Shown here: positions 1 to 64,000 of the stretch, one piece after another
Numbering within the stretch: position 1 is the first letter of the stretch
Layout: every line of letters begins with the position of its first letter
Assembly (NCBI GenBank): GCA_964016885.1
Contig: OZ024743.1
Span: 229,524,001 to 229,588,000, forward strand
Length of the DNA: 64,000 nucleotides
Direction: 5' to 3'
Origin: Eledone cirrhosa
Taxonomy: Eukaryota
The notes under the pieces: model-generated
Seen by the model: the letters and a program-made list of their open reading frames with translations, nothing else
Told to the model about the DNA's origin: nothing
The model's database searches: none
Position numbers and translations under genes: made by a program

Positions 1-990
1 TTTAGTATTTTGGGGTATACTGTGGGTGGCATTTAGGTGTGTACTTTTCATTTGGTGTTTGTTGGTAATATTATGCTGTATGCTTTCAGTATTTTTAGTA
101 GAAGGTATATACTCTAATCTATTTTTGTGGCCACTTCTATCTAGAGCTTCATTATAAAAGGTCGCATTTTTATCAAATACATCTTGGTTAGAAGAAAGGT
201 TAGAAATTCTAAGTGATATATTATATGCAAGGTTTTTAAGGATAGATTTAGGGTGATTAGATTGTGAGTGTATGTAATGTAAGTTTTGGTTAGGTTTATG
301 GTAAGGTTGGTATATACCCGTAGCTAAATCTAAAGTTATATCTAGGAAATTTACTACTTTACTTGTTTTTTCAAAAGTAATATTAAGATTATAATAGTCT
401 TTAAGGAAAGTTCTAATATGCTTTTTGTTTTTTTCGATTTCTGAAAGGCTAAGGTTGTTAGAAAGAAGAAGACAGTCATCACGATATAAACCACCTTTGA
501 GGTGGGGAAAAGAGGCATTTATGTTGAAAAGGAGAAAGAGGCCCACAAGATCAGTAATTTGGGCAGAATCGCTTGAACCCATAGTAATATCAAAAAGATT
601 ACTATAAGTGTTTCTGGTCCAGTATTCATTCTGAAATTCAATAAGTGTTTGTCTAGCATGTGTAATAATGTTAATGTCATCCGAAGTTAAATTAGATCTA
701 TTTTTAGCAAATATTAATGCTTTGTTCAGGAGTATGGGTGATATAGAAGAATAATAATTATCTATATCAAACTGTAGGAAAGAAGCAGAAGATTTACACC
801 TAATATTTTTAAACCAATTAATTACCTGGGAGGTGTTTTCCCAGAGTGGTAAAATAACGTATTTTCTTATTTGTGGGATGACTCTATCTAAAATTTTTTT
901 GCTAATTATTCCAATATCTGATTTGGAGGGACATATAAGTCTAATAGAAGGATTAGAGTTAAAGTTAGATTTGTGATCTTTCAGGTTGAA
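1..990 (-). CDS. Penelope-like (Naiad-type) reverse transcriptase, 5'-truncated, open frame running off the left edge
   Basis: Manual translation of - strand: FNLKDHK..PSIRLICPSKSDIG..FLQFDIDNYYSSI..FDITMGSSDSAQITDLVGL..GGLYRDDC..VVNFLDIT. Probably absent from the ORF track because no stop lies inside the window. Confidence 0.85.
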
Positions 991-992
991 GT

Positions 993-2294
993 GTGGACTT
1001 CTCAAAAGCAAGTAAAGTAGTAAATTTCCTAGATATAACTTTAGATTTAGCTACGGGTATATACCAACCTTACCATAAACCTAACCAAAACTTACATTAC
1101 ATACACTCACAATCTAATCACCCTAAATCTATCCTTAAAAACCTTGCATATAATATATCACTTAGAATTTCTAACCTTTCTTCTAACCAAGATGTATTTG
1201 ATAAAAATGCGACCTTTTATAATGAAGCTCTAGATAGAAGTGGCCACAAAAATAGATTAGAGTATATACCTTCTACTAAAAATACTGAAAGCATACAGCA
1301 TAATATTACCAACAAACACCAAATGAAAAGTACACACCTAAATGCCACCCACAGTATACCCCAAAATACTAAATCTTCTAATATAAAGTATAGTAACCCT
1401 CAAAAAACTACTCATCATAAGACTATAATAAATATTAATAATAAAACTCCTAATAAAAAAGATAAAACATCTAAATCTACAAATATAACTAAAAATAGTT
1501 GTGGTGAGATCATTAACATTATTCCTCCTAGTAAAAATCATGATACAACATATAAAAATAATAAAAATAATAAACAACATAGAAACCGTAATAGACGAGT
1601 TACTTGGTATAATGCTCCTTTTAATTTACAAGTTAAGGATAATATTGCTAAAAAATTTTTTTATATCCTTGAGAAAAACTTCCCGCCAAACCACAAATAC
1701 CATCAAATCTTAAATAGGTCTACAGTTAAATTCTCATATTCTACAACAAATAACATAAAACAAAATATAAGTGCATATAATGCATATAAATGTAAGAAAA
1801 CTATAAGTATACCACCAGTACATCAAATTAACAATAATATCTCCTCAAATACAGAATTAACGAAAGGATGTAACTGTAGAAACAAAACAAACTGCCCATT
1901 AAAAGGGAATTGTCTTGTTAACAACATAGTCTATAAATGTAATGTTAAAACTAAAGATTCTATTTGCTCATATATAGGAGCTACCTCTAACAATTTTAAG
2001 ACAAGGTATAATACCCACAAACATAGCTTTAAAAATGCCGCACTGGCTAATACAACATCTCTAGCAGAAAAAATCAATAGTTATAAAAATAAAAATATAA
2101 AATATGATTTGACCTGGGGTGTGCTCAAAAGAGCCACCCCTTATCAAAATAATAGAAAGGAATGTAGATTATGTTCCCAAGAACTATTTGAAATAATGAA
2201 GTCTAGGGATATCTTATTAAATAAAAGACAGGAATTAATTATATCGTGTAATCATAAACTAAAAAAAACATTTAAATATTATAAACCTAATTAA
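993..2294 (+). CDS. Penelope-like (Naiad-type) RT C-terminus/thumb plus GIY-YIG endonuclease, 5'-truncated inverted copy
   Basis: VNFLDITLDL..YHKPN..YIHSQSNHP (PLE thumb), VTWYNAPF, CNCRNKTNCPLKGNC, NIVYKCNV..YIGATSNNFKTRYNTH, CRLC..E..LLNKRQEL..CNH. Confidence 0.9.
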   Translation: MDFSKASKVVNFLDITLDLATGIYQPYHKPNQNLHYIHSQSNHPKSILKNLAYNISLRISNLSSNQDVFDKNATFYNEALDRSGHKNRLEYIPSTKNTESIQHNITNKHQMKSTHLNATHSIPQNTKSSNIKYSNPQKTTHHKTIININNKTPNKKDKTSKSTNITKNSCGEIINIIPPSKNHDTTYKNNKNNKQHRNRNRRVTWYNAPFNLQVKDNIAKKFFYILEKNFPPNHKYHQILNRSTVKFSYSTTNNIKQNISAYNAYKCKKTISIPPVHQINNNISSNTELTKGCNCRNKTNCPLKGNCLVNNIVYKCNVKTKDSICSYIGATSNNFKTRYNTHKHSFKNAALANTTSLAEKINSYKNKNIKYDLTWGVLKRATPYQNNRKECRLCSQELFEIMKSRDILLNKRQELIISCNHKLKKTFKYYKPN

Positions 2295-2807
2295 TGACAT
2301 TATTCTAGAATTTAATTTAATTTAAATGTTAGTTAACCTATAAATTTAATTTAATTAATATTTTATTACAGATGAGAAAATATTATGTAATCATTAATTT
2401 TGAAAAACCTTTAAATATTACTAATATATATTCAGTAATTTAATTTATAGATTAATTTTAACTTATTTTAACCTTTTATTATAATTTTTTAATTTAGTTT
2501 AACCTTTTATTATAATTTTTTTTATTATAATTCTTTTACAGATAAAATATAACAAAATAATATCATGTATCCTATGACGGAGATAGAATTTTTAGTATTA
2601 TTGACCTAATTAATATACATTTTGGAAATATATTTATTATTTGGTTTTAGCTTTAATCAACCTAAAACTTTAATTTTAATTTTAATTTGCTTAAAATTAG
2701 TATCCTTGTACAGACGAATTGCAGAATGTCATGTAATCATAGAATGGGAGGTGTTTTTGGATATATACCTAGTTAATATATTCTGTGCAAATTTTTTGAA
2801 AAAGATA

Positions 2808-4133
2808 TGTATATCTATATGTATATGTATATGTGTGTGTTGTATGTGTATCTGTATGTATATTTATGTGACTATATATGTATGTATGTGTATATATATG
2901 TATATATATATATATATATGTGTATGTATATGTATATGTATGTGTATGTGTATGTATATGTATATGTATACGTATTAGTTTTGATTTTTATTTGCATATA
3001 ATTATATTATGCTATTGATGAAATAAAATATCTGCTTTATGTATTGTATACCTAATTAACATATACTAATTAACATATACTATTGAAATAAATATATAAT
3101 TTTTAACTTAGTTAACATATAATTTATATGCTACTACCGATGTAATACTTTATTTTATTTTTATTTGGGTTTCTTTTCCCTATTACTAAATTCATCTCCT
3201 AATATTGATACCATAATGTTATTAACTTTAATTTAGTTATAATGTAATTAATAATCTACTACTGTTTGACTTCATAATTCTGCTTCAAATATTATAAACC
3301 TAACTAATTTACACCTTGGAAATCAATATGTTGACTATCTTTGGTTTAGTTGACATATGATTAATGGTATACTTTTTTATTTTGTGATGCATAGATTTCG
3401 TATTTCCTAGCACTGTAAATATGTAGGAACATACATTGAATTAAGATATGGAAAATATTATATGTTTCTTGAAACTTATATTTACTTTGATCCCCTTCTC
3501 CAAACCCCCCCCTTTCCCCCATACTATTATCATCTGTTTTTGTAAGTGTATATGTATGAATATATGTGTAGATGGGTGTCTATATAGTTTTTTTGGTATT
3601 TATTTCTAAATATAAAAATACATATATGAGCATGTAAATATGAATGTAAGATTGAGTGTGTATATATGATTGTACATACATATGTATGTATATATATGTA
3701 TATATATGTATTATATATGTACGTGTATGTGAATGTGTGGTATGTATATGTGTATGTATATGTATATATGTGTGTGTATGTGTATGCTTGTATATAGGAA
3801 TATATATGTGTGTATATATGTATATATATGTATATGCGTGTTTGTATGTATGTGTATATGGGTTCTGTATATATTTGTATGTCTCTCTATTTATATGTTT
3901 ATCTTCGTATCTATGTGATATATGTGTGTGTGTGTGCATGTATGCATATGTATGTGTTTGTGTGTGTTTGTATGTGTGTGTGTATATATATATATGTATT
4001 TGCGCACACTCACATACACATATATATATATATATATATATATGTGAGTGTGTATGTGTGTCTGTATGTGTGTGCGTGTGTGTATATGTGTATATATATA
4101 TATATGTGTATGTATGTGTATGTGTGTGTATAT

Positions 4134-4169
<36 letters not shown>

Positions 4170-4308
4170 ATATAGGTGTCTATGTGTGAATATATATCTT
4201 TATTCGTATGTGTGTATTTATATATGTTTATATTTAGGTGTATGTATGTATGTGTATGTATGTATGTATATGTATGTATATGTATGTATATGTGTATATG
4301 TGTGTATA

Positions 4309-4339
<31 letters not shown>

Positions 4340-4706
4340 TATTCTTTATTATTATTGTAATATAACTTATGTGTATATGTGTATAAGTGAGGTTGTGTAT
4401 GTATATATACTATGTGTATATATAAGAGTAATGAAATATATATATATATATATATATATATGTGCATGTCTGTATTTTATGTGTGTGTGTATAAATATAT
4501 GTGTATGTGTGTATATGTGTATGTATATATACATATATGTGTACGTGTGTGTATGTTGATATATATATGTATGTGTATATATATATATATATACATCTGC
4601 ATGTTTGTATGTGTTTTTATGGTGGTATGAGTGTGGGATATATATGTTTGTGTATAAGTGTATGTATGTGTATGTATATATATATGAGTCTATGTGTGTG
4701 TGTATA

Positions 4707-4757
<51 letters not shown>

Positions 4758-4950
4758 ATGTGTGTATGTCTTGCGCGTGTGTGTGTCCGTATTTATATCT
4801 TCTTATATGTGTATGTGTATGTTCGTGTAAATGTATGCGTGTGGATGAAAGTATAGGTATGTGTGTATGTATGTATGTGTAGATATCTCTATGTGCGCGT
4901 ACATGTATGTATGTGTATGTATATCTGTATGCGTATGTACATTATATTAT
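2808..4950. repeat. Degenerate (TATG/TA/TG)n microsatellite blocks (2808-2972, 3640-4950)
   Basis: Directly visible. Source of the spurious Y/I/C/V/M ORFs. Confidence 0.95.
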
Positions 4951-5530
4951 ATGTATTATATTTTATTGTTTTTATTTTTTTATTTTTCATAATTTATAGA
5001 TACATTTATATTAGGCTGTCTGGTCTGACAATCTAATATTGACCCCTCCCCCCCCCTCCCACCTAATTTCTGTATCTTGATCTTGAAATGTGTGTACCAG
5101 TGTGTTTATGTGAGTGACTTAATTTCTATTTGCTTATGATTTTATATCCACATATATAAATGTGAGTGGGGGAGTGTGTGTGTTTGTGTGTTCGTGGTTA
5201 TGTGTATATTTATATATATACGCACATGTATGTGTGATTATACTGATATGTGTGAGTATGAAAAAAATATATTTATATGCTTGACTCCATAAGTATCATT
5301 GCGTATCTTATCAGCGCATTAAGCTTACAGAGATATTAACCTTGAAATTTTTTATTTGCATCCATCTTTTTGGTATGCACATACAAATTATACACACATT
5401 ATTGTAAAATGTGTGTGGGGTTTTACATGTATATACACACACCAAACTGCTTTTTAACCCTTTGTGTTTTCATTGGTCAATTTTGAACTGATATTTTGAA
5501 TTGTTATTATTATCAATAAATATACTTCAT

Positions 5531-5675
5531 TATTTCTGAAGACGGCGTATATATGAGTTAGGTATGTATATTTAATCTTGATAATTTGTATAATTTTGTA
5601 TAATTTTGTACATAGATCTGTTAAATATGCATACCAATTATAACACATATATACCCTAGAAACGATCGTTAAATA
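5531..5675 (+). ncRNA. Type I hammerhead ribozyme with extended stem II
   Basis: TATTT-CTGAAGA...GAAA-CGATCG-TT-AAATA. Stem I TATTT/AAATA, stem III ACG-AT-CGT, stem II includes GGTATGTATATTTAA/TTAAATATGCATACC. Confidence 0.7.
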
Positions 5676-5865
5676 GTGAACTTTTTTTGTTTAATATAAG
5701 GAATTGTTTGTTCATTATTTGTTTAATATTTTATCTTGACTCTGTATACGGTTTATCTTTCACCGAAATTGGATTTTCATTACATCTCTTCTTTCCATGA
5801 TATCCGGAATACATTGAGTTCTTCATACGGATTGGACACTACCGTAAACTCTTGGTAGATTTATC

Positions 5866-5924
<59 letters not shown>

Positions 5925-5925
5925 T

Positions 5926-6165
5926 CTAGGGCGGGTAAAATTCCCGAGATCCATGGACGAGTTCTCTCCAGCGGTCTCTGTCCCTTATTATCGCTGCCAT
6001 GTCCTGTGTCTCCAACAGACCAGTGTCTGTCCTCAGGGCATCAACATACGTTAACCTTGGTCTTCCTCTTCCAGCGTATTCATGTAGGGGCTCCCACAGA
6101 GCACTGAGTGCAATGTCAACTCTGGATGTCGGTGAGCATGTCCAGCTAACCTCAGTCTCCTCTGT
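5926..6165 (-). mobile_element. RTE-type LINE 3' fragment
   Basis: LWEPLHEYAGRGRPRLTYVDALRTDTGL..RDRDRWREL, stop codon followed within a few bases by (TA)n. Same family as 59318-59579. Confidence 0.8.
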
Positions 6166-6810
6166 ATACATATTTATATATACACATATATATGTATCAT
6201 AAAGTTCTGATTGTAATGTAATGAATACATCAATTATATACACAGATAATGTAGCTTGAGAACATTTTTACTTATTGTATTTTTTCATTCTATTCTTGTA
6301 GGAACATGTGTTAGTAGAATAACATGACTTTATTTCTCATCTTTGTTATTGTTGTATTATAATGAACACACCCACATATATACACATTAATTCTATATAT
6401 CTATGAATATATAAATGGACAGAGACATACCTATATATATATATACATATATATATATATAATCAAGGTTTAGCAAATAAGAAAAAGTTTTACAATAAAT
6501 TTTAAAAAGTTCACTGTACCTGCTGTATTTACCCTTACCCTACGGTTTCAAGTCTCAAAATAAATGGATAATCCATGCGGAAATCCATTGAAAAGAAAGA
6601 CATTCGTCAGAGGGTTCTTTTCGCTCGGAGATTCCCGAGTTCAAATCACGAACTGGGGCCATACAAAACTGTTCCCGAGTTGAGAGTGTATGATAAAGAA
6701 ACAATTCTGTCTAGTGCCGTGTGTAAAGATAGAAGGCAGTGGCGGAAAGGTCAATGTACTGCCACTAGAAATAGCAGCAGTTAAAACGACCAAAATGTTA
6801 TCTCGATCAC

Positions 6811-6867
<57 letters not shown>

Positions 6868-6875
6868 AATACATA

Positions 6876-7075
6876 TAGGAATGAGTAGGACCCCGACGGC
6901 TGAGCTCAAGCCGTTTCGACGGCTAATTCTGGATTTAGTCCAGAATTAGCCGTCGAAACGGCTTGAGGTCAGCCGTAGGAGTCCTACTCGTTCCTATTAC
7001 CCACTCTAGTACCCTAAGTATTGAGTACTTTGGTGCGTTATGGTCCACCTGGTTCCTTACCACATTTCCTTCATT
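6876..7075. mobile_element. Fold-back short element family X, copy 1 (probable PLE terminal-repeat remnant)
   Basis: ~120-bp palindrome centred on CTGGA-TTTAG-TCCAG plus a unique tail. Homologous copies at 11213, 49792, 51711 and 53230. Flanked by TA-rich repeats. Confidence 0.8.
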
Positions 7076-7116
7076 ATACAAATACATATATATATAGGCA
7101 TGTATATATATATATA

Positions 7117-7216
7117 TCACCTTCATCACCTTGACTGACCAGTCTGTCACTGGTCACACCACGTCGTGCTGTTTTAGCCATAAGATAACGCCATCCCACT
7201 GGCTGGGTGGGCAGGC

Positions 7217-7218
<2 letters not shown>
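7117..7218. repeat. Short ~100-bp interspersed element between (TA)n tracts (second copy 42038-42153)
   Basis: Shared TCACCTT.ATCACCTTGAC...GCTGTTTTAGCCATA.GAT.ACGCCATCCCACTGGCT...GCAGGCCGAT. Confidence 0.75.
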
Positions 7219-7251
<33 letters not shown>

Positions 7252-7572
7252 CACACAGACATATATGTATATGTGTGTGTGTGTGTGTGTGTGTCTGCCT
7301 GTGTTTGTGTACTTCAATCTCTCAGTCAATCTCAGTCTATCCTTCAAAATGTTTATCTCCATTTCTATTAACTCACCGCCACTATCTCTCTTAATATACG
7401 TAAACTTCGGTATTTCTCATTATATCTTCAGGTGACTGTATTATCATGTTTTGTATATTTCTCGTCCTCGTTCGTTCTTTCTATCTATCTTTCTCTTACG
7501 TTACATGTCCTGTAACTCTTTTAATTTCAACTAGCGCTTCTCTCACTCTTTCTTTCGCTTCATATATATATA

Positions 7573-7650
<78 letters not shown>

Positions 7651-7711
7651 TATATATATGCATATATATATATATGAAGCGAAAGAAATACACACACACT
7701 TATATATATAT

Positions 7712-7781
<70 letters not shown>

Positions 7782-7789
7782 ATACATAT

Positions 7790-7854
<65 letters not shown>

Positions 7855-8096
7855 TAGTTTTGCGAGGTTTTTGATATGATATCGTGTGTCGAAACAAATA
7901 TTGTTATACTTGGGGAGGGTCATATTTGTGTAATATTGTTGCCAGAATTAATAACAGAACACACTCACTGTTTGGTTGGTTTTCGCTTCTGTGTCTTTTA
8001 TATCGGTTAATTTAATTTATTCGGTCCTCAATGTTGCCATTGACTGACCAACGGTCAAAAATACAGATACAATATAGACACAAACACATATAGTCT

Positions 8097-8138
8097 ATCA
8101 AAGTTCTTTCGTTGCACATCTGCAACATCGTCAGTGGT
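8097..8138 (-). ncRNA. Minimal hammerhead ribozyme motif (inverted copy on + at 9016-9057)
   Basis: ACCA-CTGACGA-T-GTTGC-agatgt-GCAAC-GAAA-GAAC-TT-TGAT. Stem I has one mismatch. Confidence 0.6.
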
Positions 8139-8399
8139 GCTATTATGTTTCCTCCCGTTTCATTGTATGCTTACGCCATCTTTATTTAGTCTGTTTATTT
8201 ATTTATTTATTTGTTTATTGTGTGTGTGTCTTCTCTGCGCATGTGTTTGCGTGTGTGTATAGTGTTTTGTTTGAGGTGTGTTCTTGTTCGGGTGACTGTG
8301 TATTGGTTAATGTATTCTATCTTAGTGTGTTTATATATGTTTGTTGTTATTGTGCTTGTGTATGTATTTATTTATTTATTTATTTAATTATTTATTTAT

Positions 8400-8880
8400 T
8401 TATACTTCTCTTAGGTCAGTGTTGTTTGTTTGGGTGTTGTTATTCCATTCATTTTTTCTGTTTAGCCTTGGCCTTCTAAGTTCTATTTCGCTGGCCTCTC
8501 TGATTTGCCTATCTGCTGGGTCATTTCTATGTTTAGATATTATTCTAACTTCTATGTTGTCTATGTTACCGTTGTGTTGTTGTCTGGCATGTTCGTATAG
8601 TACTGAACCGTTTTTTCGTCCTTTTAGTTCCCCACAGTGTTGGTCTATCCTTTCAATTATGCTACGAGCTGTTTCGCCTATGTATGTTGTTGTCATGTTT
8701 TTGCAAGTACCCTCTGTACATCTTATGCTATAGAGTACGTTTCTAGTTTTACAGTTTATCCGGTGGTTTACTCTACATATGATACATTTCCTATTAGTAT
8801 AGTGGGTTTTCTTAAAAGGGTAGGTTTTGCTGATCAGGGATTTTATGGTGGTTCCTGGCTTTTCTACCACCTTAATCTTT
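8400..8880 (-). pseudogene. PLE GIY-YIG endonuclease fragment
   Basis: KVVEKPG..CIIC..NCKTRNVLYSIRC..C..YIGETARSIIERIDQH..SVLYEHARQQH..RQIREA..LNRKNEW. The upstream part of the listed ORF is inverted UTR. Confidence 0.88.
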
Positions 8881-9251
8881 AAAACACTATACACACACGC
8901 AAACGCATGCGCAGAGAAGACACAAAACAAAAAACAAAAACAAATAAATAAATAAATAAACAGACTAAATAAAGATGGCGTAATCATACAATGCAACGGG
9001 AGGAAACATAATAGCACCACTGACGATGTTGCCGATGTGCAACGAAAAAACTATGATAGACTATATATATATATGTGTTTGTATTTATATTGTATCTGTA
9101 TTTTTGACCGTTGGTCAGTCAATGGCAACATTGAGGACCGAATAAATTAAATTAACCGATATAAAAGACACAGAAGCAAAAAGCAACCAACCGTGAGTGT
9201 GTTGTGTTATTAATTCTGGCAATATTATTACACAAATATGACCCTCCCCAA

Positions 9252-9348
<97 letters not shown>

Positions 9349-9689
9349 CATATATATATATAAATATATATATGTATGCATATGTATATGTATGTGTGTA
9401 TATGCCATATATATATATGCGTGTGTGTGACGATTTCATCACCGATTGAAAACAAAATTTGTCCTATAATAGTCACCTCTAAAAAAATAAAAATAATATA
9501 TAATGTATTTGGTTTCTAGCCACATGCGTCAGTGTATGACTATGTATGTGTGTATGTGTGTGTATCTATGTGTCCATCTCAATATAACTATCTCTTTATC
9601 AATATATCTATTTATTATGAATTTTTCTGTCCGTCTTCAACAATTTTCATTCTTTCAACTATTGTTTCTTCTACAGTTTTTAACACATT

Positions 9690-9942
9690 ACCTTTCTTTC
9701 TGCTTCCTTTCAGCTTTCCTTTCATTTTCTTTTTTCTTCGGTTTTTCATTATATTTATCTTCCTTTCATTTCTTTCTTTCTTCATTCTTTCTTTCTTGTC
9801 TTTTTTTCTTTCTTTCGTTCTTGTCTTCCTTTTCCTTTCTTCATCTTTTTCCTTTTTTTTTTTGCTTCTTTTTTCATTCTTTCTTTTCTATCTCATTTTC
9901 TTTCTACTCCATCTCTTTATCATTTTTCTTTATTTCCTTCCT

Positions 9943-9974
<32 letters not shown>

Positions 9975-10110
9975 TATTTCTTTTTCTTTTTTTCTTTCTT
10001 TCTTCCTTTCTTTCTTTTTCCTTTCTTTCAATTCCATCTCTTTCTTTCTTTCTGCATCCTGCCCGCACGTCATTTTTTTTCCTTTCCTTCTCACCTCGTT
10101 TTCATTTCTC
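9690..10110. repeat. Polypyrimidine (CTTT)n-like low-complexity tract
   Basis: Directly visible. Explains the F/S/L-rich ORFs. Confidence 0.9.
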
Positions 10111-10442
10111 AGTCCCTTCTTCCTACCACGGCCGCCTTCTCAGAGTCTGTTCATACCTCATCCTTCTTCTCCTCCTCTTCCCCCACAAATCCCACCACAT
10201 TCTTTCGTTACATTTCACGTCCTCCACAATTCTAATATCTTAAATATCACTCATAGGTGGTTTGGCATTCGAGAAATGATTTCTTATTCGTCACAACATT
10301 TATTTATTTACAAGTAATTTCTTTTCTCTCACTGTTTACATTCAATTTAATTCGGATAATTACAGGCACGCACATATAAATAATCTAACACCCATACACG
10401 TACACAAATTTCATTCTATCTCCCCCCTCTCTCCCCCCCTCT

Positions 10443-10496
<54 letters not shown>

Positions 10497-11212
10497 ATAC
10501 ATTAACAGAGAAAGCTTTAAGCAATACTCCGACCGGCTTCCGTCTCACTCAACAAACATTAGGATATACCTTAGTATAATCCCAATTATACGTTTGGGGT
10601 GCTAACTATACGTATTTTGCGGATAGCCAGTTGTATTATTTTATATGAGACATCATTAAAATACATCTCTCCTTCCAAACGATCGTTTCATTATAAGTTT
10701 TCTACAAATTGGGAAAATAATGTCCAGGTTACGTTGAAGCCTACACATAGTCCATAGGAATATATGTAGGTGGGCACTTATAAATCATAAGTGGATGCCC
10801 GACAAATATCGATATAAAAAAGACCTTACCTATATCAATTTTCAGCAATGGTACCCTTCCGTGCTAGAATGACCGCCAAATTTGAAATTCCAGCAGTCTC
10901 ACAATGATAAATCTCACACTGCCATCAAGCGGAAAGAGGAGGTCATCGCAAAACATAAAAGAATAAAATAATATGCATGCGGGTCAATTAATTCTTTCAA
11001 TAATTTTAACCCTGCGTGAAGAACTCAATTGGATATAAAAAAAATAAATATATGCATGTATTATTTATACACGCATATAGGTATTTTCTTAGGCTAAAAA
11101 CAGAGACAAGATACCGGAAGAACAATCAATATTTCATACAAAGAATAAATATGGAAAGTCATACCTAAAAAGTATCTGGAAATATTCATCCCTGGCCAAA
11201 TATATATATATA

Positions 11213-11356
11213 TAACGAAAGAAATGTGGTAAGGAACAAGTAGGACCCCGACGGCTGAGCTCAAGCCGTTTCAACGGCTAATTCTGGACTAAATTTAGTC
11301 CAGAATTAGCCGTCGAAAGGCTTGAGCTCAGCCGTCGGGGTCCTACTAGTTCCTAT
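11213..11356. mobile_element. Fold-back family X, copy 2
   Basis: Palindrome centred on CTGGACTA-AATT-TAGTCCAG, (TA)n both sides. Confidence 0.8.
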
Positions 11357-11421
11357 ATATATATATATATTTATTATAAAGAAAACGAAAAATCAGTGAT
11401 GCATCTGGACTTAGTTTATTT

Positions 11422-11512
11422 CGTGTTACAAATGTTTCGCCGGCATGTAGCTCGAATCATTGTCCTTGTATGGATCTGGCTGATTCTACTTCGGCGGGTT
11501 CTTTCAGACACG
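11422..11512 (-). ncRNA. Hammerhead-like motif with long stem II (variant core CUGAAAGA)
   Basis: CGTGT-CTGAAAGA-acc-GCCG..GTAG/GAATCA..TGATTC..CTAC..CGGC-GAAA-CATTTG-TA-ACACG. All three stems pair. Confidence 0.55.
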
Positions 11513-12070
11513 CGTGTTATGTCGGGAGCAAATTTTATCACTGGGGTGTTATCATCAAAACAACACCCTCAAAAAACCCTCTTTCCACTCTTGTCATGCC
11601 ATTGGCTGTTTTTACACCACGTCTTCACAAGTTCTGGTCAGTATCTGCTGCCACACGGTTCATCAACCATTTTCTGTCCGACACATTTCAATGGAGTCAT
11701 GCTGGGTTCAGTACTTCACACGTCTGCTCACACTTCAGAGAGTAAGCACCCACACATACTAGAATACACACATAAAACACACACACAGATTCAGACACAT
11801 ACCCAACTATGCATTTACACTTGTACGCCTACATGCGCAGACACACACCCACCCACATACATACAGCGCAGTATATATACTCACACACGCTCTCTCCCTC
11901 ACTTTCATGGACCCAGTCACAGCCACTTGTTGATACATACCGCCACGAGCCTTCTGACTGTTGTTTACTTCGTGTTCTGTATCAATTAGGATAAGCATAT
12001 CCTATTCAAACGTACTCATATAAATATACATACGCGCGCACACACACATACGGCCAACCTTCTATACATT

Positions 12071-12128
<58 letters not shown>

Positions 12129-12199
12129 CATACACACACATATATACATACACACATACATACACATACATACATATATACACACATGTGTATACACAC

Positions 12200-12231
<32 letters not shown>

Positions 12232-12673
12232 ATACATACACACACATATATACACAAATGTATACTCACACATATCCACACATACATACGCACACATACG
12301 TACATAAACATTACCTACACACGTACATACACACACATATATATATATATATATATTTTTATATATGTATATATATATACATATATACACACAAAAGAAA
12401 AAGAGACAACTTAACAAGCATACGCACATCCACACATATACATACAAATACCCACGCATAGGTCGATATACATACATCTACACATGCATACGCATACATG
12501 TTGGCACATGCATACACCTGCACGCATGCACATCTGCCTACACACACAAAAGTGCCACCACATATACATATATAAACACACCTGTAAGTGAACACTTAAA
12601 AATACATTATGCACTAAAAACAGTATAATAACATAAAAAAATATACAATGTAATATATATAATATACAATATG

Positions 12674-12704
<31 letters not shown>

Positions 12705-12769
12705 CCTATTATACATATATACACACACACATATATATATATTTATATATATATATATATATATTTATA

Positions 12770-12960
12770 TACGTTATTCCGGGTTGAATCGGAGGTAACC
12801 ACAGTAAGTAAGGTACTCAATACATACCAGAGTATAAAAGTTTTAATATAGATGAGATTCTACAGGACTAGAACTGTTTCATACTTTAGAAATCATTTCT
12901 AAATCATTTCTAAAGAATGAAACAGTTCTAGTCCTGTAGAATCTCATCTATATTAAAACT
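12770..12960. mobile_element. Fold-back short element (probable PLE terminal-repeat remnant)
   Basis: Inverted arms ~12839-12895 and ~12906-12960. Shares GTACTCAATAC with family X. (TA)n flanks. Confidence 0.7.
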
Positions 12961-12981
12961 ATATATTTATATATATATATT

Positions 12982-13034
<53 letters not shown>

Positions 13035-13127
13035 ATATTATATATATAGTTGAAAATGAACAAACAAAAAACAGGAGGCAATTGTACCCAGTTATATGAA
13101 GTTCATGCTTGGTGGATGTGGAGGTGG

Positions 13128-13217
<90 letters not shown>

Positions 13218-13829
13218 CATACATATATACATACATACACACCCATGCATACACACATATATGTATACGCACACACACACATATATATATATATTTATAT
13301 ATATATACACACATATATAAAACAATGTGTATGCGTATATATACACATACACATTGTTTTACTTATTGATGTTCAAGTTTGTTATATATGTATATCAACC
13401 CATTGACGGGAAATGTGAAACGAAAGTCTAAGCGATGTCTGCACAGTTATTCCTGTTCATTTAAGCATTAAGTAATATAATTAATACTCTACGTACTCTG
13501 AAACTCTTTCGATTGATTGCACTTTGTCGTGTAGCTTGTGTGATTACTATTGTATTTCGATATGTGTGTTTATCTTAGTCTTGAATTGTGTTATACTTAC
13601 CGCTCCATAATTAAACATCTATTGTGAGTAATTCTGTATAATATGTATATATTGCTTGTTAGTATTTTCCTATCCATCTTTGTTTTGTAGTCCCGGTGTA
13701 GTGTGTTGTATTTTCTCCTTGTTATATATGTTGAGCCTTCGAGAAAGTATTATACTCGTATGCTCAATGTAGTAGTTGATTTCACGAATTTTACAACTTT
13801 CGTATTTGGAATCAACATTCTAAATGCCG

Positions 13830-14382
13830 TTGGTCATACCAGATATCATTGTAAAAGTCCAACATAGCAAGGTCTGTTTAGTGCTTGATATGAGCATCCC
13901 CTGTGATCACAATATCGCGTCAAAAGAATTCGACAAGCTAAGAAATTATATAGGTCTGCTTATTGAAATCGAAAAAATGTGGGAACGCAAGGCTGTTACA
14001 ATACCAGTGATTGTGGGCGCAGGAGGAATGATCAAGAAAGGAACAGAACATTATTTGCGAATGATTCCTGGTTTACCCTCTCTGCAAGAGGTGTAAAAAA
14101 TTGTTTTGACTGGTACTGTTACATGTATTGAGAAGAGCAATATCTCTGTGAGAATTATATGCCCCCTCCCCTGTGTGGATGTGTGTTTGAGTGTGTGTGT
14201 GAATACAGCACTATCTCTGTAAGAATGATATCTCTCGGTATGAATGATAATCTGTAAATTATATTCAATGAGGTGTGTTAACTGGGTTACCAAAGTACAC
14301 AGTGACTTTATTTGCCCTAGGTGTCAGGATAACACTCGGCATATATCAGAAACAATACTGAAGGAAAAGGAAAAACAACAAC
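13830..14382 (+). mobile_element. REL-endonuclease non-LTR retrotransposon (R4/Dong-like) 3' fragment 1
   Basis: PDIIVK..LDMSIPCD.N...KE..K...Y..L..EIEKMW..IPVIVGA.G, then 3'UTR and (AAT)n. Same family as 26336-27071. Confidence 0.85.
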
Positions 14383-14397
14383 AATGATAATAATAAT

Positions 14398-14513
14398 TGT
14401 TTTTACTTTTGGCACAAGGCCAACAATTACCCAGTACATTACTGGTACTTTATTTTATCGACCCCGTAAGGATGAAGGGCAAAGTTAACCTCGACGGGAT
14501 TTGAACTCAGACC

Positions 14514-14516
<3 letters not shown>
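14398..14516 (-). mobile_element. tRNA-derived SINE, 5'-truncated
   Basis: B-box GAGTTCAAATCCC, central CTTCATCCTTACGGGGTCGATAAAATAAAGTACC, tail GGCCTTGTGCC..(ATT)n. Confidence 0.8.
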
Positions 14517-14576
<60 letters not shown>

Positions 14577-14819
14577 TTTTCTTTATTAACCACAAGGGCT
14601 TACATAAAGTAGACATTAAGGACAGTACAGGACAATACAGGACGGTACAAATGGGCATTTCTGCGTGTAAAAAAAACAGAGGATGTAATAAAATAACAAA
14701 GAAAGATTCCCCAATAGGGGGGAGACTTCCGAGGGACATTTCTGGAGAAAGCCCATTAAAAGACCACAGTGACCCTGACCACCAGGGCAAGTGCCCTCTC
14801 ATAGTTTTCCACCTTTAAT

Positions 14820-16527
14820 TTACAGACACATACTCAGAGTAGGCCCATTCACTCGGGCCATAATTGCCTCTCTCATCCATCTTTCAACAAAATGCTGGAA
14901 AGAGAGCACTTCCCTCTCTACCCTGATTTTCCTTTTCTAATGAACTCTGTGTTTAGCAGAGTTATGGGTCTAAAATTATCTATGTTATCCCCCTTGTTCG
15001 GATCCTTTCTCAGCAGTGCCACCGCTCCTCGGCTCACAGAGCTGGTAATTCTCCCGTTCTCTTGCCAGTTGCAGTAGACGTCCGCCAAGAGGCCTCCGAA
15101 CAAGTCTGGCATCTGTACGTAAAGTTCATAGGGCAGACCATCCAAACCAGGCGATTTACCCCTTGTGCAGCCAGTCATTGCCTCCCGTACTTCAGCGACT
15201 GTTATCGGCTTTTCGCAACACTCCGCCTCAGTGGCTGAGAGCCGCGGCAGTCCGTCGAGGTAGACACTAAAGTCCATCCCTCGATCCGGCCCGCCGCTGC
15301 CCCCGAACAGCCTGCGAAGTGTCCCTAAAATGCTTCACACATTTGCCCGGGATCGAGTAGCATGCGCCCGTCGTGGTCCACCAAAGACCGGATCGTGGCT
15401 TTGTTGCCACGACGCGCCTCCGCCACTCGGGCCCATTGAACGGCTTTCGTCCTCTCGTGTCTGAGAGCACGCACCCTAGCTCTGACAACGCAGCCTTCGT
15501 GCTTTGCATTGAAGAATTGGTCAAGAGCCAATTTCGCCGCAAGTACGTCGGTCGCGATGACTTTGTTAAGCGCCTCGTCTAATTTTCTAACTAGTTCTCC
15601 CTCTGCTCTATTTTCTCTATTGCTAAAGCCTTACTAAACCTAATGGATTCCATTCTAATCGCTTATTTCAGAGCAAACCACCACTTTTTGTTGACGATGG
15701 CCCCTGTAAACGCCCGCTTAACTAGTTCGCTAATCCGGTCTCTGTAGGCCTTGCTCGCTGGTAAGGACGCGTTTAGCTTCCAGTAGCCGGGTCCTCGTCT
15801 ATGAAGCCTATCTAAGTCAGTCACACAGATCACGAATTTGTGGTCCGTGTAGCTGACTATCTTGAATTGTGGACAGCCTATGCTAGACCTATCTATTTCC
15901 CTACAAAATACTCTATCTAGATATGATCTGGATGACTCTATGCGATTTGTCCAAGTCCACATTGGTACATTCGGGAAATCCAATCGGTACCTGTCAGACA
16001 GTTCAAAACGCCTGAGCAGGTTGGTCAGGCTCTTGCACCATCCACCCCTATCCGCTAATCCCACACAGTTCCAGCGTGCATCTAAGATCCCGTTCCAGTC
16101 GCCCACTAACACTAAAGAGCGGGACGTTCCAAGAAAGGTCTCTAGACGCCGGAAGAAATGAGGCCGCCCTGCTCCTGTCGGGGCATAGACGGCCACTAGC
16201 CTGAAAGCTTGCCCGTCTCCGCTGGTCACGTCCAGCACCACCAACTTACACTCTGGGTCCAGGAAGATGGCCCGTATGGCGAGATCCAAACCTCTCCGAA
16301 AAAGCACAGCAACTCCCCCCCCCCCCCACCGATCCAGGACGGCTGGGAGATGAGTACACATCGTAGCCGCCGAAGATCGGTGCGAAGGCCCGTGCTTCGG
16401 AGATTCTGGTCTCTCTGATGGCCACTACATCTATGTTTAGTGACCTGAGGTCGTTAAGCAGGTGACCCTGCTTCCATGACGACCCCAAGCCACGCGCATT
16501 TATGCTGCCTATTCTGAGTGAGGTCAT
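14820..16527 (-). pseudogene. Copy A ORF2 remnant (APE endonuclease, RT core deleted)
   Basis: MTSLRIGSINARGL..YAPT..GDWN..TDH..PGLDG..RPITLLNTEF joined directly to the last codons of ORF2. Several frameshifts. Confidence 0.9.
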
Positions 16528-16562
16528 GTTTAAAATAGAGTGGAATAGATGTGAAAGACCAC

Positions 16563-18197
16563 TTACCTTACTTTTCATAGAGGAAGGATGGTTTTTCCAC
16601 CCCCTTTCACTTGATCGTCTGGTGAAGGGACCGTTGAATCGTCCCTTCGGCTGGTCGTCGGCTCTTCTATGAGTATGTCCGAATATACTCTCCGGTTGAG
16701 AGTCCCTCCTAGGTCTCTGAAATCACCAACTGCGTTGGGGAATTTCGTTTTAATGTTTGTGCATTGTTTCTGTGTATTTTTAGCAGTCTTATGTTAGTTG
16801 GCGTTTTGATTGGTGCTGGAATTTGATAGTCGTGCTGTAAAATGTCTGTGAGTTCAATTATGGAAGTCATTAGTTTCTTGTTGTGTGTATTTATTGCCGT
16901 GCATTTGTTTTTCTGGGGGTGGGGTGTGGTTCTGCTATTTTCTTGTCGTTGTTGCTGGGTGTGTGTGTTTTGTTGTTGTGTTTGCGATGTTGGTGCTTGT
17001 GGTGGTGGTGTTGAAGGTGTTGTTGTTGTTGTCGGTGGGGTTGTCGCCGGTGGTGATGGTGGTGCTAGTGTGGGTGGTGATGGTGTTGGTGGTGTTGCTG
17101 CTGTGAGTCTCTTTGCAGTAGCCTTTACCCTTTTTCATTTCTTTCCTCCCTTTTCGAAGGCGACGATGCGCTGCTTCTGCGTTTGTGCCTTCTTACGACC
17201 TTTTGCCAACCCTCTCTCACCTCACACTCCATGTCTGATTCTGTGAGGTCGGGGAGGGGTACCACCTCCACTCTTTCACTTATTGTTGTTGGTGATGTTT
17301 GCACTGGAGTCTCTGTTGCAGCTGCATTTGGTATTACTCTTGTTGTTGTTAATAATTCCACTGCTGCTGCTGTTTTTGATTTCCGTGGCGTGGGTATGGG
17401 TGCCACGGACCTATCGTTCCTGGTTGCCGCTTGTCCTGTTGCTGATAGCCGTGGAGCCGGTTTCGGAAGGAGGGGGATTTTCGTTGCAGAAGGCTCTGAG
17501 GTGAGTCTTCGATCCACAGCGAAAGCATTTCGGGCGTTTGCCCTCAACACTTATGGGCAGTTGAGTGCCGTTATCGAAGTCTATCACATCTGGGATAGCT
17601 TCGATGCACTCCTGGTTGGTTTGGATTAACATCTCAATGGAGGTGCCGACCCAATCTTCTATTACCTTTTTCTGTACTTGCAGTACAGTTGTTTTGTCCT
17701 CGATTCCGACGAGGACAGACGCGGCCAGCCAAGAAGGGGCCATCCCGGGGGAGGGGGGGGGGGGGGTCAGTTTGACCCTCACAATTTTTTGCCCGCAGTA
17801 GGAGGGCACCAACACCATTTCCTCGCTCCTTAGGGTCACTAAGGATTGAGCCTTTGCCTCCTGGAGTGTGGCAAAAAGCACGTCTACGGTGGCATATTTC
17901 TTGCCTCGGGTGATGTGCGTTTTCCGCTGCCACACAGACCCTAAGGCATTTTGTATTTGACCCTCTGTGGCTCTTTCAACCCTACGGGATTTTGTGCTTA
18001 CTGTACGGTACGTGACCGTACAGTGCTGTTGGGTTTCGAAACATTTTTCGGCTGCCTTGCAGATTGCTCGGTGTCCGGTTTTCGTCACCATCTTCTTCGC
18101 TTCCTCTAATTCCTCATTTGTTATGAGGATGGATCCAGGTTCTTTGCGATACCTGCAAACGAGATTGGTTTTTCTTTGCTGCTGTTGTTGTTGTTGC

Positions 18198-18228
<31 letters not shown>

Positions 18229-18570
18229 AATGCTGTTGTTGTTTATGCTGCTGCTGCTACTGTTGCGGCTGCTACTGTTGTTTTCATTGTCACTGTTGCT
18301 GCTGCTGCTGCTGTTATTACGGCTGCTACTGCTATTATTCCTGACGTCAGACGAATGAAATGGGTTTTCGTATTCCCCGCACACCTTTTTCGTCGTTGTC
18401 GTCGTCGTCGTGGAGAAATCTTGCACGCTTTCTACGTGATTTTTCTTTTCTGGAGACACATTTAAAGAAGGGAGGGAGAGAGACAATCTTCTCTCTGCTG
18501 TAGTGACGATTGAGGAAGAAGAAGACGGAATGAGTGGGAGTGACATATGAACATTTTTTTTCGTAGCCAT
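16563..18570 (-). pseudogene. Copy A ORF1 remnant (CCHC zinc knuckle)
   Basis: Split across several ORFs, contains CFRCGSKTHLRAFC, homologous to 31776-33875. Confidence 0.88.
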
Positions 18571-19063
18571 GTTTTTTTTTTTGTTTAAAATAAATATTGG
18601 GCACAAAATCCCAATAAGCGGTTATTTAACCCCGAAGGGCCAAATAACGGGCAGAAAAACCCCTCTCACGAGGAGGAGTGTGTTTTTGTCTACAAGTTGG
18701 TTAAAGTTTTAAACAATTTACAATTGTTATAGCGGTCAAAATTTACAATACCTTACAGAGCCGAGCCTCCGAAAACCATAGCATTCAATAATAATAATAA
18801 TAATGATTTCATTTATTGGCCACAAGGGCCGACATATAGGGGACAACACAATAGACAGGGACAGTGGGGGTTTACATAGAGATCGAGTAAGTATAAATAA
18901 CAAAAAAACAAAAACAAAATAACAATAAAAATACAACAATGAAAGTTCCCCAATAAGAGGGATCACCACCCAGGGTTGACTCAAGCACCCCACCAGTCCT
19001 GAGCCACCCGACGCTCCTAGGGCACCCGGGAAGGGCACCCCTCTCCTTCTCGAATTCACCAGC

Positions 19064-22000
19064 CTACAGGCGCATGATCAGAGTAGGCCCACTCACGCGG
19101 GCCATTCTCGCCACATTCACCCACCTTTCAGTAAATGTACTGGGGGGCAGCACTTCTCTCTCCACCCTCACCTTCCTTTCCAAGTGAAACTTGAAGAAGT
19201 TGATGAGGGATTGGCCGAAGAGAAAAGTGTCTGTCTTCAGTCCTTTCAACCTGGTCCACCATGCAACCTCTTTCGCTACTGCCACCAGGCAGAGGAAAAT
19301 TGCCTGCCCTTCCTGACCAAAAGAAGGCGGCGGGTCAATCTTCACTATGGACTCGGACGATAGCCGGATCCGTTCTACACGCGACAATAGCTGTTCGACA
19401 TAACCCCACAAGTCAGCAATGCACGGACACTGGACGAGTGCGTGCAGAACGGTTTCGTCGCTCTGCGCGCATCTCGGGCAGGTTCGTCTGACAGCACTTC
19501 CGTGCCTGTAGAGTTTATCCCGAACCGGCAGCGCCCCCCGGTAGCACTGCCAAGCGAGGGATTTCTGGAAGTTATCCATCGTCCCCGGCTCGAAAGTCCT
19601 CCGGAACATACTGGTCAGTTCTACTTCGTTGACGCCCAGAGCCTCTCCTAGTACGTCATCGCACTTGCCCTCCACTAATCCTCTATAGAAATCTTGAGTG
19701 GAAGTTCCACTGACCGCATTGCCCACCTTGCAGAGTGCAGTGAGCGCCTGGCAACATTCCAGATGCCAGTCGCCCAGTCTCGGTCTCTTCTTGACCCAGG
19801 ACTGCAGCTCAGTCAAAGAGATGAGCTGCGGAAAGGCCCGTCTAACAAACGGCGACCACACCTGTTCACCGTTTAGGCAAAATATCTGGAGATGTCGCAG
19901 CCTCAGCGCATGTCTGCGCATCATTAGCCACGGCATGCCCAGCCCTCCACGAAGAGGGTGCTGGCAGCAGATGGACCGCCTCACCAACGGGACCCGTCCC
20001 CTCCACAAAAATTTGAAAAGGAGCCGTTCCAAATTGGCGAGGCGTGGACGGGGGCAAGGCACGACGGTCAGGCGGTAGTAGATGACGGACGCGATGTACG
20101 CGTTCGCCACCTCCGCCCGCCCTTTCAGTGATAGCTTTCTCTCAGCCCATTTCTGGGTGAGGTTGGCTATCCTGCTCGTCACCTCGTCCCAATTCTTATC
20201 CACCTGGAGGTCTGGTCCGAACCAAACCCCGAGCAACTTTACCGGTCCGTCTGTCCAGCGCCCAACGACGCTGTTGGACGGCATGGACTTGCCTCTCCAG
20301 GTGCCGAGCTGCAAGCCCACCGACTTTTCCGGGTTAAGTTTTGCTCCCGTCAACCTTTCATATTCCTCCAAATGGGTGCGGATCACCTCGATTTCCGAGG
20401 TGTCCGACACCATCACGGTGATGTCGTCCGCATAAGCGGACGCAGCCTTTCTACGTCCCGGTTCGAGCGGGATGCCCTGCAACAACTCCAGCTTCCGCAG
20501 TAGAGGCTCAAGAGTCAATACGTACAGAAGTGAGGAGAGAGGGCACCCTTGACGGACCGATCGAGAGATCTGAAACGGTTCCGAGAGGTGGCCATTAACT
20601 TTGACCACCGAGCGGATGCCGCTGTACATTGCAGCGATCCAGCTTCTGAAGACGGGGCCGAAGCCAGCCGCCTCGAGGACAGCCTCCAAGTACCGATGGT
20701 CGACCCTATCGAATGCTTTCGATTGATCTAAATTGATCAGAGCCCCACCGAAGCCAGGTTTGCACCCAACCCTCTCTATGATGTATCGCATGAGGTGGAG
20801 GTTGTCGTGTATGGACCTGGTCGGGATTGCGCAAGTTTGCGCCTCCCCAACCAAATCTTTGACGACAAGCGCCAACCTTTTCGCTAACACCTTGGCCAAA
20901 ATCTTAAACTCTGTGTTGAGCAGGGTTATGGGCCTGAAATTATCTAGTGTGTCCCTCTTGTTCTCGTCTTTCCTTATCAGCGTCACTACGCCACGGCTCA
21001 CAGAACTGGGAATGCTCCCGTTCTGCTGCCAGTTGCAGTAGAGCGCTTCGAGGAGATCGGAGAACAAGTCTGGCATATTTACGTAAAGCTCGTAGGGCAG
21101 ACCATCCAAACCGGGTGACTTGCGACTCGAGCAGCCGACAAGGGCGTCCTGAATTTCGGCTGATGTTATCGGCTCTTCGCAGCGCTCAGCGTTGGCCGTC
21201 GAGAGGCGTGGCAAGCCGTCGAGGTAGGGACTGAAGTCCGCCGCCGTCTCCGACTCACCCATCCTCCCGAACAATCGAGCAAAGTGCTGGCGAAAGGCCT
21301 CACACATCTGCTTGGAATCGCTCAGTTCGTGTCCATCTCGATCCGTCAAAGACCGAATTGTGGTTTTATTTCCACGCTGCGTCTCTGCAAAGCGAGCCCA
21401 TCGGGCAGCTTTGGTTCCCTCGTTCCTCAGAGCACGCGCCTTAGCTCTGACAATGCAACCTTCGTGTTTCGCATTGAAGAAATGGTCTAGTGCCATTCTC
21501 GCCGCTAGCACGTCTGTTGCAATGCCACTACAAATAGCCTCGTCTAACTTAGCTATCAGCCCCTCCTCCTTTCTATTTTTCTCTATTGCTACTTCTTTGC
21601 TAAATCCTATCGAGGTTGCTCTAATCTCTCTTTTGAGTGCCCCCCACCACCTGTTGTTGACAACCCCCCCTGTCAACTTTTGCTTAACTAAGTTGTTGAC
21701 CCGGTCCCTGTAAGCTTTACGTGCCGGAAACGACATGTTTAGCTTCCAGTAGCTAGGTCCTAACCTACGTGTCTTATCTAGGTCGACCATACAGATCACA
21801 AGCTTGTGATCTGAATAGGCAACCGTTTTAAAATGTGGACATCCTACACTATTTCTATCTCTTTTCCTAATGAAAATCCTATCTATGTACGATCTAGATG
21901 ACCCTATGCGATTGGTCCAGGTCCATACTGGCGCATTAGGGAAATCTAGTCGGTACCTGTCAGACAGTTGAAACTGGCTGATCAGGTACTTGAGGCTTTT

Positions 22001-22483
22001 GCACCCCCCGCTCCTATCAGATACTCCCACACAATCCCAGCGTGCTTCTAAGATGCCATTCCAATCCCCTATTAACAGTAAAGGGCGAGACGTAAGCAGA
22101 AAGTTTTCCAGGCGCCTAAAGAAGTCCGGCCGACCGGCCCCAGTAGGGGCGTAGACGGCCACCAGTCTAAAGGCACCACCTTCGCTATTGCTCACGTCCA
22201 GGACCACCAACTTTCCGTCAGGATCCCGGAAGATTGACCTTACCTCGAGATCCAGACATTTCCTAAACAGCACAGCCACTCCACCTCCCATTCCCGGCCG
22301 ACTAACAGATGCAAAGATCTGATAATCGTCGAAAATCGGCGCCAGTGCGCGTGTGTCGGAAATTCTGGTCTCGCTGATGGCAATTACATCCATTCCTAGT
22401 GACCTGAGGTCGTTGAGCAAGTGACCTTGCTTCCAGGGCGACCCCAGGCCACGAACATTTAAACTTCCTACTCTTATGGCCAT
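19064..22483 (-). CDS. LINE ORF2: APE endonuclease + reverse transcriptase + C-terminal zinc finger (1139 aa)
   Basis: GSLNVRGL, ISET, YAP, GDWN, IDR..SDH, YWKLN, PGLDG, RPITLLN, LDQSKAFDRVDH, RQGCPLS, YADD, CPRC..ETVLHALVQC. Confidence 0.97.
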   Translation of the reverse strand: MAIRVGSLNVRGLGSPWKQGHLLNDLRSLGMDVIAISETRISDTRALAPIFDDYQIFASVSRPGMGGGVAVLFRKCLDLEVRSIFRDPDGKLVVLDVSNSEGGAFRLVAVYAPTGAGRPDFFRRLENFLLTSRPLLLIGDWNGILEARWDCVGVSDRSGGCKSLKYLISQFQLSDRYRLDFPNAPVWTWTNRIGSSRSYIDRIFIRKRDRNSVGCPHFKTVAYSDHKLVICMVDLDKTRRLGPSYWKLNMSFPARKAYRDRVNNLVKQKLTGGVVNNRWWGALKREIRATSIGFSKEVAIEKNRKEEGLIAKLDEAICSGIATDVLAARMALDHFFNAKHEGCIVRAKARALRNEGTKAARWARFAETQRGNKTTIRSLTDRDGHELSDSKQMCEAFRQHFARLFGRMGESETAADFSPYLDGLPRLSTANAERCEEPITSAEIQDALVGCSSRKSPGLDGLPYELYVNMPDLFSDLLEALYCNWQQNGSIPSSVSRGVVTLIRKDENKRDTLDNFRPITLLNTEFKILAKVLAKRLALVVKDLVGEAQTCAIPTRSIHDNLHLMRYIIERVGCKPGFGGALINLDQSKAFDRVDHRYLEAVLEAAGFGPVFRSWIAAMYSGIRSVVKVNGHLSEPFQISRSVRQGCPLSSLLYVLTLEPLLRKLELLQGIPLEPGRRKAASAYADDITVMVSDTSEIEVIRTHLEEYERLTGAKLNPEKSVGLQLGTWRGKSMPSNSVVGRWTDGPVKLLGVWFGPDLQVDKNWDEVTSRIANLTQKWAERKLSLKGRAEVANAYIASVIYYRLTVVPCPRPRLANLERLLFKFLWRGRVPLVRRSICCQHPLRGGLGMPWLMMRRHALRLRHLQIFCLNGEQVWSPFVRRAFPQLISLTELQSWVKKRPRLGDWHLECCQALTALCKVGNAVSGTSTQDFYRGLVEGKCDDVLGEALGVNEVELTSMFRRTFEPGTMDNFQKSLAWQCYRGALPVRDKLYRHGSAVRRTCPRCAQSDETVLHALVQCPCIADLWGYVEQLLSRVERIRLSSESIVKIDPPPSFGQEGQAIFLCLVAVAKEVAWWTRLKGLKTDTFLFGQSLINFFKFHLERKVRVEREVLPPSTFTERWVNVARMARVSGPTLIMRL

Positions 22484-22512
22484 GCTGGCAGGATGAATGG
22501 GAGAGGAAAGGT

Positions 22513-24423
22513 TTACTTACCTTCCGGGGTCTTGTGAAGGTCGGGTGGTTCGACCTCCATGGTTTGTGGGGTTTCTTTTGGGAACCCCTTTAATAGTCTT
22601 GACGTGGGTTTTACGTTCGGGGTTCCCACATCCCGAGGAAAGCTCTTTCGAATTTCTTTGTATGAAGCGAGCGACATTCGCATCAGAAGCAAATTATCTG
22701 GTACGCGAAATGTGCTCGCTTCAAATGTTTCCCCGTCTTTTTCGATGTTTGTGCTTCGTGCTACATGGGCCATCAATTCCTTGTTGGCCCTTCTGGCGAG
22801 CACGAAGTTTTTAATGTTTTGTTGCTCGGGTTTTATTTGTTCGTGTGATTGTGGTGGTGATAGCTTTGTTAGTGTTGTTTCTATTGTGTCTGCGTTTGTT
22901 GTGGGTGGGGTGTCTGTAGTTTCTGATGTTTGTGTGTCTATTTGTTCTTGTGTCTGTTTAGCTTGTTTGCGTTTGGGGGATTTTGGTGGTTGTGTTGGTG
23001 ATGCTGTGGGGAAAATGTTTGTGTGGGTGGTGTGTGTATTTTTTTTTGTGGGGGTGTCTGTGCTTTGTGGATTTCTTTTTTTTTTGTGTTTTGTTTTTTG
23101 TATTTTGGGGGACTTTGGTTTTCCCTCATCTTCACTGCTGGAGGATGAGGGGTCTGTGGCTGTGAGCGTGTTTGTGTCTGAGTGAGTGTTTATGTTCTTG
23201 TTCGTGTGTGTATTTTGGGGGGGAGGGGGAATGGGAGAGCTTTCCTCGTTTCCCCCCTGGGTGTGCAATTTTGGTGGTTCCATTGTTGACGGTGTTGCTG
23301 GTGGTCCTTGTCCCGGCGTCGCCAGCAGTGGAATCTTTCGACCCCTTGCGCTTTTCGGCAGTTGAGGGCAGAAGGCTCGCAAGTGTGTCGTTTCCCCACA
23401 AAGGAAACAATGCGGCCTTTTGCCCTCAGTCATTATATGCAACACCCTCCCGTTTTGGAGGCGGATGTGGTCCGGGATTGTTTTTACGTTTTCGGGTCTG
23501 ATTTGGAGCAGTATCTCCAGATCAACCCCGGACCAGTCGTCCCTGGCAGTTCTCGTTGCCTCTACCGGGACTGTATCCGTTCCTTCCACGATTACGCAAC
23601 CCAGGAGCCACCACATATCAAGTCCTGGTGGAATCCTGGGAATGCGCACACGTGCTATTCGTTTTCCCATGTGGGAGGGGTACATTATGACCTTGCTGGT
23701 TTTGCAAGGGGTCATTGAATGCTTCACAGCGAGGGCTTCAGACTTGAACAGCACCGAAACGGTGCCGTATTGCCTGCCCCTCTCTATGAAGTCTGTGTCC
23801 TCTCTGATGTATTTCAGTGCGGCTTCTATGTCAGCTTGGGCGATTATCGCTGCCCTCTTTGTCTCTACTGAGATGCATCTGAAATGCACCGTTCTTTTTT
23901 CCACTGCCTCAATGGCTTCTGCCGGGACAGTTAAGTTTGCCCAGGTCTGCTCTTGATTTATGATTTTCCAGGCCTGGGCCAACTTTTCCTCTCTGTTGGT
24001 TAAGTCGATGCTGTAGCATGGTCTCCTTTTAGCCGCTGCCACAGCAGCGAAAGTGTTCTTGTTGGTGTTGTCACTGTTGTTGTTCTTGTTGGTGTTGCTG
24101 CTGCTATTGCTGTTGTTGTTCTCCCCTGTGTCGTGGTTACCTTCTGTGCTGTTGGCCTTGTTGGTGCTGCTGCTGTCGCTACTATTACTCTCTGTGCTGT
24201 TCGTTTTGTTGGTGCTCTCGCTATTACCACCTTCTGCGCTGTTCGGCTTGTTGGTGTTGGTGTTGTCGCTGTTACCACCTTCCGCGCCGCTCGGCCCGTT
24301 GGTGCTGGCACTGTCGCTGCTCACATTCGTGCTGGTGGCTCTCCTCGCCTCACCTCTCCTCTCAACGCTCAAGTCGCCGTTGCACGACAGCAGACCCGCC
24401 TCTAGGGGGCGTGGCTCCGCCAT
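22513..24423 (-). CDS. LINE ORF1 nucleic-acid-binding protein with CCHC knuckle (636 aa)
   Basis: CFLCGETTHLRAFC, S/N-rich N-terminus, P/T/K-rich C-terminal region, lies immediately upstream of ORF2. Confidence 0.92.
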   Translation of the reverse strand: MAEPRPLEAGLLSCNGDLSVERRGEARRATSTNVSSDSASTNGPSGAEGGNSDNTNTNKPNSAEGGNSESTNKTNSTESNSSDSSSTNKANSTEGNHDTGENNNSNSSSNTNKNNNSDNTNKNTFAAVAAAKRRPCYSIDLTNREEKLAQAWKIINQEQTWANLTVPAEAIEAVEKRTVHFRCISVETKRAAIIAQADIEAALKYIREDTDFIERGRQYGTVSVLFKSEALAVKHSMTPCKTSKVIMYPSHMGKRIARVRIPRIPPGLDMWWLLGCVIVEGTDTVPVEATRTARDDWSGVDLEILLQIRPENVKTIPDHIRLQNGRVLHIMTEGKRPHCFLCGETTHLRAFCPQLPKSARGRKIPLLATPGQGPPATPSTMEPPKLHTQGGNEESSPIPPPPQNTHTNKNINTHSDTNTLTATDPSSSSSEDEGKPKSPKIQKTKHKKKRNPQSTDTPTKKNTHTTHTNIFPTASPTQPPKSPKRKQAKQTQEQIDTQTSETTDTPPTTNADTIETTLTKLSPPQSHEQIKPEQQNIKNFVLARRANKELMAHVARSTNIEKDGETFEASTFRVPDNLLLMRMSLASYKEIRKSFPRDVGTPNVKPTSRLLKGFPKETPQTMEVEPPDLHKTPEGK

Positions 24424-24656
24424 GTTTTTTTGAGAAAAAAATTATTATTTTTTTCAAAATAAAGTTCAAATATTTGGGCCAAAAGGCCCAAATATTATGA
24501 GTTATTCCTTCACAGGATACAAATTAATGTCTTATAATGCTTCAGCGGTACAAAAAATAAACAATTCTCTACAATTAATCCTCAAAAATTGCTTACTCAC
24601 GGAGCTTCAAAAAACGTACATCCACTTTCGTCAATAATAATAATAATAATAATAAT

Positions 24657-25399
24657 AAAAGGCTACAGAAGGAATGTTAATGGCTGCGCAAGAGCAGGCC
24701 CTCAAAACAAAGTGGTTGAAACACCATATTTACAAGGAGGGGGCTAGCCCACTGTGCAGGATCTGTGGAGAGAGAGAGGAGACTGTGGCTCACATTGTAT
24801 CCGAGTGTAAACACCTAGCCCAGACTCACTATAACGGCTGGCGACATGATATGATGAGCAGGGTGATCCACTGGCACCTATGCAAAGTAAACAATTTACC
24901 ACTTAGAAGTTGTATGAGCATAAGCCAGAGTCGGTGATAGAAAACGATCAGGTGAAGGTGCTGTGGGATTTTAGGATACAGACGGACAAGAAACTGGAAC
25001 ACAATAGACCTGACCTGGTGGTTTTGGACAAAGAAAAAAGATCGTGCCTGATTGTGGATGTGGCCTGCCCATTCGACACGAGAGTGCAAGAGAAGGAGAG
25101 GAGAAAATTAACCGATACCAGGACTTAAAGTGGGAGGTAATAAGGATTTGGAACTGCCATGAAGTCAAAGTGGTCCCGATTGTCATAGGCGCACAAGGTA
25201 CTATCTCAAAAAGTTTCCAGGGATGGTTAAAGAAAATTGGCCCCGCCACGCTTTTTGGAACGCTTCAAAAGGCATGCTTGCTGGGAACAGCAAGAACCCT
25301 CCGATACGTCCTGAATATCTGAGGCTGCAGGTAGTGGCTTGATATTCATTTCAACAAACTTTCCAGTTAACTAACATAAATGACTGAGACTCAAAGAAC
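24657..25399 (+). mobile_element. R4/Dong-like REL element 3' fragment 2
   Basis: TEGMLMAAQEQAL..CRICG..ETVAHIVSEC..RHD..WDFRIQTD..RPDLV..IVDVACP..YQDL..VPIVIGA. Frameshifted, with (AAT)n tail. Confidence 0.9.
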
Positions 25400-25426
25400 A
25401 ATAATAATAATAATAATAATTATAAT

Positions 25427-26307
25427 ACCCAGAGCGAGCTAACAATCCTGATGTTGACAAAACTTTAACCCATCAGTGGTTGGCATCCTCTGGACTGAAA
25501 TCGGAGACTGAATGACTGATTATATCGGCACAAGATCAGTGTCTGCCAACAAAAAATTACCAAGCCAACATAATAAAAAATGGGTGCAGCCCATTATACC
25601 ATGTATGCAAAAAACAACCAGAGACCATTGACCATATAATTTCAATGTGCAGTCCTATAGCTCCAACCGAATACCTAAACAGGCATGACAGAGCTGCACA
25701 ATACATACATTGGATAATGTGTAAGCATTTTGACCTGCCCCATCAAAAGAATTGGTGGGAGCATCAACCACCTCCCATATTTGAAAAAGATCACATCTCA
25801 ATCTTGTGGAACTTTAGCATCCAAATAGACCGAAAAATAGATGCAAACAGACCTGATATAATATTGAAAGACTTTAAAAAGAGGGTATGCCTGCTAATTG
25901 ATATGTCTGTTCCAATAGACAAGAATGTATCTATAAAAACATTTGAAAAATTGAGCACGTATAAGGACCTGGAGATAGAAATTGGAAAAATGTGGAAATT
26001 GAGAACTAAAACAATACCAGTGGTTGTAGGCGCTCTGGGAATGATACCTAAGGGGGCTAATGATTACTTATCGCAAATCCCAGGAAACCCGCGTATAGGA
26101 GAAATACAAAAGATAGTACTAATGGGAACTGCCCATATACTAAGGAAGATTCTGTCAATATAAGTACATCACAAGTCTAAACACTAAAGATGCATGTGTG
26201 AATATGTATGTTCTTTCTTGAACATGGCGGACCTTGTTGTCTCTTGAGGTCACTGGTTGTGACTTGGTGATAACTCGTATGAACATAAAGCAAGATAAAT
26301 GCAACTG
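25427..26307 (+). mobile_element. R4/Dong-like REL element 3' fragment 3
   Basis: GLKSETE..AQDQ..ETIDHIISMC..YLNRHD..RPDIIL..LIDMSVP..KLSTYKDL..IPVVVGALG, (TAA)n tail. Confidence 0.9.
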
Positions 26308-26335
26308 TAATAATAATAATAATAATAATAATAAT

Positions 26336-27071
26336 ATAAACCCAAAGTGCCGATTCTGCAATGCTGGGGTTGAAACAGTGGATCACTTAGTCTCTGGATG
26401 TAATGTTTTAGCACAAATATAGACATGACAGAGTTGGCCAGTATCTACACTGGGTAATATGTCGGCATTACAAAATCAAAGCTGAAGACAAGTGGTACAG
26501 TCATCACTCTGAGGCTGTAACTGAAGGAGAAAAAGTAACAATTCTCTGGGACTTTCCTGTACATACTGACAGGACCATAAAAGCAAATAGACCTGACATC
26601 ATTGTAAAAGATCAACATAACAAGGTCTGTTTATTGATAGATATGAGCATCCCATGTGATCACAATATCGCGGCAATAAAACTGGACAACCTACGAAAAT
26701 ATAAAGATCTGCTTATTGAAATTGAGAAAATGTGGCACCTCAAGGCCGTTACAATACCAGTAATTGTGGGAGGACTGGGAATGACCAAGAAAGGAACAGA
26801 ACAATATTTGCGAATGATTCCTGGTTTACCCTCTCTGCACGAGGTGCAACAAATTGTTTTGACTGGTACTGTACACGTATTAAGAAGAGCACTATCTCTG
26901 TAAGATTGATATCCCTCCTTGTATTTACATATATGCATATGTGTATATATATGTATACTGTTTTTTTAAAATTATAATCAATGTGCTGTATTAACTGGCT
27001 TACCAATGCACACTGAATTTATTTGCCCTAGCTGTCAGGAAGACACTCGGCATATATCTCAGAATAAAAAC
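26336..27071 (+). mobile_element. R4/Dong-like REL element 3' fragment 4
   Basis: PKCRFC..ETVDHLVSGC..RHD..WDF..RPDIIVK..IDMSIP..KYKDL. 3'UTR shared with fragment 1, (AAT)n tail. Confidence 0.9.
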
Positions 27072-27083
27072 AATAATAATAAT

Positions 27084-27803
27084 ACTAGCTACAGAAGGAA
27101 TGCTAATGGCTACGCAAGAGCAAGCCCTCAGAACGAAGTGGGTGAAACACCATATTGACAATGAGGAGGCTAGCTCACTGTGTAGGATCTGTGGAGAGAG
27201 AGGAGATTGTGGCTCACATTGTATCCGACTCACTATAAAGGCTGGAGACATGATATGATAGGCAGGGTGATCCACTAGCATCTAAGCAAAGTAAAACAAT
27301 TTACCACATTCTGAGAAGTGGTATAAGCATAAGCCAGAGTCAGTGATAGAAAACGATCAGGTGAAGGTGCTATGGGATTGTAGGATACAGACGGACAAGA
27401 AATTAGAACACAATAGGCCTAGTGGTTTTGGAGAAGGAAAAAAGATCGTGCCTGATTGTAGATGTAGCCTGCCCATTTGACACGAGAGTGCAAGAAAAGG
27501 AGAGGGAGAAAATTAACCGATACCAGGATTTAAAGTGGGAGTTACAAAGGATTTGGAACTGCCATGAAATCAAGGTCGTCCCGATTGTCATAGGCGCACT
27601 AGGTACTATCTCAAAGAGTTTCCAAGGATGGTTAAAGAAGATTAGACCAGCCCTGCTTTTTCGAACACTTCAAAAGGCATGCTTGCTGGGAACAGCAAGA
27701 ACTTTTCGATACGTCCTGAATATCTGAGGCTGCAAATAGCGGCTTGATGTTATTTCAACAAACTTTCCAGTTAAATAACATCAATGACTGACACTCAAAG
27801 AAC
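27084..27803 (+). mobile_element. R4/Dong-like REL element 3' fragment 5
   Basis: Collinear with fragment 2 including the 3'UTR ending CTCAAAGAAC(AAT)n. Confidence 0.9.
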
Positions 27804-27833
27804 AATAATAATAATAATAATTATTATTATTAT

Positions 27834-28024
27834 TTCTGATTTAGGCACAAGGCCAACAATTATAACGAACCAGTGTGTTACTGGTACTTTATTCTTTCCA
27901 TCCCGCAAGGATAAAAGGCAAAGGTAACCTCGGTGGGATTTGAACTCTGAATGTAAAGCACCGTAACTCTATGCTACACTGCATGTTGTCCGGCGTACTA
28001 CAGATACTGCTAATCCACCGCCCT
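27834..28024 (-). mobile_element. tRNA-derived SINE, near full length
   Basis: GGCGGTGGATTAGCAG head, B-box GAGTTCAAATCCC, central domain, GGCCTTGTGCCTAAATCAGAAA tail. Confidence 0.82.
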
Positions 28025-28025
28025 G

Positions 28026-28059
<34 letters not shown>

Positions 28060-28320
28060 TTTCTTTATTAACCACAAGGGTTTACATAAAGTAGACATTA
28101 AGGACAGTGCAGGACAATGCAGGACGGTACAAATGGGCATTTCTGCGTGTAAAAAAAACAAAAATAGAGGATGTAACAAAAATAACAATGAAAATAACAA
28201 TGAAAAATTCCCCAATAGGGGGGAGACTTCGGAGGGACATTTGTGGAGAAAGCCCAGTAAAAAGCCACAATGACCCTGACCACCAAGGCAAGTGCCCTCT
28301 CCCAGTTTTCCACCTTTAGT

Positions 28321-31300
28321 TTACAGATATATACTCAGAGTCGGCCCATTCACTCGGGCCATTCTTGCTTCTCTCACCCATCTTTCAACAAAATGCTGGG
28401 AAGAGAGCACTTCCTTCTCTACTCTGATTTTCCTTTTCAAATGAAATTTGAAAAAGTCAATCAGAGCATCACCGAAGAGGTAAGTGCTCGTCTTCAGCCC
28501 TTTCAAACGTGTCCACCATACTATCTCTTTCGCCATGGCCACCAGACAGATAAAAACTGCCTGCCCTTCCCGGCTAAAGGAGGAGGGCGGGGCAATCCTC
28601 ACGATAGACTCAGATGATAGCTGGATCCGTCCTAAACGCGACAGCAGGTGTTCGACATAAACCCACAAGTCAGCAATTTTCGGACACTGGACGAGTGCGT
28701 GCAGGACGGTTTCGTCGCCCTGCGCGCATCTCGGACATGCCCGGCTGACGGCACCTCCATGCCTGTAGAGTTTATCCCGAACTGGCAAGGCTCCTCGGTA
28801 GCACTGCCAGGCCAGAGATTTCTGGAAGTTGTCCATAGGCCCCGGCCCGAAGGTTCTTCCGAAGAGATTGGCTAGTTGATTTTCGTCGACGCCTAGAGTT
28901 TCCCCAAGTACGTCGTCGCTCTTCCCCTCCACTAATCCTCTATAGAACGCCGAGGTGGAGTTTCCACCGATCACATTGCCCGATTGGTCGAGGGCTGTGA
29001 GCGCCTGAAGACATTCCAGTCTCCAGGCGCTCCCTCTCGGTCTTCGCTTGACCCAGGACTGCAGCTCCGTCAAGGAAACGAGCTGGGGAAAAACGCGTCT
29101 AGCAAACGGCGACCACACCTGATCACCGTCGAGGAAGAGGTGGAGATGTCGTAGCCTGAGCGCGTGCCTGCGCATCATCAGCCACGGCATGCCCAGCCCT
29201 CCACGTAGCGGGTGTTGACAACAGATGGACCGCCTGACCATCGGAGCACGTCCCTTCCACAAAAAGCGAAAGAGCAAACGCTCCAGCGCAGTCAGGCGAG
29301 GCTTAGGACAAGGTACGACGGTTAGGCGGTAGCAGATGACAGACGCGATGTACGCGTTAGCCACCTCCGCTCGACCTTTCAGGGATAGCTTCCTCTCCGC
29401 CCATTTCTGGGTGAGAGAAGCCACCCTGCTCGTCACCTCGTCCCAGTTTTTGTCCGTCTGGAGGTCCGGACCGAACCAGACCCCTAGCAATTTAACCGGT
29501 CCGTCCGTCCAGCGCCCGACGACGCTGTTGGACGGCATGGACCTGCCTCTCCAGGTGCCGAGCTGCAGGCCCACTGACTTTTCCTGGTTGATCATTGCTC
29601 CTGTCACCGCTTCGTATTCTCTTAGTGTAGTGCCGATCGCCTCGATGTGTTTGGCGTTCGACACCACTACGGTGACATCGTCCGCATATGCTGACACGGA
29701 TCTTCCGCATCCTAGTTCGCGCGGGACTCCCCTCAACGTCTCCAGTTTGTGCAGTAATGGCTCGAGAGTCAATACGTACAAGAGGGACGAGAGGGGACAT
29801 CCTTGGCGGACCGAGCGCATGATGTTGAACGGTTCCGACAGGTGACCGTTCACTCTCACTACAGAGCAGATGTCGCTGTGCATGGCAGCGATCCAGCCTC
29901 TGAAGACGGGCCCAAAGCCAGCCGCCCTCAGGACTGCCGCTAGGTAACGATGGTCGACCCTATCGAAAGCTTTCGACTGATCTAAATTGATCAAGGACCC
30001 ACCCGTGCCAGGTTCCCTAGCTACCCTCTCTACGATGTATCGCATGAGGTGGAGGTTGTCGTGGATGGATCTGTCGGGAATGGCGCATGTCTGCGCCTCT
30101 CCCACCAGACCACCAACGACAAGCGCCAACCTCTTTGCTAGCACCTTGGCCAAAATCTTAAACTCTGTGTTTAGCAGAGTTATGGGCCGGAAATTGTCTA
30201 TGTTATCCCCCTTGTTCGGATCCTTTCTCAGCAGTGCCACCGCTCCTCGGCTCACAGAACTGGGAATTCTCCCGTTCTGTTGCCAGTTGCAGTAGACGTC
30301 CGCCAAGAGGCCTCCGAACAAGTCTGGCATCTGTACGTAAAGTTCATAGGGCAGACCATCCAAACCAGGCGATTTACCCCTTCTGCAGCCAGTCATTGCC
30401 TCCCTTACTTCAGCGGCTGTTATCGGCTTTTCGCAACACTTCGCCTCAGTGGCCGAGAGCCGCGGCAGTCCGTCGAGGTAGACACTAAAGTCCATCCCTC
30501 TACCCGGCCCCCCGCTGCCCCCGAACAGCTGAGCGAAGTGTCGCTGAAAAGCTTCACACATTTGCCCGGGATCGAGTAGCATGCGCCCGTCGTGGTCCAC
30601 CAAAGACCGGATCGTGGCTTTGTTGCCACGACGCGCCTCCGCCACTCGGGCCCATTGAACGGCTTTCGTCCCCTCGTGTCTGAGAGCACGCACCCTAGCT
30701 CTGACAACGCAGCCTTCGTGCTTTGCATTGAAGAATTGGTCAAGGGCCAATTTCGCCGCAAGCACGTCGGTCGCAATGCCTTTGCTAAGCGCCTCGTCTA
30801 ATTTTCTAACTAGTTCTCCCTCTGCTCTATTTTTCTCTATTGCTAAAGCCTTACTAAACCTAATCGATTCTATTCTAATCGCTCTTTTCAGAGCAAACCA
30901 CCACTTGTTGTTGACGATGGCCCCCGTCAACGCCCTCTTAACTAGTTCGCTAATCCGGTCTCTGTAGGCCTTGCGCGCTGGTAAGGACGCGTTTAGCTTC
31001 CAGTAGCCGGGTCCTCGTCTATGAAGCCTATCTAAGTCAAGCACACAGATCACGAATTTGTGGTCCGTGTAGCTGACTATCTTGAATTGTGGACAGCCTA
31101 TGCTAGACCTATCTATTTCCCTACAAAATACTCTATCTAGATATGATCTGGATGACCCTATGCGGTTTGTCCAAGTCCACATTGGCACATTCGGGAAATC
31201 CAATCGGTACCTGTCAGACAGTTCAAAACGCCTGAGCAGGTTGGTGAGGCTGTTGCACCCTCCACCCCTATCCGCTAATCCCACACAGTCCCAGCGTGCA

Positions 31301-31740
31301 TCTAAGATCCCGTTCCAGTCGCCCACTAACACTAAAGAGCGGGACGTTCCAAGAAAGGTCTCCAGACGCCGGAAGAAATCAGGCCGCCCTGCTCCTGTCG
31401 GGGCATAGACGGCCACTAGCCTGAAAGCTTGCCCGTCTCCGCTGGTCACGTCCAGCACCACCAGCTTACCCTCTGGGTCCAGGAAGATGGCCCGTATGGC
31501 GAGATCCAAACCTCTCCGAAAAAGCACAGCAACTCCTCCACCCGATCCAGGACGGCTGGGAGATGCGTACACATCGTAGCCGCCGAAGATCGGTGCGAAG
31601 GCCCGTGCTTCGGAGATTCTGGTCTCGCTGATGGCCACTACATCTATGTTTAGTGACCTGAGGTCGTTGAGCAGGTGACCCTGCTTCCATGACGACCCCA
31701 AGCCACGCGCATTTATGCTGCCTATTCTGAGTGAGGTCAT
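28321..31740 (-). CDS. LINE ORF2: APE endonuclease + reverse transcriptase + zinc finger (1139 aa)
   Basis: GSINARGL, ISET, YAP, GDWN, LDR..TDH, PGLDG, LDQSKAFDRVDH, RQGCPLS, YADD, CPRC..HALVQC. Confidence 0.97.
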   Translation of the reverse strand: MTSLRIGSINARGLGSSWKQGHLLNDLRSLNIDVVAISETRISEARAFAPIFGGYDVYASPSRPGSGGGVAVLFRRGLDLAIRAIFLDPEGKLVVLDVTSGDGQAFRLVAVYAPTGAGRPDFFRRLETFLGTSRSLVLVGDWNGILDARWDCVGLADRGGGCNSLTNLLRRFELSDRYRLDFPNVPMWTWTNRIGSSRSYLDRVFCREIDRSSIGCPQFKIVSYTDHKFVICVLDLDRLHRRGPGYWKLNASLPARKAYRDRISELVKRALTGAIVNNKWWFALKRAIRIESIRFSKALAIEKNRAEGELVRKLDEALSKGIATDVLAAKLALDQFFNAKHEGCVVRARVRALRHEGTKAVQWARVAEARRGNKATIRSLVDHDGRMLLDPGQMCEAFQRHFAQLFGGSGGPGRGMDFSVYLDGLPRLSATEAKCCEKPITAAEVREAMTGCRRGKSPGLDGLPYELYVQMPDLFGGLLADVYCNWQQNGRIPSSVSRGAVALLRKDPNKGDNIDNFRPITLLNTEFKILAKVLAKRLALVVGGLVGEAQTCAIPDRSIHDNLHLMRYIVERVAREPGTGGSLINLDQSKAFDRVDHRYLAAVLRAAGFGPVFRGWIAAMHSDICSVVRVNGHLSEPFNIMRSVRQGCPLSSLLYVLTLEPLLHKLETLRGVPRELGCGRSVSAYADDVTVVVSNAKHIEAIGTTLREYEAVTGAMINQEKSVGLQLGTWRGRSMPSNSVVGRWTDGPVKLLGVWFGPDLQTDKNWDEVTSRVASLTQKWAERKLSLKGRAEVANAYIASVICYRLTVVPCPKPRLTALERLLFRFLWKGRAPMVRRSICCQHPLRGGLGMPWLMMRRHALRLRHLHLFLDGDQVWSPFARRVFPQLVSLTELQSWVKRRPRGSAWRLECLQALTALDQSGNVIGGNSTSAFYRGLVEGKSDDVLGETLGVDENQLANLFGRTFGPGPMDNFQKSLAWQCYRGALPVRDKLYRHGGAVSRACPRCAQGDETVLHALVQCPKIADLWVYVEHLLSRLGRIQLSSESIVRIAPPSSFSREGQAVFICLVAMAKEIVWWTRLKGLKTSTYLFGDALIDFFKFHLKRKIRVEKEVLSSQHFVERWVREARMARVNGPTLSIYL

Positions 31741-31775
31741 GTTTAAAATAGAGTGGAAAAGATGGGAAAGACCAC

Positions 31776-33875
31776 TTACCGTACTTTTGGTAGAGGAGGG
31801 ATGGTTTTTACATCCCTTTTCACTTGATCGTCTGGTGAAGGGACCGTTGAATCGTCCCTTCGGCTGGTCGTCGGCTCTTCTAAGAGAATGTCTGAATATA
31901 CTCTTCGATTAATGGTTCCTCCTAGGTCCCTGAAATCACCAACTGCGTTGGGGAATTTCGTTTTAATGTTTGTGTATTGTTTCTGTGCTATTTTTAGCAG
32001 TCTTATGTTAGTTGGCGTTTTGATTGGTGCTGGTATTATGTAGTCCTGTTGTGAAATGTCTGTGTGTTCAATTATGTAAGTCATTAGTTTCTTGTTGTGT
32101 GTATTTATTGCCGTGCATTTGTTTTTCTGGGGGTGGGGTGTGGTTCTGCTATTTTCTTGTCGTTGTTGCTGGGTGTGTGTGTTTTGTTGTTGTGTTTGCG
32201 ATGTTGGTGCTTGTGGTGGTGGTGTTGAAGGTGTTGTTGGCGGTGGGGTTGTCGCCGGTGGTGATGGTGGCGCTAGTGTGGGTGGTGATGGTGTTGGTGT
32301 TGTTGCTGCTGTGGGTCTCTTTGCAGTAGACTTTACCCTTTTCTCATTTCTTTCCTCCCTTTTCAAAGGCGACGATGCGCTGCTTCTGCGTTTGTGCCTT
32401 CTTACGACCTTTTGCCATCTCTCTCCCACCTCACACTCCATGTCTGATTCTGTGAGGTCGGGGAGGGGTACCAACTCCACTCTTTCACTTGTTGTTGTTG
32501 GTGATGTTTGCACTGGAGTCTCTGTTGCAGCTGCATTTGGTATTGCTGTTGTTGTTGTTAGTATTTCCACTGCTGCTGCTGTTTTTGATTTCCGTGGAGT
32601 GGGTATGGGTGCCACGGGCCTATCGTTCCTGGTTGCCGCTTGTCCTGTTGCTGGTAGCCGTGGAGCCGGATTCGGAAGGAGGGGGGTTTTCTCCTTTCTC
32701 AGGGTCTTCTCGTTGCAGAAGGCCCTGAGGTGAGTCTTCGATCCACAGCGAAAGCATTTCGGGCGTTTGCCCTCAACACTTATGGGCAGTTGAGTGCCGT
32801 TATCGAAGTCTATCACATCCGGGATAGCTTCGATGCACTCCTGGTTGGTTTGGATTAGCATCTCAATGGAGGAGCCGACCCAATCTTCTCTTACTTTTTT
32901 CTGTACTTGCAGTACAGTTGTTTTGTCCTCGATTCCGACGAGGACAGACGCGGCCAGCCAAGAAGGGGTCATTCCGGGGGGGACGTGGGTCAGTTTGACC
33001 CTCACAATTTTTTGCCCGCAGTAGGAGGGCACCAACACCATTTCCTCGCTCCTTAGGGTCACTACTGATTGGGCCTTTGCCTCCTGGGGTGTGGCAAAAA
33101 GTACGTCTACGGTGGCGTATTTTTTGCCTCGGGTGATGTGCGTTTTCCTCTGCCACACAGACCCCAAAGCTTTTTGTATTTGGGCCTCTGTGGCTCTTTC
33201 CACCCTACGGGATTTTGTACTTACTGTACGGTACGTGACCGTACAGTGCTCTTGGGTTTCGAAAAAATTTTTCGCTGCCTTGCAGATTGCTCGGTGTCCG
33301 TTCTTTGTCACCATCTTCTTCGCTTCCTCTAATTCCTCATTTGTTATGAGGATTGTTTCCAGGTTTTTCGCAATACCTGCAAATGAGATTGGTTTTTCTC
33401 TGCTGTTGTTGTTGTCGTCAGAGCTGCTGGTACTTTTGTTGTTGCTGCAGGTACTACGACTACTGCCTCCGCCGCTGTTGCTGTGGTTGTTGTTGGTGTT
33501 GCTGCTGCTAATGCTGTTGTTGTTTATGCTGCTGGTGATGCTGTTGCGGCTGCTACTGTTGTTTTCATTGTCACTGTTGCTGTTGTTATTACGGCTGCTA
33601 CTGCTATTATTCCTGACGTCAGACGAATGAACTGGGTTTTCGTATTTCCCGCACACCTGTTTCGTCGCTGTCGTCGTCGTCGTGGAGAAACCTTGCACGC
33701 TTTGCACGAGACTTTTCTTTTCTTTCGTCGCTTGCGAAAGAGAAGGTAGGGAGAGAGACACATTTAAAGAAGGGAGGGAGAGAGACAATCTTCTCTCTCC
33801 TGTAGTGATGATTGAGGAAGAAGAAGACGGAATGAGTGGGAGTGACGTATGAAATTTTTTTTTTTTGGTAGCCAT
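31776..33875 (-). CDS. LINE ORF1 with CCHC knuckle (first ATG at 33875, MATKKKK)
   Basis: CFRCGSKTHLRAFC, S/N tract, P/T tract. Same ATG context in copy A. Confidence 0.9.
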   Translation of the reverse strand: MATKKKKFHTSLPLIPSSSSSIITTGERRLSLSLPSLNVSLSLPSLSQATKEKKSLVQSVQGFSTTTTTATKQVCGKYENPVHSSDVRNNSSSSRNNNSNSDNENNSSSRNSITSSINNNSISSSNTNNNHSNSGGGSSRSTCSNNKSTSSSDDNNNSREKPISFAGIAKNLETILITNEELEEAKKMVTKNGHRAICKAAKNFFETQEHCTVTYRTVSTKSRRVERATEAQIQKALGSVWQRKTHITRGKKYATVDVLFATPQEAKAQSVVTLRSEEMVLVPSYCGQKIVRVKLTHVPPGMTPSWLAASVLVGIEDKTTVLQVQKKVREDWVGSSIEMLIQTNQECIEAIPDVIDFDNGTQLPISVEGKRPKCFRCGSKTHLRAFCNEKTLRKEKTPLLPNPAPRLPATGQAATRNDRPVAPIPTPRKSKTAAAVEILTTTTAIPNAAATETPVQTSPTTTSERVELVPLPDLTESDMECEVGERWQKVVRRHKRRSSASSPLKREERNEKRVKSTAKRPTAATTPTPSPPTLAPPSPPATTPPPTTPSTPPPQAPTSQTQQQNTHTQQQRQENSRTTPHPQKNKCTAINTHNKKLMTYIIEHTDISQQDYIIPAPIKTPTNIRLLKIAQKQYTNIKTKFPNAVGDFRDLGGTINRRVYSDILLEEPTTSRRDDSTVPSPDDQVKRDVKTIPPLPKVR

Positions 33876-34803
33876 GTTTTTTTGTTTAAAATGAAATTTT
33901 GGGTACAAAACCCCAATAACTGGCTATTTAACCCCGAAGGGCCAAATAACGGACAGAAAGACCCCTCTCACGAGGAGGAGGGTGTCTTTATCAACAATTT
34001 GGTTCAAGTTTTAAACAATTTACAATTGTTTTAACGGTTAAAAATTACTATACCTTACAGAGCCGAGCCTCCGTCAACCATGGCATTCAATAATAATAAT
34101 AATAATAATGATAATGATTATACATATATAGACATATACATATATAGTCATATACATTAATATATCCATCCATCCATATATGTATACATATGTACATACA
34201 TAAGTGCATGCGTGCATATATGCATGAATGCATACATAAATACATACATCCATGCAATAATAATTAATTGCAGTAACAAAGCTCCGGACATGTAACATAT
34301 AGACTGATCAACGCTGCAATGACCGTCGTCTTAGTGACCACAGCTATTGGCCGTCGCCATTTTAATTTTGTCGTTTATTGCATCAATGTCAAAAGGTGAC
34401 ATTTATTGTCCCAGTAAAACTAGGACCGGCTTGTTGCCACTGGCTTTAACCAACTTAATCGAATTATCTTTCGACGACCAAGTCGTCTGTCCAGTTCGCT
34501 ACGTATGATGTTGACCATCCGAATCATCTGGACCGTACGTATGTCCTATAAATTCATCAAAAACAAAGTAAACCGTGTAAGATCTCGTTCGTTCAGTATG
34601 ATTGCCAGGAATTAAGAAATTTACGTTATTTACTGTTATCGAACACATAAATTATCGATTAACTCCGTCCAATCTCATTTCTTTTAGATAATGTCCACCA
34701 TCATTTCACGCCCACACAGACACATACATACATGCATATGCACACAAAAATGCAAATTTATATGTATAAGTGTGTGTGTGTACACATATATAAATGTGTA
34801 TAC

Positions 34804-34866
<63 letters not shown>

Positions 34867-34916
34867 CACATTTATATATATATATACATACATATATATA
34901 TGTATATATACATATA

Positions 34917-34987
<71 letters not shown>

Positions 34988-35004
34988 ACATAAATATATA
35001 TATA

Positions 35005-36000
35005 TATGGCGAAACTCACTGGACACAGGCTATAGCTTTGAGCATATCCTGTTTCAGTCGGTCGTCCCAGTCTTCAAAAAGGGGAACATGTCTCTTGCAG
35101 TGAATTACTGGTCCAATCTCACTCACCTCTCATATCATCAAGGTATTTGTGAGAGTGGTGAGATCACGAATAACTCACTTTCTCGAAAGGAACAATCTAC
35201 TGAACTCCAACTAGCCTGGCTTCTTGGATGGCAGGGAGTGTCTGAGGCAACTTCTGCATCACGTTGATAACATCTTAAAATCAGTGTTGGGCTCACTTCT
35301 TTTCATTATCTACAAAATGAAATTACACACACCATCAAGAGAGTTAAGAATTTTCACAGATGATTCCTAGCTCTTGAAGGTCATCAACGGACATGCCTTC
35401 AACCGGATCTGCTCGCTGTTATGCAATGGGTGACAAAAAGCAATATGCTACCAGAAGAGGAGTAATTGTTAACAATAACCTAAGCTGCAATATTCACATA
35501 AACACCAAATTTGACATGGCCCGCAGGATGTGTTTCTGGATTCTCAGAACTTTCCGCTCTTGAGAAATTCACACTATCATCCTACTTTACTCTACATTTG
35601 CCTGGTCCCATCTTGAATACTGTTGTCCACTGTGGTCTTCTCACACGAAACACACAGTATTATGAATATTGAATCAACCCAGAAGTTAATAACAAAAAAG
35701 ATAGACTGTATGACAGGCCTTGATTATTGGAGTCGTCTAGAAAAAACTCCACCTATATTCTTTCCAATGCTGCCGTGAACGCTACGTCATATGGTGATGT
35801 GGAAGATATTCCATCAATATTGCCCAAATTATGTTGGAATCATTTAGAATCCACTGAAGGCTTGTCATCATGCTATCTGCCCACTACAAAAATCAAACTC
35901 GCATCTATTACTAACGATACTACAGAACTACTTCACCTCAACTAGCCCGGCGCTCTTTAATATGATACTGAAATACAGAAGTTCAATTGAATTCACTAGG
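35005..36000 (+). mobile_element. Decayed CR1/L2-type LINE RT fragment
   Basis: Broken motifs [29 protein letters not shown]. Many stops and deletions. Confidence 0.6.
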
Positions 36001-37263
36001 TTAGAAATAGAAACTATTCTTACTATTCACACTAACGGCCAGGGGAATATTTCGTTATATAATTAACTCTCTATAGTTATCTGCATCTGAGACTCCCTAA
36101 TGTGATAAAAACCCACAACATTGGCAATTCCAGTTCGAGTAACAGAAGTGGGAAGCATTCGTTGATGACATTTTTAAACTGATGTTCAGAACATAACAAA
36201 GGACCTTAAATACAATTATGATGGAAGGTTTTAAACTAAATATTATCAATTTAAAATAAACAGCTGCGCGTCATAGAGCTTATGGCTTTTTCAGGCGGTT
36301 TGTTATCAAGTGTTAATCCCAGGTCAACTCTGATCGAATAGACCTATGATAAAAGTCATATTAATGTCCTTTTTCGGGCATGAAGGACTACATTCTACGC
36401 ATATTTTAAAATATAATACAGTGCAATCTGAAGGAAATTTGGCTGTTCTCTTCAGCAGATCAGCTGCCATGAAAAGATTCCCTTGGCTAAATGCCAGTTA
36501 TTCTATCAGACGCTTTACTTTTAATATGATGGATTCTAAATCGGTTTCAGTTATGAACAATAATTTGTTTCTTCAACTGAACGACCAGGTCGTCAATTAA
36601 TGTGTACTTTTAACGTAATCCTTAAACCGATTCAGTGGGACATAATATATGACAAAGATGGAAGCTTGAATTAGAAGTACTATTGATCCGGCGGGATACT
36701 ATAGTCTCCGTCTACCCGATTTCACTCATGACCCAAGGGTATGGAAAATCATACTTGTCCAAAATGCCACGAACCTGAGATATCATGGCTGAGAAACGAA
36801 AGTTTTAAACACTCAGCTTTACTTGCGGAATGGATGGCTAAAATCATTAGCAGCGCCATCTGAACTTCAGTACTAAATGTTGAAAGAAATATAATCCCCT
36901 ACTTTAACATTCTATCACTTGCGCTATCTTTGTTTATATTAGATATTAAGTTGATATAAGTTGATATTTATGTTAAGCTAAGTATATAATAATGTTGTAA
37001 TCATAGATATATGTCGGCCATATTTGTTTGTCTGTCTTTTAAAAGTCTTTTAACTGACGATCGATCAATACTAAACTCACTAACTGTATCTGTGTGTTAG
37101 TGCGATGTCTGTGTGCAAGCACACTGGCAAGCTGGTTTGTATCTATTAATGTGGTGTGTATACATACGTACATTTACATATATACAAACACACACACACA
37201 CATATATGTATAGAATGATGTATGTCTCTTGTATACACCTTTATATATGTATGTATTATATAC

Positions 37264-37349
<86 letters not shown>

Positions 37350-37403
37350 TGTATATGTATAAGTATATATATATATACGTATATATATATATATAATATG
37401 TAT

Positions 37404-37435
<32 letters not shown>

Positions 37436-37659
37436 ATATATATATATATATATAATATATATGTATATATATATATGTGTATATATATATATATATGTAT
37501 ATGTGTGTGTGTGTATATGTATATATATATATATCGTATGTATGTATGTATGTATATATATTGTATGTATGTATATATACATATATATTCTATAGTGCTA
37601 AAGATCTATAACACACTGACCAACTGACTGTGTGCATAGGTATATATATATATATATAC

Positions 37660-37720
<61 letters not shown>

Positions 37721-39257
37721 TATTCTATAGAATCTTAAGATATATATTACATTGAATAGCTGTCTGTAAGTCTGATGTCTGTGTGTTCGTACAACACTGA
37801 ATGTCTAGTTTTTCTCTCTGTCTGTCTGTCTCTCTTCCTCTCTCCCTCTCTCACAACGACTGGCGTATGTGTGTGTTTTTGTCTATGTGTGTATAGTTCA
37901 TGTGTGCATATTATAACAGTACTAAAGAATGATGTATGTGAATGTCGTGCTGTGTGTGTGGTGTGTGTTATATGTGTACGATTGGTGCATGTGTATGTGT
38001 GCGTGAGCGATATGTGTATATATATATATGTGTGTGGTAGGTGCGTATTTTGGCGATTGGGTAGTGGTGTGTATGTGTGCTCTGTGTGTTTATGTTTGAG
38101 GTGTATATGTGGTGTGTGCGTACGAGGGAGAGTGTGTGGTGTGGTGTGGTGTGGTGTGGTGTGGTGTGGTGTGAGGTGTGTGTGCTGTGTGTTTATTTTT
38201 GTGGTGTGTGTATGTATGTCTGTGTGTGTTTTGCAGGATTTGGACTTCGTTCTACAGTTTATCTGTCTCTATTAATGTGATGGTGTGTAGTTGTCGACTC
38301 ATAATTAATGGATATCGCGTCGGTTCGGAGGAACGAGCGTTCAAGTTATTCAATCAACGTAACTAAGCTACTATTCATTGTAGTTTTACTGTAAATTCTC
38401 TGAAGTATTATCACAGACATTTTGTACTGCGGCAAATTGATTCGATAGAGTGTCAGATTAAATGTCTTGGTATTTGTTTCAGTTTTGTGCGCTCAGATTT
38501 CAAATCTCGCCGAGGTCAACGCTGCCTTTCATCCATTCGGGATCGATAAATAAAATACCAGTTTTGGGGACCATTAGATTGTTTAAGAATCGGACAGGAT
38601 GCTTTGTGGTGTGTGATCTGGTTCTCTGCATTCTGTGGTCAAATACCGCTAGGGATTGTAACTGTTAGATAGCATCAACAATAGAAAGACAAACGAAAAC
38701 ATGTCTTCCTTGGTCTGATCTGACAATCGGCTGTTTTCCTTTGTACTCTTCACGTATGATCAAGGTAAAATCAGCATGTCAGTATTTATGAAGAGATTGG
38801 TAAACAATTTCTACTACAACTGCAATCCATCCGTGAGACTTCCATACAATTTTCGTCTACCTAATTTTCGGAACATAGAGGCTAGAATGGAATTAAATGA
38901 AGCTTCGTTACTTTCGACGATGAGTCTTCAGGCTCCTCAAACAACAGAAAACCTGCTCGTTAGATTAGCCTGCATGTAACTTAGAATTCTACAGAAAAGT
39001 GTAACCATATCGTAATTCTCGTAGATATTCAGCGTGATAGAGTGAGTGACAAAGCGAGCCCTTTGATTAAAAAACAGACTAACCCAACAGGCTTCCATAC
39101 AAATTTCATGTACTCAATTTCATGCACTCAATTTCACCCCCCCCCCCCCCCCCCCACACACACATACACACACAGATATATATATATATATATGTATAAA
39201 CATATATATATATATATATATATATGTATACATATATGTATACATATATGTATATAC

Positions 39258-39760
39258 TTATATTTAAGTAACAGCCGTACTAAGAGTGGGAAATAAAATT
39301 TCGTTTCATTTTTTCGGTTTATCGTTTTCGGTGCACCCGGCCGATTAACCCACTCGATATGCAAATTGGGCTACTCAGCCGTTAATATGCATAAGGTAAG
39401 TATATACGTTCAACAATCTGGCAGGAAGGTATACGTTGCTGACGATAGTTAATAAGCTTGAATCTAGTACAGCGTTCCTTTGTCAGTGTTGAACAAACGA
39501 GCAACGATGGTTGCTGGACACTGTACGGCTTAATACGGGATGTTTGTTTACAAACACACCGAGCATTATAATAAATGTTCGGTGAATCCATACGTACATA
39601 TATATATGTGTGCATGTATGTATATATATATACATACTACTGTATACATATATACATATATACATACGTCTGTATACATATATGTATGTACGTCTACATA
39701 CTTTTATTTAAGTAACAGCCGTACTAAGAGTGGGAAATGAAATTTCGTTTCATTTTTTCC
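39258..39760 (+). repeat. ~55-bp direct repeat pair (about 39260-39315 and 39705-39760)
   Basis: TATTTAAGTAACAGCCGTACTAAGAGTGGGAAAT.AAATTTCGTTTCATTTTTT occurs twice. Confidence 0.85.
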
Positions 39761-39797
39761 GTTTATATGTATATATATATATATACATGTATATATA

Positions 39798-39839
<42 letters not shown>

Positions 39840-39971
39840 TGTATATGCACTTACAAATACGCTTGCATACCTACTTACACAGGCACTTGTAAGCTACGCA
39901 CACAATGTTTTACAGACATAATCAGAGATTCAATTTTTAAATAGTAGCTGGTAGCCTATATATATATATAT

Positions 39972-40516
<545 letters not shown>

Positions 40517-40861
40517 GTACACATATATATGTACACACACATATATATATTTATATATAAATGTATGTATATGTATGTACAAAATAAGACATTCAATTCA
40601 CACACCGCCATTAAATGAAAGAAAACCCAAATAACAAAAACAACAAATAATAAAAACATCAATAAAAATCAACTCAAATGAAATATATATGAGGAGTTCT
40701 CCATTTATCAAGAGACTAATTAGTAATTATGATATAATGCAAAATAAACTCCCCCCTCCGCTCACCTCATCGATTGGTTACCCCCACGACTTAACGATAT
40801 GATACTCATTAAAAAGAATATGTAGTTGTCATCGCATATTTAACCAATATCAATTAATTAA

Positions 40862-41047
40862 TTGTTTCTACTTTAGGCACAAGGCCAGCAAATAACCAGT
40901 GCATTACTGGTACTTTATTTTATCGACCCCGTAAGGATGAAAGGCAAAGTAAACCTCGGCGGGATTTGAACTCAGACCGTAAAGGGACGTAACTATGGTG
41001 GAAAGCATGGCGTCCGACCCTCTACCGATACTGCCAATCTACCACCC
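40862..41047 (-). mobile_element. tRNA-derived SINE (further decayed copies near 38492+, 46431-, 47421+, 54023+, 56112-)
   Basis: Same B-box, central CCTTTCATCCTTACGGGGTCGATAAAATAAAGTACC and GGCCTTGTGCC tail. Confidence 0.82.
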
Positions 41048-41116
41048 TTTATCAATTAATTAATGAGACCATCCCAGATTCATTCTCAAGTGTGTGTGAC
41101 ATTGCTCCGTGAACTT

Positions 41117-41167
<51 letters not shown>

Positions 41168-41224
41168 TATGTATATATGTATACATATGTATGCATATGT
41201 ATACATATATATATATATGTATAC

Positions 41225-41287
<63 letters not shown>

Positions 41288-41425
41288 TGCATGTGTATAT
41301 ATATATACATATATACGTGTATATATATATATACACATATGCATACATAATAAATATATATATATATATATATATATACATATGTATGCATATATATATA
41401 TATGTATACATATGCATAGATATGT

Positions 41426-41478
<53 letters not shown>

Positions 41479-41483
41479 TAAAT

Positions 41484-41523
<40 letters not shown>

Positions 41524-41671
41524 TGATGTGCACGCAGCAATGTCACACATATATATATACGCACACACACATATATATATGTATGCATCTATCTCTATAT
41601 AAATGTATATGTATATAGATGCATACATATTTATATATATCTGTACAAATACACACATACATATACACACA

Positions 41672-41763
<92 letters not shown>

Positions 41764-42179
41764 CTCTCTCTCTCCCTCCATCTCTTTCTCTCTCTCTCTC
41801 AAACACACACACAAATATACATATATTTACATATTTTTCATAAGTTTTCCCCTTCTGAATTCTGTTACTGTTCCATGCATGCTGTAAAGATCTCATGATG
41901 AAATACGTAAACATAAAAAAATATATTTATTCAAAACGTTACATCTAGAACATAGTTGTGATTTGAAAACTTATTTTAAAGAAAAAATAGCCATACACTC
42001 ACAAACACGCGCGCACAAATATATATATATATGTATATCACCTTGATCACCTTGACCGTCCAGAATATCGGGCGCCATTCGGCGCCGCTGGTCACATCAC
42101 GTGCTGTTTTAGCCATACGATGACGCCATCCCACTGGCTAGGCAGGCAGGCCGATATATGTATATATATATATTTATAT

Positions 42180-44692
42180 GCAAAACAGAGAGGCAGTACA
42201 AACCAAGGTTTATTAGTTTCACGCTCTTGAGAGTGGAGGGGTGGGGAACGAGGTACGGGCATAAACCCTTCTTCAGGAGAAAAGTGGGTGGGAAGAGAGT
42301 TCCGAGGGTGTGTAGGGGAGTGAAGGAGAGAAATTTAGAAAAAAGCGGGGGGGACGGTGGAAGGGGTACAAATAAAAATAAAAATAAATATGAAGATAAA
42401 CAAGTAGTGGAAGGGTGTGGGGCATGTAGGGGTGGTGGAGGGTGGAGTGGGGAGATGGAGGCGAGGTGTCCGAGCGGGGAGGGCTGAAGGTGGTGTTTGT
42501 GTATGTGTGTAGGTGTACGTGTGTGTGTGTGTATGTGAATGTGAGAGTTGGGGGAAGAACGGGGTTCATGGGAAAAGGTGTGGTGTGGGGTGGGGGTGTA
42601 GGTCGGTGTGTGTGTGCGTGTAGTTGGGGAGAGGTCAGATGGGTGAGGGAGGGCGGGGGAGAGGATTCCGGAGGCTGAGTGTGTATATATATGGGGGTAC
42701 GCACGTGTGTGTTGGTGTTTATACGTTTTGTGGAAGTTCCTAAGGTAGTTCCGTAGAGGATGTGAAGTGGTGCCGGATATTTTCCATGTTATGGAGTGGA
42801 TAGTGGGAACGATGGCCAATGATGTGTAATCCGTGTTTGTGGTAGTCGGAAGTAGGGAGATGTGGGGTGCACGCGCAACAGGAAGTGGTCAGAGGGTAAA
42901 GGCAGGATGAGGGTAGAGGAGAATGACAGGTGGAGAGGACTGTGTGTCTGTGTGTGCGAAGAAGCGGTCAGAGGTTCAAGGCAGGAGAGAGGTTGTATAT
43001 TAGTAGAAGTGTTAGTGGGATTTGTGTGTGTGTGTGAAGGGGTGTAAGTGGAGCGGGAGAGGGAGAGAAAAGGTGTGGGGGACGGTGGAGGGAGTGTAGT
43101 GTACTGGTGTGTGTGTAGGTGGTGAAGGGGTGTTAGTGGGTGTTAGTATACTGGTGGAGGGGAAACGGTTGAATGCGGGTGTGTTACTGGGGTCAGTGGT
43201 GGTAGGGTGTGTAGAGTGGGTGGAGTAAGTGTGTGTGGGTGTGTGTGTGTGTTCGTGTGCGTGGGGTCGGGGGGATGTTAGTGGTATTAGTTGTGGGGTG
43301 GTTGGAGTGGATGTGTGGGTGAGGGTTAGTGGTGGTAGTAGGGTGTGTGGATAGTGTGAGTGCGTGTATATATCTACAGGTGGGTGTGTGCGTGATAGGG
43401 GGGGGGGGGGATGTTAGTATTGTTAGTTGGGGGAGGGTGGTCGGGGGTGGGGTGTTAGTACTGTTAGTTGTGGGGTGGGCCAAGGGGGTGGGCGGTGAAA
43501 AGGAGGAGTGTGTTAGTGGTGTTAGTGGAGGATATGTGTGTGGGGGTGGGGGGCAGGGCTGTCGAAGGTAAAGGAATAGGGGTGGTGAGTTCAGGCCGGA
43601 GGGAGTGTGGGTCTGTAGGGTGAAGATGGTGCGTTTTTCGACCCTGAGGCGGGTGACGGGTGTTCTGTGGCATTGGAGTAGGCCACAGACTGTGAGGTGG
43701 TGCGCGGAATATCCAGGGGAGCCAAAGTGGCGGGCGATGGGGGAACTCCCGCCATCACGAGTATCCCGGAGGTGTTCGGTGAAACGCTCCGCCAGGCGAC
43801 GTCCAGTCTGTTCGACGTAGTTTGTTCGGCGAAGTCCATAGTCTAGGTTGGAGGAGGTGTAGCGGAAGGCATGCCGGACAGAGAGAGAGAGTGGCCGTTA
43901 GGACCCGGGAAGGTGGTGGTGTTGGTGATGTGGGGGAAGGTTTTGCTACGAAGCCTGGAACAAGGAAGGGAACCGGGGGGAGGGGGAGCTGAGGTGAGGA
44001 GGGTGCGTTAATTGCGTACGCGTTTGAAGGAGGGGAGTGGTGGGGGTGGGAAGATATTGGAGGTGGAGGGGTCGGACTGGAGGCGTCGGAAGAGGCGGAG
44101 GATGGTGCAGTGGAGGGGTAGGGTAGGTGATGGGGAAGGGGAGACGGTGGGTGGGTGTGCGGTGGCATGGGGTGAGGGTGGTGGAGCGGTGGACAGCACG
44201 GGCTCGAGTGAGGGCGGTGCGGACGAGGGAGGGGCGTAACCTCTGCGGATGAAATGGCTGACTAGGGAAAGGGCCTGGGACTCAAAGTCAGCATCTCCGC
44301 TGCAGAGGCTGCGGATCCTGAGGAGTTGGGAGTAGGGAATAGAGTGTTTAGTGTGTGTAGGGTGGGAGGAGGTGAAGTCGAGGTAGAAGTGGGAGGAGAT
44401 GGGTTTGAAGAAGGCGGAGGTGACGAGGGAGTGATGGGAGGGATCAATGGCGACGGAGATGTCTAAGAAGTGGACGTGGGTGGTGGAGATAGAGGTGGGG
44501 ATGTGGAGGGAGGGATGGAAGGAGAAGAAGAAGGAGAGAAAGGAGTTGAGCTGTTCTCGGATGAGGGTCGTGGCTCCGATACACTCGTCGATGTAACGAC
44601 CGTACAGTTCGGGTGTGGGGCCGATGTACTGGGCAAAGATTTGGGCCTCAACATGGCCAACGAAAAGGTTGGCATAATTTGGGCCCATTCTT
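42180..44692 (-). mobile_element. GC-rich Penelope-like element, 5'-truncated and decayed (RT C-half, GIY-YIG, 3'UTR)
   Basis: MGPNYANLFVG..GRYIDE..FLDISV..YLDFTSSHP..SIPYSQLLRIR. GRRLAERFTEHLRD near 43.78 kb. Degenerate CTGAAGAAGGG..CCC hammerhead near 42260. Confidence 0.85.
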
Positions 44693-44695
44693 GTG

Positions 44696-44748
<53 letters not shown>

Positions 44749-44787
44749 TAAATATACACGGGTCTGTATGATTGTGAATAGAAGATT

Positions 44788-45178
44788 ATATTAATAAAAG
44801 GAATTCCAACTTTGTCTGATTTACTCGTTTTATTTACAATCCTTTAAAATGTATAATGGTATTAGAATGTAATAGTATGGTAGAATATTAAATGTTAAGT
44901 GTTAATTGAACAATTACTTTCATGCTTTCGCAATCTTCAGGTTCATAATGTGTGGTGACAATCAAGTTTGCAATTTTCAACACAGTTGAAAATTGCAAAC
45001 TTGACTGTCACCACTGAATATGAACCTGAAGATTGCGAAAGCATGAAAGTACTTGTTCAATTAACACTTAACATTAAATATTCTACCATACAATTACATT
45101 CTAATACCATTATACATTTTAAAGGGTTGTAAATAAAACTAGTAAATCAGACAAAGTTGGAATTCTTTTTATTAATAT
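44788..45178. mobile_element. ~390-bp palindrome of a PLE-like terminal repeat with a hammerhead in each arm
   Basis: ~190-bp inverted arms around TTTTCAA-CACAG-TTGAAAA. Confidence 0.85.
45021..45059 (+). ncRNA. Minimal type I hammerhead ribozyme (mirror copy on - at 44907-44945)
   Basis: TGAAC-CTGAAGA-T-TGC-GAAA-GCA-T-GAAA-GTAC-TT-GTTCA. Perfect stem I, GNRA-capped stem II, palindromic AGTACT stem III. Confidence 0.75.
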
Positions 45179-45249
45179 ATATATATGTATGTATATTTAT
45201 ATTATATATATATATATATATATACATATATGTATATAATATGAATATG

Positions 45250-45287
<38 letters not shown>

Positions 45288-45298
45288 TATGTGTGTGT

Positions 45299-45377
<79 letters not shown>

Positions 45378-46599
45378 TGTTCGTGTGTGTGTGTGTGTGT
45401 GGGGAGAGAGAGAGAGAGAAAGAAAGTGCGTGTGTGTATGGAATATCTACTACAAAAATACTGCTCTCTATATAGAAACAAATCTAATATATATTTATCA
45501 TAATTAGTGCACATCTTTAACCAATGGTTTCATATACTAACAATCCCCCAGAACTGCAAGCAATATTTCTTAGTCTTATTTCGAGGCCAATGTGTATAGA
45601 AATATCTGAAAAAATGTTTGCAAAATATTCTGTAAAAGAATGAGAAAATATATGAAAGAAGCGAAGTGGTAGGGATGAGGTAATTCTGGTATGAAAAACT
45701 TCTAACCTGGAAAACAGACGGGCAAGTTATGACATTTAGTTTGCTTCCTACATCCATGAGAGTTAACAATTTTTCATTATCATCTTGTTAAAATATTAGC
45801 AATATAAACATTGACATGTTGGCATACACGGTCTTGATGAAGTGATTTATCAGCGTTATGTACAGTTGGGTACTTACATGAACGATTATATACACACTTG
45901 TTAATAATTATAACACAAGCATATCCACATACCAAGTAGATGCACACGGAAGAGAAAACTATATTAACTATAACGTAAATTATTTAGATTTTCAAGATAA
46001 ATTACACTTCTCCTGGCCTTTACATTTTGAGTTCAAATCTTGCTAGGGTCTAAATAGTCCAGTAAAATGCCATTACTTTGTCCTTGGGTGCGGATACAAA
46101 TTTCAGAGACTCTGAAAGGGGTCATTGACACGACCCTCGCATCCCTAACTAAACAGTAAAAGAGAAAATGACAACAAGACAAGCAATATGGGATCGATCT
46201 ATTTGTCTACAACAGATTTCTCGAAATATGTGACACCATCACGATTGTCGTTATATTTATCGCCATCGGAGAAAGAAGCACTGACAAAACCTATAACCTA
46301 TGATCGACTTCTCAATTTCATGACGTAGTTGGATGAATGCAACTTATATAAAATTAGTACTCGTCGATAGAATAAACATTATATCCAGCGCTCTACAGAC
46401 TTTACCTTTACTACACTATCGCTATAATAATTGTTTCTACATTTGGAACAATGCCACCAATTTGAATGGAAGTGGGAAAGTCGGTTAAATCAACCCCAGT
46501 ATGTTACTGGTACTTTAGTTTATTGATCACGTACGAATAAAAAGCAAAGCGATCCCCGGCGAAATTTGAACTGAGAACATATAGAGCCGGTAGGATTGG

Positions 46600-46938
46600 A
46601 GGGGGAGGAGGATGAGAAGGAGGAGGATGAGGAGGAGGATGGGGAGGAGGAGGAGAAGAAGAAGAAGAAGAAGAAGAAGAAGAAGAAGAAGAAGAAGAAG
46701 AAGAACGACAAAATCAGCATCCGATATCCGTAAACAGATTTGCGTATTTAATACCGATGTCCAAATATTTTTTCACTAGTTAAACTATTAACACGATATG
46801 AAGCTAAACACACACACACAAACGCACACCTACGCACACATTCACACACACTCGTACACACGTGTAGGCCCTCCCTCGAGACCCGAAAATACACATACAC
46901 TATATACATTTACATACACACACACAAACACACACACT

Positions 46939-47014
<76 letters not shown>

Positions 47015-47050
47015 CTGTATATATATATACATATATACATATATATATAC

Positions 47051-47110
<60 letters not shown>

Positions 47111-47700
47111 TTATGTGTATGAGTAACTGTAATGACGATTCATCATGTGTGTTCGCTACCAAATATTCGAAATCCTTAGGGTGTAATTAAAGATTTTTCC
47201 TTAATTAAACACATGTCAAAAGCTTCCTGAGCCTTTAAAACAACACCCAACTATTGCTCCTTCAACCTGTTATGTGTTAGGTACAAACATTATGCATGCT
47301 ATTTGAAAGATTATTTGATTAATATTTAGAAAATAGAATGTCATAGACATTTGACATGGAAATAAATTCGTTTTTTTCTTCTTTTTAATCTCTGAATGTA
47401 CGGATGTATGCATGTATAGCGAGCGAATTGGTAGTGTTATTAGCATGTTGGACAGATTAGGTGGCGATATTCGTTCGCATCCTCTGAATTCCGAGTTAAA
47501 ATCCCACGAAGAGCAGCTTTATTTCTCACCCTTTTGAGGTCGATAAATAAAGTATCAGTGATATTCTTCTTCTTCTTCTTCTTCTTCTTCTTCTTCTTCT
47601 TCTTCTTCTTCTTCTTCTTCTCCTCCTCCTCCTCCTCCTCCTCCTCCTCCTCCTCCTCCTCCTCCTCCCCCTCATCATCATCATCATCATCATCATCATG
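46600..47700. repeat. Trinucleotide microsatellites: (GAG)(GAA) 46600-46704 and (CTT)(CCT)(CAT) 47563-47700
   Basis: Directly visible. Confidence 0.9.
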
Positions 47701-48589
47701 ATAATCATGATTTTCTTAACTCTGGTTATTTCCCGGGATACCATCCATAAATATGTATATGTGCGTGTGTGTGTGTTTGAAATATATCACGCAAATACAT
47801 GTATGTGTGTTTCACAAATTTTTGCCAACAGAGAGAGAGAGAGAGAGAGAGTCGGTTTCTAGCATAGACACAAGACTCTCTCATTGGAATTTACACAACA
47901 TCATCTAGGTAGATATGTATGCATGTCTGCATGCATGCATGTGTAAGTATGGATGTTATTGTATGTGTGGATGTGGATGTTTTGAGTTGTATGTGTGCAT
48001 GTTGAGTTGTATGTGTGCAGTTATTAGATGCAACATTTTTGGAATGTTTTACATATTTTTACTGTTCCATTAATGGATTGTAATTTCATAACTAGTTGTA
48101 TTGTATGTATGTATGTATGTATGTATGTATGTATGTATGTATGTATGATGAAGTGGCATTCCAGTTATTGAAGAACAACTTTTAGCTACATAACTCGAAG
48201 TGAGAGGGAAATAGGGAGAGAGTGGTTGGGAGAGATACAGAGATTAAGGAGAGTAATTGAAGAATTTAGCGATCAAGGGATCTAGATTTGTGAGGCATCC
48301 TGTTAGAAATGGTAGAGACAATATCAGGGTCTGTGGCCTTGTTGGTTTGAACGACCTGAGATGATTTCAAATTTGGCATGTAGCGGCACCTGATACGAAA
48401 TATGTTGAAATCTAAAGGGGTAGTTTTGGTGGGTACAGACTGATATATTTACTAAGATATCATCGTCTAAATCATAGAAGAAGTTGCTGTAACCCGGCCG
48501 CAGCTCGTGACTGAAATCAATACTAGAATATATACACGCAGGCACACATACAGTCACACACAGACACACACACGTACACAAACATATAT

Positions 48590-48680
<91 letters not shown>

Positions 48681-48681
48681 G

Positions 48682-48742
<61 letters not shown>

Positions 48743-49124
48743 GGTAGGTAGACAGATATCAACGCAGAGATATATTTATTTATTTAATTATTTCTTTGCC
48801 GAGGTCAGAAAAAATTACTTAAACCGTCGATCTAAAATTTTGCATTATCACCCCTACCCGGGATAAAGACAAAATAAGCTAACACCCAAGCGAACATATT
48901 TCTGGATTATTGATTACAGGAAACATGTGTGTTATTCCCTGTGGAACACCATCCTGTGACTCATAGACCCGAGTTCACATTTTGCCACTTGCCCCCTAAA
49001 TTTATAACGAACATTATGAGAAGGACCTCTCTCTCCTACAAGTGCAATTACACGCTAACAAGACCACGTCACGACGGGAAAGTAATGGCATTTGATGACG
49101 TTTCTGTTACGTACTTGTGTACTT

Positions 49125-49155
<31 letters not shown>

Positions 49156-49194
49156 GACGTATTGATGACGTTTCTGTTACGTACTTGTGTACTT

Positions 49195-49791
<597 letters not shown>

Positions 49792-49796
<5 letters not shown>

Positions 49797-49978
49797 AACG
49801 AGTAAGACCCCGACGGCTGAGCTCAAGCCGTTTCGACGGCTAATTCTGAATTACCCGTCGAAACCGCTTGAGCTCAGCCGCCGGGGTCTTACTCGTTCCT
49901 ATTACCCACTCTACTACCCTAAGTATTGAGTACTTTGGTGAGTTATGGTCCACCTGGTTTCTTACCACATTTCCTTTG

Positions 49979-49980
<2 letters not shown>
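49792..49980. mobile_element. Fold-back family X, copy 3
   Basis: Palindrome 49792-49902 plus the same tail as copy 1, (TA)n flanks. Confidence 0.8.
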
Positions 49981-50041
<61 letters not shown>

Positions 50042-50300
50042 TATCAGTGCTCTGAAATAGCGATGTATGTATGAATGTATGTATAGTATATTTGATAATA
50101 TGCTGTATGTTTATTTTAAAATATTTTGAAGACCATTCCCTATGAGTTTTAAAGTAGTGACTACGTCACTTACTTAGGCTTGGCGAAAACAAAGGGAAGC
50201 AACCGAAGGCTATTACTCGCTCGTTAGCGGTTATCAAGATTGCATATCCCTTCGCTTTCGTCGAGACTTATAGAAGCTGGATTCTTATAAAATTCCAGTG

Positions 50301-50360
<60 letters not shown>

Positions 50361-50965
50361 AGGATGAATATAAAATGAAAGTGCTTTTTTTAAAAAGGAA
50401 TTTATTAGGTATTGACATATGTTTCTGTAACAGACGGAATACCTATGTATCGCTGCTTGCGTAATCATATAATGTTAGCAAGTATTCGATAGCAAATGTA
50501 TAATCAGTTGTCACTTCTTCAGAGATTTTGGATAAATTGGATAAAATCAGAAAAATTGAAGTATTTATATTAGTAATAGAGGAAGAAAAAGAGGGGATAG
50601 TATATGACAGATGGTAAATCAATTTACTGCTAAATAAGTATATAATGGGTTTCTAATGAGAATACCATGAGTAAATGGTTCATTTTATCTAAATATGAAT
50701 TTTTGGGAGTGCCAATTTTAATCTCTACTTGACCAATTGGACAGTGGACAGGGCTGGTCATTTGGTGTAGTAGTATTAATTATAAAGTGTCAATTGGGGA
50801 AGGGGGAGATTTCGATTGCTACTGAATAACATCAATCTTAGTAGCCAGCTGGTATATGCATTAGGTAATTGAATCAAGAAATCAGAAATCTCATTTTATC
50901 TATAGCAGTTTATATTAAAAGGTAAATAATAGAAGAGTTGATAGAATTATATATATATGTATATG

Positions 50966-51188
<223 letters not shown>

Positions 51189-51189
51189 G

Positions 51190-51655
51190 CAAAAGTTCTA
51201 TTTAAAATTGTTGGGATACAACAAGTAAATATTTTTATAACTGATATAAAGCACTCGACAAGTATTTGGAGTAGATATACGATATTAATAAATGGAAACT
51301 ATATTTATAAAACCATATTTATTTCATTATACATATTTCAGGGATACCAAATTAAATTATGGTATGCTCTCATCAGACAAAATACAATATATAACAGTTT
51401 TACAAATAAGCTTTGACGTACCCTTCTAATTGTCCTTAACACTATGACTTATTAAACTAATATAAACAACTCACTATCCGGATGGCTTCCAAAAATAATG
51501 GTTGCATTTTAAAAGGGTACGTCAAAGCTTATTTGTAAAACTGTTATATATTGTATTTTGTCTGATGAGGGCATTTAATTTGGTATCCCTGAAATATGTA
51601 TAATGAAATAAATATGGTTTTATAAATATAGTTTCCGTTTATTAATATCGTATGT
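51190..51655. mobile_element. Fold-back PLE terminal repeat with hammerheads (homologous to 61965-62235)
   Basis: Inverted arms ~51277-51425 and ~51513-51652. CTGATGA..GAAA in both arms. Confidence 0.8.
51555..51610 (+). ncRNA. Hammerhead motif (mirror copy on - at ~51317-51385, third copy on - at ~62085-62152)
   Basis: TATTTTGT-CTGATGA-GGG..CCCT-GAAA-TATGTA-TA-ATGAAATA. Stem II ATACC/GGTAT in the mirror copy versus ACACC/GGTGT at 62.1 kb. Confidence 0.65.
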
Positions 51656-51656
51656 A

Positions 51657-51710
<54 letters not shown>

Positions 51711-51713
<3 letters not shown>

Positions 51714-51847
51714 CGAAGGAAATGTGGTAAGGAACCAGGTGGACCATAACGCACCAAAGTACTCAATACTTGAGGTAGTAGAGTGGGTAATAGTCCAGAA
51801 TTAGCCGTCGAAACGGCTTGAGCTCAGCTGTCGGGGTCTTACTGGTT

Positions 51848-51852
<5 letters not shown>
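51711..51852. mobile_element. Family X, copy 4 (inverted halves without duplication)
   Basis: Tail in one orientation joined at GGGTAA|TAGTCCAG to the head in the other orientation. Confidence 0.78.
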
Positions 51853-51899
<47 letters not shown>

Positions 51900-51990
51900 A
51901 CGATCGTTTATGGGATATATATGTGTATGTTGGTATGTATATCATATTAAAAATCTATGTAAAATAATATTACAAATTATCAGAGGAATG

Positions 51991-52120
51991 ATTTCTGAAG
52001 ATGGCAATATACGTGAAGGTATGTATATCTCCTCTGATAATTTGTAATATTTTTTTACATAGATCTTTAATATGATATACCTACCAACACACATATACAT
52101 CCCAGAAACGAACGTAAGAT
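51991..52120 (+). ncRNA. Type I hammerhead with ~100-nt stem II, within fold-back PLE terminus 51897-52320
   Basis: ATTT-CTGAAGA-TGG..GGTATGTATATC..GATATACCTACC..CCA-GAAA-CGAACG-TA-AGAT, GUA cleavage triplet. Homolog of 5531-5675. Confidence 0.72.
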
Positions 52121-52330
52121 GATTTTTATAATATAAGGAACCTGTTCTTTGTTTTTATTTCATTGTTTTTATTAATTTATCTTGACTCTGTTTTCCTATG
52201 ATTTTTATCGTTAAAATTTGAATGCATTTTCTGTTTTCATGATATCTTCTATATTTGGATTACATTGAGTTCGTCATACGGATTGGACACTACCGTATAT
52301 TTTGGTAGATTTATCTACATATATATATAT

Positions 52331-53198
52331 AGATAGTAGAAAGATCAGGTACCTCCGTAAAAACACTTATTAGCAAGACATACCCGTTCCAAAGACCCTC
52401 ATGTATAGATAAGAAATGTATAACCTGTAAAATAAGCCCCCATATTAACTGTAAAACTAGAAATGTAGTGTATAGCATAAGATGTACTGAAGGACAATGT
52501 AGAAACAAAAATATAGTGTACATAGGTGAGACAGCTCGTAGTATAGGGGAACGGATAAATGAACACTGGCGAGACCTTCAAGATAATAAAGAATCATCTG
52601 TACTCTACCAACATGCTAAGATAGAACACAAGGGTAAATTAGAGAACATAGAAATAAAAATAGAATCCACACACAGAAAAGATGCAATGTTTAGGCAAAT
52701 TACAGAGGCAGTAAGCATAAAAGAATTACAACCAAAATTAAATAGAAAATATGAGTGGAACAGCAACATCACAACTTACAATTAAGGACAAAATGAAAAC
52801 ACACACACACATAGAACAAACAACCAACCAACAACATGTAAATAAATAAACAAATAGATAAATGAACACAAACACACACAGACACCCGGATGTGGCGCAT
52901 GCGCAAACTGAGCACACAACACACACACAGAAACAAAATGGCGTAGGACAGAATAAAGGAAAGGCACAGAAACAAAGAAAGGAATCCCCAGTCACTGAAG
53001 AGGTCACAGAGTGTGTGACGAAAGGACTATGACTATATATAAACAACTATCTGGTTGTGGAACCAACCAACCAACCAGAAATTTATAAGTTTGTAGATTT
53101 GTAAATTTATAAATTTATAAATATATAATAAATTGAAGTGAAAGCAACTGGTGCGTGTGTTTCTTATTGGCAACATGACCCTCCCAAAGTATAACAAT
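52331..53198 (+). mobile_element. Neptune-like PLE 3' end: GIY-YIG fragment (52331-52785) plus terminal repeat
   Basis: IVERSG..CITC..NCKTRNVVYSIRC..YIGETARSIGERINEH..RQITEA..LNRKYEW. Ends GACCCTCCCAAAGTATAACAA like the 7.9-9.2 kb element. Confidence 0.88.
52990..53034 (+). ncRNA. Minimal type I hammerhead (mirror copy on - at 49449-49492)
   Basis: AGTCA-CTGAAGA-G-GTCACA-gagtg-TGTGAC-GAAA-GGAC-TA-TGACT. Confidence 0.78.
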
Positions 53199-53229
53199 AT
53201 ATATATATATATATGCATATATGTATATA

Positions 53230-53500
53230 TAACGAAGGAGGTATGGTAAGGAACCAGATGGGACATAACGCACCCGAGTACTCAATACTTAGGGTAGTAG
53301 AGTGAGTAATAGGAAAATGTTTAACCTCGACGGCAGAGCTCAAGCCATTTCGACGGCTATTTCTAGTCCAGAAATACCCGTAGAAATGGCTTATAAACGG
53401 TTTAAGTAATATTTTCTGACCTCGGCAAAGAAATAATTAAATAAATATATCTCTGCGTTGATATCTGTCTACCTATCTATCGTCGGGGTTAAACATTTTC
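53230..53500. mobile_element. Family X, copy 5, with an ~85-bp foreign insert
   Basis: Diverged family X palindrome interrupted at ~53397-53480 by an inverted copy of ~48741-48827. Confidence 0.75.
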
Positions 53501-54439
53501 ATATATGTATATATATATATGTATATATACACACACACGCAAAAATGTTCGTAACAAAGATGGTGAAGAAGTTGGCTGATAATCAGATTGTTTAGATATG
53601 ATTTCATATTTAGATTACTCAAATGGAATTTTATAAATCATGGCCCTGAGGAGGGAATAATCGATAAAATCGAACTTCAGTAACTTACTTTATACATATC
53701 CCTGAAGAATGAAATGCAAAATTTACGTTGATGGAACCTGAAACCAGAATACATAGACCCATAACTAAATATCACAAGGAATGTTTTCTGATATTTCTGT
53801 CATATACTTTTAAATAAAATTAATGATTTATAGTAATGGTGGAAGCCCGCACGTTTTGAGCGGGTGTAGTATTGTTGATCAGATCAGAGCCTTTCAAATT
53901 GTTGGTCACGACTCTCTAAGGGATCTATTCCGAACCCCTTTACATATCCATAAGCAGTTTATGAAAACTACTACAAGTGGAATTGATTTAGTATTAGTGT
54001 AATATTATAGCCACCTGACCGCCAAGGTTACAGTCGCCTTTCATCCTTACGGGGTCGATAAAATAAAGTACCAGTCCCACATTGCACATTGGGGTCGATT
54101 TAATCAACTTTCCCCTCCCTCAAAATTGTTGGCCTTGTGCCTATATAAGAAACCAATATTATAGGCACCTGAATATATACTAATCTGTACCGATGACATT
54201 TAGTATTTAATGCTGTTCTAACAGTATTGTATTATTCTAACATTATTGTAAGGGTAAAGGGTAAAAACTCGATTTGTTCACGCAAAACCATGGGATTTGC
54301 ACATAGAAAGTTTCCTCCCAAGGCACAAGTCCGAGCAAGACTGGTATGCTCATGCATACCAATCTCCCCTCTAGATGCCACCGGTTTTGTCCAAGGGAAA
54401 GGCTATGGCTGAAACAGTTTGACACATGTGATGTCGTAG

Positions 54440-54580
54440 CTCATTTTTAAAGCTGGGGGAACTGGAGCTACATGAAATAAAGTGTCTTGCTCAAGAACAG
54501 AACGCATCACCTGGTTTGGGAATGGAACTCACAACCTCCAGATTGCAAACTCAATATTCTAACCACAAAGTCACACGCCT
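54440..54580 (-). mobile_element. Decayed tRNA-derived SINE head (second SINE type); a related 3' part with (GAT)n tail lies at 57670-57905 (+)
   Basis: TTGAGCAAGACACTTTATTTC motif downstream of a tRNA-like head. AAGGGCATCCAGCTGTAAAAAC..(GAT)n at 57.7 kb. Confidence 0.5.
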
Positions 54581-55279
54581 TTATTAACATTATTGCAGAC
54601 CATATCTTAATACGTACATGTTAGACCATACCTTAATAGGTATATAAACCCATTTGATATTTAGCCGCCGAAACTCGGCCCTGCTTTTAAAGATACGACA
54701 CAGCTTATTTCAAAATGTTTTTATTACTCGAAAAATCTTTCACAATGGTTATATGCAATAAGCCGGTTGAGTTATGTTCCAAACATCAACTTAATCAGAA
54801 AGTTAGATATGATTAAATAAAGAAAACGTCTCCAAATTCTTGATTATTTTTAAAATGGCTTGAAAACCATGTAGAGTATCTTTCATGAGAAGCATGGTAA
54901 TGAATGAGTTAAAATGAGAGAAAGCGAGAAAAACAGTAAGATTCTAATTTTATTTGAAACCGCTTTAGTAAATAACATGATTTTTCTTTATAATCATACT
55001 AGCGTTAGTGATGGGAAGAAACATCAGAAAAAGATGAAAAGCAGAACCATCACGAACAAAAATAACAAGTAAATGACTGTCTAAGAAAAAAACATAAAAT
55101 AAAATTCATGAAATATGTATAGGAAAAAGATAAAATCAAATAAGATAATATGAAAATAAAATGCAATTAAATAAGAAACAAAGAATCGGAGAAAAATGAA
55201 AATATACACGTTCAAACACACACACACACACACACACACACTAGGACATACATATGCGTACGTGTGTGAGTGCGTGCGT

Positions 55280-55330
<51 letters not shown>

Positions 55331-55384
55331 TAGAGAGAGGGAGAGACTAATGTTTATATATACAAATATATATACATATATATA

Positions 55385-55487
<103 letters not shown>

Positions 55488-55929
55488 AGTAATGAATTGA
55501 AATGAAAAGAAAAGTGCGATGGCTGTTTGTTTAAGCAGAAGTAAAGTCTTCAACGAAAGGTATGAAGTAGGAACACTATTGAGTATCTAAGAATGATAAA
55601 CTGATTTTGTTTGCTGGCTTGTTTGTTGTGACTGTCCACACGTTATTATTATAATAGCGTAAATAACATTATGTGAGCCATATAAGCATAAGAAATGGTG
55701 TAGTTATTGTAGAAGAGGAAAGCTCTGTCTCTGTAGTACCCATCAACATTACAAGTGTAAAATTGAATAAAATACGTTCGTCATATTGTAAGAGGAAGTG
55801 GAAAATGAATAGAATATATGTAACGTAGAATTAGTGTATGTGTATGTATGTGTACGCATACATACACATATGTATGTACATATATATAACGAACGAGATT
55901 TGATATTTAGTAATAATATCTATATACAC

Positions 55930-55991
<62 letters not shown>

Positions 55992-56301
55992 AAATATATA
56001 TATATATACACACATGCAAAGATACATACCACACACACTCTCTCTCACTCACACACTCGTATATATATATATATATATAGAAAACGAACACGATTTGATA
56101 TTTAATGATATTTGTTTCTACATTCGGCAGAAGGACAGCAATTGGAATTGAAGGGGAAAGCCGATTAAGTCGACCCCATTGCGTTACTGGTAGTGAATGT
56201 TATCGAAACACGGGATTTGAACGTAACGGGCCGCAACTATATACCACAAATCTGTACCAATAGTGTACCAGTTCACCGCAATTGATATTTGCTAATATAA
56301 A

Positions 56302-56342
<41 letters not shown>

Positions 56343-58333
56343 TGTGTGTAAACAAAATTTCATACACTTAGCATGCATGTGCTACCATTGGTTTCGGGAT
56401 CCAGAGAGGGAGAGATAGAATTAACATATTATCTGTTCAGTAGATAAACCGACAGTAAAGTACTGATACTAGTGGAAATTACTGAGAGAAACATTAATAC
56501 AGGGTTGGCTTCTCTATAGTTGCTGTTGGCCACTTTATTCCGTCTACAAGAGTTTTAGAAAGGAACTGTGTTTACAGTTATTTTCTGCGTTTGAGGTTTT
56601 ATACATTTTCTAAGAATTACAATCCATTCAACGCTCCGATGCTTTATTTACAAAAGGAGATGCACTCATATATATAAACTAGTACAAAATAAACGGAAAT
56701 AAAAACATCTCGATGTCGTTGTTCTGTGGAGATCTCAATGGAAATAAGATAAGAAAAAACCTATACTAGAACACACTTATGCAAGACAATATTAATTATA
56801 TATTGTAATACATATGACAAGGTACAAAGGTAATCAGAATATATGTAGAATACAGGTAACCGAGACTGCGTAAATGTGCACATAAATCACTCATTTTTGT
56901 ATATAGAGACATATAAACATTTCCCTATTAATTGAAAAAAAGGATAAATGTATTTCAATCTAGTTGGATTCCTCATCCAAATATATGTATATTATCTAAA
57001 CAAATAGAAAGACATAACTTAAGGCCTTATATACCATATCACTTATAGTAGTAGCCTGAAATAGAGTATTAATTTGTATATTATTAGCGCAAATGATGAC
57101 AGTTAACTAACGTATATACTAGGTTGTGCGTTAAGCAGCCGAATTGTATCATAAATTTGTGTCTCTACATATAAAAAATAGATGTAACCGAGACTGCCCC
57201 AATATGTATAAACATTTCCACAGTTTTTTTGATATATAGACACGTAAATGTACCAAATATACATAGGCCCCTATATTTTGAAAAATGCACATATAACTTT
57301 AATGTATGAAAGTTATATCTATTAGGACGAAAGGTATTGGACATAAATGATACGAAAGTAAACCACGCTAAGTATTTTGTTGGAAGTATATATATATGAA
57401 ACACATCTATATATAACGGTATCAGATACTTATCATTTACGAAACTTCAACTAAAAGTTGCTAACATACTTAATATTGTAATTAAACGATTATAATTAAT
57501 CAAAATTAAGTATGTAACCAGAGGAAAAGGGTAACTAACTTTATTCGTTCTAAGAAATGTAAGGAAAATACCCCTAAATGTCAGTTTGTTTCGGTCTTAT
57601 TTGATTTCATCGACGAAGTAATGTCAGGCAGAGTTGTCTATAGAGATACATATATCTAATGTGCCACTATAAAAATGCACCTAATACACTCCGTGATGTG
57701 CTTGGTGTTAAGAAGGGCATCCAGCTGTAAAAACTAAGCCAAAACCGGAACTTATGTAAGTGAGGCGTAACTACCGAACTCTCTAGGACAACAGTGTCTC
57801 CTATCAAGAACTTACTTGGTATGTAACGATCTATCGAACACATGTCAGCTTTGTTGGGAAAATGGAAGTTAAGTGATGATGATGATGATGATGATGATGG
57901 TGATGAAACGTAATATCGTGATCATTTTAAATAAGGACAGAGATAATATGTATTTATCGTATAGAAAGAATTGCGGACTTGTTTAGTTAAGATGAGCCTA
58001 TAATAGAACAACACACTTATTCATGCTGCTTCACTGTTGGATGGAACTAGGAACCAAGTAGAATCGGAAAACAACATACAACACTCCCACTTAGACAAAA
58101 CATAGAGAGTGAAAGAAAATAAAGTATGTGAGTGACAGAGAGAGAGAGGATGAGAAAAAAGAAAAAAAGAGAGAAGAAGAGAGAGATAGAGTTAGAAAGA
58201 AAAATGAATATAGAAAGTGAGAGAGAGTGAGAAAGAGTGAGGATGAAAGAGAAATAGAGAGATTGAGTCCGTGAGCATTTATGATGTAGGGTTAACACAC
58301 ATGACGAGAGAGGAAGAGATAGATAGATAGATA

Positions 58334-58894
58334 CATTTCTTTATTATCCACGAGGGCACAAAAGAAGGGGACACATACAAATGGGGAGTTTACATACAGG
58401 TATATGAAACTATTAATAAAACTATTAATAAAACAACAAATAACAATTGAAATCCCCAATAGGGGGAGGCGTTACACAGGAGTTGTACACACGCCGAAAA
58501 AATATGTACAACCCTCATCTCCAGGAGCACCAAGAGTGAGTACTCACTTCCTCTCTTCCTCGTTTTCTTCAACCTACAGGCTTATAGAGAGAGAAGGCCC
58601 AACCGCTCGGGCCATCTTTGCCACATTCACCCACCTTTCATAAAATTTGCTGGGGTACAGCACCTTTCTCTCCATCCTGATTCTTCTTCCAAAATGATAT
58701 TTGAAAAAACGAATCAGTTGTTCGCCGGAGAGAACGGTGTCTGACCTCAGCCCTTTTAACCTCGTCCACCATATAACCTCTTTCACCATAGCCATAACAC
58801 ATAGGAAAACCGCCTTTCCTTCGTTTTTGAAGGAGGGTGGCGGTTTGATCATGACAATTGACTCGGTGGTCAACTGGATTGGTCCCACCCGTGG

Positions 58895-58896
<2 letters not shown>
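58334..58896 (-). mobile_element. Tx1-clade LINE 3' fragment D
   Basis: IQLTTESIV..PPPSF..AVFLCVMAMVKEVIWWTRLKGL..ERWVNVAKMAR, homologous to the B/C ORF2 end. 3' AATAAAGAAATG then (TATC)n. Confidence 0.9.
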
Positions 58897-58980
<84 letters not shown>

Positions 58981-59080
58981 TCGGAGAGCGTACAACCATG
59001 ACAAAATATCGTGCCTCGCTCCGACGTATTTTCTTCCGCCGAACCCACGCATCTCAGGGATTATATATATATAAATATAT

Positions 59081-59579
59081 ATCCTCAGCATTCTCGTGTT
59101 GCACCCATCCACCATCTGAGTGAGTTTCTTGGTCAGTGTCCAAGTCTCAGACCCATACAGCAGCACAGACTCCACTACAGCAATGAAGAGGCGGACTTTC
59201 AGGTCTCTACAAAGGTCCGACTTCCACACCGATCTCAAGCTGTGGCACGCCGCCCAGGCCTTACTCTTCCTCTCAACCACATCATCCTCCTTATTCCCAA
59301 TCTTTGCTCCCAAATACAAAAGTCAGCTCAAAAGTGACACAGAGGAGACTGAGGTTAGCTGGACATGCTCACCGACATCCAGAGTTGATATTGTACTCAG
59401 TGCTCCTTTGGGAGCCCCTACATGGACACACTAGAAGTGGAAGACCAAGGTTAACGTATGTTGATGCCCTAAGGACAGACACTGGTCTGTTGGAGACGCA
59501 GGACATGGCAGCGATAATGAGGGACAGAGACCGCTGGAGAGAACTCGTCCATGGATCTCGGGAATTTTACCCGCTTTAG
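59081..59579. mobile_element. RTE-type LINE 3' end with 5' inversion
   Basis: 59081-59317 (-): YLG..AVVESVLLYGSETWTL..TRMLR. 59318-59579 (+): RRLRLAGH..WEP..GRPRLTYVD..DRDRWR*. (TA)n both sides. Confidence 0.85.
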
Positions 59580-59874
59580 ATATATATATATATATATATC
59601 TGTCTAACAAGAGAAGAGCTGAATTGTTACTTATTTTCTGTGTCCATTAACTCTGTCTGTCCTGTTAGTACGTAATGAAGCGTATATCACTTCAAGCTTT
59701 TCAACGATAATACATGAAGTTGGACAATATAGTGTAAGATAGTGTAAGACATAGATACACACACACGCACGCACAAACGCACACACACACTCGTACAGTG
59801 CACAAACATACACACACGCACACACACACACACATATATATATATATGATATATAAATATATATATATAATATA

Positions 59875-60792
59875 CTAGCAGTAAAGCCCGGCGTTGCTCG
59901 GGGTCGCTCAGTAGCTGTGTTAAAGTTACAATGTTAAGTTTCTTTCTTGGCTTAAAAACTGTAGTGTCTACTGTGCAGACTTGCATGTGGTGTTTTTGAT
60001 TAATATTCCCTCAACCAACAATATGCCTTATGAAGTTAAGAAAACATAACGATAACCCGAATGTTATAACAAAAGAGGATGCTGGGGATAGAAACTGCAC
60101 TGGTTATTTATTAACAAAGATCGAAAATGTAAACACTGCAACGCAGAGAAAAACATTAGCGTAACCAAATTATCAGTTATGTCTGTCTGTACGCCTATAT
60201 CACCTCTCTGCACGACTGTCTGTCTGCACGCCTATATCACCTCTCTGCACGACTGTCTGTCTGCACGCCTATATCACCTCTCTGCACGACTGTCTGTCTG
60301 CACGCCTATATCACCTCTCTGCACGACTGTCTGTCTGCACGACTGTCTGTCTGCACGCCTAACGACGAAATATTTGCTTGTTTTACGTAGTCTTTAAATA
60401 GACTTGTTTTCAAGTAAAAATATTGTTTTAAAATGCTTTTAAATGGAAATGAAGCAAAACGGAAGCTTAGTGTTCGAACTGATGAATTTTGCAGGTCAAT
60501 ATTTTGCTATGTCATTTTAAACGCTGAGAAAGCCAGCGTAATTTTTTACGTAAGACGCTCAATGTAAACAGAACAAAGGGAAATAACTGATAACTTACGC
60601 TCAAAAATCGATACATTATATTCGATTTCGTCACATAGGGTGGGTCAATTTGAAATTTTTTTTTCCGATGTCTTCGCTAGGGCTCAATGTACAAGTATAG
60701 CAATTTCGGTGCAATTCCGTGAGAGATTCTAAGAGGAGATGTGTGCCAAAAATCGATAGACAGACAGACAACCACAGTTTTATATATATAGA
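59875..60792 (-). mobile_element. Non-autonomous Helitron
   Basis: On -: 5' A|TCTATATATATAAAA, 3' hairpin CCCGAGCAACGCCGGG + 8 nt + CTAG|T, consistent with A^T insertion. Confidence 0.75.
60181..60360 (+). repeat. 37-bp minisatellite (~4.5 units) inside the Helitron
   Basis: Unit GTCTGTCTGCACGCCTATATCACCTCTCTGCACGACT. Confidence 0.93.
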
Positions 60793-60844
60793 TAAGATAT
60801 TCACATATAAACACATATCTCTTCTTAGCTTCGTACGGATCTAT

Positions 60845-60924
<80 letters not shown>

Positions 60925-61153
60925 GCGCGCTCATGCTTACGCACGTGCTCAAGTATAGCTCTTTTTACAAAACAGTTTATTTTCCATTTCAGGTAGACAC
61001 GCATCATCATCCACATTTCTAAAAAACAGATCATACACAAAACGCCAGCACCAAGAGATGTCAACATGAATGGACCTATTATTTTTTAACTAAAGACATG
61101 TTTTCCAATTCTATCCCGCCCGTCCCCTTAATGTATTTTATTTCTCATTCTTT

Positions 61154-61188
61154 CTTCTGATGAAGGACTAGCGTCCGTAACGTTAAGA
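61154..61188 (+). ncRNA. Degenerate minimal hammerhead (GAAA mutated to GTAA)
   Basis: TCTT-CTGATGA-A-GGAC-tagc-GTCC-GTAA-CG-TT-AAGA. Confidence 0.5.
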
Positions 61189-61367
61189 CCCTCTTCCTGC
61201 TATATCAAGCGTTAACCTAATATATCCCTTCCATATACTGTACCGATTGTGTTGTTATTTCTGTTTACCTTTTACACATATATATATATATATATATATA
61301 TATGTCGTATGGTTGCTAGGATGCGTCCATAGGCGGTATGCCGGTTGAGCACTCTTCTTCGTTTTCC

Positions 61368-61433
<66 letters not shown>

Positions 61434-61434
<1 letters not shown>

Positions 61435-61911
61435 TAGCCGAATTACCCGCATGTTGCTGCGTTTCATATTTTTTTTTGTAATAAAATGATGATTTTACAT
61501 CAGTGATATAATTTATAGAAAAACTCTGCATTTCAATATTACTCAATATAAAATGTATTGGATGAAAATTTAGAAAAGATTATTTTTTGTAATATCTCAA
61601 ATGAAAATTACATTATTAAATCTTATTCTTATTTTATTTCTTGTAAATAATTTTTTTCAAAATATCAATTCAAAACTTTTGTGTATAGGCACCATACCTT
61701 GTTATTTACCTGCAGTTTAAATTTCATATAAATCGAAGGGAAAACATTTTCAGCGGGGGTTTGTGCCACCGGGGAACACTTTGATTAAAATGAAATATAC
61801 TTATCCAAGTACCCTGGGCAATGTATCTTCAGAATATATATGTTTATGGGGGTCTATCTCGAAAACCACAGGAGTAGTTCGTGAACAAACAAACAGACAG
61901 GAATACAACTT

Positions 61912-61925
<14 letters not shown>
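61434..61925 (-). mobile_element. Second non-autonomous Helitron-like element
   Basis: On -: CGCAGCAACATGCGGG..CGGCTAG|T 3' end. The 5' end merges into (TA)n before AAAGTTGTATTCCTGTCTGTTTG. Confidence 0.6.
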
Positions 61926-61964
<39 letters not shown>

Positions 61965-61967
<3 letters not shown>

Positions 61968-64000
61968 AATGTTCTATTTAAATTGTTGGGATACAACAAG
62001 CAAATATTTTTATAACTGCATTCAACAAATATTTGGAGTAAAAATACGATATTAACAAAGGGAAACTATATTTATAAAACCATATTTATTTCATTATACA
62101 TATTCCAAGGACACCAAGTTAAATTATGGTGTGCTTTCATCAGATAAAATATAATATAGATCAGTTTTATAAATAAATATTGACATACCCTTAAAGAATG
62201 CAACCATTTCTGTTGGAAGCTCCCGGATAGTGGAGTTGTAGCTTTAATTATATTATTAGTATTGGATATTTTAAAAATAAACCGTTGGGTTAAGGAGAAA
62301 GAGAGAGATAGAGAAGGAAAGAGAGAGAAACAACAGAGAGAGAAAGATAGAGAGAGAGAGGAGACAGAGAAAGGAGAGAGAGAACGAAAAACTCTAATTC
62401 ATATCTTGTTGAGTTAACTTAACAATTGAGATGAAATGAATAAATAAAGTTAGAAATGTTAATAATCATGAATGGAATATACATATATAATATGAGAAAT
62501 TTAACCATTGTTTAAATATGATAAGATTTTTAGTTAATCAGTTAAATATTGAGATCAATATATTAAAAATTGGGATCTATATATTAAGAAATCCATATAT
62601 TATTAAAAATCTATATATTATATAACACGTATACACACGCAAAAAGTACATACATATATATATATACACGCTTATAAAAATACATATTACATATCTAACT
62701 ACGTATATGATATATACATACAAAATATAAAGGATTCTTTAATTTAATTTAAGATATAGGAATCTTATAAAATGTTACGATTGTTAAGATATTAAAGGAA
62801 ATTTTATGTTATACACACTTTATGTTATTAAACAAAATTTTTTATATAAGTTTTAGAAGATTACCTGTTATGTATTTATGGCTTTTATTATATGTCTATT
62901 TGTCACGAATCTTGGGATAATCATTATACATAAGTGCAATCGAATTGTATGGATATACACGCACATGTACATATATGTACCCTCACAAATAGGTAGATAC
63001 GCATCACGTATATATATACATAGAGATAGACATACACGCATAAAACATATGTACATGCATGTCAATACACACATATACATATATACACTCATATAGAGAG
63101 AAGTATATATAAATACAGTACATAGTATAATTGAGTACATAAAATACAAAAGAATTATATTACGATTTGGCAATATAATTATAAGCAATATAACTTAAAA
63201 AAAATATAACTTTAAAATATTATAGAATATTTCAAGTTATAATTTCAAAATAATAGTATGTTTAATAGATTTAGTATAGAAATTTTCTACGTATATTTAA
63301 CTTAATTTTATATCCATAAGAGAAATAAACAGAAACTTTGAAAGGATAAACTTTCGAAAATAGGAGAAGCTATCAAACAATAAAAAATAAAAAAATATAA
63401 GAAATATTTTCTCTTTTCAAGAGCCCTCAGTATATATCTCTAGAATAGTTTATTATATTTATTTATATTTAGGAAGAAAAGTTATTTTTACTTGAGTGTA
63501 TAATCAGTCAAAAAAGATGAATGAATCTAATGATTTATCGACAGGTTCAATATATTAATAAAATTAATTAATTAATTATATATTACATTTTAAATTTATA
63601 TTTATATTTAAACCTTGCATTTAATCTATGTCTACAGCAACTGAATAAATTATTCCTTAAGTTCAGGGAATTTTTGGTCTTTAATATAAAGAATATTTCC
63701 TCGATACAAAGATCACAATTTTCTGAAGAGGAGTTAAAAGGAGTAGCTTTTGAAATAATATTCCAAATCAACGAATATTCAACGTTCTTTAGTTTGAGGT
63801 CCCATAATAGGCTAGATAGAGAAGTTGAAGATTTTTTGTTTGGATCTGTAAAATAATTTTTATGATTATTGAAGCGGGATTTAAACTCTGTGGAAGTGGA
63901 TCCCACATAATTAAATGAATTTAAATAAATTTTTACATTACAATTATATACTATATTTTTAGCTAAACAATTGTTATTTAACGAACAGTTAGATTATTTC
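61965..64000 (-). mobile_element. Naiad-like PLE 3' end: GIY-YIG C-terminus (63583-64000) plus 3' region with hammerhead
   Basis: C...NCLAKNIVYNCNV..YVGSTSTEFKSRFNNH..WNII..CDLCIEE..LN.R..CCRH, homologous to ORF 993-2294. A stop near 63995. Linkage to the 62 kb terminus is inferred. Confidence 0.75.

Follow-up and report, generated by a model that had tools for sequence, protein, structure and literature searches.

How did ten retroelements come to stand end to end in one AAT repeat, one kind of LINE pointing one way and another kind, together with the SINEs, the other? They occupy part of the window, by which we mean the whole 64,000-nucleotide stretch of DNA analysed. Five are restriction-like-endonuclease (RLE) LINEs from three families (A, D and E), all 5'-truncated and all on the plus strand; three are Tx1-like APE LINEs of families B and C on the minus strand, two of them (B2 and C) intact; and two are SINEs, also on the minus strand. 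A sequence-only reading had described these ten elements with their strands, nine internal (AAT)n junctions and an (AAT)n right boundary, and we found each of them; the left boundary carries no AAT, and one internal junction continues from AAT into ATT.

A stack of ten elements

The array opens with the first copy of family A (A1, plus strand, about 13838 to 14382), a 5'-truncated 3' fragment whose 5' junction is without AAT. Following an AAT GAT (AAT)3 junction (14383-14397) is the first SINE (14398-14515, minus), 5'-truncated and 92% identical to a SINE near 40860-41050, and then, past (AAT)20 (14516-14575), the Tx1-like LINE B1 (14576-18786, minus). B1 is older: both ends are present, about 1.8 kb is missing internally, its ORFs are broken and it is 91.5% identical to B2. 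Beyond (AAT)6 (18787-18804) lies LINE C (18805-24632, minus), full length and intact, with a 642-aa ORF1 (22513-24441, stop to stop), an 1150-aa ORF2 (19064-22516) containing APE, RT and zf-RVT domains, and a 3' end that bears a CTTGT hairpin and AATAAA. A head-to-head (AAT)8 junction (24633-24656) joins it to D1 (24657-25399, plus), the first copy of family D, which is 5'-truncated and frameshifted. Three more 5'-truncated RLE LINEs follow on the plus strand: the family E copy (25421-26308), with a CCHC knuckle and RHD and RPD..D..K motifs, between (AAT)7 (25400-25420) and (AAT)9 (26309-26335); A2 (26336-27071); and, after (AAT)4 (27072-27083), D2 (27084-27803). D2 meets the second SINE (27835-28027, minus), which is near full length and diverged, tail to tail across (AAT)6 then (ATT)5 (27804-27834). 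The last element, separated from this SINE by (AAT)10 (28028-28057), is LINE B2 (28058-34088, minus), full length and intact, with ORF1 at 31776-33923 (715 aa) and ORF2 at 28321-31908 (1195 aa stop to stop; APE, RT and zf-RVT); (AAT)7 (34089-34109) forms the right boundary.

Since no more than three AAT and two ATT runs of at least three units occur in the other 43.7 kb of the window, the AAT junctions of the array are far beyond chance. No element of the array interrupts another, as had been claimed, but in another stack a SINE sits within the body of a Tx1-like LINE. The possibility that D1 and D2 represent a common truncated subfamily found no support: among 34 distinct upstream contexts, their start point occurs in the two window copies only.

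Targets across the genome

Genome-wide, ATTATTATT precedes the 5' end of family B in a single phase at 1564 of 1604 copies and that of family C at 310 of 316; target choice, phase and polarity can be read directly from the sequence. Seven of the 46 exceptions were fetched, all of which end in ATT-type sequence and none in AAT, and two of which have exact target-site duplications. The pure ATT run upstream of the Tx1-like start is at least 15 nt long in 66 of 73 distinct junctions, a sample that includes the seven deliberately picked exceptions. Every one of 40 full-length copies fetched (98.9-99.9% identical to the window copies) is flanked by (ATT)n on both sides, and 6485 of 7811 Tx1-like 3' ends are followed by N-C-ATTATT. 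Truncated B copies are less strict in target than full-length ones, their nine true 5' junctions comprising five (ATT)n, two degenerate, one (CTT)n and one (AAT)n.

Interrupted targets are cleanly duplicated, at 15 and 18 bp, and the flanking repeat is therefore target DNA. Exact duplications at two loci led us to reject the idea that Tx1-like elements bring their own 5' (ATT)n. Each Tx1-like insertion thus yields two new targets, because a duplication of about 15 bp, starting C|ATT, puts repeat at either side of the copy, in agreement with the earlier suggestion of a self-renewing landing site.

Among the RLE LINEs, family E copies, which were found by a pattern at the 3' end, bear (AAT)n at every one of 30 3' ends and at all 11 true 5' truncation junctions; the other 5' ends are three internal deletions and 16 that lie past the locus edge. 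Read by eye, AAT stands at 14 of 23 5' junctions in family A and at about 13 of 21 resolved ones in family D, one of the D junctions being (ATT)n. The strictness ascribed to the array by the sequence-only reading therefore holds for young families such as E, but falls to about 60% in the older families A and D.

In a census of neighbours at loci selected through these elements, and with recognisable ends only, adjacent RLE and Tx1-like LINEs are opposite in 25 of 26 pairs (one pair has the same direction), RLE LINEs and SINEs are opposite in nine of nine, and adjacent Tx1-like LINEs share their direction in 25 of 25; one opposite SINE-Tx1 pair was seen. Three further stacks of 20-40 kb repeat the layout of the array. 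Of the first 100 B 3' ends on one contig, 56 lie no more than 12 kb from the next, where chance would give 4.5, a clustering that overstates fresh insertion because same-family array units group together. Two unrelated LINE kinds occupy the same AAT/ATT repeat by the thousands, nearly always in opposite directions, and the window stack is one of many. The convergence of APE and RLE lineages on one repeat with opposite polarity, proposed from the window, is borne out by these junction and neighbour counts.

The SINE, present in more than 150,000 copies, behaves differently from the microsatellite inserter it had been taken for. Its polarity is that of the Tx1-like LINEs, but the motif directly after its end is simply ATTAT (156,675, versus 723 for ATAAT), and (ATT)4 follows in only 14,487 of the 156,675 (9%); the SINE is not microsatellite-specific and needs only ATTAT. 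Duplications of 10-21 bp were found at 21 of 30 loci, 19 of them starting ATT, so that the insertion signature matches that of the Tx1-like LINEs in ATT start, polarity and duplication size. The SINE and LINE 3' ends also have in common a GAAA end and a hairpin with a CUUGU (CTTGT) loop, in whose stem GGCC/GGCC is replaced by AACC/GGTT; the likeness extends over fewer than 30 nt. From these sequence features, the Tx1-like LINEs are likely the partners of the SINE, through the CUUGU-loop hairpin. We take the SINE to resemble tRNA/CORE-type SINEs; Rfam gave no tRNA match in two SINE loci.

Insertion and its alternatives

With considerable confidence, we regard the array as built up within one AAT/ATT repeat by insertions that were for the most part separate, two LINE kinds having entered in opposite polarity, likely by priming from different strands. 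On their sense strands the Tx1-like LINEs read (ATT)n and the RLE LINEs (AAT)n; under target-primed reverse transcription, priming would likely start from a nick in the (AAT)n strand for the Tx1-like LINEs and in the (ATT)n strand for the RLE LINEs. By analogy with known target-primed reverse transcription, the APE would nick the bottom strand after ...AAT, with a top-strand nick about 15 bp off. Tx1-like copies carry AATAAA 6-7 nt upstream of the element end yet have no poly(A), which suggests that their RNA is cleaved within the downstream repeat, and an (AUU)n end so formed would anneal to the nicked strand. The SINE would likely use the Tx1-like protein through the common hairpin. Arrays enlarge, too, as identical neighbours are duplicated locally.

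The RNA tail, by pairing with the nicked strand, may weigh as heavily as the nuclease in fixing polarity. Carried further, polarity and strictness could come mainly from RNA-DNA pairing, with a nuclease that needs little more than a short AT-rich motif, in either strand, to cut, and extension only of those nicks that pair with an (AUU)n or (AAU)n RNA end. We consider this possible, though rather unlikely. The SINE, likely cargo of the same protein, is as undemanding as such a nuclease would predict, the lack of poly(A) despite AATAAA fits as well, and tail-guided site choice has been proposed for RTE retroposons (PMC6007223). Against this, in domain swaps between TRAS1 and SART1 the endonuclease sets the target (PMC7265360); the 15-nt floor and fixed 5' phase point to a defined second cut; and an older, looser family may have moved the SINE. 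A more specific scenario, which we advance tentatively, is an undescribed, currently active Tx1-like lineage with a two-part code, in which the nuclease would read only ATTAT, whereas strictness for the microsatellite would come from the read-through (AUU)n end of the RNA. A single protein would in that case put the LINE in microsatellites and the SINE almost anywhere, with RLE LINEs filling the repeat from the other strand and so building self-renewing stacks of 20-60 kb throughout the genome.

It is improbable that unequal crossing-over or tandem duplication accounts for most of the stacking and that true insertions were few, although duplication has evidently contributed. Pairs taken from one array are identical over 1.6 kb in 23 of 27 cases, those from different loci in 97 of 843; a five-copy B array consists of near-identical units with the same 54-nt spacer and its locus-specific variant; and the starts of D1 and D2 differ by few bases. 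Some same-family arrays have indeed grown by local duplication, which qualifies the earlier view that stacks grow by insertion into a renewed target. In the window, however, the paired copies differ by 9-22%, and unequally (identity is 78% for A1/A2, 87% for D1/D2, 80% for the SINEs and 91% for B1/B2), and C has no pair; neither a single recent duplication nor an assembly collapse would be expected to yield such values. A ten-copy C array contains copies of two age classes, with as many as 42 substitutions between them, and solitary copies with unrelated flanks have the same target.

That the repeats are merely tails made by the elements, which do no targeting, the 5' repeats being neighbours' tails or carried along, is very improbable. 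Many 5' repeats do lie next to the 3' end of another element, and such tails no doubt give rise to new targets; but interrupted repeats particular to a locus are duplicated on both sides, which largely refutes this reading, truncated copies with differing breakpoints also begin after repeat, and many Tx1-like copies have unique DNA past the flanking repeat. An assembly artefact, to which the high-copy repeat content and the absence of short-read contigs spanning the array might point, is scarcely credible for ten distinct sequences with distinct junctions in a layout that recurs elsewhere with other members.

Placement and comparison with known systems

The clade names Tx1 and Dong/R4, assigned from the window, are likely correct. 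Like Tx1 elements, the B and C LINEs have two ORFs, an ORF2 with APE, RT and a C-terminal zinc knuckle, and a preferred target sequence. The best solved-structure match of B ORF2 is human L1 ORF2p (180 bits), and it scores 476 and 382 bits against two U2-snRNA-inserted (Keno-type) elements; in a quick tree that contained neither L1 nor named Tx1 rows, B and C stand as a separate lineage, next to the group that holds these two elements but outside it. Metagenome relatives are distant, at 21-33% for the most part and up to 48% in a few segments; inspection of 17 of 80 such loci showed neither an ATT target nor the hairpin at their ends. Near-identical pieces of B, C and E occur in sequencing runs of two other organism labels, none of them spanning the array or covering its flanks; no RNA data set is listed as containing the elements. 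The RLE LINEs have one ORF, with RT, a C-terminal CCHC and a PD-(D/E)xK RLE and without APE, as in R4/Dong, and, read on their sense strand, a (TAA)n target that is clear in family E and weaker in A and D; these motifs make all three families probable members of R4/Dong. No named R4/Dong, Hero or NeSL reference is among the 120 homologues listed. A full-length relative of family E, with a 1071-aa frame, matches R2 proteins only among solved structures; it gave no match to a 5' HDV-like ribozyme in Rfam, which divergent forms may escape.

Our literature searches turned up no (ATT)n-specific Tx1-like lineage and no Tx1/RLE stacks; an earlier description elsewhere is possible. Every ingredient has precedent. 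Through these elements (ATT)n joins the Tx1-like repertoire, and at thousands of loci a single repeat serves both APE and RLE machineries, which face opposite ways; in a genome of this kind, an AAT microsatellite often marks a junction between elements. A SINE of more than 150,000 copies gains a likely partner, the intact, near-identical copies are assayable material, and strict LINE against loose SINE targeting forms a natural test of the shares of nuclease and RNA in the choice of landing site. If the two-part code is true, that division would itself be testable.

R1 and R2 in 28S rDNA are likewise APE and RLE elements that converge on one multicopy target; they use distinct sites, have the same orientation in the gene and are not known to regenerate the target. 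Dong, an RLE LINE of the R4 clade, is preceded at its 5' end by TAA repeats (PMC3774820), the same sense-strand repeat as families A, D and E, of which there are three here. Kibi, Koshi and the crocodilian Tx1 families are microsatellite-specific Tx1-clade LINEs as well, with (TC)n, (TTC)n, (TTCC)n and (TTTC)n as targets (PMC4494074); (ATT)n is absent from the targets listed in the accessible text, and the present elements differ further in having no poly(A) and in sharing their target with an RLE lineage. In place of the (TC)n or (TTC)n target of Kibi and Koshi there is (ATT)n; one of the nine truncated B junctions is (CTT)n. SINEU of crocodilians, likely moved by Tx1 (Tx1-Mar), shares its target, with a weaker preference in some families (same source). 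It resembles our SINE in likely being Tx1-moved with a common target; SINEU heads are snRNA-derived, and the SINE here occupies a 5-nt motif. A like arrangement is that of TRAS1 and SART1 of the R1 clade, two LINE families that insert into the Bombyx (TTAGG)n repeat in opposite directions and in fixed phase, needing 2-3 repeat units (PMC7265360). Both of those are APE elements of one clade and lie at telomeres; in the present genome the repeat is a dispersed microsatellite, occupied at thousands of loci by one APE and one RLE lineage.

The array and similar stacks

In the window (G000:C4:229524001-229588000, within a 3.0-Gb assembly), the array at 13838-34109 holds ten elements with the orientations that the sequence-only reading had reported: five restriction-like-endonuclease (RLE) LINE fragments (A1, D1, E, A2 and D2) on the + strand, and three Tx1-like LINEs (B1, C and B2) and two SINEs on the - strand. 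The accompanying claim that all nine internal junctions, like the right boundary, are (AAT)n holds (3-20 units), except that the junction at 27804 terminates in (ATT)5. At the left boundary no (AAT)n is present. The remaining 43.7 kb of the window contains five AAT/ATT runs of at least three units. C and B2 are intact, with two long open frames apiece and APE, RT and zf-RVT domains encoded in ORF2, and they likely arrived last. B1 is internally deleted, and what is left of each RLE element is a 5'-truncated C-terminus, with CCHC, RHD and RPD..D..K motifs among these pieces. A1 has no repeat at its 5' end, and its tail may have provided the initial target of the array. Paired copies are 78-91% identical, which disfavors both an assembly collapse and one single duplication. 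ORF1 of C includes a 48-bp tandem repeat (24139-24318), and C copies with lengths near 5775 as opposed to 5825 probably have one unit fewer.

Such stacks recur, and opposite-facing LINEs are well supported as a real, genome-wide phenomenon. On contig C1, 56 of the first 100 3' ends of B have another at most 12 kb away, compared with 4.5 by chance. In three clusters retrieved in full, of 20, 29 and 40 kb, all RLE pieces are on one strand and all Tx1-like pieces on the other, with (AAT)n between. Across 288 loci, which do not sample the genome at random because they were picked through the elements, neighboring ends are opposite in 25 of 26 RLE-Tx1 pairs and 9 of 9 RLE-SINE pairs, and co-directional in 25 of 25 Tx1-Tx1 and 3 of 4 SINE-Tx1 pairs. 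In the sole co-directional RLE-Tx1 pair, the repeat between the two elements changes from AAT to ATT, and each element thus retains its own polarity.

The stack had also been attributed to self-renewing insertions. The target is indeed duplicated around copies, but arrays do not grow by insertion alone, because same-family neighbors are more similar than copies at large, B units can be near-identical, and C classes cluster. Five near-identical B copies (G000:C2:188,050,350-188,080,700) share a single 54-nt spacer throughout, in which the original site shows a GTTGTT variant, and probably arose by unequal crossing-over. Ten head-to-tail C copies (G000:C1:423,367,678-423,420,172) are separated by exactly (ATT)5 in 9 of 9 spacers and form two classes, each clustering in a tree; the six copies at the 5' side are nearer the young family than are the four at the 3' side, an order resembling polar growth.

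Target specificity of the LINE families

The genome contains 1604 exact matches to a 26-mer from the beginning of B, preceded in 1564 cases by ATTATTATT in a single phase, and the same holds for 310 of 316 C starts, bearing out genome-wide the idea that the Tx1-like LINEs target (ATT)n. The best-match loci agree (30/30 for B and 30/30 for C, including the window's own C locus). Forty full-length B/C copies, 98.9-99.9% identical to the window copies and mostly with both frames open, have (ATT)n at both flanks, and N-C-ATTATT comes next after 6485 of 7811 Tx1-like 3' motifs. Seven of the 46 5' exceptions were fetched, and all seven have ATT-type sequence ahead of the start. At two loci (L355 and L357) an identical interrupted repeat of 18 and 15 bp, respectively, begins after C on either side, and the pure ATT run preceding the start is at least 15 nt in 66 of 73 distinct junctions. 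Together with the (ATT)5 spacers, these observations show that the flanking repeat is duplicated target, about 15 bp long.

Truncated B copies are less strict than full-length starts. Thirty loci yielded nine true 5' junctions (five (ATT)n, two degenerate, one (CTT)n and one (AAT)n) and two internal joins, with 19 running beyond the locus. B starts precisely at G, and its 1604 intact 5' ends versus 7079 3' ends represent a high proportion of full-length copies. LINE C lies in near-identical degenerate ATT/GTT flanks at L112, L048/L120 and L125 (contigs C11, C4 and C3), suggesting a repeatedly targeted host repeat or later dispersal. An older Tx1-like 3' fragment in the window (58550-58870; 72% to C) is interrupted by (GA)n and showed no ATT flank.

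For the RLE elements, placement in (AAT)n holds for young family E (2815 exact 3' motifs in the genome), with the 3' end in (AAT)n at 30/30 loci and (AAT)n ahead of 11/11 true 5' junctions, and is looser in the older families, where counts by eye at 30 loci each gave AAT at about 13 of 21 resolved 5' junctions for D (one of the 21 being (ATT)n) and 14 of 23 for A. A full-length E copy, L252, starts directly behind an (AAT)7 run; among solved structures, only R2 proteins match its frame of 1071 aa.

The SINE and a possible mechanism

The 3' motif of the SINE occurs 143,482 times in the genome; its end is followed 156,675 times by ATTAT, in 14,487 of these as part of (ATT)4, and 723 times by ATAAT. 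Duplications of 10-21 bp were detected in 21 of 30 loci, 19 beginning with ATT, mostly after C. Thus the SINE, earlier assigned to the (AAT)n system, retains Tx1-like polarity and duplication size, yet is not microsatellite-specific. A third window copy (approximately 40860-41050), outside the array, lies in non-repeat DNA and is flanked by a clean duplication of 15 bp. The SINE, which may resemble octopus SINEs, ends in GGC-CTTGT-GCC..GAAA, and the LINE 3' hairpins are GGCC-CTTGT-GGCC and AACC-CTTGT-GGTT; this common hairpin makes a partnership likely, rather than proven, because the match is short. The available portions of PMC4758252, PMC3747384 and PMC3531059 do not name a Tx1 partner of a SINE like this one.

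Target, phase, polarity and duplication are all evident at the level of sequence. In target-primed reverse transcription the primer is supplied by the strand that is antisense relative to the element. Tx1-like elements would therefore prime from the strand reading (AAT)n, and RLE elements from the one reading (ATT)n. Both the B and the C frames carry APE catalytic motifs, with presumed residue roles. AATAAA lies 6-7 nt ahead of the Tx1-like element end, and no poly(A) was found among the 40 full-length copies compared; Tx1-like RNA may be cut within the downstream repeat, leaving an (AUU)n end able to pair with the primer. Strand and strictness may be set by the nuclease or by RNA, and the looser SINE is the chief hint of a contribution from RNA.

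Classification and comparison with known systems

B ORF2 scored 476 and 382 bits to two metagenomic elements adjoining U2 snRNA, the Keno target, and 180 bits to human L1 ORF2p. In a quick tree without named references, B and C formed their own lineage beside the group holding those two elements. Tx1 is their likely clade; architecture and target of the RLE families fit R4/Dong, a candidate clade for them. Metagenomic Tx1-like elements L275, L277 and L271 adjoin U2 snRNA (Rfam), and close to the 5' end of L271 is a presumably U1-like stretch, for which Rfam gave no match. Frames at window positions 990-2294, 8400-9050, 52333-52785 and 63583-63993 presumably resemble Penelope-type RT tail and GIY-YIG regions; two of the four were scanned, with no Pfam hit.

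According to the accessible parts of the sources, target-specific LINEs belong to the RLE, Tx1 and R1 groups (PMC4640811), Dong is situated behind TAA repeats (PMC3774820), SINEU follows Tx1 targets with variable strictness (PMC4494074), and tail-guided site choice has been proposed for RTE (PMC6007223). An Octopus vulgaris repeat annotation reports recently active Dong-R4 and L1-Tx1, with targets not discussed in the part available (PMC13282606). Neither (ATT)n-specific Tx1 elements nor mixed stacks were found in the literature, exclusive of Repbase, subscription papers and supplements. As described in part of PMC7265360, TRAS and SART insert oppositely into one repeat, as do the RLE and Tx1-like elements here. 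The microsatellite-specific Tx1 families described in part of PMC4494074 target (TC)n, (TTC)n, (TTCC)n and (TTTC)n, whereas the target here is (ATT)n. The system newly combines known behaviors, adds (ATT)n to the targets of Tx1-like LINEs and gives these LINEs a SINE as their likely partner.

Follow-up and report, generated by a model that had tools for sequence, protein, structure and literature searches.

Four Tx1-like LINE copies (A, B, C and D) and a tRNA-type SINE, all lying within a window of 64,000 nucleotides of the Eledone cirrhosa genome, end in a short hairpin with the loop CT(T/C)GT, followed by N9-10-GAAA. This hairpin ending, which judging from the sequence is common to Tx1-like LINEs and a tRNA-type SINE, is the newer result of the analysis; there is nothing unusual in an octopod having intact Tx1 copies as such. 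A shared 3' hairpin tail is the signature of LINE/SINE pairs with a common tail and thereby makes this Tx1-like lineage the candidate partner of the SINE, a partnership that we regard as probable. The features of the window are collected in Table 1.

Table 1. Elements, microsatellite runs and 3' hairpins in the window
Feature	Position	Strand	Remarks
Element A	14576..18786	-	older C-family copy, head-to-tail with B
Element B	18805..24632	-	full-length Tx1-like LINE, 5828 bp
B ORF1	22513..24423	-	636 aa, CX2CX4HX4C knuckle at aa 339
B ORF2	19064..22483	-	1139 aa, APE-RT-CCHC
Element C	28058..34088	-	full-length Tx1-like LINE, 6031 bp
C ORF1	31776..33875	-	699 aa, CCHC (CX2CX4HX4C) at aa 374
C ORF2	28321..31740	-	1139 aa, APE-RT-CCHC
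Element D	58334..58896	-	5'-truncated third family, 59-62% aa identity to C/B C-terminus
3' hairpin of A	14588..14600	-
3' hairpin of B	18818..18830	-	4-bp stem, loop CTTGT
3' hairpin of C	28070..28082	-	4-bp stem, loop CTTGT
(ATT)20	14515..14575		3' end of A
(ATT)6	18787..18804		common to B 3' flank and A 5' flank
(ATT)8	24633..24656		B 5' end, adjoins truncated 5' end of first R4-like fragment (R1)
(ATT)10	28026..28057		C 3' end, then a SINE head
(ATT)7	34089..34109		C 5' end; sole 5' run without adjoining element
Four tandem 5'-truncated R4/Dong-like (RLE-type) fragments	24657-25399, 25421-26308, 26336-27071, 27084-27803	+	each ends in (AAT)n
Fifth R4/Dong-like fragment	13838..14375 (end approximate)	+	beside A
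tRNA-type SINE	27835..28025	-	full length; shared hairpin 27844-27854
tRNA-type SINE, 5'-truncated	14393..14515	-	shared hairpin 14411-14421
SINE copy outside cluster	40863..41048	-	shared hairpin; 15-bp target-site duplication starting ATTAATT
SINE copy, 5'-truncated	54018..54154	+	shared hairpin; 18-bp target-site duplication (17/18 match) starting AATATTAT

Elements B and C are intact and full-length, and the ends given for them in the preliminary description (18805/24632 and 28058/34088) were confirmed to the base. ORF1 and ORF2 are uninterrupted in both, as had been described: ORF1 carries a CCHC knuckle, and the APE catalytic motifs, the YADD motif of the RT and a CX2CX8HX4C zinc finger are present in both 1139-aa ORF2s. 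Both ORF2s match Exo_endo_phos, RVT_1 and zf-RVT above the curated Pfam cut-offs, and no Pfam match above cut-off was found for either ORF1. In the Tx1 clade, ORF1 typically combines RRM-type domains with a CCHC knuckle; the CX2CX4HX4C knuckle is found in both elements, and the look-alikes by feature of C ORF1, zf-CCHC, RBD_ZCCHC3 and RRM (scores 0.88-0.93), are a lead only. With ORF1, ORF2 and the catalytic residues intact, B and C qualify by sequence as autonomous APE-type non-LTR retrotransposons of the L1 group. Assembly artefact is ruled out as a source of the two elements, which contain no N and are matched by public contigs.

The proposal that B and C represent two distinct families, with homologous ORF2s and strongly diverged 5' parts, also stands. 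Their ORF2s share 75.1% amino acid identity over 1138 aa and 76% at the nucleotide level, the latter marking distinct families. By codon position, B and C differ at 18, 13 and 38% of first, second and third positions. Identity falls to 35% in the core of ORF1 (254-280 aa), and the longest local alignment between the 5' UTRs covers at most 19 columns. Element A, 91.5-92.4% identical to C, is decayed, being frameshifted and bearing an internal ORF2 deletion of about 1.7 kb. Element D is flanked by (CT)39 at its 5' side and (TATC)4 at its 3' side. The preliminary description covers neither A nor D, nor the R4/Dong-like fragments of the spacer.

B and C have been amplified recently, because near-identical contigs and 5'-truncation gradients are found for both. 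In run X1, 87,172 contigs align to the elements, 20,390 of them at least 99% alike. Among the matches listed, five contigs differ from B by 3 substitutions and one 6-nt gap in 1513 nt (0.2% difference) and have depths of 1857-2156, as against 9.8-12.5 for three divergent contigs. Contigs of run X5 tile C with 41 differences in 5822 of its 6031 nt (0.7%). Summed contig depth climbs from 5' to 3' in both elements, which constitutes the truncation gradients. In the accessible part of a survey of Octopus vulgaris, recently active families are those within 2% of their consensus over at least 90% of its length (PMC13282606); with contigs in place of a consensus, C lies at 0.7% over 5822/6031 nt and B at 0.2% over 1513 nt. 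The near-identical copies that had been named as a check on the earlier claim of at least two recently active families are therefore present, and together with the depth gradients they uphold it as a claim of recent amplification. Two raw-read runs (X22 and X23) each gave five partly fitting reads in about 1.9 Gb and were uninformative. A search of sequencing runs listed no RNA run containing the elements, a result that says nothing either way about expression.

As far as the sequence can tell, the chances that B and C are mobile today are about even. Somewhat less favoured is the reading that both are remnants of a recent burst, intact but by now silent. It would fit the private changes of C, which at 7 displayed sites departs from nearly all aligned X1 depth and lies the 0.7% given above from the X5 contigs, but neither element has a damaged ORF, B lies only 0.2% from contigs of high depth, and in O. 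vulgaris 421 L1-Tx1 insertions fall within 2% of their consensus.

Where 0.175 occurrences of the terminal motif are expected, the window contains 8, at four LINE and four SINE ends, the motif having been defined after both kinds of end had been seen. All 37 testable loci of a 41%-identical sister lineage carry the hairpin as well. An 11-mer of this sister lineage is present in 33 of these 37 loci, the other four having a one-base loop variant, and its occurrences there number 62 forward and 0 reverse. Stem pairing is 85% with double-sided changes, a level attained by none of 500 shuffles; a separate evaluation gave 82.5%. The covariation consists of few events, and D has a weak stem. The SINE has G-C as its second stem pair, like the sister lineage, while A-D have C-G. 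Folding of the whole 80-nt end returned the small hairpin for elements A, B and C and no more than the inner two pairs for D, and did not return it for the three SINE ends examined. The LINE and SINE ends thus share a 3'-terminal stem-loop with compensatory changes, the feature of stringent common-tail pairs, over a short tail (about 22 nt) and with few independent changes. An Rfam search of the window gave 0 matches, and ARAGORN reported nothing at the SINE heads and one doubtful tRNA-Stop at 12851-12946. The SINE copies are 83% alike, which makes them older than B and C. No published report of a partner LINE or of the hairpin sequence was found for octopus SINEs in the literature searched.

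The likeness might instead reflect convergence or chance at a short polyadenylation-like end, with the SINE moved by an RTE, CR1 or L2-type clade, which we consider unlikely. The match is indeed short (13-17 of 24 nt identical without gaps), CR1 and L2 are published partners of mollusc SINEs, octopus has RTE, CR1 and Dong in abundance, and the ends compared include no complete 3' end of an RTE, CR1 or L2 element. However, the sister-lineage 11-mer occurs in the window four times, always at SINE ends, where about 0.01 occurrences are expected, and the distance from hairpin to terminus in the SINE is the same as in A, C and D. For the five R4-like termini the score is no more than 10-13/24, and a two-part rule of hairpin plus AATAAA holds for 34/38 sister loci compared with 2/56 distant loci. 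Partnership with the Tx1-like lineage is accordingly preferred.

The junctions of B and C read (ATT)n|GA... at the 5' end and ...GAAATC|(ATT)n at the 3' end, and (ATT)n in the same phase borders all six ends of A, B and C. This is not expected by chance, since only 12 of the 199 perfect microsatellite runs in the window are of the AAT class (270 bp in all), compared with 143 AT or AC runs; ten of those 12 fall between 14515 and 34109. A shared (ATT)n preference had been proposed for the two families. All three in-window B/C-type copies fit, but they form one cluster, and only the 5' run of C is independent, that of A being the tail of B and that of B adjoining an R4-like fragment. A Tx1 family counts in print as target-specific when a single type of target borders more than 20% of its copies in the genome (PMC4494074, in the part available); the in-window sample is three insertions, 3/3 flanked by (ATT)n. 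A family-wide ATT preference of B and C is plausible from these three insertions, and we lean clearly towards it. The target is not lineage-wide, as shown by the flanks of D and by the sister lineage, in which (ATT)4+ was found within 1300 nt downstream of ORF2 at 0/37 loci. Both SINE duplications (15-18 bp) begin with ATT/AAT-like sequence and lie outside microsatellites, and it is likely that the preference concerns ATT/AAT-like DNA and is not strictly one for long microsatellites.

The spacer fragments of the cluster match the C-termini of RT proteins of about 1200 aa without an APE domain; by their architecture we call them R4/Dong-like, no match being named Dong. The R4/Dong-like pieces exploit the microsatellite of the LINEs from the opposite strand, all five lying on the plus strand and the three LINEs and two SINEs of the cluster on the minus strand. 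It is conceivable, but improbable, that (ATT)n is merely the elements' own 3' tail, that insertion is non-specific or AT-rich, and that the 5' runs stem from a hotspot seeded by Dong. Dong targets (TAA)n and is reported from insects, molluscs and cnidarians (PMC7998251, in part), TE hotspots are reported in O. vulgaris (PMC13282606), another element adjoins two of the three 5' runs, and AT-rich sites outside microsatellites harbour SINE copies that have this tail. Against this, the 5' run of C has no neighbouring element, the three 5' junctions agree in phase and the three LINEs in orientation to the repeat, and none of the three is inserted into AT or AC runs, which are much more frequent. 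That A and C are one insertion copied by segmental duplication, and so not independent evidence for the target, is largely refuted and very improbable: a SINE and an R4-like fragment follow both at the 3' side in the same order, but these flanks are less alike (SINEs 83%, R4-like pieces 78%) than the elements, the SINE is full length beside C and truncated beside A, and C is only 0.7% from the X5 contigs.

The endonuclease hairpin loop (C ORF2 aa 188-200) is identical in B and differs in four of the five close relatives that cover this region. Six of its 13 codons are synonymously changed between B and C, which rules out recent gene conversion as the cause of the identity; the nine identical residues have p of about 0.06 at the endonuclease-wide identity. 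Studies of L1 link this loop to target choice, and loop grafts did not transfer specificity (PMC1950540).

The following explanation as a whole seems to us rather more probable than not. B and C would be young full-length copies of two octopod Tx1-like families whose mobility relies on target-primed reverse transcription. Their APE endonuclease, guided in part by the loop common to both, would nick (AAT)n DNA on that strand, and as in L1 the nick would probably fall at a TpA step. The 3' CU(U/C)GU hairpin would let ORF2 bind its own RNA with stringent recognition, and the terminal (AUU)n of this RNA would pair with the nicked primer. Each insertion would leave flanking (ATT)n as the next target, giving the A-B tandem and the cluster, and R4/Dong-like elements would use the same runs in the opposite orientation. 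The tRNA-type SINE would mimic the LINE 3' end and be mobilised in trans by the Tx1-like lineage, for which an older family or a sibling is more probably responsible than B or C. More tentatively, and with less than even confidence, the elements may form a distinct invertebrate lineage in which one conserved 3' hairpin serves stringent template recognition and families change their target through the endonuclease loop ((ATT)n in B/C, a (TC)n-like target in D, arrays arranged head-to-tail in the sister group). As partner of the SINE this lineage would have driven a major SINE expansion in octopods, and together with Dong on the other strand it would build (AAT)n landing arrays that extend themselves; B and C would in that case be usable active microsatellite-directed elements.

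In O. vulgaris, SINEs account for 11.6% of the genome (PMC13282606), and an octopus-specific origin has been suggested for their expansion (PMC8967140). The shared hairpin provides a concrete, testable partner candidate for them, and a true partnership would give the stringent LINE/SINE pairs listed so far a Tx1-like member. B and C, with the same target and unrelated 5' UTRs, and their relatives with other loops and flanks, offer a natural series for the choice of microsatellites by APE.

The closest named relative of B and C is from Argonauta. Xenopus Tx1L ORF2 (YTX2, P0090) matches with 327 bits and 29% identity and human L1 ORF2p with 180 bits, the two scores coming from different databases. 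In trees, which contain no named L1 reference, the window elements stand on a long branch of their own, well supported and separate from the Xenopus Tx1/fish group, Kibi and Koshi not being labelled among the matches. No relatives were found in viral contigs, and a metagenome scan gave 54 loci, all distant (best segment 21-48%) and none with the terminal motif of the window. Domain order is the same in Xenopus Tx1L, whereas its ORF2 has 1308 aa, its target is a DNA transposon and its endonuclease loop is different.

No published Tx1 element with an (ATT)n target was found in the literature searched, although Repbase, Dfam or older literature may contain one. The suggested novelty of this target holds in that sense only, as microsatellite-specific Tx1 families and (TAA)n-targeting Dong are already in print (PMC4494074, PMC7998251, both seen in part). 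Kibi, Koshi and the crocodilian (TTCC)n and (TTTC)n families are likewise APE-type Tx1-like LINEs in microsatellites, but their targets are pyrimidine-rich and vertebrate (PMC4494074); A, B and C lie in (ATT)n of an invertebrate rather than the (TC)n or (TTC)n of Kibi and Koshi, and only D adjoins (CT)n. R4/Dong shares the (TAA)n-type target and differs in its RLE endonuclease, single ORF and opposite orientation to the repeat. O. vulgaris has 80 L1-Tx1 families, 13 of them recently active with the 421 insertions mentioned above, and B and C may well be of this kind; no target or SINE-partner analysis was found in the available text or supplement of that survey (PMC13282606). UnaL2/UnaSINE and maize LINE1-1/ZmSINE2 share, as here, a 3' hairpin with a conserved loop and compensatory stem changes; the table of stringent pairs, in the part available, lists no Tx1 partner and no mollusc (PMC3747384), and the shared part in the window is shorter, about 22 nt. 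In the case of Tx1-Mar and SINEU a Tx1 group was also proposed to mobilise SINEs, there from a shared target, age and 5' heads (PMC4494074), and here from a shared 3' hairpin.

The window contains four Tx1-like LINEs, A to D. Elements B and C, put forward in the preliminary description as intact (ATT)n-associated members of distinct families, are real, young, Tx1-like elements. The domain content claimed for them was confirmed: besides the uninterrupted ORFs, APE, RT and zf-RVT domains are found above the Pfam cut-offs in both ORF2s, together with the catalytic motifs, YADD and CX2CX8HX4C, and each ORF1 possesses a CX2CX4HX4C knuckle. The contrast drawn between homologous ORF2s and strongly diverged 5' parts holds as well, with 75% identity in ORF2 against 35% in the ORF1 cores and 5' UTRs that are essentially unalignable. 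Differences between the two ORF2s by codon position are 18/13/38%, a pattern indicating that ORF2 has been under purifying selection since the B and C families parted.

Tx1-like LINEs and neighbouring features, in window positions
Feature	Positions	Strand	Description
Element A	14576-18786		third LINE copy, C family; frameshifted, ~1.7 kb of ORF2 missing
Element B	18805-24632	minus	ORF1 636 aa and ORF2 1139 aa, both uninterrupted
Element C	28058-34088	minus	ORF1 699 aa and ORF2 1139 aa, both uninterrupted
Element D	58334-58896		fourth Tx1-like piece, third family; between (CT)39 and (TATC)4
R4-like fragment pair	24657-25399, 27084-27803	plus	87% alike, nearly identical start position
Inverted repeat	1-370, 1004-1373		370 bp, 99.7% identical
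Short ORFs	1323-2294, 8400-8987, 44008-44688		no Pfam match in the frames given
tRNA-Stop (ARAGORN)	12851-12946		anticodon TTA; no confirmation by Rfam

Element A is 91.5% identical to C (blastn; 92.4% at the 3' part) and is flanked by an RLE-type fragment and a truncated SINE. Four further RLE-type fragments, 5'-truncated, on the plus strand and each with an (AAT)n end, occupy the spacer between B and C, followed by a SINE. The near-equal starts of two of these fragments may reflect truncation at a preferred point, a local duplication or a short non-autonomous derivative. From their architecture, the RLE-type fragments are putatively assigned to R4/Dong. The short ORFs resemble Penelope-type GIY-YIG or RT remnants, and the tRNA-Stop prediction is probably spurious. 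The target of Dong in molluscs is given as (TAA)n in parts of PMC7998251.

In the public sequencing run X1, whose kind is not on record and which possibly has the same source as the window, 87,172 contigs were placed on 18700-34200, and 20,390 of these match at 99% or more. The five listed B contigs show 3 differences in 1513 nt and one 6-nt gap, at depths of 1857-2156, and the three listed divergent contigs have depths of 9.8-12.5. If X1 is genomic, these values suggest near-identical B copies on the order of a hundred, a rough figure, depth being unreliable as copy number. Along B, summed depth climbs from 6-9 to 140-227 thousand, and along C from 81-181 to 600-780 thousand, as 5' truncation would predict, although some of the depth in the 3' bins may come from related families. 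Contigs of a second run, X5, barely cover B but tile 5822 nt of C with 41 differences; neither of two raw-read runs contains the B and C elements. In one X1 contig (depth ~2500), C-like sequence gives way to B-like sequence at a joint between window positions 30893 and 21644, near the endonuclease/linker boundary; this contig possibly represents a mosaic family. Eleven runs with several different organism labels contain at least half of C's sampled words, which may be due to related species, prey or environmental DNA, or horizontal transfer.

The best named matches are Argonauta hians proteins (69%; 56% for an endonuclease piece), which suggests that the window is probably of octopod origin; a group at 38-48% identity follows, and then vertebrate Tx1 at ~29%. 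Two FastTree trees, one of 85 sequences retained by thinning and one of 53 of 53 sequences with RLE outgroups, unite the octopod clade and its sister group on a single branch (support 1.0) that excludes the Xenopus Tx1/fish group; as no named L1 was among the sequences, the elements are called Tx1-like. The 38 overlapping loci that represent the sister lineage (41% identical; L055-L090, L093, L094) come from a single bacterial MAG, in which they are evidently eukaryotic DNA binned by mistake. In several families of this lineage, copies follow one another head to tail on the same strand in long arrays without (ATT)n, and neither array ends nor an array target were found among the 38 loci. Locus L091, from another bacterial MAG, contains a distant Tx1-like element (28%) flanked on either side by U1 snRNA matches (3036-3199 and 9961-10137), possibly a U1-targeting or U1-headed Tx1.

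A tRNA-type SINE with A- and B-box-like motifs (by eye) matches at nine places in the window and keeps its 3' end in six. The motif CCT(T/C)GTG-N9/10-(G/A)AAA occurs 8 times in the window against 0.175 expected (200 Markov simulations), four times at LINE ends (A, B, C and D) and four times at SINE ends; two further SINE ends have degenerate versions. Because this motif was defined post hoc, the sister lineage served as an independent test, using the 37 loci of the genome-collection scan with sequence downstream of ORF2. GGC-CT(T/C)GT-GCC lies upstream of AATAAA in 33 of them, the other four having a one-base loop variant. The sister 11-mer was counted 62 times forward and 0 reverse, and its four occurrences in the window, against ~0.01 expected, are each at a SINE end. 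Stem flanks pair in 82.5% of cells across 10 window termini and in 85% across 16 termini, a value that none of 500 shuffles reached. The set of 16 excludes both degenerate SINE ends, the loop-variant family and one of the sister variants, a near-duplicate. The structure was derived from the sequences scored, and the changes amount to few events. The SINE shares its second stem pair with the sister group and its spacing to the terminus with the octopod LINEs, and B and C are younger than its copies; on this mixed match and these ages, its partner is probably this Tx1-like lineage, not necessarily the B or C families. Clear duplications, present in two of seven elements tested, both of them SINE copies (15 bp starting ATTAATT and 18 bp starting AATATTAT), suggest a relaxed ATT/AAT-like preference.

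A, B and C each begin and end in (ATT)n, and the six junctions share one phase, with (ATT)n followed by GA at the 5' junction and GAAA(T/A)C followed by (ATT)n at the 3' junction, and this class makes up only 12 of the 199 perfect microsatellite runs in the window. LINEs and SINEs are oriented one way relative to the repeat, R4-like fragments the opposite way. These junctions, all within the window, are of limited independence: the (ATT)6 at the 5' end of A is also the tail of B, and the 5' run of B lies against an R4-like fragment. Parts of PMC1950540 implicate the L1 endonuclease loop T192-S202 in target recognition and report that loop grafts did not transfer specificity. The aligned loops of B and C are identical despite synonymous change and differ from four of the five close relatives covering the region (28 matches examined); this gives modest support to a target preference, in view of p ~0.06 for the nine identical residues and of the graft result. 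Element D, in single copy, has the same 3' terminus as A-C but other flanks, a hint of target switching inside the lineage. Since ATT runs are found in none of the 37 sister loci and D is flanked differently, ATT is at most a preference at family level. Of the proposal that recently active families share this preference, the recent amplification is upheld by the near-identical contigs, and an ATT preference, backed by the in-phase ends and weakened by the few independent junctions, is regarded as likely.

In elements of this class, an APE nick initiates target-primed reverse transcription. Here the nick would be placed on the (AAT)n strand, the RNA would be recognised via its 3' hairpin, and (AUU)n pairing would assist priming. 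Fresh (ATT)n on both sides could become the target of the next insertion, and the SINE may use the same LINE machinery.

For O. vulgaris, sections of PMC13282606 describe 80 L1-Tx1 families, 13 of them recently active; no target or partner analysis was found in those portions of its text and supplement. Table 1 of PMC3747384 lists no SINE/LINE pair with Tx1 or a mollusc, and neither an octopus SINE partner nor an ATT-targeting Tx1 is named in excerpts of PMC4758252, PMC4824008, PMC9115989, PMC8967140, PMC3531059, PMC4640811 and PMC10294476. The B and C families may be catalogued in Kojima and Fujiwara 2004, Ohshima and Okada 1994, Repbase or Dfam. Passages of PMC4494074 record Tx1 families in (TC)n, (TTC)n, (TTCC)n and (TTTC)n and argue a Tx1/SINE link from common targets, ages and heads. 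To these microsatellite targets (ATT)n is probably a new addition, and the lineage-wide 3' hairpin common to the LINEs and a frequent SINE adds novelty beyond the target.
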